This document shows, piece by piece, positions 1-64,000 of a stretch of DNA of 64,000 nt. The DNA lies in the NCBI RefSeq assembly GCF_963921235.1, contig NC_086109.1, positions 11,656,001 to 11,720,000 on the forward strand. The letters are read 5' to 3'. Position 1 is the first letter of the stretch. Every line of letters starts with the position of its first letter. This stretch comes from Mobula hypostoma. Lineage: Eukaryota. The notes beneath the pieces were generated by a model that made no database searches, was not told the origin of the DNA, and saw nothing but the letters and a program-made list of their open reading frames with translations. Position numbers and translations under genes: made by a program.

Positions 1-2640
1 TGAATCCCATGCTTTCTAACTTTCTGAATAAGCCTACCGTGTGGAACCTTGTCAAATGCCTTACTAAAATCCATATAGATCACATCCACTGCACTACCCT
101 CATCTATATGCCTGGTCACCTCCTCAAAGAACTCTATCAGGCTTGTTAGACACGATCTGCCCTTCACAAAGCCATGCTGACTGTCCCTGATCAGACCATG
201 ATTCTCTGAATGCCTATAGATCCTATCTCTAAGAATCTTTTCCAACAGCTTTCCCACCACAGACGTAAGGCTCATTGGTCTATAACTACCCGGACTATCC
301 CTACTACCTTTTTTGAACAAGGGAACAACATTCGCCTCCCTCCAATCCTCCGGTACCATTCCCGTGGACAACGAGGACATAAAGATCCTAGCCAGAGGCT
401 CAGCAATCTCTTCTCTCGCCTCGTGGAGCAGCCTGGGGAATATTCCGTCAGACCCCGGGGACTTATCTGTCCTAATGTATTTTAACAACTCCAACACCTC
501 CTCTCCCTTAATATCAGCGTGCTCCAGAACATCAACCTCACTCATATTGTCCTCACCATCATCAAGTTCCCTCTCATTGGTGAATACCGAAGAGAAGTAT
601 TCATTGAGGACCTCGCTCACTTCCACAGCCTCCAGGCACATCTTCCCACCTTTATCTCTAATTGGTCCTACCTTCACACCTGTCATCCTTTTTTTTTCTT
701 CACATAATTGAAGAATGCCTTGGGGTTTTCATTTACCCTACTCGCCAAGGCCTTCTCATGCCCCCTTCTTGCTCTTCTCAGCCCCTTCTGAAGCTCCTTT
801 CTTGCTTTCCTACATTCCTCAATAGACCCAGCTGATCCTTGCTTCCTAAACCTCATGTATGCTGCCTTCTTCCTCCTGACTAGATTTTCCACCTCACTTG
901 TCACCCATGGTTCCTTCACCCTACCATTCTTTATCTTCCTCACCGGGACAAATTTATCCCTTACATCCCGCAAGAGATCTCTAAACATCGACCACATGTC
1001 CATAGTACATTTCCCTGCAAAAACATCATCCCAATTCACACCCGCAAGTTCTAACCTTATAGCCTCATAATTTGCCTTTCCCCAATTAAAAATTTTCCTG
1101 TCCTCTTTGATTCTATCCTTTTCCATGATAATTATAAGGCCAGGGAGCGGTGGTCACTGTCCCCCAGATGCTCACCCACTGAGAGATCTGTGACCTGACC
1201 CGGTTCATTACCTGGTACTAGATCTAGTATGGCATTCCCCCTGGTCGGCCTGTCCACATACTGTGAAAGGAATCCGTCCTGGACACACTTAACAAATTCT
1301 GCCCCATCTAAACCCTTGGAACTAATCAGGTGCCAATCAATATTAGGGAAGTTAAAGTCACCCATGATAACAACCCTGTTATTTTTGTACCTTTCTAAAA
1401 TCTGCCTCCCAATCTGCTCCTCTATCTCTGCTGCTACCAGGGGTTCTATAGAATACCCCCAGTAGAGTAACTGCTCCCTTCCTGTTCCTGACTTCCACCC
1501 ATATTGACTCAAAAGCGGATCCTGCTACATTACCCACCCTTTCTGTAGCTGTAATAGTATCCCTGACCAGTAATGCCACCCCTCGTCCCCTTTTTCCGCC
1601 CTCTCTATCCCTTTTAAAGCACTGAAATACAGGAATATTGAGAATCCATTCCTGCCCTGGTGCCAGCCAAGTCTCTGTAATGGCCACTACATCATAATTC
1701 CCTGTATGTATCCAAGCTCTCAGTTCATCACCTTTGTTCCTGATGCTTCTTGCATTGAGATACACACATTTCAGCCCTTCTACCTTACTGTCTTTACACC
1801 ATTTATTCTGCTTCTCTTTCCTCAAAGCCTCTCTGTATGTTAGATCTGGCTTTACTCCATGCACTTCTTTCACTGCTCTAGCGCTCTGGGTCCCATCCCC
1901 CTCACAAATTAGTTTAAACCCTCCCGAACCATGCTAGCAAACCTACCTGCAAGAATATTGCTCCGCCTCGAGTTCAGGTGCAACCCATCCAATCTGTACA
2001 GGTCCCACCTTCCCCAGAAGAGATCCCAATGATCCAAAAATCTAAAACCCTGCTCCCTGCACCAGCTGCTCAGCCACACATTCAACTGCCATCTCCTCCA
2101 ATTCTTACCATCTCTGTCACGTAGCACTGGCAGCAATCCTGAGAATGTCACACTTGAGGTCCTGTTCTTCAGCCTTCTGCCTAATTCCCGAAACTCACAC
2201 TTCAGGACTTCATCCCTCTTCCTGCCTATGTCGTTGGTCCCAACATGTATCACGACTTCTGATTGCTTTTCCTCTCGTACCAGGATGTCGTGCACCCGGT
2301 CAGAGACATCCTGGACCCTGGCACCCTGGAGGCAACAAACCATGCGGGTGTCCTTCTCACGTCCACAAAATCTCCTGTCTGCTCCCCTGACTATAGAGTC
2401 TCCAATGACGACAGCTCTGCTCTTCTCCGTCCCACCCTTCTGCACCACAGGGTCAGACTCAGTGCCGGAGGCCCTGCCACCGTGGCTCACACCTGGTCGG
2501 TCGTCCCCGCCAACAGTATCCAGGATGGTAAACTTATTATTCAGAGGAATGGCTACAGGGGTGCTCTGCACTACCTGTCTGCTCACCTTCGCTTTCCCCC
2601 CTCTGACTGTCACCCAACGACCTGCTTCCGACTACATATT
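1..2640 (-). mobile_element. CR1-clade LINE, 5' part (SGNH-esterase ORF1 plus frameshifted ORF2); runs off the window start
   Basis: ORF 1909..2613 has GDSIVRG, HVGTND and DGLHLN. ORF 1379..1873 has an APE endonuclease start (YLNARSI, ITETW). ORFs 1132..1512 and 683..1126 continue ORF2 in shifted frames. Confidence 0.93.
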
Positions 2641-4131
2641 CTGCTGAGACCGCAATGGTTCAGTTTTATATCTTTTCACTTGTCTACAATGTCTTCCTCA
2701 TCCTGCATCTTCCTATATGTTAACCTGCTTTCATGAGGTTTGCCAACATTGTGTTCTCTGAATGATGGACAGGAGATGAGAACGGCTTGTTGTGGGTTCA
2801 TCTTGATATTGGCGAGGCTACAACCACCACAGTTCTGAACAGAATCAATGGGTCGAAATATCTCCCGAAGCTGTGGACTTTGTGTGTAATAGGTGAATGA
2901 GGAGTTAGTAAATATTATACAGGATTTGCTGGCTGGTCTCTCCTGAACGCTGGTGAATGTGATATGATATTGGTTAATTGTCACTGAAAAACATTGCGTG
3001 TCTTCCAGGCAGATGTCACCATAGAAGTACATAAATGAAAGCATAATGTGGAAAATAAGATAACCTCATTAAACTAATACTGATCCCCACACCATACAAA
3101 ACCCATGTACACTAATGCAATATATATATTTTTTTATTTTTTGGCTCTGTCTTTCAAAGATTCAAAGTCGATTCATTATCAAAAAATCTCACAGGTAGCC
3201 TCAAAACGAGGAACCCAAAAGACCCAAATTAAAGAAAAAAAAGACCAACGAATGATGTACAAGAGAAAGAAAAAAAAACACAAATCATATAAATGGTTGG
3301 AATGAACAACATTCCAAACCAAACTGGGTCCTCAGATCTGAATCCCGGAACAGCCCAGAGACTGGCTTATCATTTCATTATATTAATAAGCTTGGAGCAC
3401 AAGCAGCCAGGGCACTAAGGAGCGAGGAGCACCCATTGCACTGCTCTTTAAATTTTGCACTAATTATTACATTTCTTATTATAACTTATTGTGCTTTTAT
3501 GTATTGCACTGTGCTACTGCCACAAAACAACATATTTCAGGACATCTGCCAGCGATATTAAAACTGATTCTGAAGTTCATATTTGAACTGCTTTCATGCA
3601 AAGATGTATTGCCCCTTTAATGGCAGAGGAAAATGATTCCCAGTCTCCCAAGATCGGAAAATCAGGCACGTTTCCTTCCTGTCCATCTCAAAACCACAGT
3701 TGTGCAGTTGTGTGTGTTACTGAGAAATTATCAGCTGTTTTCACAGATCTTTGTCAACCCCTTGTACCATCCAGGAAGGAGTACTTAGAATTTCCCAATC
3801 CGAGGGACATCTTTAATTGACTGCATCGGAATGGCAAGTAGCTCCAGCAGTAGACAAGGCCAACCCAGACTGCTTCCTGATGGCCTGATCTGATATCGTT
3901 GGGGCTTTGGGCCAAGCATCCAATGTATCTGTTTCCAGAATTTCAAGAGAGATTGTCCAGTCAATTTTGTGAAGTGGAGCTGACATTGAACATGCTATGG
4001 GCTCTGGAGTGTCGTTGAGGAAATATTGTCCCTATGTTGGTTCTTTAGCTGCAGCCTCCCAAATGATCCTCCTGCTCATCTGGGTTAGCAGGTGTGAAGT
4101 CACTGTTCATTCATTCTGTGGGGCTGTAGCT

Positions 4132-4544
4132 TCTTCGTGGATTGTCACCTCGTCGTGGTGGAGAAGCTTGTGTGGTCCTGTGATCCCGAGAGCAATGCCG
4201 TCTGGAGCTATGCTCCTGGTAGCGTCACTCATGGCGGTAAGGTCAAGGGTGAGGTCCCTGACAAAGAACAATCCACCCAAGACCTCAATGGTGGAACAGG
4301 CAGACGAAGTTACTTCGAACTCAACGGCTGTGAAGACAGATGAAGGCTGCAACAAATCCATCAGCTCCAATCGTCATGGTTTCCATGCCATTGGAATCAG
4401 TTGGTTGATTTGTGAAGTATCGTGTGCTTCTTGGAGTGCAACATCAAGTACACGTTAAAAAAATACACGCACAGGCGTTTTCGTTCTGTGGGCCACTTCT
4501 TCAGAACGAAGACCATCATCCTCGACCTCGAGAGATAGCCACGA
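4132..4544 (+). mobile_element. 413-bp RTE-5'UTR-like short element with 13-bp TSD and an HDV-like ribozyme fold at its 5' end
   Basis: TSD tggggctgtagct at 4119-4131 and 4545-4557. The body (gtcacctcgtcgtggtggagaagcttg...ggtaaggtcaagggtgaggtccctgacaaag) resembles RTE-clade 5' ends as I recall them. Confidence 0.7.
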
Positions 4545-4689
4545 TGGGGCTGTAGCTGTCCTGGGGATACAGAGATCTAACACACTAGTTTCACAGTGGA
4601 ATTGACACTTTGCTCACAAAATCCCTTTCAGCTAGAGATGATCCCTTACTAAATGGGGCACTTAGCATCTCTCAAAGCTCTGAAATACA

Positions 4690-4875
4690 TGGAAACTTCC
4701 AGCTCCGGACTCTGATCATCCCTGAATTTAACTGTTATTCCTCTGGTTGCTGTACCTTCTGTAGCCCAAATCCTGAGCTCTGGACTTCCTTCTCTACTGC
4801 TCTCTAACTTTCCCCTTCATTCCCACTTTAAATGCTCATTTAAGTCCCACCTGATTGGTGAGGCCTTGGTCAATG
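4690..4875 (+). mobile_element. Old L2-type LINE 3' fragment
   Basis: Degenerate match to the L2 3' region (ctctgatcatccctgaatttaactg...tgtaccttctgtagc...ctttaaatgctcatttaagtcccacct). Confidence 0.4.
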
Positions 4876-5078
4876 TGAATCAATGACAAACATTGCCAAA
4901 CAATGATGCTGTTAAGGGCCTTTGGCCTTTACAATCACATTGAAGGTGTTAGGAAAATGCAATAAACTTGAAAAAACATTTTAAACACATCAGTAGCATT
5001 GCTTGTGCTGGGTTTTTCACAAAATTGCATCCAGTAATAAAGGTAAATATTTTAGCATATAGGGATCAGATTGTGAGT

Positions 5079-5190
5079 TCAAATCAAAATGCTGCTGGTA
5101 ATTTTGGATGAATTTCGTGAGCAATCGGTGTTGTTTTTCTGTAGTTCTCTTTTCTTGCTTTGTTGTTCCTTTGCCTTCCCACCAGCCCAT
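5079..5190 (-). CDS. Gene A exon 5, short cytoplasmic tail to stop
   Basis: Strong acceptor ttttctgtttttctag|; phase-2 reading [36 protein letters not shown]; no tyrosine. Confidence 0.65.
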
Positions 5191-8100
5191 CTAGAAAAAC
5201 AGAAAATCAGACTTTAGGGATTGAGAGGTGACGAGAAGCATCGATGTTGATGATATTTCTTTTCAAGATACTCCAGTGATAATTTCTTCATGTAGGCACT
5301 GGCAGGGCCTTGCATGTTTGATGCTGTGAATGTAAGTAGCTATCAAGGTATGCAGTGTAATGGGTCATGGTTGTTGTCTGAGCTGGAGGTTGGATGGAGC
5401 AGTGAAGGACTGTGATTGGTTTGCTGTGGTAATTGTGAGTGACGTCCCATTAGGAGCTTGGGAGGCATGTAGTGAGGTGAGATTATATTGGGTATAAGCT
5501 GTAGTTTGGTTATTATGAGCAGTTTTCGGCCCCTTTTCGAAGGAAGGATGTGCTTGAATCGGAGAGGGTCTGGACGAAGTTCACAAAAATGATCCCAGGA
5601 ATGAAAGGGTCAATGTACGAGGAGCATGTGATGGTTCAGGGCCTTTACTCGCTGGGTTTTAGAAGAATGGGGGCGCAGGGGAATCTCATTGAAAATTATT
5701 GAATATTGAAAGACCTTGATAGAGTGGACGTGGAGACGAAGCTTCCTATAGTGGGGGAGTCCAGGACCAGAAGGATCGGCCTCTGAATAGAAGGAAGTCA
5801 CTCTGGAAAAGAGATGAGGAGAAATTTCTTTAGTCATACGGAGGGTGGTGAATCTGTGTAACTCATTGCCACAGATGGCTGCGGAAGCCAGCTTATTGGG
5901 TATATTTAAAGTGAAGGTTGATAGCTTCCTGGTGAGTATGGGTGTCATATGTTACAGGAAGAAGGTGAGAGAATGGGCTTGAGAGGGATAGTAAATCAGG
6001 CATGATTGAACGATGGAGTAGATGGGCTAAATGCCCTAATTCTTCTCCTATGTTTTGTGGTCTTATGAGTGTACTGCAGACTGGGTAAGGAGACTCTTTG
6101 GTGTATGTGACATGGTTTCTATATTCTTAACTGCTGTGCCTGCTCTGTGACACTGCAAATGTAAACATAAAGTGCAGTGACATTACATCAGAATTAAAAG
6201 CAGTTAACAAACCCTATATTATCCATCAAATACGGTGCCTTTGAACATGAATTTCAACTATTTCAGTATTCAAAATATAGTTATTTTCAAAGTTATGTAT
6301 GCAGGATACAACCCTGAGATTTGTCTTCTCCAGACAGCTGCAAAACGAAGACCATGGATGTAGTTCAAAGAAAAACATCGACACACACAATAAACCCAAA
6401 TTAACTAAACAGCAACAAGAACGTCAAAACCCCTTCAAGATGCCAAAAAAAATCATGCAAAAGGCAACAAAAACTGTAACACGCTGCTCTACGGGCAAAG
6501 AAAGAAAATATTGTGCAAACAGCATCAAGAACATCAACCCCCTGCCCCCCCATGCACAAAAAACCTATCATGCAAATTGGAACAATGACATCAAACCCCA
6601 CACACGCAAAATACAAATCGCGCAACCATTTAACCATTTGTGTTACCACTGCCGTTTCACTCCATGAATAATATTTAATCTGCAGATTATAATCTCTTCT
6701 GTTACATTTTGTTGTAATTTCCCGAGGATATTCACAGAACTCCTGAACTGCTGGACGTGAAGAAATTGGAAACAATATACCTTTGAAAGGCTGTCATGTA
6801 ATGTATCGAAACTGTGCAAAGAATCAAGGCTATGAAGAGTATCCAGCGGGTCACATTCCAAAAATGATGAAATTTTGGCACATCGTTCCTGATGGATGAA
6901 GGAAATATAAGTATTTATACACAGAGACAAATTGCCATTGAGCAATACAACATGGACACAGTCCCATCAGCCCATCTAGTCCATGCTGGCCACTGGGCCC
7001 ATCCAGCTACTCCCTAGTCCTAATTTCCTGTGTTTGGACCATATTCCTCTAAGCCTTCCCCATCCAGTACCTATCCAAGTGCATCCTAAATGATACATGT
7101 ACCTGTCTCAATCATGTCTTGCAGCTCATTCCCTGGATTCACCAACCTCTGTGTGGAAAAAGTTAGCCCATCTTCAAGGTCCCCCAACATTCAGGCCATG
7201 GTCTCAACTTGTTGTTCCCATCAGAAGGTGTTACAGGAACCTCAGGTCCCACACTACCAGGTTCAAGAACAGGTATTACCCCTCAACCATAAGGCTCTTG
7301 TACCAATGGGGATAACTTCACTCACCAACACTGAACTGATCCACAACCTTTGGACTCACTTTTAAGGACCCTACAACTTGTGTTTTTGATATTTATTGTT
7401 ATTATGATTGTAGTTTTAATTTTTCTCACAAGATCACAAGACAAAGGAGCAGAAGTAGGCCATTCGGCCCATCGAGTCTGCTGTGCTACTCTACCATGAG
7501 CTAAACTATTCTCCCATCTAGTTCCAATTTCTGGTTTTTTCCCCATATCCCTTGATACCCTGACTAATTAGATGCCTATCAATCTCCTCCTTAAACACCC
7601 TCAATGATCGGGCCTCCACAGCTGTATGTGGCAACGAATTCCATAAATCCACGACCCTCTGGCTAAAAAAATTTCTCCTCATCTCTGTTTTAAATGGGTA
7701 CCCTCTAATTCTAAGACTGTGGCCTTTTGTCCTGGACTCATGCACTAAGGCAAATGGCCTTTCCACATCTACTCTGTCCAACCCTTTCAACATTCGAAAT
7801 GTTTCTATGAGATCCCCTCTCATTTTTCTATACTCTAATGAATACAGTCCAAGAACCGACAAACGCTCCTCATATGTTAGCCCCTGCATTCCAGGAATCA
7901 TTCTCGTAAATCTTCTCTGAACTCTCTCCAACATCTGTACATCCCTTCCAAGACAGGGGCCCAAAACTGCACACAGTATTCCAAATGAGGTCTCACTGGT
8001 TCCCCATAGAGCCTCATCAACACCTCCTTACACTTATACACTATTCCTCTTGAAATGAATGCCAATATAGCATTTGCTTTCCTTACTGCTGATCCAACCT

Positions 8101-11100
8101 GGTGGTTAACCTTTAGGGTATCCTGCATGAGGACCCCCAGGTCCCTTCGCACTTCCAATTTTTGAATTTTCTCCCCATCTAAATAATCTGCCCAATTATT
8201 TCTTCTTCTAAAATGTACAACTGTACATTTCTCAACATCGTTTCTCATCTGCTATTTCTTTGTCTACTCTCCTAAACTGACCAGGTCTCTCTGCAACCTT
8301 TCCGTTTCTTCAACATTTCCTGCTCCTCCACCTATCTTGGTGTAATCCGGAAATTTAGCCACAAAACCATTTAATCCATAAACTAAACCATCGATATACA
8401 TTGTAAAAGAAGCGGCCCCAACACTGACCCCTGTGGAACACCACTAGTAATCGGCAACCAATCAGAATAGGATCCCTTTATTCCCACCCTTTGCTTTCTG
8501 CCTATCAGCCAATTCTCCACCCATTCCAATATCTTTCCTGTAATTCCATGGGCTCTCACCTTATTAAACAGCCTCTTATGCGGCACCTTATCGAAGGCCT
8601 TTTGAAAATCTAAATACACAACATCCACAGCCTCTCCCTTGTATATCTTATTTGAGATTACCTCAAAAAATTCCAATAGGTTGGTGAGGCAGGATCTTCC
8701 CTTCATGAAACCATTCTGGCTTGGGCCTATCTTGTCATACACCTCGAGGTATTTTATAACCTCGTCCCTGAGGATCGACTCCAATAACTTTCCAACTACT
8801 AATGTCAGACTAATAAGTCTATAATTTTCTTTTTGCTGCCTCCCTCCTTTCTTAAACAGCGGAACTACATTTGCGACCTTCCAGTCCTCCGGAACCATGC
8901 CAGTGTCTATTGATTCCTAGAAGATCATTTCTAATGCCTCCACAATCTCCAAAGCCACCTCCTTCAGAACCTGTGAGTGCACCTCATCCGGTCCGGGAGA
9001 CTTATCTATTCTTAGTTCATTTAGCTTCTCAAGCACTTTCTCTCGAGTAAACTTGACTGTGCCTAATTCTATTCCCTGAGACCTCTGGCTATCAGGTATG
9101 TTGCTAATGTCTTTCACTGTGAATACTGATGCAAAATACTCATTTAGTTCCTCTGCCATCTCTTTGTTTCCCATTATAATATCTCCAGCATCATTTTCAA
9201 TCGGTCCCATATCTACTCGTGTCACTCTTTTACTCTTCATATATTTAAAAAAACTCTTAGTATCCTTTTTTATGTTAATTGCCAACTTCCTTTCATAATT
9301 CATCTTTTCTTTCCTAATGACTTTCTTAGTTTCCTTCTGTAAGTTTTTAAAAGTCATCCAGTCCTCAGTTTTCCGACTAATTTTTGTTTCCTTGTACGCC
9401 GTCTCTTTTGCTTTTATTTTAGCCATAACCTCTCTTGTTAGCCACATTTGTGCCAGTTTTCCATTCATGATTTTCTTTTTTCTTGGAATATATTTTTCCT
9501 GCACTTTCCTTATTTTTTGTAGGAACTTCATCCAATTCTGCTCTACCATCCCTCCATCTAACTTACTTTTCCAATTGACTTTGGCCAGTTCCTCTCTCGT
9601 ACCACTGTAATTTGCTTTGTTCCACTGAAATATCGATACACCTGATACCAGCTTCTCCTTTTCAAATTTGAAACTGAACTCAATCATATTATGATCACTA
9701 CTCCCAAGGGGTTCTATTACCTCCAGCTCCCTAATCACCTCAGGTTCATTACACAGCACCCAATCCCAAACAGTCGGTCCCCTGGTGGGCTTCTGGACAA
9801 GCTGCTCCAAAAAGCCATCCCATAGGCATTCTACAAACTCCCTCTCCTGAGATCCAGTACCTTCCTGACTTTCCCAATCCACTTTCATATTAAAATCCCC
9901 CATAATTATCTTGACATTTTCCTTCTGACACGCTTTTTCTATTTCCAGCTGTAACTTGTCGTCCACATCCCGGCTGCTGTTTGGACGTCTGTATATAACT
10001 GCTATTAGTGTCTTTTTACCCTTGCCATTTCTTAACACGCCCATAAGGATTCTACCTCTTCTGATCCTATGTCCCTTCTTTCTCGTGTTTTGATATCGTT
10101 GCTTACCATCAGGGCCACTCCACCCCCTTTGCCTACCTTCCTATCTTTCCTATACACTGTGCATCCTTGGGCATTCAGCTCCCAATCATATCCATCATTC
10201 AGCCATGACTCGGTGATGGCCTCAGTGCCATATCTTTTAACCTGTAGCTGTACAACAAGGTCATCCACTTTATTTCTAATGCTGCGTGCATTCAAGTACA
10301 GTACATTTAGATCACTATCTATTACCAATTTTGCTATATTTCTATCACACAGCAAATTATCCTGTCTAATCACCTGCCTTTCCTTCTTGCCATCTTTGCT
10401 GCATAGTATTTTTGACTTCTTTCTATTTTCCTCTTCCTCGACCCTAACACCCTGGTTTCCTTCCCCCAGCCAACTTAATTTAAACCCTCCCTAGCAGCTA
10501 TATTAAACAATCCCGCCAGGATATTAGTACCCTTCGAGTTCAGGTGTAACCCATCGTTTTTGTATAAGTCATACCTCCCCCAAAATAGATCCCAATGATC
10601 CAAGAATTTGAAGCCCTGCCCCCTGCACCAGTTACTTAGCCACACATTCATCTGCTTAATTCTGCTATTCTTACCTTCATTAGCACGTGGCTCAGGCAGT
10701 AATCCTGAGAATATTACCCTGGAGGTCCGGCTTTTCAATTTTCTTCCTAGCTCCCAGTAATCTTCCTTCCGGACCACCTCTCTTTTTCTGCCTATGTCAT
10801 TGATACCAACATGTATCAAGACCTCTGGCTGCTCGCCCTCTATCCTCTGAATACTCTGGGCCCGATCTGAGACATCCTGTACCCTGGCACTAGGGAGACA
10901 ACATATCATCTGGGTATCCTTGTCCAGCTCGCAGAATTTCTTGTCTGTTCCCCTCACTATGGAATCCCCTATACATACTGCATTTCTCCTTGCTCTCTTG
11001 ATCACGGCACTGGGCAGAGTGCCAGAGTTCTGTTCGCTGTGGTTTTCCTCTGTCAAGTCAATCTCTCCAACAGTATCTAAAACGATATATCGATTTCTGA

Positions 11101-14100
11101 GGCGGACTGTCACAGAGGTGCTGTCCACTGTCTCTCTGTAGGTATTATCAATCACCTCCTCACTTTCCCTAATTAGCTGAAGGTCATCAAGTTGCAGCTC
11201 CAGATCCCCAACACGGTCCTTAAGGAGCCTCATCTCAATGCACCTGGTGCAGATGTAATCCTTGGGGAGGCTGGGAGTATCCCAGGGTCCCCACAGCTGG
11301 CACTCCAAGCACAACACCTCAATCTGGTAAAACCTGTGGTAAAACCACAGGCATGCAGCCTCATTTCTCAATTACTAGGAATTTTGGGATGATTCCTTTG
11401 TTTACTTTTGTGGCTTTTTGAAGATTTACATAAATATAGCTGTGTTACCTTAATTGTTTAATGCTATTGTATAATGACCAGGGAAGATACCGGTTGTAGA
11501 TATTATTATTGGGAGGATCTATACACTGTACGTGTTCCATAGTCTTTCAATTTCCTCTTTTAATTCAGCATATTTCAGATGTTTTTCACTTACTAATTTC
11601 GGTGTGTTATTTGTGTTTGGAATGGCTATATCTATTAAGTAAGTTGTTCTTGCTTGTTTACCCTGTATTATTATATCCAGACAATTATTATGGATTGTCC
11701 TATCTGTGATAACAGATCAGTTGTAATATATTTTGTGGGACTCTAAAACTGGATCAAATTTGTATTTAAAGTAAGGTTTATTTATAGGCATCCATTAGTC
11801 TCATGAGACCATGGATTTGAGCCTTGGAAGGTTTCCAGGGCGCAGGCCTGGGCAAGGTTATATGGAAGACTGGCAGTTGCCCATGCTACATGTCTGCCCT
11901 CTCCACGCCACCGATGTTGTCCAAGGGAAGGGCACTAGGGCCGATACAGCTTGGCGTTGGTGTCGTCGCAGAGCAATGTGCCTTGCTCAAGGACACAACA
12001 CGCTGCCTCAGCTGAGGCTCGAACTAGTGACTTTTAGATCACTAGACTGACGCCTTAACTACTTGCCCATGCGCCCACTATAGTAAGGTGTAGTTTCTTT
12101 TATGAGTTTGTACTTTAAAGCAGGATTTTGGTGAATGATGTTTGCCTCCTGATTGTGCCTGTGTAAGTAATCAGATGGAGATAAATTGCTGCAGGATCTT
12201 GTAATATGTTGGATTGTTTCTGGTTTCTCTTGGCATTTTCTGCATTTATCGTCTTCAATTTATTGGTTTTATATTTAGTATATTTGAACATTTTTTGTTG
12301 ACCACCTGATCCTGTATTATAACAAGGAACCCTTCTGCTTTTGGGAAGAGGTCTCCAACTCTAAGCCAGTCATTCGACATTTCCTTGTCATCTAGTATGC
12401 TCACATTGTAGGGCTGTCTTGCAGGGAGGGCATCTTTTCTTCTGTACTGATAATTTCTTTATTTTTCTGGGTTGTGCTTTTATTTAAGTTTAGTGGTGTA
12501 TACTTCTTACCAGAATTGCGTATGCTTGCATGGAGTGCTGAATCCTGTTCTCTTTGACTAGAAATGTATACTGGGAAGTTTTATCTAACAGTTGTGCAAA
12601 TGTTTTACGTCTGTTATTCTTCTTCTTCCTTCTGTCCAAGGAACATAGTGTTTTCTAAAACTTGTCATTTCAGTTCTTACTTTTCCTTATAAATTTTCTG
12701 GATTTTGGACCAAAATATTATGCCAAACGAATACATTAATATGGGTAAAGTTAAAGTTATTATTGCCTTTGTTATATTTCTACTGTTGAGCTCTATTTGG
12801 CAGATTTTCTTAAGTCTTGAAGTAAATTCAATTGAAATTTTTCCTCTTATTGATTGATTTTCTTTGCTTGTTGATATCCCAGATAGTAATATGTTTCATA
12901 TTCCTCCATCAGTTTTATTGTATTCTTATGCTCTGATTTCCATTTTGTTATTGCTGATGAAGGAGGATATAATTTCAATTCGTCCACATGTGGAAGAAGT
13001 GTCGAGGTATAATTCATTTGGTTATTTCTGATGAGATACTGAATTTTCATCCGATTTGGTAAATTGGAGAGTGGGGTTAAAGCTAGACAAAACTACAGTG
13101 GGTTTAGAGTCACCCTGGTAGTTGCCTCGGTTTATTTTGATTTTTGGTTGTAAATGGAAGGGTGATTATAATACGCCAGCGCTTCATCAGATGTTTCATA
13201 TGTATTGGGTGTAGTTTATATATATTTTAGGAACTGCTATTAATCATGAATGTGGAACTGAATCAAATGCTTTTTGGTAGTCAACATAACAATAAGAAAT
13301 ATTTCTGCTTTTCCATCAAGCCTGATTTAGAATTACAGAATCTATTATCAGTTGTTCTTTACATCTTTTCATCCCATTATGGCATTCTTTCTGATCTTCT
13401 GTAAGTATATTGTGGTTATCTACTGTAAGTGAGTGGTGATTAATTGCGAGGTACACAATGTTACAATTTTATATATAGTTTGTAAACAATTAATAGGACG
13501 ATATTTTGATGAATCTTTTGTGATATCTCCTTTCGGAAAGAGGTATGTTTTATCTTCTGTCAAAAATTCAGGCCCCTTTTCAGGATTTTTAAGAAAATTG
13601 TTGATCTATATCAATATTATTGTGTTTAATTCTTCACAAGGAAAACTCGAAGCATTTGGCATTTTAATATTGCTGAGAGTATTGAATCTATGCCCTGTGC
13701 CACTCGGCTGTTTTTTGAGAAACCTTTCACCACAACCTACTACTTTCAAACTCAGGCCAGTCTGAATGATCTAAATAATCTCCCATGGATTCGATGGGAC
13801 CTAACCTTCCAGACTAGCCTACCATCTGGGATCTTTTCAAAGGCCTTGTTAAAGTCTAAATAGACATGACCCACTACCTTAACCTCATCCATCTGTTTCA
13901 AAATTCAAAAAACTCTGAATAATTTATCAAGCAGTTTCCATGCACAGAGCCATGCTAACTCTTTTAATCAGGTTGTGTCTATCCAAATGTTGATAGATCC
14001 CGTCCCACAGAATTCCCTTCAGTAACCCCTCTATTTCAGGAAGACCAGCTTTGTATTGCTATATTTTTTGAGAAATGGAACAACCACCTATCTTTGGGAA

Positions 14101-17100
14101 CCTCCACAATGGTAATGACAAAGCAAATATTTCTGCAAGGGTCTCCACAATTTCTCCTCTGCTGTCCGCAAAATCTAAGAAAGCATTTGGTTAGACTCTG
14201 GGCATTTATCCACCCAAATGTGCTGAATGGCTGCAAGTACTTCCGCCCTGATAATATGAATATCCTCCACTTGGTTCCCTTATCCCCTGAGCATAATTGA
14301 CTTTCTCCTCAGTAAACACCAAGGAGAAATAACCATTAAACGTCCCACCCATCTCCTGTGTCCCAAGACATCGTCTTACCCTACTGATCTCTAAGGGGAG
14401 TAGCTCTCCTTAGTTACTCTTTTGTACTTCATATAGATTTAGAAACTCTTGGGATTTTCTTTAACCTTACCTGCTCGGTCCATCTCATACACTCTCTTTG
14501 CCCTCTTAAGAATTCTTAATTTTTTTATAGTTATCATCGATTCACACAATTCCCAGCCTCCTTCCCCAATATATTCTTTCTTCTTTTTCTTGCCAGAGCC
14601 TGTAGGTCCCTCATTAGCCAAGCTACTCTCGGCCTGTCATGTTTATCCTTAACTCTAACAGGAACATCCTACTCCTGGACATGTGATATCACACTCTTGA
14701 AAGCTCCTGCTTGCTATTTGTTCCTTTCCTTCAAAAAAGTTCACCCAATCAACTTTTGTTAAACCTTGCCTAATTCCTCCCAAATGAGCTCTATTCTAGA
14801 TTAACAGCCTAACCTGTCCTATCCTTTTCCATCGTTACCATAAAACAAACACATTTAAGTCCTTCTTACCTGTTTCCATTCTCGGTCAAAGGAGTAGAAC
14901 TGGTTGCAGTGGCTGTCTTTCTCACCTCTGTGAATAAAGTGGATGAAATATCTTATCAGTGAATGTCTAAAAGCCAGTTCTCTCCCACTCCAGAGCTTTG
15001 AACAAGTTGTTTGAGAAAACTAAAAAATTGTTTGACCACATTCTGTTTAAGCCTTCCATCTCCATCCTAACTATACCTATGCAAGTATTTTTTAGATACT
15101 GCTATTGTACCAACTGAATATTTCGATTTGATGAATACAAATGGATCCCCTCAGGTGGTGTTAAACTTGAACTTGATGCGTGAATAATATTAGATGCTGA
15201 AAGAAGCCTAAACCTTCTGGGATACTGGGTATTATCAGACAGAATATCGCAGGTGAAATTTCAAGGGCCTCTTAATAAACATTTCAATAATATAGTACAA
15301 ACGTTTGTACATGCACCAGCAGATGCTAGTAGTGAAGAAGATATAGAAAGTTATTTATGATACCTTGCAAGAAGCAAAGGACCACTGCAAATCACAAAAT
15401 ATCCTTATGATGATAGCGGATATGAATACCAAAGTTAGACAACAATGAAATGGTGATATTGTCAGCACTTTTGGGAACCAGGAATGACAGAGATGAGAGA
15501 TTTTATAGACCTGTGGGCCTGAAGATAGATAAATCCCCTGGTCCTGATGGAATGCATCTCAGGGTACTGAAAGAAATGGCAGAGGTTATAGTAGAGGCTT
15601 TGGTGATAATTTATCAAAATTCTCTGGACTCTGGGCAGGTCCTGGCAGATTGGAAGATGGTGAATGTCACACCGCTGCTCAAAAAAGGATGTAGGCAAAA
15701 AGCAGGTAACTATAGGCCAGTTAGTTTAACATCTGTAGTTGGGAAAATGCTTAAAGCTATCACTAAAGAAGAAATAACGAGACATCTGGAAAGAAATGAA
15801 TCCATCAGGTAGATGTAGCATGGGTTCAGCAAAGGCAGGTCCTGTTTGACAAACTTACTGAGTCCTTTGAGGATATAACAAGTGCAGTGGATAGAGAGAA
15901 ACAGTGGGACATTATTTACTTGGATTTCCAGAAGGCATTCGATAAGGTGCTGCATAAAAGACTATCATTAGATATGAATGCACTGAGTTGAGGGTGATGT
16001 ATTAGCATGGATAGAGGATTGGTTAACTAATAGAAAGCAGAGAGTTGGGATATATGTGTATTACTCTGCTTGGCAATTAGTGATGAGTGGTGTGGTGCAG
16101 GGGTTGGTGCTGACCCCCCTGGTGCTGACCCAAATGTTCATGATATACATTAATAATCTGGAAGAAGGGACCGAGTGTAGTGTATCTAAGTTTGCCGATG
16201 ACACTAAATTGAGTGGAAAACCAAATTATGCAGAAGATATGGAGAGTCTGCAGAGAGATATGGATAGGTTAAGTGAGTGGGCAAGGGTCTGGCAGATGGA
16301 GTACAATGTTGGTAAATGCAAGGCCATCCACTTTGGAAGGAAAAATGGAAGATCAGATTATTTAAATGGTAAAAAATTGTAGCATGCTATTGTGCAGAGG
16401 GAATTGGAAGTGCTTGTGCATGGATCACAAAATGTTGGTTTCCAAGTGCAGCAGGCTATCAAAAAAGGCAAATGGAATGTTGGCCTTCATTGCTAGAGGA
16501 GGGTTGAAGTTAAGAGCAGGGAGTTTATGTTGCAACTGTACAGGGTGCTGGTGAGGCTGCACCTGGAGTACTGTGTGCAGTTCTGGTCTTCTTACTTGGA
16601 GGCGGTGCAGTGGAAGTTCACCTGGTTGATTCCAGAGATGAAGGGGTTAGACAATGAAAAGAGATTGAGTCACCTGGAACTGTACTCACTGGAAATCAGA
16701 AGAATGAGGGGAAATCTTAAGGAAACATATAAAATTATGAAAGGGATAGATGAGATAGAGGCAAGAAAGTTGTTTCCACTGGTAGGTGAGACTAGAACTA
16801 GGAGACACAGCCTCAAGATTTTGGGGAGTAGATTTAGGACAAAGATGAGGAGGAACTGCTTTTCCCAGGGAGTGGTGAATCTGTGGAATTCTCTGCCCAA
16901 TGAAGCAGTAGAGGCTACCTCAGTAAATATATTTAAGACAAGGTTGGATAGATTTTTGCATAGCAGGGGAATTAAGGGTTATGGGGAAAAGGCAGATAGG
17001 TGGTGATCAGTCCATGGCCAGATCAGCCATGATCTTACTGAATGGCAGAGCAGGCTCGACGGGCCAGATAGCCGACTCCTGCTCCTGTTTATTATGTTCT

Positions 17101-20100
17101 TAGGATGGAGCTGGCTGAGTTTACTACTTCTGCAGCTTTTTCGGACCCTGTGCAGTGGCTGCTCTCTGCAAGATGGCAATGCAGTCAATTGGAACACTCT
17201 CCATGGTACGTCTGTAGAAATTCCTAGGAGTCTTTGATGACATACTAAATCTCCTCAAGCTCTTAATGAAATATACCTGCTGTCATGCCTTCTTTGTAAT
17301 TGTATCAATATGTAGGGATCAGGATAGATGTTAACACTCAGGAACTTGAAATTGCTCATCCTTTCCACTTCTGATCCCTCTGAGGACTGGTGTGTGTTCC
17401 CCCACTCACTCTTCCTGAAGTCCACAATCAATTCCTTGGTCTTACTGATGTTCAGTGCTAGGTTGTTGTGTCACCACTCACCCAGCTGATCGCTCACACT
17501 CTTACATGCCTCCTCATCTGATATTTTGGCAACAATAGTTGTGGCATTGATACATTTTTTGACGGGGTTTGAGCTGTGCCTAGTCACACAGTCGTGGGTG
17601 CAGAGGGAGTAACGCCGTGGGTAAAACACATAATCTTGAGTTGTGCTGGTGTTGATTGTCAGTGAGGAAGGGGTGTTATTTCTAATTAACACTGTCTATG
17701 GTTGCCCATTGAAGAAGTCAAGGATCTAGTTGCAGAGGGAGGCACAGAGGCCCAGGTTTTGGGGGTTGTTGATTAATACTGAGAGTATGTTGGTGTTGAA
17801 CACTCTGAAAACATGGCTCTGTAGTTTTTATTTCACCTTCTCTGGAAACAAATAACATTCATTTGCCCTGTCTACTCCCCTCATGATCATATACACCTCT
17901 GTAAGACCACCCCTCATTCTCCAGAATAAGGTCTGAGTCTGGCCTACTTATCCCCAAACTTCTGACTCTTGAGTCCTGGCAACTGTCTCTTAAACGTAGC
18001 AACATCCAAAATGTTGAAGGAATTCTGCAGGTCAGGTCGCATCTATAGAAGGGACTAAACAGTCACATTTCAGGCCACTGGGACTGGAAAGGTAAGGGGG
18101 AAAGCCAGAATAAGGTATGGAGACTGGAAGGAGTATAAGCTGGCAGGTGATAAGTGAAGCCAGGTAAGGGAGAAGATAGGTGGATGGGAGAGGAGGGAAT
18201 GAAGTGAGAAGCTGGGAGGTGATCGGTGGAAAATGTAATGGGCTAGAAAATAAGGAATCTAATTGGAAAGGAGAGAGGACCATGGAAGAAAGAGGAGGAG
18301 GACCAGAGGGCAGTGATGAGAAGAGAAGAGCTAAGGGGGAAGCCAGATTGGGGAATAGAAAAAGAGAGAAGAGGGTGGGAGAAGAAAAAATCCTAACTTA
18401 GAGCAATTGATATTTATGCCCTCAGGTTGGAGGCAATCCAGATGGAAAATAAGGTGTTGCTCCTCTAACCTGAGTGTAACCTCACTATGGCAGTAGAGGA
18501 TGCCATGGAGCAACATGTTGGAATGGGAATGAAGAAGAACAAGTAAGTTGGATGTCCATTGGGAAAAGAATACTCTCATAAATCACCTTTGTCCTCTTTG
18601 CACGGTTTAATGATGCCCTGCCCTTAATAGGGTGACTTAAGCAGTGCTTAATACTCCAATGGTTTCTCACCATCATCATATGATTGCATCATATCACCCC
18701 AAATCCAATCTTCAGTGGCTGATGAAGGCCAATCTTTCAAATGTCATCTTCACCACCATAACTATCTGTGATACTGCTTTTAGCAAACTATGTTTTTGTA
18801 CTCCTATATCTGAACTTTCATCTCGATAAGATGCATTCCTGAATTTTATTTCATTTGTAAGCAATCCCAGCCTTTCTACCATCTACACGTCTATTCATTT
18901 AATTTTTTTTCCTGTTGGTAATTTCACCTTTGTCTTCTTTCTAACCACTGCACCCTTCCTCTTCTCTGCATCATAATTCATAGAAACATAGAAAACCTAC
19001 AGCACAATATAGGCCCTTCAGCCCACAAAGCTGTGCTGAACATGTCCTTACCTTAGAACTACCTAGGCTTACCCATAGCCCTCTATTTTTCTAAGCTCCA
19101 TATGCCTAACCAGGAGTCTCTTAAAAGACCCTATCGTCTCCGCCTCCACACCGCCGCCGGCAGCCCATTCCTTGCACTCAGCACTCTTTTTTAAAAAAAC
19201 TTACCCCTGACATCTCCTCTGTACCTACTTCCAAGCACCTTAAAACTATGCCCTTTCGTGCTAGCCATTTCAGCCCTGGGAAAAAGCCTCCGATTATCCA
19301 CACGATCAATGCCTCTCATTATCTTGTACACCTCTATCAGGTCATGTCTTATCCTCCATCACTCCAAGGAGAAAAGGCCAAGTTCACTCAACCTATTTTC
19401 ATAACGCATGCTCCCCAATCCAGGCAACATCCTTGTAAGTCTCCTCTGCACCCTTTCTATGGTTTCCACGTCCTTCTTATACTGAAGCGACCAGAATTGA
19501 GCACAGTACTCCAAGTGGGGTCTGACCAGGATCCTATATAGCTGCAAGTTACCTCTCGGCTCTGAAACTCAATCTCACAATTGTTGAAGGCCAATGCACC
19601 GTATACCTTCTTAATCACAGAGTCAACCTCCGTAGCAGCTTTTAGTGTCCTATGAACTCGGACCCCAAGGTCCCTCTGATTCTCCACACTGCCAAGAGTC
19701 TTACCATTAATACTATATTCTGCCATCATATTTGACCTACCAAAATGAACCACCTCACACTTATCTGGGTTGAACTCCATCTGCCACTTCTCAGCCCAGT
19801 TTTGAATCCTCCCAATGTCCCGCTGTAACCTCTGATAGCCCTCCACACTATCAACAACACCCCCAACCTTTGTGTTATCATCAAATTTACTAACCCATTC
19901 CTCCACTTCCTCATCCAGGTCATTTATAAAAATCACAAAGAGTCGGGGTCCCAGAACAGATGCCTGAGGCACACCACTGGTCACCAACCTCCATGCAGAA
20001 TATGACCTGTCTACAACCACTCTTTGCCTTCTGTGGGCAAGCCAGTTCTGGATCCACAAAGCAAAGTCCCCTTGGATCCCATGCCTCCTTACCTTCTCAA

Positions 20101-23100
20101 GAAGCCTTGCAATGGGGTACCTTATCCAATGCCTTGCTAAAATCCATATACACTATATCTATGGCTCTACCTTCATCAATGAGTTTAGTCACATCCTCAA
20201 AAAATTCAATCAGGCTTGTAAAGCAGACCTGCCTTTGACAAAGCCATGCTGACTATTCCAAATCATATTATGACTCTCCAAATATTCATAAGTCCTGCCC
20301 CTTAGGATCTTCTTCATCAACTTACCAACCACTGAAGTAAGACTCACTGGTCTTTAATTCGCTGGGCTGTCCCTACTCCCTTTCTTGAATAAGGGAACAA
20401 CATCCGCAACCCTCCAATGCTCTGGAACCTCTCCTGTCCCCATTGATGACGCAAAGATCATCGGCAGATGCTAGTAATCTCCTCCCTCGCTTCCCACAGT
20501 AGCCTGGTTTACATCCCATCCAGTCCCTGTGACTTATCTAACTTGATGCTTTCCAAAAGCTCCAGCACATCCTCTTCCTTAATATCTACATGCTTAAGCT
20601 TTTCAGTCCGCTGTAAGTCATCCTTACAATCGCCAAGATCCTTATCTATAGTGAATACTGAAGTGAAGTATTCATTAAGTATCTCTCCCATCTCCTCCAG
20701 TTCCATACACATTTTCCACTGTCACACTTGATTGGTCCTATTCTCTCACGTCTTATCCTCTTGCTCTTCACATACTTGTAGAATGCCTTGGGGGTTTTCC
20801 TTAATCCTGTCTGCCAAGGCCTTCTCATGGCCCTTTCGGGCTCTCCTAATTTCATTCTTATGGTCCTTCCTGCTAGCCTTATATTCTTCTAGATCTCTAT
20901 CATTACCTAGTTTTTTGAACCTTTCGTAAGCTCTTCTTTTCTTCTGGCATTTCCCCAAAATATTGGAAGTTCAGATTGATGTAAAACATTAAGATCATTT
21001 TCTCCTCATGAATGCTGCCTGACCAGCTGAGTATTTCCCACATGATCCACTTTATGTTGTACTTTCTGTGTGGCTCAGTCCAAGGACCAGATCACCCTTC
21101 TTATCTGGGAATTTATTGCTGGAATTGGCAGAGCTGGACTGAGTTGAAGAAATGTGTGAGAGGTGAGAGTGAGCCTTGGTGGGCAAGGGGACAGGTGTGT
21201 AGCTTGTTACTGTCCTCCTGCTCCAGTCTGAGTTGGTTCAATGTCTGATCTCAGAGCAACTGTCTTTGGGGAAGTGACTAGTCAACAACAGAACAGTTAG
21301 CATCTGGGACCTTCCTGTCAGGTCAGTGTTTGACAGTCTATTCATACCCTTCCAGAAGTCTGGGGCTCTTGGAGTGTCTTCATAGGCTGGGATCCCCAGT
21401 AAATGAGGCTGCTGTCCTTAGTTGCCCCAAGATGAGGCACTGAGTCATGGACAATGTGAGTCGGGGGGGGGGGGGGGGGAGGGTGTTGGGATTCCCAAGG
21501 TGTGATTTTCAAACTTTGGAATAAAAGTGAAACAGTCAACATACCTTCAGAAATCTCCAGGGAAATGGTAAACCTTTTGTTCGGAATCAACATTGCCCTT
21601 TCTATCATGCACTGGTACAACCCTTCATCACTCTTCATTAGATTGTCCACAGTTACTGAAAGAATGCCTTGTGCCTTGTTATCAGTCATCGTTATTCGTC
21701 CTCTTCGTGGCTGGTCAGTTGAAACCACATCAGAACAACCAACGTAAGGATCACCTGTACACCATTTTTTCACGTAATCCTTGTATTCCTGATCATACTG
21801 GCATTCCACGGTGATTGATTGTCCCACTACTCCTCTGACCTTCTCAGGTCCAGTTAATGCAGTTGAGGCTGCAGGCACATTGATGATGAAATATTAAGTA
21901 CACTGCATTAACACAAGGCAATTTCATCAATATAAACTTGTCATTTCTACTGCTCAGAGCTTCAAGTTAACAGTGAAAACAAAATCACTTGGTGTGACAT
22001 TTCCAACCTGCCTGTACGTTGGTTCTTGATTAACACAGAGAGTGAATTCTGGGGAAATAATTCTCACTGTGTTTCAATGAGGGGAGTCACCACCTTTTTC
22101 TCAGGGGCGATTAGGGATGAGTAATGAATGCTGGCCGTGCCACTGATGCCCAGCTCACAATCATAAAATACATTTAAAATTTCTGCCAATGCATTTTCTT
22201 TATTTACTCAGACCATCACAATTAAGAGACAAAGTATTTTTGCTGAGTTTTTAAAAATTTTAACATTGTCCCCGGCTGCCATTCACAGTTTGCCAATTTG
22301 TGATTGGAGCCATTTCTTCTCCTGCAGGTGAATATCCAGGCTGGAAATTCTACGGAGCGACAGTTTCCGTGAATGATTTGCCACTGACACGCTCCCCAAA
22401 AAAATTTGGTCAATCTACGTTGGGTGACCTCCTGTTTGCACAAATGTTGGTTAGGTAGAGCATAGAAAGAACATGGAAACCCTACAGCACAATACAGGCC
22501 CTTCGGCCCACAATGCTGTGCCGAACATGTCCGTACTTTAGAAATTACCGAGGGTTACCTATAGCCCTCTATTTTACTAAGCTCAACGTACCTAACCAAG
22601 AGTCTCTTAAAAGACCCTATCATATTGGAAAGGGTATGGAGGAGATTTACCAGGATGCTGCCTGGTTTAGAGAGTATGCATTATGATCGGAGATTAAAGG
22701 AGCTAGGGCTTTACTCTTTGGAGAGAAGGAGGATGAGAGGAGACAGGATAGAGGTGTACAAGATAATAAGAGGAATAGATAGAGTGGATAGCCAGCGCCT
22801 CTTCCCCAGGGCACCACTGCTCAATACAAGAGGACATGGCTTTAAGGTAAGGGGTGGGAAGTTCAAGGGGGATATTAGAGGAAGGTTTTTTACTCAGTGT
22901 GGTTGGTGCGTGGAATGCACTGCCTGAGTCAGTGGTGGAGGCAGATACACTAGTGAAGTTTAAGAGACTACTAGACAGGTATATGGAGGAATTTAAGGTG
23001 GGGGCTTAAATGGGAGGCAGGGTTTGAGGGTCGGCACAACATTGTGGGCTGAAGGGCCTGTACTGTGCTGTACTATTCTATGTACTCTATGTATATCCAC

Positions 23101-26100
23101 CTCCACCACTGTCACTGGCAGCCCATTCCACACACTCGCCTCTCTCTGCATAAAAAAACTTACCCCTGGCATCTCCTCTGCACCTTAAAACTGTGCCCTC
23201 TTGTGCTAGGCAATTCAACCCTGGGGAAAAAAGCCTCTGACTATCCACAGATTCAATGCCTTTCACCAACTTATACACCTATAAGGGTGTTGGGACCCTT
23301 GTGGTTTGTAGTGGTTGCTGTATCCCTGCTGAAGCCACCGCCCTTATGGCAAACAGTCCAGGGTATCTCTGGGATCTTGCTGTGCACCCATTGCAACTCT
23401 TGAACAGAGTCCCATGGAATTCATGACAGCAACTGCCATTATTCTCAATGGTTCATCTTCATCTCCATCACCCTGTGCATGTTCCAACCTTAGCAGAACT
23501 TCCTGAATTTGCCAGTGTCATTGATAAGAGTACTGCTGAACACTTATAAATAATTCTAAACAGCACATATTGTAAATATAATGATTTACCTGATAAGAGG
23601 CTAACAGAGATGAGAACCATCAGAGCAATAGATCCCGTAGTTATGGGGTGTTTCTGACAGTGGAACTCATGCAACACCAACTCCATTTTTCAGCTGTTTT
23701 ACACCATTTGGGTCTCTGTGTCACGCTTGAGTTGCCCAACTATTTACTTAGTTAGCACAGGAGTAGATCATTTCCTCTTCTGGCATGACACATATATGCC
23801 ATGGTGTAAGAAACATTTGATGACACACTTCCTGACTCGCCAACCAATTAACCACAGACAATGCACCAGTCAGGATAGTGCCGGAATATTTCTCATTCCC
23901 TTGGATTTGTGCAGCTTCAAGAATCCTCCAGAAGCTCGACGTCGTCCAGGAATAGTTTCCTTGCATGGCTGGCTCTTCGTCCGCCATCCCAAACATTCCC
24001 TTCCTGCACCTCAGACCCACTGTGTTTATTTACCCTCCTCACAATGTACAGCACTATCTTGTCCAGACTTCCCCAAATTCTTATCTGAAGCTAACCCTGT
24101 CTTCATGCCTCTGATACCCCTACAGCTGATTATTCTGGCCAGTGCTGTTCAGTGTCCACTGCCCTATCCCCTGCAGTCTTGAGGACATCTGCAGCTCTGC
24201 TGCCTGTGGCCTACCCTGCACTATTGCGTTCCTTCTTCACCCTTAACATTGTAACCTGTGACCGCATTCCTCCACCTCATCTCAGTGCTGACATTTTCCC
24301 CCAAGAAACATTACAACGAAGCATTACAACCAGTCCTTAATCGATTTCAGACTCTCCCAGGGGACCAATGGCTCAGTTCTAAAATTTTTACGCTTATGTT
24401 CAAATCCTTCCTCACCCTCACTCCTTCCTGAGGGTTAACCAGGGGTATTGATGGGAACCTGAGGGCAATTAATGTAAATAGGTGCTTAATGGTTGGGTTG
24501 ACCCAGTGGGCTGATCCTCTGTGATTAAAGATATTAGCTTTATTTGTCACATGTACATCGAAATGTACAGTGAAATGCATCATTTGCAAGAGTGTCTAAC
24601 GCATTCTGAATATGCACTCAGGGCTGCCCACAAGTGTTGCCATGCTTCCATTGCCAATGTAGCATGCCCATAACTTACCAACCCTAACCCATATATCTTG
24701 GGAATGTGGGAGGGAACTGAGGCACACCGAGGAAACCCACACAATCGTGGGGAGGATGTATAAACTCCTTACAGACAGAGGTGGGAATTGAACTCTGATC
24801 ACTGACTGCTGGCACTGCAAAGTCCAAGGTTGAATGTTTAAAGTCAATTTATTATCAAAGTACATATATATGACACCATGTACAACCTGAAGATGCATTT
24901 ACCTCCAGACATTCACAGTATATTCAAAGAAACACAATAGAAACAATGAAAACCTGCACACAGCAAGAAAAACAACCAAACTGTACAAATACAACCATAA
25001 AATAATACAAAATAGTAATAATAAACAAACAAACTCGTAAATAAATACATACATGCATACATATTGAGAACATGGGTTTGGAAGTTCCTTGAAAGTGAGT
25101 CAAGTTGTGGGAACAGTCAGTGTTAGGGTGAATGAAGTTGAGTGAAGTTCTCACCTTGGATCAAGAGACTAAATGCTTCTGAAACTGGTGATGTGGGTCC
25201 TGAGGCTCCTGTACCTCCTTTCTAATAGTAACAGCGAGAAGAGAGCATGGTCTGGAAGGTGGGGTTCTCGATGATGGATTCTGCTTTCCTCCTTGTAAAT
25301 GCGTTCACTGGGGAGGGCTTTATCAGGCCACGATGCGACCAGTCAGTATACTCCCCACTGCACATCTATAGAAGATTATCAAAGTTTTAGGTGACCTACC
25401 GAACCTTCACAAACTTCTGGAAAAAAAGCCGTACACGCGAACTGCTACACTGCCATGCTGTCCAGTATGGTACACCACGCTGCGCGACTACAACTGTAAC
25501 TCAGTGATTTTCTCCTCATCCTGTAACTCGAACCTTTTGTGACATAGCTAGGGAGAATGGGAAGGTAGGGTACTCCCTGCATTGTGTTTTTTAAGGAGAT
25601 GCTGTGGAGACTCATGATCAAATCAGTCCAGGTCCCATCACAAGTCATAGTACAAACCTGTTGAAAGAAATATCAATGACTTGAGCTTCAGAAGGTGGGC
25701 AAAGCAAGATGCAAAGTAGCCTGTGTCACTAGTGAGGCAGTTTATTTCACATGAGAAGTTGAATTGCCTGAATAAAAATTTTACATCAATGTAAAATGTT
25801 GGTTTGACCAGATTTGGAGTGTTGTGTGTAGGTCTGGTTGCCCCATTACTGAAAAGCTAGAGCAGGTGAAGAAAATAATTCACAAGAACATTATCTGGAT
25901 TGGGAGGCTTGAGTTATCAGGAGAAGTAGACTAGGGCTTTTTGCCCTGGAGCAAAGGACTCTGATGGATGGTGTGATTGAGATCTATATAAAAAAAAAAT
26001 ATGAGCAGCATGGTTGGGGTAGACATTGCTGCATTGCGGAGTTGAATTCTGATTTTTCTTGTAGTTTAACTTTCCAATGTTTGCATGTATTTTTATATAA

Positions 26101-29100
26101 TCACCTATATACATAGAGAAATACAGCACAGAAGCAGTACCTTCAGCCCATCTAGTCCATGCCATAAGACCATAAACCCATACACATGGGAGCAGAATTA
26201 GGCCATTTGGCCCATCGAGTCTGCTCTGTCATTCAATTATGGCTGATCCTTTTTTCCCCCTCCTCAACTCCACTGTCTAGCCTTCGCCCCATAACCTTTG
26301 ATGTTGTGTCCAATCAAGAACCTATCTAGCTCTGCCTTAAATACACCCAATGATTTAACCTCCGCAGCTGCCTGTGGTAATAAATTCCTCAAATTCACCA
26401 CCCTCTGGCCAAAGAAATTTCTCAGTACCTCTATTTTAAATGGACGCCCCGCTAGACTCTCCCACCATACGAAACATCCTTTCCACATCTACTCTGTCGA
26501 AAGGTTTCAATGAGATCCCCCCCCCACCATCCTTCTAAATTCCATTGAATACAGACCCAGACCTATCAAATGTTTCTCGTATGATAACCCTTTCATTCCC
26601 AGAATCATTCCCCTGAACCTCCTCTGAACCTTCTCCAGTGCCAGCACATCTTTTCTTAGATGCGGAGCCCAAACCTATTCACAATACTTAGGTTGAGGCC
26701 TCACCAGTGCTTTACAAAGCTTCACATCCCCGCTTTTGTGTTCTAGACCTCTTGAAATGAATGCTAACATTGCATTCGCCTTCCTCACCACTGACTCTAC
26801 CTGCAAGTTAACCTTTAGGGTGTTCTGTGCGAGGACTCCCAAGTGTCTTTGCATCTCAGATTTTTGGATTTCCTCCTGATTTAGAAAATAGTCTCAACAT
26901 TTATTTTCACTGACAAAGTGCATGACCATGCACTTTCCACATTGTATTTCATTTGCCACTCTCTTGCCCACTCTCCTAATCTGTCTAAGTCCTTCTTCAG
27001 CCAGCCTGTTTCCTCAACACTACCGTTGTTGAATGCCAAAACTATTTAAACTGCACATAATTGTTCTGTGAATTTTCCTGTAATTAAGGTGCAGTTGCTT
27101 CTGTATTTTTCTAGAAACTTCTTTGTTTGTAGAAGCAGGTGTCACGTCACCTGAATGTTGCTATTCTGGAGTTAGGGTATACGGCAGATTGGATTTAAAA
27201 AGCAGCTCAGAAAAATTAAACCTCAGATGCCTGAATGTGCATGAATGCTGCCTCGAGCCAGTGGATATTAACATTCATTTTGGGTGTCCGGAGTGTGGGT
27301 GCAAGGAAGGAGGTGTGTGACAAATATATGTAATTCAAAGGAAGCATTGTAGATACATTGTAACTGTAGAGTTGTTCCACTGTTACCTTTGATCTTTAGC
27401 CTATAAAAATGTCATGTAATATTGGGTTGGGAGACCTCTTCTTATGAGAGTGTTTCAATATGATGCCTGCTGCTCATTTGTTGAGTAAAAAAACTTCTAT
27501 CTCCACTGGATTCAGTGTCTTTCTGGTGGCTTTGTTCATGACACAACACTACTTTACAGGTTTTTTGACATCACCGGAATTTGCAGTTATCTGTAGTCTA
27601 GTATGAGACAACCACGACTAATTTTAGATTGTTTTCTGCTTTGTCTTTTCAGCACTTCTTTGTTTTGTTCTTCTTTGCTCTGGTAACATTTGATTAGATG
27701 GCTGTGAGTAGCAAGTTTTATGCTTCATTCTTGAACCACTGGATCTCAAAAGTAGTAGGATCCAATGAAGGCCATGATAGGGGTGTCTATACTTAGAGGG
27801 GTAAATGTTTAAGTCGAGAAGCAGGTGGTTCAAAGGGGATCCAGGTGCTAAACTTTTCACACAAAAAGCAGTTGGTATCTCGAATGAACTAGCAGAGAAG
27901 GTGTGAAGGAGAAACAGTGACAGTGATTAAGAGGCAGCTGGAAACATACCTGAATGAGCAGACACAGCAGAACATGGAAGTAATGCCAGCAAGTGGGGTT
28001 AGTTTAAGTAGGCATGATGGTAGGCGGTGGGCTAAAAAGTCTCCTTCTATACTGGACAACTTGATGGCTCTGTCACTCAATGAGACATTGCAACAAATTC
28101 TTCAAATGAAAAACAAGCACTTCCCCATTTCTGATGTTTCTGACAACTGTGTTTCACATTTTTTTTATTAGTGACCTGTGGTTTTAGTTTGAAATTTTCC
28201 TCTGCAGTATGTTGAGGAAGTACTGGGCGGCTTTCGTATACTAACCACCCCACCGAGAGCTAGCGTTCTGTTCCAGTAAAAGCTCAGTGAGTGATGATCT
28301 GGTCATCAAGTCAGCGCTAACTCCAGAAACCTGGGAACTGAGGGGGTGCTGTACTGAGGGAGCTCAGCACTGTTGCAGGTACTGACTGCCACGGCTGTCC
28401 TGGGCCCAACATATCGATGCAGCTACAAAGAAGGCATGACAGCAGCTATATTTCATTAGGAATTGGAGGTAATTTGGTGTGTTGCCAAAATCACTCAGAA
28501 ATTTCAATACATGTACAGTGGATAGCATTCTAACTGACTGCATCACTGTCTGATGTGGGGAGAGGTGCTACTGCACAGGATCAAAATAAGCCGCAGAGTT
28601 GTAAACTTAGTCAGCTCCATCATGGGCACTAGCCACAGCATCCACGACCTCTTCAAAGACTGGTGCTTCAAAAAGGTGGCATCCGTCATTAAGGACCCCC
28701 ATCACCCAGGGAATGCTCTCTTCTCATTGCTAACCTCAGGGACGATGTACAGAAGCCTGAAGGCACCCAATTAATAACTCAGGAACACCTTCTTCCTCTC
28801 TCCCATCCGATTTCTGAATGGACATTGAACTCATGAAGACCACCTCACTACTTTTTAAAAATTCTTATTTTTGCACTACTTATTTAATTTAACTACTAAT
28901 GAATAAATAAATAAATAAATATATATATCTCCTACAAATCCTACCTTGGCGCCTCACCATAGCGTAGGAGTGACACTGGCCGAACATCAGCGAAGCACGG
29001 CGGAGATTCGTTCTCTGGCAGGTCTAACCTAGCCGTGAAGGTGATGTTCCATCGGTATACTACTAGACTAGATCTAGTAGTAGGATCGTGGCTAGCTAAG

Positions 29101-32100
29101 TCAAGGAGGTAAGTCAGTATATATATCTACTGCAATACAGTTTTTTTCTTTTACTATGTATCGCATTGATCTGTTAAAACAAAGATAACAAATCACCGAC
29201 ATATGCTGGTGATGTTAAACCTGATTTTGGTTCTGATTCTGATTGATAAAACTTTTAGCTGAGCCACTCTCTGATCTTTCAAGTAACTGCAGAACGAGGG
29301 TAAATACAAGCAGGCTTTTTCTCCCGAGGTTGAGTGAGACTAGAACGAGAGGTCATAGGTTGAAAGTGAAAGGTGAAATATCTAAGGGGTAACTGAAGGC
29401 GATTTGCTTCATCAGAGGGTGGTAAAAGTGTGCTAGCAGAAGTAGTGGATGAGGTTCAATTGTAACATTGGGGAAGGTTTGGATAAGTGCATGGATGAGA
29501 GGGTGTGGAGGACGAACGTCTGGGTGCAGGTAGATGAGACTAGGCAGATAGAACAGATTGACATGGACTAGATAGGCTGGATGGACTGTTTCTTTGCTGT
29601 AGTAATCTCCGACTCTATCAAAGTAAATTTATTGTCAAAGTCAGCATATACTATCTTGAGATCATTATCTTGTAGGCTTTCACAACAGAACAAACAAGTA
29701 CAATAGAATTGATAAAAATCACCCCAAAGCAGAGACTGACAAACAACCAATGTGCAAAAGAAGACAACTTGTGCAAATACAATAAAAAGTGAATTACTAA
29801 ACAAATAAGCAAGTAAATAAATAAACAAACAGGTAAATGGATGAATACTTAAATAAATGAATAAATAAATAAAACAAAACAAAACCAAGTTGTAGAGTGG
29901 CTATGACTGGTGTTGTTTTGTACAAAAATATGTGACTGATTTGCGTTCCTAGACAAGAAGTATGCTACCGCTGTCATCCCCAAAGCTGACTTTCGCACAA
30001 ATGACCACATTGGCATTTGTGGGAGGTTGCTGTATACTAGTTGGTTTCTGGTTTTGCCACAACTACATGTGCTCATAACAATCACAGCAACAACAGCTTG
30101 CAATTACCCCTGGAGGACTCCTCTGTCAGCTCACATCATCCGGGCTACTTGCTAATAAGGTTAGTATCAGAATCGGGCTTGATATCACTGGCGTATGTCG
30201 TGAAACTTGTTGTTATGAGGCAATTCATAATAATAAAGACCGTGAATTATAGTAAGAAGTATATGTTTTTGAAGTTAAATTAAATAAGTAGTGCAAAAAG
30301 AGACAAAAAAAGATGTTCAATATCCATTCGGAAATCTTATGGCAGAGGGGAAGAAGCTGTTCCTGAATCATTGAGTGTGTGCCTTCAGGCTCCTGTACCT
30401 CCTCCCTGATGGTAATGGTGAGACGGGGGCATGTCCTGCGTTTGGTGGGTCATTAATGATGGATGCCGCCTTTTTGAAGTACCGCTCCTTGAAGATGTTA
30501 ACATTTGATGTAGCAATGTTTATCAAAATATATTAATTTATCTGATGTGAACCAGCAGAATGATTGTTCCCCTTGTTCTCGACTTACACCTCCTCTACCC
30601 TTCCATTTCTGCTGAATCACTCAGGGCCACACATTGTACTTGCGTGCAAATAAACCTTCCTCTTTCAGCGTAAAGCATCAGTTAATTGTGGCGTGGTGTG
30701 GGAACAATCCGTGGCTCTTCTAGCCATTTTACCATCGGCCAATCATGAACATGCTGGTCCACTTTTGTTTTGCCTGGATTGGTGTAGTTGCAGGAATGCT
30801 CCAAATTTTTAACATAGCTTGGTGGAACATTGTCTGCTTGACTTTGATCCCACCCACCACCACAATCATCCCGTTCCTGCGTAGTGACTGCAGACTCCTC
30901 AGAACGTATGTATTTACTTGTCTCGGCTCCCCCAGTTTCTCATGGGTTGCCATGGCATCATTGAGATATATATATATATACTTGTTTATTTACTGAGATA
31001 CAGTGTGGAATAGGCCCTTCCAGACCTTCAAACCTCTCCACTAAGCAATCCCCTGATTTAATCCTAGCCTAATCACGGGACAATTTACAATGATCAATTA
31101 ACTTACTGACTTTTACTGTCGTTGGGCTGGAGGAAACCCATGCAGTGCAAACTCCTTACAGGCAGCGACGGGAATTGAAACCTTTGATCACTGGTATTGT
31201 AAAGCACTGTGCTAAGCACTACGCTACCATGCCACCCCATACCACGACAGCATTGTGATCCCTACTGATGATTGATCCAACTCTCTCCTACCAATAATGG
31301 TAATGGTGGTCTGCTTTCCTTCTTCAATGTCAACCCCTGTCACTACACTTGGGTTCACAGGAAATCAGTCGATCATACAAAAGGTAGGAGGACTTGCCAT
31401 GAATGTTACAGGACTGAGGGAATATCTATGACTCTGTGTTTCAACTGTTAAAGGGCAGTTCAAATTGTAGGATTACAAGTACCCGGAGAAAGTAGCTACT
31501 GTTAAAAAACAGTCGTCCGTACTTGACATGGACACAAAGGGGGCAAGTGTATGGAACAGAGCTCTTGGGTTAAGATCAGAAATGGTGGAATCAGCTATAG
31601 AGGTTTGAGTGGGATAACTGAATGATAGATACTGCTTTAAATAGCCAAGAATGATAAGAATAACACATTTTGTGTTTCTATTTTGATTTTAAAAAACCTT
31701 GAAGGTGCACATCGGTATCGTTGTTTTGCCGCTTCCCAGCAAATCTGTCTGGAATATCTGAACCACATTTCAGCCAAATGAAGCAAAACAGTGTTGGGTA
31801 CATTGATAAGAAGAATCCTTAGAGTTATGGAAAGGATGTATGTTTGGGTGTCTGGCATGGAGATCTGGGTTCCAAGAGATGGGTAATATAACGATCATGG
31901 GCACAGGCAGGAATGTGTCACTCAGACAGAGAGATTGTCTCTGTGAGAGGTTCACCGCACCATCCACCCCCTGGCCCTCTGCCCCACACTTCTGTCTCAC
32001 TGTCCCCACCACCCTCCGCACTGAAACATGAACCTCCATCCCGCTGTCCCACGCCACTTGTCAAACTGAAACACACACACGCACCATCTCATTGCCCCAC

Positions 32101-34044
32101 ACACCTCCATTGCACTGCTCCAGAACCTCGCCCCATTGACACACATACCCTCCCATTCCACTGCCCCACACATCTCCATTCCCTTGCTCCAGGACCTTGT
32201 TCCATTGAAACACATACCCTCCCATCCCAATGCCTGACACACCTTCAATCCACTGCTTCAGAACCTCGTCCCATCAAAACTTACCCTCTCCCATCCCACT
32301 GAGAAGTTCTCTTATATCCCTTCTCATCCTAAATTATCCACGCCCGTGCCTACATCAAGACCAGTACTGGTCTGCTGTTAGCAGCTAAATTAGGTGCATT
32401 TGTGGTCCTGATCTGCAGTTTCAACCTACAATGTTGACATTTTCTTCTCCTTTCCCACAGATGCCACTCGATCCGATGAGTTCCTTTAGCAAACAATATT
32501 GCTGCAGACTTCAGCATCTGCAGCTCTCATATAGCCACATTGTTACCTTACCTACCATCCCAAATATTGTATCAGCTTTGCATAATCAAATAAGATACAG
32601 GAGCAGAATTAGGCCATTTGGCCCATTGAGGCTGCTATGTCATTCAATCATGGCTGATTTAACTTCCCTCTGCTTTAAATAAACCCAGTAACTTGACCTC
32701 CACAGATGCCTGTTGCAAAGAATTCCACAGATTCACTACCCTCTGCCAAAAGAAATTCCTCCTCATCTCTGCTGTAAAGGGGTGTCCCTCTCTTCTGAGG
32801 CTGTGCCCCCTGGCCCTTGACTCTCCCACTATGAGAAACATCCACCCCAGATCCACTCTATCGAAGGCTTTCAATATTCAATAGGTTTCAATGAGATCCC
32901 TCCTCATTCTTCTGAACTCCAACAAGTACCAGGCCCAGAGCCATCAAATGGTCCTCGTATGTTAACCCTTTCATTCCCGGGATTATTCTTGTGAATCTCC
33001 TCTGGGCTCTTTCTAATGCTAGCACACCTTTTCTTAGATAAGGGCTCAAAACTGCTCACAGTTCTATAGGAACCATCCTCTCCACATCCACTTTATCTAG
33101 GTTTTTCAATATTCAATAGGTTTCAAAGAGAATTTCCCCCCCCCCACTCATTTTCCTCATGATTACAGAAAGAACGTAGTCAAATATCAGAACATGTTGT
33201 TTTAAAGGCAGTTTATTAACAAACACATTTAATGTTTTTACACTTTTTTCCTCATCATTACTTGTGAAACAGTAATTATTTGATGAATTGCATAATAGCC
33301 CAATGGGGCTTTCACAAACATCTGGTGTTGCAATTGTTTTAAAAAGAAGCTCCATTGAGGCTTTTGACGGCATTTCCTCTATAAAACTAAAAATGATTGA
33401 TGGCTCTGTTAGAGAGTGAATCCACAAATTGCTCTTCACTGAACCTCTTCAGTTGTTTTAGTGTAGAGCGTTTACTCCTACTGCTGAAAAAGTGCTCAAC
33501 AGGTTGCAGTACACAAATGAGGAAGATTTGTCTCTTAACAACACTGACAAGATATCTGGGCTTATAGTTCAATACCCGGCTGAGGAAGTGCCAACTGAGA
33601 TGAAGAAGCACATTAACATGTGATCTGATAAATATAACGTGAAGGTTTAAAGTATCAATTACAGAAGCATTATGATTGCAGTCCATTTTGTTGAGAATGG
33701 ATCAATCCTGAATATTGAGCAGTGCTGTGACTAGAAGTTCTCCTCCTTTTCGTGGACAGACGTCTCATGAACATAGCAAAGGCCGTCTTGTGTCTCAGTG
33801 CTGGATTTGGTTGTTGTCGTGCCACTCGTGGTACTTCCTCCTTCATCCCTAGAGGACTGCAGAATCATGTTGACAATGTTAAATGATACTACATCAGTTG
33901 ATCTCCACATGAAGAAAACTTAAACTTTGGTATTAGTGATGGATCCCACCCTTACATGATATATTTTTCACTGTTTTAATTCTTACCAGAATTTAATAGC
34001 AACAGCAAAATAACTTGGATGAGGAGGCTAGCTGTACAATTCAT
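5079..34044 (-). CDS. Gene A: CD300/CMRF35-like (pIgR-like family) single Ig-V type I receptor, complete 5-exon model, 219 aa, activating-type
   Basis: Exons 34044-33987, 21868-21545, 14927-14870, 6888-6781 and 5190-5079 (58+324+58+108+112=660 bp). All introns are GT-AG and phases match (1,1,2,2). Spliced protein: [219 protein letters not shown]. Confidence 0.8.
5440..6067 (+). mobile_element. CR1 LINE 3' fragment, degenerate
   Basis: Relic of the ORF2 C-terminus (QFSAP...[22 protein letters not shown]) followed by a CR1-type tail (cttctcctatgttttgtggtcttatg). Confidence 0.8.
6280..6650 (-). repeat. L2/Rex-Babar-type LINE 3' tail fragment
   Basis: Tail motif ...ctggagaagacaaatctcagggttgtatcctgcatacata on the minus strand; related tails recur across the window (e.g. 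~39660-39900, 50040-50270). Confidence 0.5.
6781..6888 (-). CDS. Gene A exon 4, transmembrane exon with Arg
   Basis: Acceptor ttccttcatccatcag| and donor CAAAG|gtatat; reads [35 protein letters not shown], phase 2 to 2. Confidence 0.8.
7426..11330 (-). mobile_element. Near full-length CR1 LINE, disrupted (ORF1 zinc-finger/leucine-zipper/esterase; ORF2 EN-RT in at least 5 pieces)
   Basis: ORF 10475..11371 has CLECQ...CTRC, a heptad region, GDSIVRG and DGLHLN. ORFs 10032..10373, 8917..10044, 8383..8898, 7898..8248 and 7518..7964 give EN and RT ([15 protein letters not shown]). The 3' tail is tcttgtgatcttgtg. Confidence 0.93.
11345..13760 (-). mobile_element. R4/Dong-clade non-LTR retrotransposon relic with RT and a C-terminal restriction-like endonuclease (RLE)
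   Basis: Hand translation of the minus strand gives [36 protein letters not shown] (~13450-13600), [10 protein letters not shown] and [24 protein letters not shown] (~12720-12900), and [15 protein letters not shown]...[12 protein letters not shown]...[17 protein letters not shown] (~11530-11720; PD..D/E-x-K-like RLE). There are many stops. Confidence 0.85.
11778..12081 (-). mobile_element. tRNA-headed SINE inserted into the R4/Dong relic, 8-bp TSD
   Basis: TSD agtaaggt at 11770-11777 and 12082-12089. The minus-strand head ggcgcatgggcaagtagttaaggcgtc...agttcgagcc is A/B-box-like, followed by gtgtccttgagcaaggcac. Removing the insert restores ...ETTPYFKY... in the host ORF. Confidence 0.85.
13770..14830 (-). 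mobile_element. Degenerate CR1 ORF2 fragments
   Basis: Relic motifs VVMSI(YL)[10 protein letters not shown] (~13810-13880) and [20 protein letters not shown] (ORF 14439..14621). Confidence 0.7.
14870..14927 (-). CDS. Gene A exon 3, Ser/Thr-rich stalk
   Basis: Acceptor ttcacag| and donor AACAG|gtaaga; reads (E)[18 protein letters not shown](R), phase 1 to 2. Confidence 0.75.
15150..15435 (+). mobile_element. RTE-clade endonuclease fragment
   Basis: Translates to relics such as [30 protein letters not shown] and [12 protein letters not shown], which are RTE APE-domain-like. Confidence 0.6.
15490..17102 (+). mobile_element. 5'-truncated CR1 LINE (RT and 3' end)
   Basis: ORFs 15450..15812, 16056..16382 (KFADDTK) and 16527..17006; tail ccgactcctgctcctgtttattatgttct. 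Confidence 0.9.
17105..17800 (-). mobile_element. Rex1/Babar-like LINE RT fragment, degenerate
   Basis: The minus strand gives [17 protein letters not shown]-like and ADDTTIVG-like ([14 protein letters not shown]) relics. Confidence 0.55.
17995..18510 (-). mobile_element. Penelope-like element 3' fragment (GIY-YIG C-terminus plus pLTR)
   Basis: ORF 18331..18579 contains [28 protein letters not shown], followed by a pyrimidine-rich pLTR ending ...gacctgcagaattccttcaacattttggatgttgc. Confidence 0.75.
18975..20940 (-). mobile_element. 5'-truncated CR1 LINE, frameshifted
   Basis: ORFs 20746..20958, 20509..20712, 19457..20059 ([17 protein letters not shown]) and 19359..19547; tail gttttctatgtttctatg. 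Confidence 0.9.
21545..21868 (-). CDS. Gene A exon 2, Ig V domain
   Basis: Lies inside ORF 21342..21878. Acceptor tgcag|, donor GAAG|gtatgt. Motifs are G-Q-S-I-T-V-E-C-x-Y, WC-x6-C (the extra C-C' disulfide pair of CD300/pIgR/TREM V domains) and D-E-G-L-Y-Q-C. Confidence 0.93.
22085..22175 (+). repeat. HE1-SINE/CR1-type 3' tail fragment
   Basis: ttctcaggggcgattagggatgagtaatgaatgctggcc resembles the shark HE1/HER1 tail as I recall it. Confidence 0.45.
22455..23085. mobile_element. Two CR1 3' ends joined head-to-head (minus 22455-22620, plus 22621-23085)
   Basis: The minus part matches 18975-19140. The plus part (ORF 22625..22927 and tail gtactgtgctgtactattctatg) is the reverse complement of ~52030-52490. 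Confidence 0.85.
26165..27025 (-). mobile_element. CR1 LINE 3' fragment
   Basis: ORF 26264..26488 ([13 protein letters not shown]...GIKGYG-like) and tail ctgctcccatgtgtatgggtttatggtcttatg. Confidence 0.85.
27027..27548 (+). mobile_element. Probable solo LTR
   Basis: Bounded by TGTTG...CAACA, 522 bp, with an internal ctataaaa TATA-like box (~27400) and a poly(A)-like agtaaa. The CR1 on the left ends abruptly at this boundary. No clean TSD. Confidence 0.45.
28555..29245 (+). mobile_element. Rex1/Babar/L2-type LINE 3' end, interrupted by an unknown insertion
   Basis: ORF 28553..28774 ([29 protein letters not shown]) and a (tctgat)n tail. A sister copy at ~37225-37660 lacks the insertion. Confidence 0.8.
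28931..29118. mobile_element. Unclassified 188-bp CpG-rich, highly structured insertion with a 10-bp flanking direct repeat
   Basis: atatatatct at 28921-28930 and 29119-29128. The insertion is absent from the sister LINE tail near 37540. Several perfect internal stems (see findings). Confidence 0.75.
32085..32300. repeat. 69-bp minisatellite, about 3 degenerate copies
   Basis: tgccccac/tgcctgac recurs at 32093, 32162 and 32231. It reads as 23-aa repeats (PSHCPTHLH...THTL) in ORF 31913..32302. Confidence 0.8.
32590..33140 (-). mobile_element. CR1 3' fragment with internal duplication
   Basis: ORF 32659..32874 ([30 protein letters not shown]). The segment ttcaatattcaataggtttca occurs twice (~32870 and ~33105). 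Confidence 0.8.
33987..34044 (-). CDS. Gene A exon 1, signal peptide
   Basis: ATG at 34044 reads [19 protein letters not shown], then G|gtaaga (phase-1 donor). It joins the V exon in frame to give ...[13 protein letters not shown]. Confidence 0.8.
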
Positions 34045-34239
34045 TTTACATTACTTTACTTACTGCCTGTTAGATTACTAACGTTGAGGACAGCAGTGAA
34101 GGCCCTCTATCTCTGGCGGGTTCAGGGCTTCCTCCATTATGCCAGTAGCTTCCTCTCGGTTTTCACTACTGTTAGTCATACAAGTCTCAGGTGGAGACTC
34201 AGGAATACCATTGCATTCATAAATAGAAGGATTCTTCAT

Positions 34240-34470
34240 TGCTTTTTCCGTAACAGTTTTGTTTCACCAGTCAGGGTTGTTGGCCGTGGGCTGAACCCCT
34301 GAACCTGGAGGACCGGTGGGCCACTCTTAGTCTGACCTCTGCCCTTTGACCTGTTTGGCATGGGTGACCCAACCAAGAGCCAAAGCATAAAGCCCTGACT
34401 CCTGCCAACATAGCTCTCTGGGTCACTGAGGCATGCAAGCCTTTAAACCCAACGACAAGGTTGTTGGCGG
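34240..34470 (-). mobile_element. RTE-clade 5' fragment just upstream of gene A
   Basis: The minus strand reads aaccttgtcgttgggtttaaaggcttgcatgcc...gggtcacccatgccaaacaggtcaaagggcagaggtcagac, the same motif family as 4132-4544. Confidence 0.6.
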
Positions 34471-35170
34471 CACTTTACACAAAAGATGGTACGTTGATGG
34501 AACTAGAAGAGCCATTTTCTCATTGCTTCAGTGACCCAAGTTCAATCCTAATCTCCAGAGCATCTGCAGATTCTGCATATTCTTCATAGCATTTTGTGGG
34601 TATCCTTCCATACCTCAAACAAGTGCTGGCTGATAGGTTAATTGTCTGCAGTAAGTTACCTCTAGTGTGAGTGGGTGGTGGAATTTGGAACATGGGAGAA
34701 TAAATTCCAGGTAAAAATAGTGAGGAATCGGGACTGTTGTGTGAGCCAGCACAGATTCATTAACATACACAAATTGTTGGAGGAACTCAGCAGGTCAGGC
34801 AGTATCTATGGCAAGGAATAAACAGTTGGCATTTCAAGCTGAGACCTTTCATCAGGACTGGACAGAAGGGGAGGAATTGTTAAAATTTAAACAGATTTGT
34901 TAAAATTCATTGTGCTAGCCACTATGTGGCACAGTAGCATAATGGTTAGCACAATGTATTCCAGTTCCTGAGATCTGGGTTCACTTCCCGGCACTGCCTA
35001 AATTGGGGGATTGCTGGGCGGCATGGCTTGAAGGGTCAAAAGGGCCTATTCCACACTGTATCTCAATAAATATGTAAATAAAGTGAAATGGCCTACTTCT
35101 GTGGGATAAGGAAATGTGGAAATGTAGTCATTTCTTCAAAAACGAAAGTCAAAGGATGGTTCATGGAAGG

Positions 35171-35371
35171 CTAGAGGGACATCTGCAAGAAACTGGGTTT
35201 TCGTATTTCCATGCAGCACTGAGGAACAGCCTGGACTGGATTAGGGTGAGGAACTATAGGTCTGATGGCCAACTCACTCCCTGAATTTTTCATCACCACC
35301 ACAGCTTCTTCCATGAGTTGCTGGGCTTCTTGGGGACCTAGAAATGTACATAGTCCTTCCTCCTTCTTATC
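35171..35371 (-). CDS. Gene B terminal cytoplasmic exon (probable)
   Basis: Acceptor tcttctatttcttcag|; phase 0 reads DKKEEGLCTFLGPQEAQQLMEEAVVVMKNSGSELAIRPIVPHPNPVQAVPQCCMEIRKPSFLQMSL* (3' part of ORF 35171..35476). Confidence 0.55.
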   Translation of the reverse strand, partial: DKKEEGLCTFLGPQEAQQLMEEAVVVMKNSGSELAIRPIVPHPNPVQAVPQCCMEIRKPSFLQMSL

Positions 35372-38300
35372 CTGAAGAAATAGAAGACACTTTTCTAACC
35401 AACTCTTGGACTTGCAGTCAACAAACCCATACTGAGTCATTAAAGAGCAGCTATAATACTCTTGAAGACTCTTCAACCAGTATTTGGCTAGATGAGCTTA
35501 TCATTTTATTGATCATTCAACTATGAATGGGTTCATAAAGTAAATTGAACTGTAATTGGAGTCACTGGGCATTGGGCACAGTCACACTTTAACAAGAAGA
35601 TTGTTTACAATAGTATGATTGACTCAGTCAAAGGTGTTGCCAGCATATTCTATTTTTATAATATTAGACGTTTAATTGGATTCAGGTGTAGGTTCTGGTT
35701 GGACTTAGATTTTAATGTAAGAAAATAAATAATTAGCTTATTCCATTTTTAACACCAGATAAATAATCATTGGGAGATTGTAGCAGATACATGTTTATCA
35801 TCAGACATTAGATGTGGATTACTTACCCCAGAAGTAGTGACTGAATTAGTCTCTTCCCCAATGTATCTGAATCCTTTCTCACCTAAGCATGATGTAGAAA
35901 TACATTAGAGAGTTATGATTACAAATTAATACACGGAATCATTTGCAGTATACACCCAGTGGCCATTTTATTAGTTAAACCTGTATACCTCGTTAATGCA
36001 AATATTTAATTAGCCAATCATGTGGCAGCAACTTAATGCATAAAATCGTACAGACATAGTCAAAAGGACAGACTAAACATCAGAATGGGGAAGAAATGTG
36101 ATTTGAGTGACTTTGACTGTGAAATGATTGTTGGCGCCAGACAGGGTGGTTTGGGTATCTCAGAAACTGCTGATCTCCTGGGATTTTCACTCACAACAGT
36201 CTTAAAAGTTTGTAGAGCATGTTGTGAAAACAAAAGCATCCAGTGAGCATCAGTTCTGTGGGCAAGAACACCTTGTTAATGAGAGAGGTCGGAGGAGAAT
36301 GGCCAGACTGGTTCAAGCTGACAGGAAGGTAACAGTTACTCAAATAACCGCGCTTTACCACTGTGGTGGACAGAAGAGCTTCTCTGAATGTACAACACGT
36401 TGAATGTTAAAGTGGATGGGCTACAGCAACAAAAGGTAATGATTATTAGGTACTGTACCTCCTGTACCTAATAAAATGAACACCAAATGTGTATTCTAAG
36501 GAAAAATTATCTTAAGTGTATTGCAGCAGACAAATCTACTAAAACGTAACATCTTTACTTCAAATTGTTAAAAGTTAAATAATTTATTATCAAAAGATTT
36601 CTCTTTGCAACATCTATAAGCGTACAGAATAATATGACACAAAGGACTGTAGCTTTAAGGTGTCAGTGTGACTTTAATTCACCATTGTGTAAGTGGTTCA
36701 ATGATCCAATTGAATCCCACACCCATTTAACAGGGGCTTGCAAAAGCATTTGAATTGTTGGTATTGATTTAATAATTTAGTAAATGGATAATTGAACCAT
36801 AAGGATTGACTTGGATGAATTTCATATACAGAACCAATCTTCCAACTCTAATCCGCTTGGAACGTCATGTTACATTGTCCTTTCGCATACTTGTATCTTG
36901 TGTGTGCTGCATTGTATATTGTTTGCTTTCTATGGCTTGATTTACATCTGTAATGCCAGTGCATATTCTTATTCATTGTTTCGACTGTTTACTGCTGCTC
37001 TCGAGATTCCTGCAGGTGTCAGCTGGGGCTCCGTTGGTAACACTGCGAACTAGAGATTGTGGGTTCGAATCCCACTGTGAGGATCTGAGCACAAAGATCT
37101 TGCCTGACAATTCAGTGTGGAACTTAGGCAGTAAATTAATGAAGATGCTATCAGTAACTTAGGTTTTATCTGTCCTTTCTGAAGAATGTAGGAAGGTTGT
37201 GGAAGGGGAATATTTCTTGTCATTTGATGAACAAAAGTTGTAAACTTAATCAGCTCCATCATGGGTACTAGCCTCAGTAATGCCCAAGACATCTCAAGGA
37301 CTGGTATCTTAAAGGTGGCATCCATTGTTAAGGACCCCCACCACCCAGCACATGCCCTCTTCTCATTGTTACCATCAGGGAAGAGGTACAGAAGCCTGAA
37401 GGCACGCACTCAGCGATTCAGGAACAGTTTCTTCCCCTCTGCTATCTGATTTCTGAATGGACATTGAATCCTTGAACACTACCTCACTACTTTTTTTATT
37501 TCTATTTTTGCACTGCTTGTTTAATTTATTTAATATACATATATACTCACTGTAATTCAGTTTCTTTACTATATTATCATCTATGCAATGTTCTGCTGCC
37601 ACTAAGCTAACACATTTCACAACATATGACAGTGATATTAAACCTGATTCTGATTCTGACATGAATCATTCCACTAACTTTATGGAAGGTGCAGATAGTT
37701 GGATCATTTACACATCCTGTCTGTTTTCACATTGTCCACATCCAACACACATCAAAATATGTTTTTGTTGTGTGATACACTTTCAGCATTTTTCCAAAGT
37801 TTAGTACTTGCTTTATTTATTGGCATTGGGATTGTGCTGATATAAACTGTGTTGCAAATCATCATTCTTGACAATACCGATATTTCTCCAAGCACCAAAG
37901 GAGAGAAAAAAAAAGATTTATTTGTCACACAGACATTGAAACATTCGGGTATTCAGTGAAATGCACGGCTTGCAGCAACTCAGGTCAGCTAGGATTGTGC
38001 TGGAGGCATCTCACAATTGTCACCACATAGCATAGCCACAACTTACTAAACCTAACTGTTTGTCACTGGAATGTAGGAGGAAACTGGAGCACCTGGAAGA
38101 AACCCATGTGGACATGAGGTGAACGAACAAACCTTAGAAAGTCTCCTTGCAGACAGCAGCAGGAATCAAAACCTGACCGGCGTGCTAAATGCTGCTCTAC
38201 TGTGTCACTACTTTTTGGTAGTGTGATAGATTTTCAATATTTCCAAATTTTAATACCTGTTTTAATTATTGGCATCATGTGTTTTGCTGATATAAACTAT

Positions 38301-41300
38301 TTTACAATTCAAGGTTTTGACAATACCAGTATTTCTCAAAACATGATAAATTCATTTATGTGAAATACAGAAATGCATGATGTGAAACCCAGATCTAAGC
38401 TAAGAATGTTTTCAAATTAAGATTAAATTGAGGTGCTACAGTAACACAGCATTTAGCACGATGCTGTTACAGCTTGGAACATTCCAGAGTTTGGAGTTCA
38501 GTTCCTGCACCTTCTGTAAGGAGTTTGTACGCTCTCCTCGTGACTATGTAGGTTTCTTCCAGGTGGTCCAGTTTCCTCCCATAGTCCAAAGACATGCTGG
38601 TTAATAGGTCATTGTAAATTGTCCTGTGATTATGCTCGTGTTGCATAGGTGGGTTGATGGGTGCTGTGGTTCACTGGCCCAGAAGGGCCTGTTCTGCACT
38701 GTCTTGCAATAAATAAAAAATAATAAGAAAATAGTAAATGAATTCTCCCAGTCTCAAAACCCTGCTCATTAAAGGAAATTGAAGGTTACTGGTCCCCCGC
38801 TTTACGAATGGTCGCTTTACATCACCTTGCTTTTACGAAAAACCTATATTCGTACCTGTTTTCACTAACTGAATGAGGATAAAATAGCGTTCAGCGTTTG
38901 TTTTGCAGCGAGCCATTATAGAGAAAGACTACCATGACCATGAAGCCTTGCGCGGTCAGGTGTATGCGCATGCGTGTACATGCCGATTTTTTTCTACAAA
39001 TCGTTTTTTTGCTAAATTTTCCCGATTCTGACAAATGAAACTACACTGTACATACATTATTTCTACTTTATATAGGCTGTGTATTTATCATGTCATTCCT
39101 GCTTTTACTATACAGTATGTTAGTGTTAGCTTAGGTTTTATGTGTTATTTGGTATGATTTGGTAGGTTATTTCTCGGGTCTGGGAATGCTCAAAAAATTT
39201 TCCCATATAGATTAATAGTAATTGCTTCATCGCTTTACACCATTTCAGCTTAAGAAAGGTTTCATAGGAATGCTCTACTTTCATAAATGGGAGGGGGGGG
39301 GGGAACCTGTATTTCACTGCAGTACTCAGGCTATTTAACATCTCATTGACCCACACAGCTACCATGTAACGTGCCACTTGTGATTGTTTGAACAACGGGC
39401 CTCAGTCTGTGGTCAGTGAGTTGCTACACAGCCTGGGTGTATGCTAATGATAGCTTGGAGTCATAGAGTCCTGGAAGCTCTTCCACATTTTCACCACCCT
39501 CTGACTGAAGAAGTTCCCACTTAAACACTTCACCTTTTGCCTCTAATCCATGTTCTCTAGTTCTACTCTCACACAACCTCATTGGAAAGAGCCCCCTTGC
39601 ATTTACCCTATCTATAGCCTTCATAATTTTGCACACCTTTATCAAATCTCCCCTCATTCAAAGTTCAAAGTATATTTATTATCAAAGTATTTGTAATCTG
39701 TACAACCTTGAGATTCATCTTTTTACAGACAGCTACAAAACAAAGAAACCCAACAGAACCCATTAAAAAAAAATTAAAGCCTGCCGAGCACCTAATATGC
39801 ATTAAAAAAAGCAAATCGTGCAAACAATAAAAGTAAGCAAATAGCATTCAGAGCAGAAGTTCGTGAAAGTGTTTTCACAGACTGCGAAGCCAGCAGCTGA
39901 TTCAGGAACCCATTAGTTGCAGGCCATAGATTAGATTAGATTAGATTAGATTCAACTTTATTGTCATTGTGCCGAGTACAGATACAAAGCCAATGAAATG
40001 CAGTTAGCATCTAACGAGAAATGCAAAGAATAGTGTTATTTACAAAATAACTGCCAATAAAAAGTAAGTGCTACAGCACACAAATATAAAAGTACTGAGA
40101 CAGTACAATATGGGTGCAATACTGCTTAGCGCTGTGATGTGAGGTTCAGCAGTGTCACAGCCTCAGGGAAGAAGCTCTTCCTGTGCCTGCTGGTGTGGGA
40201 GCGGAGGCTCCTGTAGCGCCTATTGGATGGGAGGAGAGTAAAAAGTCCATGGTTAGGGTGAGATGCCTTCTTGATAACGCTTTTCCCCCCTGCCCAGGCA
40301 GCATTTAGGGTAGATGTTCTCAATGGTGGGCAATTGGGTGCCGATAATCCGCTGGGCAGTTTTCACCACACGCTGGAGTGCTTTGCGGTCCGATACGGGA
40401 CAATTGCCATACCACACTGAGATGCAGTTGGTGACTATGCTCTCAATGGTACAGCGGTAAAAGTCTGTCAGTATCCTGGGACAGAGGTGCAGTTCAGCCC
40501 AGAGACGGGTAACCTCATGGAGCAGTGCGCCGAACTGGTCTGTCCCTCACCTCTGGCCCCAACATACTGACCCTTTCAATCTGGTCTTGTGCTTAAATCG
40601 TCCAAACCTTTGGGTTGTTTCTCAGTCTCAGACCCAAGCCCTGCCACTTCAATACGCTCTCAGGCCCGGTCCCTGCCGACTCAGTTTGGCCCATACCTAA
40701 TCTTTCCAATTCAGCCCGGCACTTAAATTTGGGTCTTTCCCTACAACTTGTCCTGTTTATCTGCCCTACGAGTTGTGAGTTGTGTCATAGAAAGTGGCCT
40801 GGAATGATAAGGAATTTAAAACAGTGTGTCTTGGCATGGCAAGTTCAGAAGGGAGCAAAGAAGGAATTTTTTCACCCAGTTGGAATCCGGAACACACTGC
40901 CTGAGAGAAGATGCTGAAAACAGAGGACTCACAACATTTTCAGAAATGCCTAGACGAGTCTTGAATGGCAAAGGTAAATGGGATTATTTGGTATGTTCTG
41001 GTAAATGGGAAGAATGCTGACTTGATAGAGGTGTATAAGATGATAAGAGGCATAGACAGAGTGGACAGCCAGTTTCCCATGGCAGTAACCACTAGTATGA
41101 GAGGACATGCTTTTAAGGTGATTGGAGGAAAATATAGAGGGGGGCATGGCGGAGGTAAGTTTTTTTTTTACAGAGGGAGTGGTGGGTGCACAGAAGGTGT
41201 TGTTAGGGGTGGTAGTAGAGGCAGATACTGTACAGTAGGGATGTTTAAGAAGTTTTTAGATAGGCACATGGATGAAAGAAAAATGCAGGGCTACGTACAA

Positions 41301-44300
41301 GGGTTCTTGGAGTAAGTTAAATGAAAGATCAACCGGAGTGCAGAAGACAACAAATTGTGCAAATGCAAATCTAAAGAAATAGCAATAAATAATGAGAACA
41401 TGAAGTAACAAGATAAAGAGTCCTTAAAGTGAGATCATTGGTTGTGGGAACACCTCAATGGATGGGCAAGTGAGTGTAGTTATCTCCTTTTGTTCAAGAG
41501 CCTGATGGTTGTGGGGTAGTACCTTGTTCCTGAACCTGGTGGTGCAAGTCCTGAGGCTCCTGTACCTCCTACCTGATGGAAGCAGCAAGAAAAGAGCATG
41601 GCCTGGGTGGCAGGGTCTCTGATGATGGATGCTGTTTTCCTACGACAGCTTTTCATGTAGATGTGCTCAATGGTCGGAAGGGCTTTATCCATGACGTACC
41701 GGGCTAAACCCCCTATATTTTGCAGGACTTTCTATTCAAGGGCATTGGTGTTTGCATACCAGGCCACGATGAAGCCAATTAACACTCTCCACTACGCATC
41801 CGTAGAAGTTAATCCAAGTTTTATATATCATGCTGAATCTCTGCCGACTCATAAGGAAGAAGAGGCGCTGCCATACTTTCAATAGACAATAGGTGCAGGA
41901 GTAGGCCATTCAGCCCTTCGAGCCAGCACCGCCATTCACTGTGATCATGGCTGATCATCCACAATCAGTACCCTTTTCTTGCCTTCTCCCCATATCCCTT
42001 CACTCTGCTATCTTTAAGAGCTCTATCTAACTCTTTCTTGAAAGAATCCAGAGAATTGGCCTCCACTGCCTTCTGAGGCAGAACATTCCACAGAACCACA
42101 ACCCTCTGTGAAAAAGTTTTTCCTCAACTCTGTTCTAAATGGTCTACCCCTTATTCTTAAACTGTGGCCTCTGGTTCTGGACTTCCCCAACATTGGGAAC
42201 ATGTTTCCTGCCTCTGGCGTGTCCAATCCCTTAATAATCTTATATGTTTCAATCAGATCCCCGCTCATCCTTCTAAATTCCAGTGTATACAAGCCCAGTC
42301 GCTCCAAGCGTTCAACATATGACAGTCCCGCCATCCCGGGAATTAACCTCGTGAACCTACGCTGTACTCCCTCAATAGCTAGAATGTCCTTCCTCAGATT
42401 TGGAGACCAACACTGTACACAATACTCCACGTGTGGTCTCACCAGGGCCCTGTACAACTGCAGAAGGACCTTTTTGCTCCTATACTCAACTCCCCTTTTT
42501 ATGAAGGTCAACATACCATTAGCTTTCTTCACTGCCTGCTGTACCTGCATGCTTCCTTTCAGTGACTAATGAACAAAGACTCCTAGATCTCGTTGTACTT
42601 CCCCTTTAACTCACAATTGCACTTGTCTAGCACAGATCCTTTGAAATAGTAACAACCAGGAATTTAGGATTGCTCACGCTTTCCACCTCTGTTCTTCTGA
42701 TGAGGACTGGTCATGGACCTCTGGTTTCCCTCTCATGAAATTCACAATCGATTATTTCCTTGGTCTTGCTGACACTGAGTGAGAGGTTGTTGTTATGACA
42801 CCTCTCAGCCAAGTATTCAATCTCTCTCCTGCATGCTAATTCATCACCGCCTTTGATTCAACCCACAACAGTGGCATCATCAACAAACTTGGATGTGGTA
42901 TTGGAGGTGTGCTTAGCCACACGGTCAGAGGTGTAAAACAAATAGAGCAGAGGGCTTCAGGGCTATGGGCACCTGTCCTGACTGAGATCTTGGAGATGTT
43001 GTTGCCAATCCAAACTGACTGGGGGCTGCAAATGAGGAAATCCAGCATCCGATAGCAAAAGGAGGCATCGAGGCCAAGGTATTGGAACTTATTGACTAAT
43101 TTTGAGGGGATGATGGTGTTAAAAGCTGAGCTGTAGTTGATAAAGAGCATCCTGATGTATGCATCTATGCTGTCCAGATGTTCTAGGATTGAGTGAGGAG
43201 GCAATGAGGTGTGGACCTGTTGCTCCAGTATGCAAATTGGATTGAGATCCAAATAGCCTCTCAGGCAGGAGCTGATGTATTTCATCACCAGTCTCTCAAA
43301 ACAATTCATCACTGTGGATGTAAGTGCAACTGGATAGTAGTCATTGAAGCCAAATCATCATACTCTTCTTGGGCACTGATATAATTGAAGCCCGCTTGAA
43401 GCATGTGGGTATCACACACTGCAGAAGTAAGAGATGAAAGATCTCAGTGAACACACCAGTCAGTTGATCAGCACAGGTCTTTAGTACGTGACCAGGTACC
43501 CTGTTCGGTCTGGATGCTTTCCTTGGATTCACCCTCCTGAAGGCAGTTTGCACTTCAGCTTCAGATACTGAGATCAAAGGGTCATTGGGAGATGTGGGGT
43601 TTTCATGATGGTTCCTCCATGTTCTGATGGCCAAAGCGTACATTGAAGGCATTGATCTCATCTGGAAGTGAAGACCTACTGTCTTCCATGTCACCTGATT
43701 TAGCTTTGTAGGAGGTGATAACATTCAAGCCCTGCCACAGCTGTTCAGCATCCGTCATTAATTCAAGTTGGGTCTGGAATCTCCACTTCGCCCGCGAGAT
43801 GGCTTTCCAGGGATCATATCTGCACCTCTTGTGGCTTTCTTGATCTCAAGACGTGAATGCCCCTGGTAAAGCCCTCAGCAAATTTCAAATCTCTTTCTTT
43901 CTTTTTAAATCTTTTTATTGAGTAAGTATACAAAAAAGGTAAGCCATATAAACATTAATACAATGTTAAAGTATAATAAAATTCCAAAAGATAACAATAC
44001 CAAAAAGAAAATACTACAAACAATGTAATTTAAGCATAAGAAACCAAAATAACATAATAGTATACTAGATTTTATATATATCAATGGAAAAAAAGAAAAA
44101 AAAAACCCCCCAAAAAAAACCCACCGTGCAACTAACTAAAAGCAAAGCAAAGCAATGGGCTAACTTGAAACCAAACAGAGTTAAACTTAAAATCACGTCC
44201 TCAATCCCGACCTCCATTAAAACAGTGAAAAAAAAACAAGAAGGGTAAATATTACATTAAATGAAAATATCGAATAAAAGGTCCCCAAATCTGTTCAAAT

Positions 44301-47300
44301 TTAAATGAAGAATCATAAAGGTTACTTCTAATTTTCTCCAGATTCAAACATAAAATCGTCTGAGAAAACCAAAAAAAGGTAGTTGGAGCATTAAGCTCTT
44401 TCCAATGTTGTAAAATACATCTTTTCGCCATTAAAGTAAGAAATGCAATCATTCTACGGGCTGAAGGGGAAAGATTACTAGAAATTTTAGGTAGTCCAAA
44501 GATAGCAGTAATAGGGTGAGGAGAGATATCTATATTTAATACCTTAGAAATAATATTGAAAATATCTCTCCAAAAAGTTTCCAAAGTAGGGCAAGACCAA
44601 AACATATGAGTTAAAGAGGCTATCTGCCCCGAACATCTATCACAGAAAGGATTAATATGCGAGTAAAAACGCGCTAACTTATCTTTGGACATATGTGCTC
44701 TATGCACCACTTTAAATTGAATTAGGGAATGTTTAGCACAAATAGAGGAAGTATTAACTAATTGTAAAATCTGCCCCCAATCATCCACAGAAATGGTAAG
44801 CCCCAATTCCTGTTCCCAATCTACCCTAATCTTATCAAATGGAGCTTTCCTGAGTTTCATAATAATATTATAAATCATAGCCGATGCACCTTTCTGACAT
44901 GGATTAAGGTTAATTATCGAATCTAAAATATATATAGGAGGAAGCATTGGAAAGGAAGGAAGTATAGTACTTAGAAAATTTCTAACTTGTAAATATCTAA
45001 AAAAATGTATTCTTGATAGGTTATATTTATTAGATAATTGTTCAAAAGACATAAGGGAACCATCTAAAAATAAATCCAAAAACCGTAAAATACCCTTAGT
45101 CTTCCAAGTTTGAAAAGCGCGATCCGTAAAAGAGGGAGGAAAAAATATGTTACCTAAAATAGGAATCGCTAACCCGAATTGATTAAGATCAAAAAATTTT
45201 CTGAATTGAAACCAAATACGCAAAGCATATTTAACGATCGGGTTAGAGACCTGCTTAAGGCGTTTCGAATCAAAAGGAAGAGATGAACCTAAAATAGAAC
45301 CAAGTGTATAACCCTGAACAGATTGTAATTCCAATGCTACCCATTTAGGAATAGATAGTATATCCCGGTCAAGTAACCAAAATTTCATATGTCGAATATT
45401 AATAGCCCAATAATAAAATCTAAAGTTAGGTAATGCTAAACCTCCATCTCTCTTAGCTTTCTGTAAATGTATTTTACCCAGTCTCGGATTCTTATTCTGC
45501 CAAATAAATGAAGAAATTTTAGAGTCGACTTTATCAAAAAAAGATTTAGGAACGAAAATTGGTAATGCCTGAAACACATATAAAAATTTTGGCAAAAAAA
45601 ACATCTTAACTGCATTAATACGACCAATCAAAGTTAAATATAAAGGAAACCATTTAGATGAAAGTTGAGTAATATGGTCTATTAATGGTAAAAAGTTAGT
45701 CTTAAATAAATCTTTATGTTTACAAGTAATTTTAATCCCAAGATATGAAAGGTAATTATTAATCAATTTAAATGGAAATTTATAATATAAGGGAAGATGT
45801 TTATTAATCGGAAAAAGTTCACTCTTACTAAGATTTAATTTATAACCTGAGAAAAGACCAAATTGTGCTAATAACTCTAAAACAGCAGGAATAGATCTCT
45901 CAGGATTAGAAATATATAAAAGTAAATCATCAGCATAGAGTGATAATTTATGGGACTTTAATCCCCGAGTTATCCCAGTAATATTTGAAGATTCTCGAAT
46001 AGCAATTGCAAGAGGTTCTAATGCAATATCAAATAATAGGGGACTAAGAGGACAGCCTTGTCGAGTACCATGAAAGAGAGGAAAAAAAGGTGAGTTTAAA
46101 GAGTTAGTACGAACCGAGGCTACAGGGGAGTGATATAACAGTTTAATCCAGGATATAAATTTCAGGCTAAAATTAAACATTTCAAGCACCTTAAATAAAT
46201 AAGGCCATTCTACTCTATCAAAAGCTTTCTCGGCATCTAAAGAAATAACACACTCAGGAACATTTTGTGAGGGAGTATAAACGATATTTAACAATGTACG
46301 AATATTATAAAAAGAGTAACGACCTTTAATAAAACCCGTTTGGTCTTCCGAAATAATAGAAGGAAGTACTTTTTCTAGTCTATTTGCTAATAACTTAGAA
46401 AAAACTTTAGAATCAACATTTAATAAAGATATTGGTCTATAAGATGCACATTGAGCAGGGTCTTTATCCTTCTTTAGTATTAAAGAAATTGATGCTCTAT
46501 TAAAAGATTCCGGAAGTTTACCAAGTTTCAAAGAAGCCTCAAAAACCTTATAGAGCCAAGGAATCAATAAAGAAGCAAAACATTTATAAAATTCAACGGT
46601 AAACCCATCAGGGCCAGGAGCTTTCCCCAGATTCATAGAAAAAATAACATTCTTAATCTCATCCATTGTAATGGAAGTATCTAATAAAGAAGACATATCC
46701 TGTGAAATCTGAGGAAAGTCTAACTTATCTAAAAAATCATTCATATATTTAGAATCTCGAGGAGACTCTGATTGATATAAAGAAGAATAAAAATCACAAA
46801 AGGTTTGATTAATCCCCACATGATCCAATATCAATCGATCATTTTGGTTATAAATCTGATTGATTTGAGATTTAACATAATTAGATTTCAATTGATTAGC
46901 CAGCAGCTTGCCAATTTTATCACTGTGAACATAAAAATCACTTCTTGTTTTCTTTAATTGGTTTACAATCGAGGACGAGAGTAGTAAACTGTGTTCCATT
47001 TGAAGTTCAGTTCTTTGTTTGTATAGCTCCTCAGAAGGAGCCATAACATATTTCTTATCAATTTCTTTAATCTTGTCCACAATTGCCATCTCCTCCTGCT
47101 TCTGTTTCTTCCTCAAAGCAACGGAATACGAAATAATCTGACCCCGAATATAGGCTTTAAAAGTGTCCCAAAGAGTGTTAACCGAAATATCTTCTGTATG
47201 GTTAATTATAAAAAAAAAGCTCAATCTGTTCATTCATAAAATTAACAAAGTCCGAGTCCTGAAGCAACAGCGAATTAAAACGCCATTGTCTATTGTTTGG

Positions 47301-50300
47301 TATATTGGCCATAATTTTAATAGAAAGCTTAAGTGGAGCATGATCCGAAATGGTTATAGAATCATAATCACATTTAATCACTGAAGGAATGAGACGAGAA
47401 TCAATAAAAAAAATAATCAATTCTTGAATAGGAATGATGAACATGTGAAAAAAAGGAAAAATCTTTTTCCTGAGGATGTAGAAAACGCCAAATATCCGTC
47501 GACCCAGAATCAGAAAGGAAAAAATTAATCAAATTTGCAGATTTATTAGGTAAAGTCCGTAAAGGAGCCGAACGGTCCAAAGCTGGAGATAAACAGGTAT
47601 TAAGATCTCCGCCCCAAATCAATGAAAACTCGTTCAAATTCGGAAACTGATCAAACAATGATTTATAAAATTCCGGACAATCCATATTAGGAGCATAAAC
47701 ATTAACCAAAACTACTTTTTTATTAAATAGTAAACCACTAACCAATAAAAATCTACCATTCGGATCAGAGATAATATCCTGTTGTATAAAAGTAACTGAG
47801 GAATCTATAAAAATAGAGACGCCTCGAATCTTAGCATTGGAGTTCGAATGAAATTGTTGTCCCTTCCAGAATTTGAAAAAACGTAGTCTGTCCCCCCTCC
47901 GTACATGGGTCTCTTGTAAAAATAAAATTTGTGCTTTAAGTCTCCGGAACACTTTAAAAACTTTTTTTCTTTTAATAGGATGATTAAGACCATTAGTATT
48001 CCAGGAGACAAAATTAATAATAGACTCCATAAATCCTAAAGTCAACCCACAACAAGGAGGATTGACAATAGGCGCGACCCACAAACCCGGAGAGGAAACA
48101 GAACATACAAAAGATACCGGGGAAAAGGACGCAACCAGTACTTCAATAATGTATATAGCCCAAAGAAAAACAAACTAAAACGTGAAGCCCCTCCCGCCAC
48201 CCCCCAGCCCAAGACCCCAAGGCAAAATCTAAAGCAGACCCGCCAGAAAGAAGCAAGCGCTAAAACTACCCCCATGACTTCCGGTATACGCTCCCTAAAA
48301 AAAAGGTATAAATCATCTCCCTAACAGAGGTTGAAATTTCCCTCTGAATTAACTCCGCTATCGCTTTCAAAGTCACCGGTGATTCAGTCGGAGGGAGATC
48401 CGTAGCTTTCGGTTTAACCGGAGGTTTACCATCCTTGCCGTCTTTCTCGTTCTTAGACATAGCAGATCTAAGTTCCATCCAGTTGTCGGAGAATTCAGTT
48501 TAATTCAAAGTATTGTAAGAGTTGATGCCTTAATGGTTAATTAAAGTATAGCTGACCATAGAGAAAAAAAACTCAGAGGTAATGGAGCGAGTCAAGAACA
48601 CGACTTCACTCCATGAGCACTACCGGAAGTCCCGTCAAATCTCATGGATAATCCAGGGCTTCTGACTGGGGAAGACTCTGAATGATTTAGTGGGGCACAC
48701 TCATCCACAGCTGTTTCTGTTAAGTCCATTAAAACCATGCGTATACACTCAGATCCCTAAATGAGTGCTTGAACACGGCCCAGTCCACTGACTCAAATAA
48801 TCCTGTAATCGTTCCTCAGCCTCCCACAACTACCTCTCAGTTGTCCTCATCTCTGGAGCCTTGCTGTTTAGGCTGTCCCTGTATGCAGATAGGAGGGGGA
48901 CAGTCAAGTGATCCAACTTACCAAAATACAGCCAGGGCAAGGAATGGTAGGCATACTAGGCATAGTGTAGCAGTGGTCTGGTATGTTGGGACCTCTGGTG
49001 CTACAGGTTATATGGTGATGATAACTGAGCAGGGTTTTCTTCAAGCAGGCCTGGTTGAAGTATTCAGCTATAATTTGAAATGCATCGGAATGGTCTGTTT
49101 CTTGTCTGCAGATGACATCATGCAGTGTTGTGGGTGCTTGCTTATAGTCGGTCGCTAGTGGTATATCAGCTGCCGTCAGGATCATGCATGAGAACTCATG
49201 AGGCAAATAGATTGGTCTGCAGTTGATCGTTAGATGTTCCAAGACAAGAGTACACCTGTTTGACAGAACCGCCACTTTGGAGCACCAATGAGAATTGACC
49301 ATAAAACACATGCCTCCTCTCTTTTCCCTACCAGAGTCTGCAGTTTAGTCCATTCTGTTAATCATAAATCCTTCAGTTCTGACTGCTGCATCTGGCGTAT
49401 CCGTAGATGACCAAGTTTTGTTACAGCAAATAATTGAGCTGTTTCTCACCCGCCTCTGAAACAGCAGTCTCGCTCTCAGATCCTCAATTTTTTTTCTTCA
49501 GCGAATGCGCATTCGTCAACAAGATGCTGGGCAGAGAAGGCCTTATCCCTGTGGGCGTCAGCCTGGCGTGGACTCCCTCATCCATCATGCCTTCAGCCAT
49601 GGTGATGATCCATAAACACGCCGCGTATGACTGCTCCTCATTCTTCGGTCAATTGTGAGATCTGAAGATCATTGATGTGATTTAAAAGTCCATTGTTAAG
49701 AGGAATGACTCTATGATTTGTGCATCCAAATGACAACAGAAAATCCTGGAATCACTCAGTGGAAAGAAAAATATAATCAAGCCTCACCCATCATTGAGTA
49801 CATCTACAAGGAGCAGGAACACTGCCACAAAAAAACAGCATCCATCATCAAGGGCCCTCACAATCCAGACCATGCACTCTTCTCACTACTAGCATCGGGC
49901 AGGAGATACAGGAGCCTTAGGTCCCAGACCCAAAAGGTTCAGGAACAGTTACTACCCTTCAATCATCAGGCTCTTAAACCAACGTTGATAACTTCACTCA
50001 CATCAACGTTGAGCTAACTCCTCAACCTAGAAACTCACTTCTAGAGGCTTTACAACTTGAGTTCTCAGTATTTTTACTTACATTTTTATAATTTGCAACA
50101 TTTGTCTTCTTTTGCACATTGTCCATTTGTCAGGCTTTTATATATAGTTTTTCATAAATTCTATTGTATTTCTTTATTTTCCTGTAAATGCCTTCAAGAA
50201 AATGAATCTCAAGGTAGTTCATGGGGAAATAGACACACTTTCATAATAAACTGATTTTGAACTTTGAACTTTAAAGAATTCATTGTGATGTGAAACATTA

Positions 50301-53300
50301 ACTGTTTCTTTTCCCATAAATATTCCCTGACCCGATGAGTTTTTCCGTCATTTTGGATTTTTATTATAAGTTGCTAACATCTTCAGTTCTATGAATTTTC
50401 AGTTGTAAGTGCAAGTGTAGTTAGGCTTTGCTCAGTGTGGAGAGCAATGGAAGGGACTGCAGGGTGCAGGAGATCCATTTAGCTGCTCCACCATTGCTTG
50501 GTAATGCATAGCACAACCAGACAAGTTGGTCCCATAAGACCAAAATCCAAGATTATAAGCAGACAGGTACACAGGAATTTACAGAATGTGCATGATGAGT
50601 GTTCTACAATAATTCTACAACATGGATCAGACTTACAGTTTTTTTGGATATGTTTGATAGAAATATATATCCAGTGTCCCTTTAATCAAATTGGATCCCA
50701 CCCACCCTGCGTATAGACTGTTTGTCCCACTCCCATCAGGGAGGAGACTATGCAGCATCCACACCAGGACCACCAGACTCAAGACAGTTACTTCCTTCAA
50801 CCTGTCAGGCTGATCAACACCTCCCAGCTAATAATACATCCCACCACCACTACCTACACATCACCTTGCATCACTTTATGTACGTACAATCAGTCTATGT
50901 AGTTAACAGTTACTCGCACATTGTGCTTTATAGGATTCCTTTTAGATTTAGGTGCGCAGTAGTGTAGTGGTCAGCGCGACGCTATTACAGCTCGGGGCGT
51001 TATAGTTCAGAGTTCAACTCCAACGTCATCTGTAAGGAGTCTGTGTGTCCTCTCCGTGGGATGTGTGGGTTTTCTCCAAGTCGTCCGGTTTTGTCCCACA
51101 GTCCAAAGACATACCGGGTAGGTTAATTGGTTATTGTAAATAGTCCCAGGATTAGGTTAGGATTAAATCAAGGCTCGAAGGGCCAGAAGAGCCTATTCCA
51201 TGCTGTATCTCTAAGTAAATAAAAATATATAAATATTTCTACTTATTGTGTTTTTGTTCTTTATGCTGATTGTTTTTTTTTAGATGCTGCATCACTTCCG
51301 GAATAACAATGATTTTGTTCTCCTTTGCACTCGTGTACTGAAGAATGAGAGTACGCCATCTTGAATCTTGAGTCTGGAGCTTTAAGCCAGGAGTTTCCTT
51401 CGTGTTGCTTTTTTGTATGATTCAAGTATTATTGTATCATCGAGAGGGGGAGAGAGAGAGGGAGGGGGGGGGAGATAGAGAGAGAGAGAGGAACTCTGGC
51501 AGAATTCCAGGCTTTCCTCTTGAGCTCACCCATTGAAAACAGGAAGTTTGTTCTTTAATTTGTAATTGAAATGTTGAAGTTGTTCAACTTACCCACTGCT
51601 GAATATTTTCTATATCTTATGATGAAAACAGCAGCGATAATCACAATTCCAAACATGATTCCCAGAGAGACTGATAAATTTGTGGTACTATAGGAGAGAA
51701 AATTGCAGAGTTTATTTCTCCAAAGCTTATTTTTGTACTCTAAATAATATTGTGATGGTATTGGATTCCCTGTCTGCAAAGCTTTAAACTCAAAAGAGTA
51801 TTTTAAGCCCTATCTGATATAGATACCTACTGGTACCCTCACTATAGCGAGGGTATACTGTATTCACCTACTCTACAGTGACTAACTTGCTTCTCTATCC
51901 AGTATGCATGGAAAGGTCCAGCTGCCAACACACACTGCTTGAGTGGTTTGTCCTGCTTTCTATCAAGGAAAAGATACTTCTAGCTAACAAATAAACACAG
52001 ATATTTTATTTTTAACAATATATGTTTATAGATTCATAGAATAGTACAGCACAGTACAGGCCCTTCGGCCCACAATGTTGTGCCGACCCTCAAACCCTGC
52101 CTCCCATATAAGCCCCCACCTTAAATTCCTCCATATACCTGTCTAGTAGTCTCTTAAACTTCACTAGTGTATCTGCCTCCACCACTGACTCAGGCAGTGC
52201 ATTCCACGCACCAACGCACCCTGAGTAAAATACCTTCCTCTAATATCCCCCTTGAACTTCCCACCCCTTACCTTAAAGCCGTGTCCTCTTGTATTGAGCA
52301 GTGGTGCCCTGGGGAAGAGGCACTGGCTATCCACTCTATCTATTCCTCTTATTATCTTGTACACCTCTATCATGTCTCCTCTCATCCTCCTTCTCTCCAA
52401 AGAGTAAAGCCCTAGCTCCCTTAATCTCTGATCATAATGCATACTTTCTAAACCAGGCAGCATCCTGGTATGTCTTCTCTGTACCCTTTCCAATGCTTCC
52501 ACATCCTTCCTATAGTGAGGTGACCAGAACTGGACACAATACTCCAAGTGTGGCCTAACCAGAGTTTTATAGAGCTGCATCATTACATTGTGACTCTTAA
52601 ACTCTATCCCTCGACTTATGAAAGCTAACACCCCATAAGCTTTCTTAATTACCCTATCCATCTGTGAGGCAACTTTCAGGGATCTGTGGACATGTACCCC
52701 GAGATCCCTCTGCTCCTCCATACTACCAAGTATCCTGCCATTTACTTTGTACTCTGCCTTGGAGTTTGTCCTTCCAAAGTGTACCACCTCACACTTCTCC
52801 AGGTTGAACTCCATCTGCCACTTCTCAGCCCACTTCTGCATCCTATCAATGTCTGTCTGCAATCTTTGACAATCCTCTACACTATCTACAACACCACCAA
52901 CCTTTGTGTCGTCTGCAAACTTGCCAACCCACCCTTCTACCCCCACATCCAGGTCGTTAATAAAAATCACGAAAAGTAGAAGTCCCAGAACAGATCCTTG
53001 TGGGACATCACTAGTCACAATCCTCCAATCTGAATGTACTCCCTCCACCACCACCCTCTGCCTTCTGCAGGCAAGCCAATTCTGAATCCACCTGGCCAAA
53101 CTTCCCTGGATCCCATGCCTTCTAACTTTCTGAATAAGCCTACCGTGTGGAACCTTGTCAAATGCCTTACTAAAATCCATATAGATCACATCCACTGCAC
53201 TACCCTCATCTATATGCCTGGTCACCTCCTCAAAGAACTCTGTCAGGCTTGTTAGACATGATCTGCCCTTCACAAAGCCATGCTGACTGTCCCTGATCAA

Positions 53301-56300
53301 ACCATGATTCTCTGAATGCCTATAGATCCTATCTCTAAGAATCTTTTCCAACAGCTTTCCCACCACAGATGTAAGGCTCACTGGTCTATAATTACTCGGA
53401 CTATCCCTACTACATTTTTTGAAGAAGGGAACAACATTCGCCTCTCTCCAATCCTCCGGTACCATTCCCGTGGACAACGAGGACATAAAGATCCTAGCCA
53501 GAGGCTCAGCAATCTCTTCTCTCGCCTCGTGGAGCAGCCTGGGGAATATTCCGTCAGGCCCCGGGGACTTATCTGTCCTAATGTATTTTAACAACTCCAA
53601 CACCTCCTCTCCCTTAATAGCAGCTTGCCCCAGAACATCAACCTCACTCATATTGTCCTCACTATCATCAAGTTCCCTCTCATTGGTGAATACCGAAGAG
53701 AAGTATTCATTGAGGACCTCGCTCACTTCCACAGCCTCCAGGCACATCTTCCCACCTTTATCTCTAATCGGTCCTACCTTCACTCCTGTCATCCTTTCTT
53801 TCTTCACATAATTGAAGAATGCCTTGGGTTTTTCCTTTACCCTACTCGCCAAGGCCTTCTCATGCCCCCTTCTTGCTCTTCTCAGCCCCTTCTGAAGCTC
53901 CTTTCTTGCTTCCCTATATTCCTCAATAGACCCAGCTGATCCTTGCTTCCTAAACCTCATGTATGCTGCCTTCTTCCTCCTGACTAGATTTTCCACCTCA
54001 CTTGTCACCCATGGTTCCTTCACCCTACCATTCTTTATCTTCCTCACCGGGACAAATTTATCCCTAACATCCTGCAAGAGATCTCTAAGCATCGACCACA
54101 TGTCCATAGTACAATTCCCTGCAAAAACATCATCCCAATTCACACCCGCAAGTTCTAGCCTTATAGCCTCATAATTTGCCTTTCCCCAATTAAAAATTTT
54201 CCTGTCCTCTTTGATTCTATCCTTTTCCATGATAATGCTAAAGGCCAGGGAGCGGTGGTCACTGTCCCCCAGATGCTCACCCACTGAGAGATCTGTGACC
54301 TGACCCAATTCATTACCTAGTACTAGATCTAGTATGGCATTCCCCCTGGTCGGCCTGTCCACATACTGTGATAGGAATCCATCCTGGACACACTTAACAA
54401 ACTCTGCCCCATCTAAACCCTTGGAACTAATCAGGTGCCAATCAATATTAGGGAAGTTAAAGTCACCCATGATAACAACCCTGTTATTTTTGTACCTTTC
54501 CAAAATCTGCCTCCCAATCTGCTCCTATGTATCTCTGCTGCTACCAGGGGGCCTATAGAATACCCCCAGTTTAAATTCAGACAAATAGTTTTCATAGAAA
54601 TTTAACACTCATAGGGAATTTCCAATTTATAAAAGATTTCCAAATTACAAACTACAAAGGATTTCCTAAAACAAGTGCACGGTTATATGGTTTTAAGTGC
54701 AATTATTACAAACTAGAAGAACATACCAATGAGTTATTGCGAACAACTCTGATCTTTTGGAAAGGTCATGCAGCTGTGCTAGAAAGCTGAATTTAGCACT
54801 AAAACATCTCAGGCCCTGGAAAGCGAATATCCATGACAATATAGTCTTGATTCTTACTTTTCTTCAATAATATAACATCCACTATGAAAGATTCCCACCA
54901 TCAAAGTCAAAGTAAATTTGTTATCAAAGTATCCTACATATATGTCACACATAGTACATTGAGACTCATTTTCACCATCTGACCCATGCTAACCTTTCAC
55001 AGCTGCTATCAGGCAGCACATACAGACTTTCCACACCAGCAGGTTTAAGAACAGCTACTTTCCTTCAACTGTTTGGTTCTTGAACTAACCCGAACAATCT
55101 TAAGCACTACAATTCAGCAGTAGTATGAACACTTTGATAAAACTGTGCACTAAAATGAAGATTTTTCTTCTAATTGTGCTCTTGGAAAATAGTGTACAGT
55201 TTATGGGTGTTTTGTATGCTCATATGATGCGATGTGCCCGTAAAGTTGTCACAAATAAGTTTTTCATTGCACCTGTGCGTACATGTACTTGTCCAAAGTC
55301 AAAGCTTGACTTTGACTTTAACTTTCTCAGTTTTATCCTCACAGTTCTACTGCTAAAACTACTGATGTTTACAGGGTGCAGAACCCAGAATCCAACTGTT
55401 TACCCAACACTGTCTGCACCCACAAACCGTGATAGTGACAGTTAACTGGCTGTTCTCCATTCTACCATTACCTTTGACTTGGCGGTTGAACTGTTCCCTG
55501 AACTTCATAGGGCAGTGTAGGTGAAGGTGTTGTCAGAGCTGGAAAAACAATAACAATGTAAGTATTTCACAGACTATATAACTTTATATTCAGTAGAAGC
55601 GTAATGCATAAACACTAGAAAGTCTGCAGATGCTGGAAATCCAAAGCAACGCACACAAAATGCCGGAGGAACTCAGCAGGTCAGGCAGCATCTATTAGTA
55701 GATGTTTCAGGCCAAGACCCTTATTCAGGACTGAGAAGGAACGAAAAGATGCTAGAATAAAAAGGTGTGGGGAGGGGAAGGAGGCTAGTTTGCAGGGCTA
55801 AGTGCTGGCAGGATTAGTGGGGAGGGATGAATAGACAGGTGAATTGTGGAGGGAGCAATCCCTACAAAAAGCAGACTGGCGGGGAGGTAGAGATATGTTT
55901 AATGGTAGGATCCCTCTGCAGATGCTGGATATTGTGGAGGATAATGTGCTGGATGTGCAGGCTGATACATAACGCATTTAATGATAAAATTTTGTCTTTA
56001 TAAATTTGATTTTATATTCTTCTAGACGAAACTCACATAAAGTTTATTGTGTTTGGGTTGATTGGGTTTATATTCCTCCTTTGACAAAGTGAGACCTACC
56101 ATAGTGTCAGGTCCAATCGGTAGAGATTGGACAAACTGTTGGAGTGTAGTGACATGGTGAACATTTTACTCAACTATTGATCCAGTCTTTATTCAACTAT
56201 TAATTCATTCAAGCTATTATTAGTTTGGTTAATGAACCGCAGGCACCAATACCAGTAACACAATAGCAACCGAGGAATTTAATAAATCTGGCTAAAATGC

Positions 56301-59300
56301 TAACCTGAAACCAATATATAAAAATGTATCTAATTCAATGGCACTCTTTTTTTTGGAAGGAATTCTATTCCCCTTTAAATGTATCCCCAGGCTCATAGCA
56401 ATATTATTGTCTCTTATTTGCTTTCCGAAATTGCTGGCAAGTGTACAAACTTCCTGCGGGATTGCAGGAAAGATGATACATATATCAGTACTGACTGCTG
56501 AAATGGGCATTCTACTCCACACTCCAACACAGCAAGAGACTACATGTGGACAGTAGGAAAGGAATTACATTCTGACTGTCTTAAGAAGACATAAGAGCAA
56601 AATTAGGCCACTTGGCCCATCAAGTCTGCTCTGCTATTCCATCATGGCTGATTTATTACCCCTCTCAACCCCATTCTCTTGCCTTCTCCCCATAACCTTT
56701 GACACCCTGACTAATCAAGAACCTATCAAGCTCTGTTTTAAATGTATACAGTGGCTTCCACAGCCATCCGTGGCATTGAATTCCTCAGATTCACCACCTG
56801 CTGGCTCTGGAAATTCCTCCTCATCTCTGTTCTAATTGGACCAATTGGACGTTCCTCTGTTCCGGACTCACTCACCACAGAAACAATTCTGTCCGGATCC
56901 ACCTGTGAAAGTTTTGTATCTGGTGCAATCTCTGCCTCGTGATTGTTCAGCAAGGAGGAGGAGCTTTCAAAACTGCACTGTGAACCTTGCGTCCCTTTGC
57001 GTGGGAGAAGACTGTTGTACACAATAAATAGGAGTATAAACATCTCCCAAACTACATACTAGCCAGACCAATCAAGCATCTCCTGCCCCACCTAGGCAGA
57101 ATCTGTGGGTCCTACATCAGCCAGCTCAAAATGCATTTAACTAATGTGGAATTAGGTCACCTTTCATCTCAGACAGGACATAAATCTGAGGATATATTTT
57201 ACTGCTTCCCTCTGTTTAGGATTATAATATTTTGTTGTAGAGAGGTGGCCTATTGTTCATCCTGCCTTTCTGTCCATACCATCTCGCAATGCTACCTCCA
57301 TAAGACTGCAAGGCTAATCTATTTCTCTCAGCCCCAATCTCCTATACCACTTTATGCCCTGACCAATCAAAACTCTATCAACCCCTGCCTTAAATATAGA
57401 CCATAAGACATAGGAGCAGAATTAGGCCATCTGGCCCATCGAGTCTGCTCCACCATTCAATCCTGGCTGATCCTTTTTTTCTATCTCCTCCTCAGCCCGA
57501 GTTCCCGGCCTTCTCCCTGTAACCTTTGATGCCATGTCCAGTCAAGAACCTATTAATTCTTGCCTTAAATACGCCCAAAGACCTGGCCTCCACAGCTGCG
57601 TGTGGCAACCAATTCCACAAATTCACCACCCTTCGGCTTAAGAGACTCAACCTCCACGGCTGCCTGTGGCAATTTATTCCACAGATTCTACACTCTATGC
57701 CTAAATAAATTCCTCCATATCTCTATTCTAAATGGCCATCCCTCTATTCTAATGCTGCGTCCTCTGGTTTTAGACACTCCCAGCACAGGAAGCATCCTCT
57801 CCACATTCAATCCATCGAGGCCTTTCAGCATTTGCCAGGTTTCAATGAGATCCTCCCTCATTCTTCTGAACTCCAGTGAGTATAGACTCAGAACCATCAA
57901 ACACATCTCATATAAGTCTTTTAATCTCTGAATCATTTTCATGAACCTCCTTTGAATCCTCTCCAATGTCAGCAATTTCCTAGATAACTGGCCCAAAACT
58001 GCCCAGTGAGGCCTCGCCAGTGCTTTATAAAATCTTAATATTACATCCTTCCTTTTACATTCTGGTCCTCTTGAAATGAATGCAACCATCACTTTTGCCT
58101 CCCTCACCACAGACTCCTGCAAATTAACATTTAAGGAATATTGCATGAGCTTTCCTAAGTCCCCTTGCATCTCAATTTCTTTTTGTATTTTCTTGCCATT
58201 TAGAAAATTACCCTTTTATTTCCTCTATCGAAGTGCATGACCTTACACTTCCCAGCACAGTATTCCATCTGCCACTTCTTTGCCCACTCTCCTAATCTGT
58301 CTAAGTCCTTCTGTAGCCTAATGCTTCTTCAAAACTACTTGCCACTCCACCTATCTTCATGACAGCTGCAAATCTGGCCACAAAACCATTAATTCCATCT
58401 TCCAAATCATTGACATATAACATGAAAATAAGCGATCTCAACACAGACCCTCTGGAACAGCACTAGTCACTGGTAACCAACCAGAAAAGGCTCTCTTTAT
58501 TCCCACCCTTTTCCTCCTGCAAATCAGCTAATGCTCTATCCATGCTGGTGTTTGCTTGCAATGCCATGGGCGCTTAACTTGTTAAGCAGCCTCATGCGTG
58601 ACACCTTGTTGAAGGCCTTCTGAAAATCCAAGCACACAACATCCACTGATTTTCCTTTGTCTATCCCGCTTGTTATTTCTTCAAAGAATTCCAACAGATT
58701 TGTCAGGCAAGATTTTTCCTTACTGAAACCATACTGACTATCGCCTATTTTATCATGTGCCCCCAAGTACTCGAAACCACATTCTTAACAATTAATTCCA
58801 ACATCTTCCCAACCACCAAGATCAGAGTACTGGCCTGTAATTTTATTTCTTGTGCCTCTCTCCCTTCTTGAAGTGTAGAGTGACGTTCACAATTTTCCAG
58901 TCCTCTGCGGCTCTGCTGTCATCCCTGCTAGTGTTCCCTTTCTATCAATTTTGACCAGCTCCTCTCCCATGCTTCTGTAATTCCTTTTGCTGCACTGTAA
59001 TATTGATAGATCTGACTTCAGCTTCTCCTTCTCTAATTGTAGGGTGAATTCTATTATATTACGATCACTAGCCCCTAAGGGTTCCTTTACCTTAAGCTCT
59101 CTAATCTATTCCAGTTCATTGCACAGCACCCAATCCACAATAGCTAATCCACTAGTAGGCTCAATTACAAGCTGCTCTATGAAGCCATCACATAATTATT
59201 CTGCGAATTTCCCCCTTGGGATTCAGCACCAACCTGATCTTTCCAATCCACCTGTATATTGAAATCCATGATGACTATGGTAACAACACACATAAAAGTT

Positions 59301-61978
59301 GCTGGTGAACGCAGCAGGCCAGGCAGCATCTCTAGGAAGAGGTACAGTTGACGTTTCGGGCCGAGATCCTTCCAAAGGGTCCTGACGAAGGGTCTCGGCC
59401 TAAAACGTCGACTGTACCTCTTCCTAGAGATGCTGCCTGGCCTGCTGCATTCACCAGCAACTTTTATGTGTGTTGCTTGAAATTCCAGCATCTGCAGATT
59501 TCCTCGTGTTTGCATGACTATGGTAACATTGCCCTTTTGACATGCATTTTCTATCTCTTGTTGTAATTTGTAGACTACTACTGTTCAGAGGTCTGTTTAT
59601 AACTCCTATCAGGGTCTTTCTACCCTTGCATTTTCTTAGCTCTACCCACAACGATTCTACACCTTCTGATCCCATGTCACCTCTTTTTAATGATTTGATT
59701 TTACTTATTACCAATAGAGCCTCCCCACCCCCTTGCCCTACCTGCTTGTCCTTTTGATCTCCCGTCTGAATGTTCCCTGCTATTCATAGAGTCATTGTGT
59801 TTTAGAAAGTTACTTTGTGGAATCAAGTCTTTTAGGACCACAGAGTCCACGGCAACTATCAAACACCTAATTGCACTATTCCTTCCCATCTTCTGATCAG
59901 CTGTGTCCTCCCTCACCCCATTGCCTCACCTGTTACTCACCTGCCAAATAAATACAGTGGCCAATTAATCTACAAAACCTGTACACCTTTGGGATATTAG
60001 AAGACTAAGGAAACCCACATAGTTGTAGGAAAAATGTGCAAACTCCACAGAGACAAGATGGAAGTCAGGTCATTGGAGCAACAAGGCAGCAGCTTTGCTA
60101 ACTGTTCCAATGTGCTCTTACAATTAATGTAGTGAGATAGTCCCAACCATTATACGTGAATTCACACATCAGATTAGTAAAATTGAGAACAATGCAATCT
60201 TTCTACATTTGTCCTTTAACATGACAGTAGTACATTTAAATGAACTATAATTTGTTCATTCATTATGTGCCATATCGTATGATTGTTCTTGGCAAATTTT
60301 TTGTACATAAGTTGTTTGCCTTTGCCTTTGTCTGGGCAGCGTCCTTACAAGATGGGTGATCCCAGCCAATATCAATAGTCTTTAGAGTTTGACTGCCTGG
60401 GCATCAGTGGTTGCATTACCAGGACTTGTGATAGGTACCTGCTGCTTGTATGACCATCCACCACCTGCTACCATGGCTTCATGTGATCCTCATCTGGGGG
60501 CTAAGCAGATACTACACCTTGCGCAAGGGTGAGCTGTAGGCTAGCAGAGGGAAGGAGTGCTTTCTACCTCTTTTGGTAGAGACTTTTCTCCATGTCTCCA
60601 CCCAAGAGCTGTTATTACTTATTTTAAAGAAGCTCCTGTGCAGAAGGCATATATCCAGCTCTACTTCTCAGAATTCCTCCCTTCCTTTTACATGCTGGCT
60701 AAAAAAAATCCTTGAAGTTTCTTCCAAAAACATTGAATTTTAACTCAAAATAGGTATCTAAATTTGCAGCAACACACATAAAAGCTGCTGGTGAACGCAG
60801 CAGGCCAGGCAGCATCTATAGGAAGAAGTACAGTCGACGTTTCGGCCCGAGACCCTTCGTCAGGACTAACTGAAAGAAGATCTCCCCCTCCCCCTCCCAC
60901 TTTCAAATCTCTTACTAGCTCTTCTTTCGGTTAGTCCTGACGAAGGGTGTCGGTCCAAAATGTCGACCATACCTCTTCCTATAGATGCTGCCTGGCCTTC
61001 TGCGTTCACCAGCAACTTTTATGTATGTTGCTTGAAATTCCAGCATCTGCAGATTTCCTCATGTTTGCGTATCTAAATTTGCAATTGTTTAGAAAAATGG
61101 CAGTAAGCCAGCAAAGTATTGCTTATTTATAACCATTTAATCAATCCCTTCTCTAAATTAGAGTGCTGCCCTATTGTTAGGGTGTATTCTGGAATGATGC
61201 AATATAGCAAATATTAATTTCATTAGCAACCAGACTTCAGATCTGAATGTGGACTGTAGATTGAATTTAAAATGCAGTTGAGAACAATGGTCTTCCTGGA
61301 GATACAGACTGAGGTTAATTGCAAACCAGGAAACACCCATTCACCTGAGATGAATGCATATGCCTAAATATAGCGCAGAATGACACTCATTTTGGGCATG
61401 TTGTTGTGAAGATCTAGGTATCTGAAACTGTGTACAACTCAAAGGAAGCATTATGAATGCATTGTCACCAGAGAAATTCTGCTGTTGTTACCTTTGTTCT
61501 TTAACATGTAAAATATGATCTAATGTTGGTTCAAGAGGCCTCTTCCAAGAATGTCTCCTGTATAATGCCTGCTTGTTTTGCTCAATAAAAACTTCTATGT
61601 CCACGAGCTTCAATGTGACTCCGGAGACTTCATTCACAGTCACAACGCTCATCTTACCTTCTGTAATATTCAAGTGTAACTCAGCCATTTTGTCAAAACC
61701 GAAGCTTGTAATACCACACCAGTAATGCCCTGTGTCCCTGATTGTTAGTTGGGTCATGGTAATGAAAAGTTCTGCAGTGGTTTGGTTGTCCATAATTGTG
61801 ATTCTTTTGTCTGTGCCATCCTGCTGGTTGTTTGAACGGGCAATAACACTGCACGATCTCCAGCTGGACCCCTTGCACAAGTACTTTGCGTAGTTTTTGT
61901 AATAGGCATGATACTGGCATCTTATGGTGACCGTTTCTCCTACCGTTCCAAATACTTGCTTTGGCCCGGTTATACCAG
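35171..61978 (-). CDS. Gene B: CD300/CMRF35-like single Ig-V type I receptor, 5'-partial model (leader exon not found in window)
   Basis: Exons 61978-61658, 55538-55472, 51687-51593, 35882-35827 and 35371-35171. All are GT-AG with phases 1,2,1,0. Order is V domain, Pro/Thr stalk, uncharged TM, long tail. The two tail exons lie ~15.7 kb from the TM exon and are less certain. Confidence 0.7.
35827..35882 (-). CDS. Gene B cytoplasmic exon (probable)
   Basis: Acceptor catgcttag| and consensus donor GGG|gtaagt; reads (G)EKGFRYIGEETNSVTTSG, phase 1 to 0, bridging the TM exon and the terminal exon. Confidence 0.6.
35953..36491 (+). mobile_element. Non-autonomous Tc1/mariner element with a truncated transposase N-terminus
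   Basis: TA on both sides; imperfect TIRs (cacccagtggccattttattag / ctaataaaatgaacaccaaatgtg). It encodes MGKKCDLSDFDCEMIVGARQGGLGISETADLLGFS... (paired-like DNA-binding domain). Confidence 0.85.
37025..37170 (+). repeat. DeuSINE (SacSINE1-like) 5' fragment
   Basis: B-box gggttcgaatcccac followed by tgagcacaaagatcttgcctgacaattcagtg. A Deu-domain-like fragment also occurs at ~30005-30065. Confidence 0.5.
38431..38725 (+). mobile_element. V-SINE (HE1-like)
   Basis: tRNA-like head, V-core ggtttcttccaggtggtccagtttcctccca..tccaaagac and CR1-like tail. Related copies lie at ~24600-24800(-), ~31060-31240(-), ~34480-34700(+), ~34920-35085(+), ~37960-38200(-) and ~59830-60110(-). Confidence 0.8.
38789..39309. 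mobile_element. Tigger/pogo-type MITE
   Basis: TA TSDs at 38787-38788 and 39310-39311; imperfect TIRs ctggtcccccgctttacg and ...gggggaacctg. Confidence 0.75.
39926..40490 (-). mobile_element. Rex1/Babar-like LINE 3' end with a (TCTAA)n tail
   Basis: ORF 40126..40323 (KKASHPNHGLFTLLPSNRRYRSLRSHTSRHRKSFFP); tail atagattagattagattagattagatt on the plus strand. Confidence 0.8.
40820..41310 (+). mobile_element. Degenerate CR1 3' fragments
   Basis: ORF 40965..41315 ([18 protein letters not shown]...RGHAFKV). Confidence 0.7.
41878..42600 (-). mobile_element. CR1 3' fragment, little diverged
   Basis: ORF 42023..42550 (RPHVEYCVQCWSP...RGHSLRIRG); tail ggcctactcctgcacctattgtctattg. Confidence 0.9.
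42660..49660 (-). mobile_element. Rex1/Babar-like LINE split by the L1 insertion (42660-43893 and 48635-49660)
   Basis: EN relics (LPSILLTNAHS..., TRGPNIPDHCYT) at 48900-49600 and RT relics (MMNCFERLV, FINYSSAFNTI) at 42836-43724. The sequence is continuous across the TSD (...gagatttga|aatttgctgagggc). Confidence 0.8.
43894..48634 (-). mobile_element. L1-clade LINE, 4741 bp, 5' end present, ORF1 mostly deleted, ORF2 near intact
   Basis: 9-bp TSD tcaaatctc at 43885-43893 and 48635-48643. 5' end cgggacttccggtagtgctcatggag; AATAAA plus an A-rich tail at the 3' end. ORF2 = EN (47401..48030) + linker (47202..47444) + RT/Cys domain (44252..47233; GTRQGCPLSP, YADD, CDRC-x8-H-x4-C). Confidence 0.95.
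50950..51235 (+). mobile_element. V-SINE (HE1-like)
   Basis: A-box gtagtgtagtggtcagcgc, B-box-like gagttcaactcc, V-core gggttttctccaagtcgtccggttttgtcccacagtccaaagac. Confidence 0.8.
51593..51687 (-). CDS. Gene B transmembrane exon (uncharged)
   Basis: Acceptor ttttctctcctatag| and donor GTGG|gtaagt; reads TTNLSVSLGIMFGIVIIAAVFIIRYRKYSAV, phase 2 to 1. It lies inside ORF 51555..51779. Confidence 0.85.
52030..54570 (-). mobile_element. Young 5'-truncated CR1 LINE with a 779-aa open ORF2 segment
   Basis: ORF 52164..54503 (end of EN, RT with YMDFSKAFD, VPQGS and FADD). It nearly matches 1-1470 and lies in the stalk-TM intron of gene B. Confidence 0.95.
55472..55538 (-). CDS. Gene B stalk exon
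   Basis: Acceptor gtttttccag| and donor CAAAG|gtaatg; reads (A)LTTPSPTLPYEVQGTVQPPSQ(S), phase 1 to 2. Confidence 0.75.
55605..55790 (-). mobile_element. Penelope pLTR fragment
   Basis: ctgcagatgctggaaatccaaagcaacgcacacaaaatgccggaggaactcagcaggtcaggcagcatc... Similar pieces lie at ~32450-32530 and ~34760-34865. Confidence 0.65.
57403..59760 (-). mobile_element. Degenerate CR1 LINE (EN-RT relics with deletions)
   Basis: ORFs 59451..59714, 58536..58766 (VCLDFQKAFNKV) and 57688..58170; tail ctgctcctatgtcttatggtct. Confidence 0.85.
59286..59513. mobile_element. Penelope-derived hairpin (inverted pLTR) element, 228 bp, 15-bp TSD
   Basis: TSD atgactatggtaaca at 59271-59285 and 59514-59528. It has ~88-nt inverted arms and a mutated hammerhead core at 59379-59412, and it interrupts a CR1. 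Confidence 0.85.
60769..61068. mobile_element. Penelope-derived hairpin (inverted pLTR) element, 300 bp, 15-bp TSD
   Basis: TSD gtatctaaatttgca at 60754-60768 and 61069-61083. It has ~110-nt inverted arms around a ~40-nt spacer, and belongs to the same family as 59286-59513. Confidence 0.85.
60833..60866 (-). ncRNA. Minimal type I hammerhead ribozyme motif (Penelope-type)
   Basis: The minus strand reads GUC CUGACGA A GGGUCUCGGGCC GAAA C GUC GAC: stem I GUC/GAC, intact CUGANGA and GAAA, minimal palindromic stem III, GUC cleavage triplet. One stem II pair deviates from GGG/CCC. Activity is not shown. Confidence 0.6.
61658..61978 (-). CDS. Gene B Ig V exon
   Basis: Lies inside ORF 61488..62216. 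Acceptor cttgcag|, donor GAAG|gtaaga. Reads GITGPKQVFGTVGETVTIRCQYHAYYKNYAKYLCKGSSWRSCSVIARS...DTGHYWCGITSFGFDKMAELHLNITE. Confidence 0.93.
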
Positions 61979-62470
61979 CTGCAAGTAAAAGAGCACATTT
62001 TAATATTTTTTGCTTGGTTTTAATTGCCACATATACCAAGAAACAGTTAAAAACTTGTCTTGCGTAATACAAGTCTAATCTACACAGTGCTTTGAGGTAG
62101 AATGAGGTAAAGCAATAACAATGCAGAATAAATTGGAAAAACCACTGAAAATTGCTGTGCAGGTGAATGATAAAGTGCAAGATCGTAACAAGATAGCTGC
62201 GAGGCCAAGAGTCCATTGTACTTTACAAGAGATCTGCTCAAGAATCTGAAAATAATTTGAGTGCAGTTCCTTAGACACTGTGCTAAGAAACTGGAGCTGG
62301 AGTGTGATGACTTCCGGTTCATATGGAAGAATGAAAAAGTGATGGGTAGGAGCTACAGGAAGGTAGTGACCCTAAGTTGCAGAAGGGAGATACCTGGGTG
62401 ACTGCCAGGAGAGGAAAATAGAATACGAGTCAGTACAGAGTGTCCCCATGGCCGTTCCCCTCAATAATAA

Positions 62471-63112
62471 ATGTAATGTATGGACCTATTCCTTTTAGAG
62501 CAATGACTCCCTTTAGCACTAGGTATGGACTGTCTCTGCATGCATATTGATCTGTGTCTATGCATGTATATTGATCTGTGTCTATGCATGTATATTGATC
62601 TGTGTCTATGCATGTATACTGATCCGTTGTCTACGCATGCACATTGACCTGTTGGCTATGCATGCGTATTGTTCCATCTCTCTCACTGCAATGCGAATAC
62701 ACCAGTTAAAGCCATCTCCCATATACGTGCTTTTATTTACTTGATGTGCAGTTGCAAAGGCACAACGAGTTGGCAATGTGTATGAACCTGAATGTCAGAA
62801 AATATCTTGAACTGCACTGACAGTTACAGGACGAGACAGTGAGAGGAGAGAGTTAAACAGTACAGAGAAGGCTGCCACAGACACTAACAAAGGGTCGCGT
62901 GAGTAGCTGCGTAGAACACAGTGAAACACAGCAATAGCTTTAGTCAAAATTTAATAGTGCTACTGAAAGCTGGAGGTCATATATTGAGAGGGTTGAACTG
63001 TATTGTAAGGCAAATGATGTGGATGAGCAAAAAAATAGTCCCAGGCTTCTTAGCTTAATGGGTGCTAGGACATACAGTCTCTTGTGCAACCTAGTAACCC
63101 TTAAAAAACCAG
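62471..63112 (+). mobile_element. Gypsy/Ty3 LTR retrotransposon 5' fragment (LTR, degenerate PBS, gag N-terminus)
   Basis: It starts TGTAATGTA and the LTR ends near ...gcacaac (~62767), followed by tggcaa. Then FNSATESWRSYIERVELYCKANDVDEQ...LLSLMGARTYSLLCNLV at ~62950-63100. Confidence 0.7.
62537..62675. repeat. 24-bp tandem repeat (about 6 copies) inside the Gypsy LTR
   Basis: Unit atgcatgtatattgatctgtgtct: three near-perfect copies, then degenerate ones. Confidence 0.9.
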
Positions 63113-64000
63113 TCAGCTGGCTCTGTGGCTCAGAAGGGAAGAGTGGAAAAGAAAAGTGCAACAGTGATAGGGGTTTCCATAGTTAGAGGGGTAGGCACAA
63201 GATTCTATGGACACGCTTCAGATACCTGAATGGTAGGTTGCCTATCAGATGCCAGGGTCAGAGATCTTGGATTGGGTCCACACCATTCTAAAAGGGGAGG
63301 GTGAGCAGCTAGAAGTCGTGGTACATATTGGTACCAACAACACAATTGGAAAAGGAAGGAGATTCTGAAGAGAGGATATAGGGAGCTTGGAAGAAAGCTG
63401 AAAAGCAGGACCTCCAGGCATAATCTCTGGATTGCTGCCTGTGCCACAAGCCAATGGAGATAAGAATAGGGTGACTTGGCAGATGAATGCGTGGCTGAGC
63501 AATTTGTTCAGGGGCAGCATCTCTGAGTTCTCTTCTGGAGCAAGTGTGACCTGCAGAAAAAGGACAGTTTACACCTGAACCCAAGGGGGACCAATATCCT
63601 TGCAGGCAGGTTTGCTACTGCTGTTGGGAGGGCTTAAACTAATTTGACAGAGAGATGGGAACCAGAGGATGGGGAAGTTGGTATATAAGCGGATGCAGTG
63701 TGTGGTGTTACTGTAAAGAAGTGCAGGCAGATGATAGGGCAAAGTTGAAGTGTAACATGGGAGCAAAATCTAACAGGGTGATGAACACAGGACTGAAGGT
63801 GTTATATTTCATTGCGTGCAATTTATGGAATAAGACAGATGATCTTGTAGTGCTGCTAGAGATTGCCAGGTACAACATTGTGGGCATCACTGAGCCGTGG
63901 CTAAAAGAAGATCCTAGCTGGGAGCTTAACATCTAAGGATTCATATCGTATCGAAAGGACAATTAGGCAGAGGGGTTGGGTGGCCGGGTTGGTAAAAAAA

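Follow-up and report, generated by a model that had tools for sequence, protein, structure and literature searches.

Two adjacent CD300/pIgR-like receptor genes with different membrane designs in the devil ray Mobula hypostoma

The analysis of a 64,000-nt stretch of Mobula hypostoma contig NC_086109.1 (the window) revealed two single-V-domain genes, A and B, on the minus strand. As a whole, the data are very probably best explained by two adjacent and separately transcribed genes for elasmobranch type I membrane receptors of the modular domain immune-type receptor (MDIR) / CD300-pIgR-like type. Gene A encodes an arginine-bearing transmembrane (TM) segment, gene B encodes an uncharged one and lacks an ITIM, and their V domains are deeply divergent. 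The two genes are accordingly presented here as a piece of a large receptor cluster, and not as a matched pair, since their V domains are distant and TM-Arg and three-ITIM proteins already occur together in the clade of gene A itself.

Window layout and identity of the V domains

The gene models were derived from the sequence, by homology combined with splice sites and phases. Pfam and tblastn searches identified only two V-set exons in the window, at 21868-21545 (gene A, Pfam E 6.6e-12) and 61978-61658 (gene B, E 7.4e-13), both on the minus strand, with gene B located upstream of gene A. In both genes the V-set domain is carried by a single exon of phase 1-1, 324 nt long in gene A and 321 nt in gene B. 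The earlier note had described two same-strand genes with one V domain each, which agrees with this layout; the spacing of ~1.1 kb that it had given was wrong. The gap, measured to the gene A ATG at 23686, is 10.0 kb from the gene B end backed by the orthologue (33731) or 11.5 kb from that of the alternative form (35171). At the level of the sequence, each of the eight previously predicted junctions could be assembled from canonical AG/GT sites whose phases agree. Both genes are spread across long introns filled with LINEs. Their exons are unique in the window, and thus not transposon-derived. A search of the window for more family exons (ITIM tails, neutral TM exons of the P0009 type and further V exons) returned none.

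Comparison with solved structures (PDB, phmmer) placed both V domains closest to pIgR and CD300f/CLM-1, followed by CD300a/c, NKp44 and TREM. The E values ranged from 1e-19 to 1e-36 for pIgR/CD300f, compared with 1e-7 for TREM and 1e-5 or weaker for antibody and TCR V domains, so that the nearest family was CD300/pIgR and not TREM, antigen-receptor V or butyrophilin. For gene A, the fold points in the same direction: the AF2 model of its V domain (pLDDT 93) is predicted to match CD300lf best, with a TM-score of 0.90 and 35% identity, and the best 30 Foldseek matches, obtained for gene A only, were CD300lf, CD300f, pIgR, CD300a and CD300c. The previous assignment to the CD300/pIgR type is therefore borne out by phmmer for both genes and by the fold for gene A. 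The extra cysteine pair reported before was also recovered by alignment, as W-C-x7-C in gene A and L-C-x7-C in gene B. This pair (C-C') aligns with that of most relatives, and the canonical B-F cysteines are invariant. A polymeric Ig receptor proper has an ectodomain of 2-5 V domains for binding and transporting polymeric Ig, and each gene described here has one V exon.

Gene A and its arginine transmembrane module

Gene A spans 23686-5079 on the minus strand, and its model of ~232 aa comprises a leader, the V exon, a short stalk, a TM exon and a tail. Exon 1 (23686-23590) contains the ATG and the signal peptide, 32 codons plus 1 nt, and ends in a phase 1 donor. It matched the leaders of the relatives P0004, P0005, P0007 and P0085 with 45-60% identity (tblastn), and the ATG at 23686 and the donor G/gtaaat were both read directly from the sequence. 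Exon 2 (21868-21545) encodes the V-set domain identified by Pfam and by fold, with the canonical cysteine pair and the additional C-x7-C, and is 80% identical to the V domains of M. birostris pIgR-like proteins. Direct splicing from this exon to the TM exon was rejected: the only good acceptor is out of frame and leads to a stop after 12 codons, so that a further exon, of length 3n+1, must lie in between. As the stalks of homologues gave no convincing tblastn match in 6888-21545, this exon was sought by a splice and phase scan. The resulting candidate exon 3 (14927-14870, 58 nt, minus strand) would encode a Thr/Ser-rich stalk and lead from phase 1 to phase 2. Only eight AG...GT candidates in the interval from the V exon to the TM exon were open and compatible in phase, and this one ranked best; it aligned weakly with the final stalk segment of relatives from Hemitrygon, Leucoraja and Narcine, and had no repeat copy within the window. 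An ORF resembling a stalk (5454-5370, E 0.8 to that of P0006) lies 3' of the TM exon, has no usable donor and was attributed to chance.

The TM segment is encoded by exon 4 (6888-6781, minus strand), delimited by tblastn and splice sites, which matched P0006 with 60% identity (E 1.6e-8), as well as P0007, P0010 and P0103. The arginine of the charged TM segment claimed earlier lies in this exon, within a W-x3-R-W-x-x-F module that is invariant in nine ray and shark proteins (from Hemitrygon, Leucoraja, Narcine, Mobula, Scyliorhinus and Hemiscyllium), all of which have short, motif-free tails. The candidate exon 5 (5190-5079, minus strand), selected by phase fit and an acceptor (ttttctag/A), would add a Lys/Glu/Gln-rich tail that starts with R-W, as in Narcine P0155, and ends at a stop. 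It yields exactly the tyrosine-free tail of 37 aa described in the earlier note, but is one candidate among several compatible acceptors with similar scores, and its phase and acceptor weakly suggest that it is the true 3' end. The tail would not exceed 68 aa with any of the listed alternative terminal exons.

The uncertainty at this end, together with other properties of the locus, could also be read as the sign of a decaying or incomplete copy, either a pseudogene or a gene with a 3' end other than the modelled one, with only gene B being functional. No exact or near-identical orthologue of gene A was found in protein databases, where the best V match reached 80-81%; the stalk and tail exons have no strong homology support; the introns of 6.6 and 8 kb are packed with LINEs; and the direct V-to-TM splice is out of frame. 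However, the exons for the leader, the V domain and the TM segment all read open and are bordered by canonical splice sites, every invariant family residue is kept, the frame is restored by a single exon that scores well and has the required phase, and the TM exon agrees in phase with that of Hemitrygon P0006. We consider decay or mis-modelling of gene A unlikely, and an intact receptor gene is the reading preferred here.

As such, gene A would have the build of an activating-type receptor: a CD300-type V domain, a short stalk of the O-glycan type, an arginine near the outer end of the TM segment and a short tail free of motifs. The combination of a charged TM segment and a short tail, one of the hallmarks of paired receptors, is present in the gene A model. 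By analogy to the TM-charged activating receptors, such as mammalian CD300b/c/d/e, Fc-alpha-RI, OSCAR and LILRA, the partner of the arginine within the membrane would be the aspartate of an ITAM adaptor (a relative of FcR-gamma, DAP12 or CD3-zeta), and once the V domain had bound a ligand, Syk-type signalling would follow in a leukocyte presumed to express the gene. The TM arginine is the single feature that suggests this adaptor coupling. One survey from 2014 did not find the FcR-gamma chain in shark data (PMC4016189), and our literature search on ITAM adaptors in elasmobranchs returned nothing beyond that survey.

Gene B and its cytoplasmic tail

The exons of gene B, all on the minus strand, were mapped mainly against CMRF35-like molecule 5 of M. 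birostris (P0002). The V exon (61978-61658), identified by Pfam and by its M. birostris match, is 97% identical to the V domain of that protein. A leader exon was sought in 61979-64000 (tblastn, E 50, word size 2), with no match, and is placed outside the window. Downstream of the V exon, a Pro/Thr-rich stalk exon of 67 nt (55538-55472) corresponds to P0002 residues 134-155 (91% identity), and the TM exon (51687-51593) corresponds to residues 154-189 (92%, E 2e-14). The latter encodes a TM segment without charge, in agreement with the neutral TM proposed previously, followed by R-Y-R-K-Y. Cytoplasmic exon 1 (35882-35827) matched P0001, P0002 and P0003 with 67-88% identity and carries the box G-E-K-G-F-R-Y-I-G-E-E, which is kept in Mobula, Pristis and Hemitrygon. 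In its longer form, the membrane-proximal box conserved in rays reads K-Y-S-A-V-G-E-K-G-F-R-Y-I-G/E-E-E. The terminal exon (33856-33731) is rich in Ser, Thr and acidic residues, contains one tyrosine and a stop, and corresponds to P0002 residues 207-246 (93%, E 2e-19; all four P0002 alignments by tblastn); an AATAAA lies ~500 nt downstream of it. An alternative terminal exon (35371-35171), with a good acceptor and 66 open codons, matched the C-terminus of the Hemitrygon isoform X2 (P0001 residues 313-329, 82%, tblastn). The exon order of gene B is that of P0002, and the spliced model is 95.9% identical to this protein across 220 aa. As judged by this match, gene B is the orthologue of M. birostris CMRF35-like molecule 5.

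The tail of ~90 aa attributed to gene B in the earlier note holds for the form with the alternative exon (93 aa), but the tail is 68 aa long in the form that agrees with the M. birostris protein. No ITIM or ITSM ([SIVL]xYxx[ILV], TxYxx[VI]) was detected in either tail form or in the three orthologues, and no ITAM was found in the gene B tail. Gene B, previously called only "non-activating", lacks an ITIM and is therefore not an inhibitory partner. It most likely would bind a ligand other than that of gene A; as to its function, our best guess is that it either signals via a non-canonical tyrosine or serves as a non-signalling binding or uptake receptor. A bolder and rather doubtful proposal is that the elasmobranch-wide module of gene A may use an adaptor not yet known from cartilaginous fish, conceivable because FcR-gamma was reported missing from shark data, and that the gene B box, together with its two alternative terminal exons, may represent a novel cassette for signalling or trafficking.

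Relationship of the two genes and comparison with known families

The V domains of genes A and B are 34-36% identical, in line with the strong divergence noted before, and their V exons show no similarity at the DNA level. In a tree of 487 V domains, gene A fell into a clade (support 0.999) in which TM-Arg proteins and three-ITIM proteins are intermixed and which includes the Leucoraja (skate) relative P0010, whereas gene B was placed with P0001-P0003 in a separate clade (support 0.999). The common ancestor of the two clades spans 365 of the 487 V domains. The C-termini of about 160 relatives show three recurrent designs: a charged TM with a short tail, a neutral TM with ITIMs and a neutral TM without an ITIM.

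These results bear on the idea of a genuine paired-receptor system made up of A and B, in which both would bind a common ligand, with A activating and B dampening or competing, as in CD300A/CD300C or KIR2DL/2DS. The genes are adjacent, lie on the same strand and belong to the same family, and the activating/non-activating pair proposed earlier is retained with regard to the opposite membrane designs, TM-Arg with a short tail and neutral TM with a longer, tyrosine-containing tail. The closely similar ectodomains of paired receptors are not seen, however, given the low V-domain identity and the two strongly supported clades, and the ITIM or ITSM typical of the other partner is absent from gene B. 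Moreover, matched TM-Arg and ITIM proteins with intermingled V domains already exist in the gene A clade (e.g., Hemitrygon P0006 and P0009); judging from their V domains, the TM-Arg and three-ITIM proteins of this clade are the true pairs. A paired system of A and B is thus regarded as highly improbable, and membership in a large receptor cluster is preferred.

The suggestion that this might be an uncharacterised cluster in a cartilaginous fish was not upheld, as MDIRs are known from the clearnose skate and close relatives from Mobula, Hemitrygon, Pristis and sharks are already named in RefSeq. According to the outline given in PMC3031540 (citing Cannon et al. 2006, PMID 16738934), MDIRs were first described in the clearnose skate in 2006 as a multigene activating/inhibitory family resembling CD300, TREM and pIgR. 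By that description, the skate MDIRs resemble the present genes in being a multigene type I family of cartilaginous fish with CD300/TREM/pIgR-like V domains that each occupy one exon and vary in number, and with activating (charged TM) and inhibitory (ITIM) members. Gene B, which combines a neutral TM with an ITIM-free tail, represents a third design, and the genes described here are from a devil ray, not a skate. Among the RefSeq models of Mobula and Hemitrygon, the pIgR-like proteins P0004, P0006, P0007 and P0009 have the leader, the V domain (72-81%) and the TM-Arg exon in common with gene A. P0004 and P0006 have three V domains, in contrast to one in gene A, and P0007 is a chimeric model in which two genes are fused through transposon sequence. 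The pIgR-like names of these relatives are automatic, and none of them is a true pIgR.

Mammalian CD300 molecules (CD300f/CLM-1, CD300a and CD300c; PDB 1zox, 2nms, 2q87 and 9z0m) likewise contain one V domain, which has a second disulfide, and are encoded by clustered genes, in which charged-TM activating members are mixed with tail-signalling members. The identity to them is only ~30-35%, which precludes one-to-one orthology. Their activating members mostly carry Lys or Glu in the middle of the membrane, whereas gene A has an Arg near the outer end, in W-x3-R-W, and CD300a and CD300f carry ITIMs, in contrast to gene B.

Genes A and B are new members of an already described family, and the current picture is unchanged, given that CD300-like activating/inhibitory families have been known in cartilaginous fish since 2006. 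Two members of a large cluster of innate receptors in the devil ray now have clean exon maps, which help to annotate transposon-swollen loci with truncated or chimeric public gene models. The analysis also identifies the arginine TM module as an old cassette, sharply conserved across sharks and rays, and is useful for finding the ligands and adaptors with which activating receptors work in the oldest jawed vertebrates.

Exon organization of the two receptor genes

A tblastn search of the whole window identified only two V-set exons, both on the minus strand, belonging to gene A (21868-21545, 324 nt, Pfam V-set E-value 6.6e-12) and gene B (61978-61658, 321 nt, E-value 7.4e-13). Both exons were in phase 1-1, the usual arrangement of Ig-superfamily domain exons, and were flanked by a polypyrimidine-AG acceptor and a G/gta donor. 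No second copies of either gene's exons were present within the window. LINE fragments were abundant in this vertebrate DNA, where reverse-transcriptase (RT) and endonuclease domains were found.

An exhaustive, profile-free search with the gene A V domain matched elasmobranch "pIgR-like" and "CMRF35-like" proteins. Mapping these relatives onto the window located a minus-strand leader exon (23686-23590, with an ATG and a phase 1 donor) and a minus-strand transmembrane (TM) exon (6888-6781, 60% identity to the C-terminus of the Hemitrygon pIgR-like model P0006, E-value 1.6e-8). A direct join of the V and TM exons was rejected because the former ends in phase 1 and the latter begins in phase 2, so that the frame would close after 12 codons. 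The 14.7 kb separating the two exons was scanned for open AG...GT exons of the needed phase, and the clear best of eight candidates was a Thr/Ser-rich exon of 58 nt (14927-14870, minus strand), which aligned with the final stalk segment of the relatives. The terminal exon proposed in the earlier note (5190-5079, minus strand) was in phase after the TM exon and encoded a 37-aa, Lys/Glu/Gln-rich tail without Tyr, starting with R-W as in a Narcine relative; it is weakly supported, since several other downstream acceptors scored similarly by a crude measure. The modelled protein comprised 232 aa. With every alternative terminal exon the tail remained at most 68 residues, so the charged-TM, short-tail design is independent of this choice, and no ITIM occurred in the highest-scoring alternative (acceptor 5802), the one checked. 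An ORF behind a good acceptor (5370-5454, minus strand), downstream of the TM exon and lacking a usable donor, showed weak similarity to the first segment of the stalk in relatives from Hemitrygon and Mobula (E-value 0.8); it is either a chance match or the remains of a stalk exon since lost.

The gene B V domain matched Mobula birostris CMRF35-like molecule 5 (P0002) at 97%, with further relatives from Hemitrygon akajei and Pristis pectinata. Mapping P0002 onto the window by tblastn placed the remaining minus-strand exons in order: stalk (55538-55472), uncharged TM (51687-51593), first cytoplasmic (35882-35827) and terminal with stop (33856-33731). All splice sites were canonical and the phases compatible, and the spliced product shared 95.9% identity with P0002 across 220 aa; the signal-peptide exon was not found within the window. 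A possible second terminal exon (35371-35171, minus strand) matched the C-terminus of Hemitrygon isoform X2. The tail of about 90 aa claimed earlier agrees with the form using this exon (93 aa) and not with the orthologue-supported form (68 aa). At 35321-35371 (minus strand) in this alternative exon, the Tyr of Hemitrygon G-L-Y-V-F-L was replaced by Cys (G-L-C-T-F-L), and the frame continued about 50 codons beyond the Hemitrygon stop. The genes were separated by 10.0 kb (33731 to 23686), or by 11.5 kb with gene B ending at 35171, not by the previously reported 1.1 kb or so.

Several LINEs were observed, all on the minus strand. A near-complete L1-type element (44252-48084), markedly AT-rich (GC 0.32), lay in the 15.7-kb intron of gene B in the orientation of the gene, with a 227-aa endonuclease ORF followed by a 993-aa RT/zf-RVT ORF. 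Between the gene B stalk and TM exons, a different LINE family was represented by an endonuclease-RT ORF of 779 aa (52164-54503), and a broken copy at the start of the window (1-2613) was apparently of the same family (ORFs 210-485 and 53316-53591 matched closely). The gene A stalk-to-TM intron held a LINE (8383-11371) whose 298-aa ORF1, of the GDSL-esterase/OSK type, preceded fragments of endonuclease and RT. At loci of this kind, the public gene models of relatives are not reliable. In P0007 (M. hypostoma XP_062922428.1), a TM-Arg gene with one V domain is joined to a second gene of V-stalk-TM structure over 70 kb, through reverse-transcriptase-like sequence, and P0004 (M. birostris) ends within its third V domain.

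Family assignment and membrane designs

The best solved-structure matches of both V domains by sequence were pIgR and CD300f/CLM-1 (single-domain E-values 5e-19 and 1.6e-20), followed by CD300a/c, NKp44, TREM and FCMR, with antibody and TCR V domains far weaker. The AlphaFold model of the gene A V domain, built from a 20-sequence alignment (pLDDT 93), had mouse CD300lf as its top fold match (TM 0.90, 35% identity); next came human CD300f, pIgR D1, CD300a and CD300c. The CD300-like assignment made earlier was thus borne out, and no grouping with antigen-receptor V or butyrophilin appeared. The canonical Cys pair was invariant in the V-domain alignment, and the extra C-x7-C pair was present in both genes. 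One or both of the extra cysteines were lost in Leucoraja P0010, Narcine P0005, Pristis P0085 and Scyliorhinus P0103, so that not every member of this elasmobranch family has the second disulfide.

The two membrane designs that had been proposed were also recovered, with a charged TM and short tail in gene A and an uncharged TM in gene B. The gene A TM exon carries its Arg within W-x3-R-W-[ILV]-[ILVF]-F, a module shared by nine proteins, of which some come from rays (Hemitrygon, Leucoraja, Narcine, Mobula hypostoma) and others from sharks (Scyliorhinus, Hemiscyllium); in the non-chimeric models it precedes a short tail, about 0-34 residues long and lacking tyrosine motifs. In mammalian Fc-alpha-RI, OSCAR, LILRA, NKp46 and CD300b/c/d/e, a basic TM residue pairs with an aspartate in the ITAM adaptor, and FcR-gamma users typically have Arg near the outer leaflet. 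By analogy, the gene A Arg would pair with such an aspartate. FcR-gamma went undetected in a 2014 survey of the shark data of the time (PMC4016189); this is weak negative evidence because the survey also missed pIgR-like genes, which clearly exist.

Neither form of the gene B tail contained an ITIM, ITSM or ITAM. A juxtamembrane box, K-Y-S-A-V-G-E-K-G-F-R-Y-I-(G/E)-E-E-(T/S)-N-S, was kept in Mobula, Hemitrygon and Pristis, whose three proteins were the only matches in a search with the stalk-TM-tail module; this conservation suggests a specific partner. Gene B is a member of another sublineage than gene A, with an unclassified tail.

Relationship of the genes and place in the family

Among about 160 relatives, three C-terminal designs recurred: a charged TM followed by a short tail, and a neutral TM either combined with ITIMs or lacking them. 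A maximum-likelihood tree was computed for 487 V domains taken from the relatives. In it, gene A fell within a ray clade (support 0.999) mixing TM-Arg proteins (P0006, P0010) with three-ITIM proteins (P0009, P0085), and inside this clade the V domains of P0006 interleaved with those of P0009, both from Hemitrygon. Gene B fell in a separate clade with P0001-P0003 (P0002 and its relatives; support 0.999), and the common ancestor of the two genes covered 365 of the 487 tips. Paired receptors are defined by near-identical ectodomains with opposite signalling. Judged by sequence, this combination appears within the gene A lineage and not between genes A and B, whose V domains are 34% identical, and their earlier reading as an activating/non-activating pair is not upheld. 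Gene A is therefore regarded as a member of the activating type, and any inhibitory counterpart of it would lie elsewhere in the cluster.

Gene B had a RefSeq orthologue in the sister species (96% identical). Gene A, for which no exact annotated counterpart was found, is an ordinary member of a clade with many sequences. The suggestion that the cluster was possibly uncharacterised in cartilaginous fish gives way to published work: PMC3031540, citing Cannon et al. 2006 (PMID 16738934), describes the MDIRs of clearnose skate and of zebrafish as multigene families with activating and inhibitory members, similar to CD300, TREM/TLT and pIgR. Both genes are thus real and CD300-like, and they differ in membrane design; they do not form a matched pair, and they belong to a family already known in cartilaginous fish.

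Follow-up and report, generated by a model that had tools for sequence, protein, structure and literature searches.

The CpG-rich insert analysed here probably represents the initial 185 bases of a LINE of the RTE type, which carry a predicted HDV-like ribozyme, were inserted through twin priming with an 11-bp target-site duplication (TSD), and have since decayed. The window, i.e., the whole 64,000-nt stretch of DNA under analysis, is NC_086109.1 11,656,001-11,720,000, forward strand (Mobula hypostoma, GCF_963921235.1), and all positions are window coordinates [Table 1]. Family membership, boundaries, the TSD, the pairing potential, and two changes in the ribozyme core can be read directly in the DNA.

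Table 1. Features of the insert and its host in window coordinates
Feature	Position	Strand	Basis or remark
Host LINE, unrelated and older: its 3′ end (limits approximate)	28590..29245	+	Aligns with 37235-37670
Left TSD copy, 11 bp; its final 2 nt are also the first 2 of the element	28920..28930	+	
Element, nt 1-185 (RTE-type LINE family); the putative HDV-like ribozyme domain	28929..29113	+	Identity; family 5′ edge here
P1, 5′ strand	28929..28935	+	7/7 pairs with 28964-28970; descriptor
J1/2, one A shorter than in most copies	28936..28943	+	Family alignment
P2, 5′ strand	28944..28950	+	Partner 29100-29106; 96% of cells paired, 30 copies
P3-L3-P3′ core	28951..28963	+	Alignment, descriptor
P1, 3′ strand (28964-28970), and P1.1, 3′ strand (28971-28972, partner 28955-28956)	28964..28972	+	
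P4 (28976-28981 with 29090-29095) around a 108-nt branched insertion	28976..29095	+	
J4/2; predicted catalytic C at 29096	29096..29099	+	Descriptor; C in 45/50 copies parsed
P2, 3′ strand; ribozyme fold ends	29100..29106	+	Descriptor; pairing over 30 copies
4-nt filler; probably the end of P2′ copied again through template slippage	29114..29117	+	Parent lacks it
Right TSD copy, 11 bp	29118..29128	+	

As noted in the preliminary description, the segment differs from its AT-rich surroundings, with a GC content of 0.51 and a CpG observed/expected ratio of 0.82; the flanks of 500 bp give 0.24 and 0.47 (0.31 for the whole window). It had been taken for a 188-bp unit between 10-bp direct repeats. 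The insertion and the repeat on both sides stand, but the repeat is 11 bp long and the insert is no unit of its own, comprising 185 nt of the element plus a 4-nt filler. This filler generates both the tandem taagtca motif and the apparent AG/GTAAGT splice donor at the right end; the donor is present but was made at the junction, as the parent has GGTAAGC there. The outer end of another locus (L109) shows a similar slip. Within the host LINE, a short TA tract received the insert, and the sister tail near 37540 lacks it, as had been observed. The host copy and its match each contain a broken ORF end, which may resemble the Rex1/Babar C-terminus; a Pfam search of the host LINE gave zero matches.

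A sequence search returned 41 matches including the window copy, which is 92-96% identical over the element to the 40 others (40 scored of 114 candidates). Among the 29 other best loci, 28 extend 3′ by hundreds of bases past the stop of the window copy, while in the 29th (L007) the remainder is inverted. The 15-nt J4/2-P2′ motif has 77 exact matches, compared with 3 for a control. Examination of 90 loci, of which 4 were without the element and 2 were identical duplicates, left 84 distinct loci: 57 bipartite copies (~550 bp, ORF-less, 5′ UTR joined to a 38-nt tail), 11 long copies, 11 without an adjacent tail, and 5 inverted copies. The 5′ edges of the 79 non-inverted loci fall on base 1 in 32, on bases 1-3 in 43, and on bases 1-16 in 66 cases, and loose ends at the same 5′ base were found in four other organisms. 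Pieces of the family also occur as contigs in four runs guessed to be RNA, an observation that has no bearing on expression.

Three loci continue into a ~4-kb element that has one endonuclease-RT frame, which is broken, and ends in the same tail. The family thus has a longer endonuclease-RT partner, of the kind that the preliminary description proposed to look for, with the family's 5′ end and a (GAA)n tail ~50 nt past the stop codon. The ORF matches RVT_1 in Pfam (E 4e-21) and, slightly below cut-off, Exo_endo_phos (E 3e-5). At ~1,050 aa, the top full-length homologues combine endonuclease and RT domains, with no RNase H domain listed. No long ORF (ORF1) was found upstream in the 868-nt UTR. 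This architecture (one ORF encoding RT and, N-terminally, an APE endonuclease; a short 3′ UTR; a tandem-repeat end; and TSDs), together with a presumed likeness to RTE/BovB proteins, points to RTE as the probable parent clade, with Vingi a less likely alternative. In substance, then, the segment matches the end of a TE family, the very finding that the preliminary description had set against its own reading, since it is the 5′ end of such a LINE. An earlier assignment to a minus-strand element with a GTAGGA tail was dropped because the (GAA)n tail and the ORF sit on the plus strand.

All five stems in the preliminary description were recovered at their positions with zero mismatches. They are predicted to correspond to P1 and the 123-nt P4 region of an HDV-like double pseudoknot. 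The P4 insertion includes the pairings 28982-28989/29042-29049 and 28996-29001/29032-29037, two small hairpins, and the 10-bp hairpin at 29058-29082. Folding is more stable than in shuffled sequences (z of -3.56 and -2.34 for plus- and minus-strand RNA, respectively, and -4.14 for DNA). Five helices in nested double-pseudoknot order (P1 of 7 bp, P2 of at least 5 bp, P3 of 3 bp, P1.1, and P4) are found in the family. A strict descriptor of the HDV-like core pattern matched 5 of 43 full-5′ copies with P1 at the element start (10 when relaxed) and gave 1 match in 40 shuffled 64-kb windows, i.e., ~0.4 chance matches per Mb. Over 30 copies, 94% of helix cells are paired. Among the 50 copies parsed, the L3 CG (a CpG) is intact in 30 and the whole core in 17. 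The cleavage site predicted by P1, directly 5′ of 28929, coincides with the modal 5′ edge, which constitutes positional evidence. In a second RTE family of this genome, an HDV-like core has altered yet paired P3, P1.1, and P2, with one mismatch in P1 (2 loci in all). A metagenome scan for diverged relatives yielded two distant RTE loci, neither with a descriptor match.

The Rfam HDV model RF02682 aligned unprompted from base 1 of one copy (L002), at 15 bits against a cut-off of 44 (E 3.6); neither an HDV match for the window copy nor a gathering-level match for the family was obtained. The proposed Rfam and covariation checks thus returned a sub-threshold HDV alignment and no covariation: the 30 copies have 2 two-sided pair changes vs 3.4 in shuffles, the score being reached by 241/500. 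Family copies show neutral, star-like decay with 3.5% non-CpG divergence, and the within-family test therefore has little power. The idea of a retroposed, ribozyme-like structured RNA survives as an HDV-like fit inserted by a retrotransposon, but not as a retrozyme-like unit: the hairpin model aligned with the 5′ part only (14.8 bits against 65, E 4.5), and hammerhead models gave zero matches at E <=10.

Collectively, we infer that intact family copies encode a putative self-cleaving ribozyme of the HDV-like type, whose P4 arm is unusually long. The window copy has A instead of the family G both at 28959, the conserved L3 G, and at 28961, where one P3 pair is broken; in line with this, the window contains 0 descriptor matches, the intact L3 G and P3 being absent. 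Excerpts of PMC3774820 describe an R2 ribozyme without the L3 G as inactive. These two core G>A changes make it likely that the window copy has since lost activity.

A structured UTR that does not cleave, promoter- or IRES-like, could resemble an HDV ribozyme and owe its sharp 5′ edge to an internal promoter. HDV/CPEB3-type ribozymes start with G and L1Tc with C, and 28 of the 42 copies here have C at base 1. This C, the long P4, the low Rfam score, and the lack of within-family covariation would all suit such a UTR, as would the first 77 nt of L1Tc, which are reported to double as a promoter (PMC3383444). However, at the exact terminus all five helices coincide with the L3 pattern and the J4/2 C-N-R-A in spite of the low chance rate given above, ribozymes of this kind have been reported in RTE elements (PMC5786205, PMC6765202), and promoter and ribozyme functions can coexist. 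We consider a non-cleaving UTR quite improbable.

Insertion by target-primed reverse transcription is supported by exact flank repeats of at least 8 bp, which 16 of the 47 bipartite copies have, compared with a mean of 0.7 and a maximum of 3 under the null. Of 20 TSDs of at least 8 bp, 19 have a purine start beside the tail, a rule that is partly built in since matches may extend into the (GAA)n tail. At the window copy, the TSD starts with T in the ordinary geometry and with AGA in the twin-priming geometry. This copy stops at ~nt 186, and apart from a 3-nt match inside the TSD the tail is absent. The five inverted copies have internal ends at nt 183, 185, 204, 353, and 396, and both of those checked have exact TSDs. 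Hence three of five end just 3′ of the ribozyme, near the stop of the window copy, although the hotspot interval (nt 183-204) was set post hoc on these three events.

From these data we infer the following priming route. The parent would be transcribed, likely by read-through, and the ribozyme would cut before base 1, setting the RNA 5′ end as in the precedents R2, L1Tc, and RTE. The endonuclease-RT protein would copy the RNA starting from the (GAA)n tail, and a second nick would likely prime within the RNA at ~nt 186, copying back to base 1. With the tail-primed strand contributing next to nothing, the ribozyme domain alone would lie between duplicated target bases. The window copy is thus probably an insertion by-product that arose aberrantly and has decayed into inactivity.

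A different history would start with normal insertion of a ~550-bp or 4-kb copy, from which everything past nt 186 was later deleted, end joining then leaving 4 nt of templated filler. Such repair typically produces short templated fillers and TA tracts are fragile, and the insert has such a filler at its junction and lies in such a tract; moreover, tail loss in four other copies (L014, L017, L022, and L087) is attributed to later insertions or breaks. The last of these, which also ends near nt 188, is truncated by another element and hence does not count as a second ribozyme-only copy. On the other hand, the 11-bp TSD is intact with zero tail bases left, so that a deletion would need to end exactly at the TSD; the three inverted copies end in the same interval, and the TSD polarity better suits twin priming. 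Later deletion therefore appears improbable, if somewhat less so than a non-cleaving UTR. The original suggestion of a stand-alone 188-bp microsatellite-targeting element, integrated by a recombinase with the 10-mer as core, or of a retrozyme-like unit, has almost no probability left. It would account for the short TA tract and the direct repeat at either end, but the form is seen at 1 of 84 loci, in a family with a (GAA)n tail and an RT parent. A search for a family of ribozyme-only copies through their divergence at the same point turned up 4 loci, of which 3 proved to be ordinary point variants. Flank repeats are locus-specific, differing at every locus, with no constant core, fixed ends, or shared target. 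By eye, the 10/11-mer (atatatatct) appears at no other tabulated locus, and a single other one (L100) has a short TA run nearby. The family census refutes this suggestion, and the hairpin-model score also speaks against a retrozyme-like unit.

The twin-priming interpretation has parallels in primate L1, where twin-primed insertions with an unusually short non-inverted part are described (Meyer et al. 2010, PMC2837659). In both cases, TSDs enclose an internally primed piece to which the tail-primed strand added little or nothing. The L1 cases have a poly(T) remnant, whereas here an RTE element is involved and priming would occur just 3′ of the ribozyme. RTE-borne HDV-like ribozymes have already been reported (PMC5786205, PMC6765202), and the present family may already figure in published ribozyme lists. 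As in R2 and HDV-like element ribozymes, the predicted P1/P1.1/P2/P3/P4 double pseudoknot has the J4/2 C and starts at the element's first base, and its size (~180 nt) is similar to that of the R2 ribozyme domain (first ~184 nt; PMC6765202). R2 ribozymes mostly have an extended J1/2, and their P4 is called highly variable in excerpts of PMC3774820; in the family here, the length lies in the predicted branched P4 region, with a J1/2 of 10 nt, and the window copy is decayed.

Bipartite ORF-less LINEs are known from the RTE, Ingi, Vingi, and R2 clades (Bov-A, RTESINE, WALLSI3, NARTc, R2 SIDEs; PMC5786205, PMC3414825). The bipartite copies here likewise combine the ribozyme-bearing 5′ UTR with the extreme 3′ end of the LINE and have TSDs. 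In contrast, the window copy is a 5′ head alone and, having no tail, cannot be mobilised as such an element. Unlike in a master-derived family, the junction is variable: the 57 short copies have ~31 forms by hand count, which was used instead of an automatic count (37 among 48 parsed, 9 unparsed) that over-counts substitutions. A SINE with the same tail has an identical junction in 96 of 100 copies, and this difference suggests that the short copies formed de novo repeatedly. Their junctions lie at the base of a predicted 5′-3′ helix, in which 5′ UTR nt 505-541 would pair with the sequence immediately preceding the 38-nt tail.

A tentative extension, which we regard as rather doubtful, is that the RTE RNA acts as one folded machine that dictates its by-products. 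The single-stranded linker behind the ribozyme would be a hotspot for second-strand priming, giving ribozyme-only insertions, and the 5′-3′ helix would make RT skip the whole ORF, such that many independent insertions of full-length RNA, and not one master, would give rise to the bipartite copies. In the sister RTE family, the end-pairing model failed in two tests: it ranked 5′ UTR windows no higher than 3rd-6th of ~810 in some settings, and its two predicted junctions had 0 matches vs 120 intact sites. If true, the model would explain the frequency of bipartite elements and the SINE tails from RTE-type LINEs, and retrotransposons could scatter bare ribozymes across a vertebrate genome. The junction data bear on the open question of bipartite-element origin, these elements being said in excerpts of PMC5786205 to arise in RTE, Ingi/Vingi, and R2 alone "for unknown reasons". 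RTE-1 and Vingi are under development as gene-writing tools that rely on UTRs (PMC13708176), and a structure-driven deletion route would matter for such tools.

The ribozyme arrangement being already known for the RTE clade, the insert is explained as a worn 5′ fragment. The family itself provides a vertebrate candidate for an HDV-like ribozyme whose P4 is long and branched; Rfam overlooks it, and natural intact and decayed copies both exist.

The insertion in the TA tract is real and can be explained. What had been described as a 188-bp insertion is made up of 185 nt of an element and a 4-nt filler, and the flanking direct repeat, put at 10 bp, is present with a length of 11 bp (28920-28930 and 29118-29128) and shares two bases with the start of the insert. 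All five stems listed in the preliminary description were recovered with zero mismatches, the insert is, as claimed, richer in CpG than its flanks, and the sister LINE tail (37235-37670) indeed lacks it. The insert folds better than its dinucleotide shuffles on either strand, the plus strand being best as RNA (z -3.56 versus -2.34). The host sequence (28590-29245; also 37235-37670) belongs to the 3′ end of an older LINE, whose tail is of the ATTCTG type; neither stretch has a match in Pfam, and this LINE may resemble Rex1/Babar.

A search of the same genome with the insert returned 41 matches (87-100%; 40 of the 114 candidates scored), nearly all of which extend past the 3′ limit of the window copy. 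The insert is the front part of something longer. A 15-nt motif from its end occurs 77 times, compared with 3 for the control, which puts the family at around a hundred copies as a lower bound. Three loci extend into one element of ~4 kb that carries later insertions. This parent has an 868-nt 5′ UTR and one broken frame, which begins with an endonuclease (Exo_endo_phos, E 3e-5, narrowly missing the cut-off) and includes a reverse transcriptase (RVT_1, E 4e-21). The 3′ UTR behind this frame is short. The best homologues are mostly ~1,050 aa long with endonuclease and reverse transcriptase domains, RNase H being absent from the listed domains. The parent has RTE architecture, and it is labeled RTE-type on that basis. 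At least four further organisms also carry the family, their loose ends falling on the same first base and the same internal junction.

Ninety loci, of which 30 were the best matches, 52 were fetched anew, and 8 came from other searches, were mapped to a long copy at its 5′ UTR and its 3′ end, and 84 were left after removal of four without the element and two identical duplicates of L118. The flanks of L118, L119, and L120 (G000:C96) are identical in all three, a segmental duplication counted as one locus. Bipartite copies make up 57 of the 84, with ~508 nt of the 5′ UTR followed by the final 38 nt plus a (GAA)n tail, the same tail that ends the parent; the others are long (11), without an adjacent tail (11), or carry an inverted 5′ part (5). 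An exact flank repeat of at least 8 bp is present in 16 of 47 bipartite copies, where chance predicts 0.7, and its sequence differs from locus to locus. The repeats therefore behave as target-site duplications (TSDs), unlike the recombinase crossover core that had been proposed.

The 185 nt fit an HDV-like nested double pseudoknot, in which the remaining stems of the preliminary description form a branched insertion within P4.

Predicted HDV-like ribozyme fold of the insert (window coordinates)
Feature	Positions	Remark
P1	28929-35/28964-70	HDV-like fold mapping
P2	28944-50/29100-06	HDV-like fold mapping
P3	28951-53/28961-63	HDV-like fold mapping
L3	28954-60	HDV-like fold mapping
P1.1	28955-56/28971-72	HDV-like fold mapping
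P4	28976-81/29090-95	HDV-like fold mapping
J4/2	29096-99	Holds the predicted catalytic C

The start of P1 is the modal 5′ edge of the family: among the 79 non-inverted loci, 32 start at base 1, 43 at 1-3, and 66 at 1-16, leaving 13 truncated at 30-162; the first 30 loci in this set had been selected because they cover this stretch. A strict HDV-like descriptor produces a single match across 40 shuffled 64-kb windows. Of the 43 copies that are complete at the 5′ end, 5 satisfy it with P1 at the element start, and 10 do so when it is relaxed. The Rfam HDV-F-prausnitzii model aligns to copy L002 from base 1, at 15 bits and below the cut-off of 44. In a 30-copy alignment no covariation rose above shuffles, a weak test because the copies go back to a single source and are decaying neutrally (3.5% non-CpG divergence). 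At two loci, L129 (reverse strand, ~681-840) and L128, a variant of the second RTE-type family has a canonical HDV-like core with a 10-bp P2, P3, L3, a 2-bp P1.1, and a short P4; its P3, P1.1, and P2 are different yet paired, and P1 has one mismatch. Self-cleavage by the family ribozyme is predicted. The window copy, with A in place of G at 28959 and 28961, failed the strict descriptor, and an R2 ribozyme without the L3 G is reported to be inactive (PMC3774820).

The 57 bipartite copies show ~31 junction forms by hand count (e.g., L002:2009-2013, L011:2008-2009, and L091:1038-1048), and 44 of them link 5′ nt 507-510 with the same pair of tail positions; A-rich fillers of varying length are often present at the join. 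Divergence is equal in long and short copies, which have few diagnostic changes in common (exceptions, L002/L005 and L114/L115). Folding of three long copies predicts a helix between nt 505-541 and the 43 nt preceding the tail (-31.7 to -35.5 kcal/mol), the base of which coincides with the junction hotspot. It ranks 1/775, 2/760, and 1/505 among overlapping windows, with 0-1 of 500 shuffles equally good, in copies that are non-independent and windows chosen from the junction. The junction variety and a helix closing at the hotspot suggest that bipartite copies may arise by repeated reverse transcriptase jumps across this 5′-3′ helix. An equally good explanation is that the hotspot marks a boundary where protein binds a conserved motif of the 5′ UTR. 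The sister RTE family shows no clear top-ranked helix and zero bipartite copies at two predicted junctions. A literature search of limited coverage, which is weak evidence, found no paper on this RTE-type family or on ribozyme-only RTE insertions. The value of the finding lies mostly in the predicted long-P4 ribozyme, which is open to assay, and in the junction data.

With its end at nt 186, the window copy could be a longer insertion later shortened by deletion, or a product of twin priming to which the tail-primed strand contributed next to nothing. A twin-priming layout is seen at five loci (L007, L028, L082, L105, and L109), whose internal ends lie at nt 183, 185, 204, 353, and 396; in the two checked, the TSDs are exact (11 and 10 bp). 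L109 carries a slip-like filler similar to that of the window copy. Three of the five were primed at nt 183-204, directly 3′ of the ribozyme, a hotspot of few events noticed after the fact. As for polarity, in 19 of 20 bipartite-copy TSDs of at least 8 bp the first base, next to the tail, is a purine (partly built in by the tail sequence). The window TSD starts with T in the ordinary geometry; had the first nick been made on the opposite side, it would start with AGA, which matches the tail. Twin priming is favored over deletion because of the internal ends near nt 186 and this polarity. Twin priming with such a minimal tail-primed part is described for L1 (PMC2837659). Another tail-less copy (L003:1501-2016; also L073) stops at nt 516, carries an A-rich filler there, and has a TSD of 12 bp. 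This suggests that direct copying is possible for a 5′ RNA fragment whose end lies close to the junction hotspot.

A SINE of ~290 bp (L130-L149) with a tRNA-like head (by eye), a body resembling a 5′ UTR and derived from another RTE, and the 38-nt tail of this family gives 169 pattern matches in the genome. Of the 100 listed, 96 share a single fixed junction, against the ~31 forms of the 57 bipartite copies; the SINE is likely the partner SINE of the family. A third RTE-type family, at 68% identity, is represented by L127. The second (L042, L044, L046-L058, L060-L067, L124-L126, and L129) is more numerous, one 5′ UTR motif having 120 exact matches; its 5′ end exists in several alternative forms, and its tail is (ACA)n. 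The 5′ ends of some second-family copies (L054:352-519, plus strand; also L065 and L061) carry a glyoxalase superfamily coding fragment (Glyoxalase_4, E 5e-8), presumably akin to methylmalonyl-CoA epimerase, which is a 5′ capture of host mRNA.
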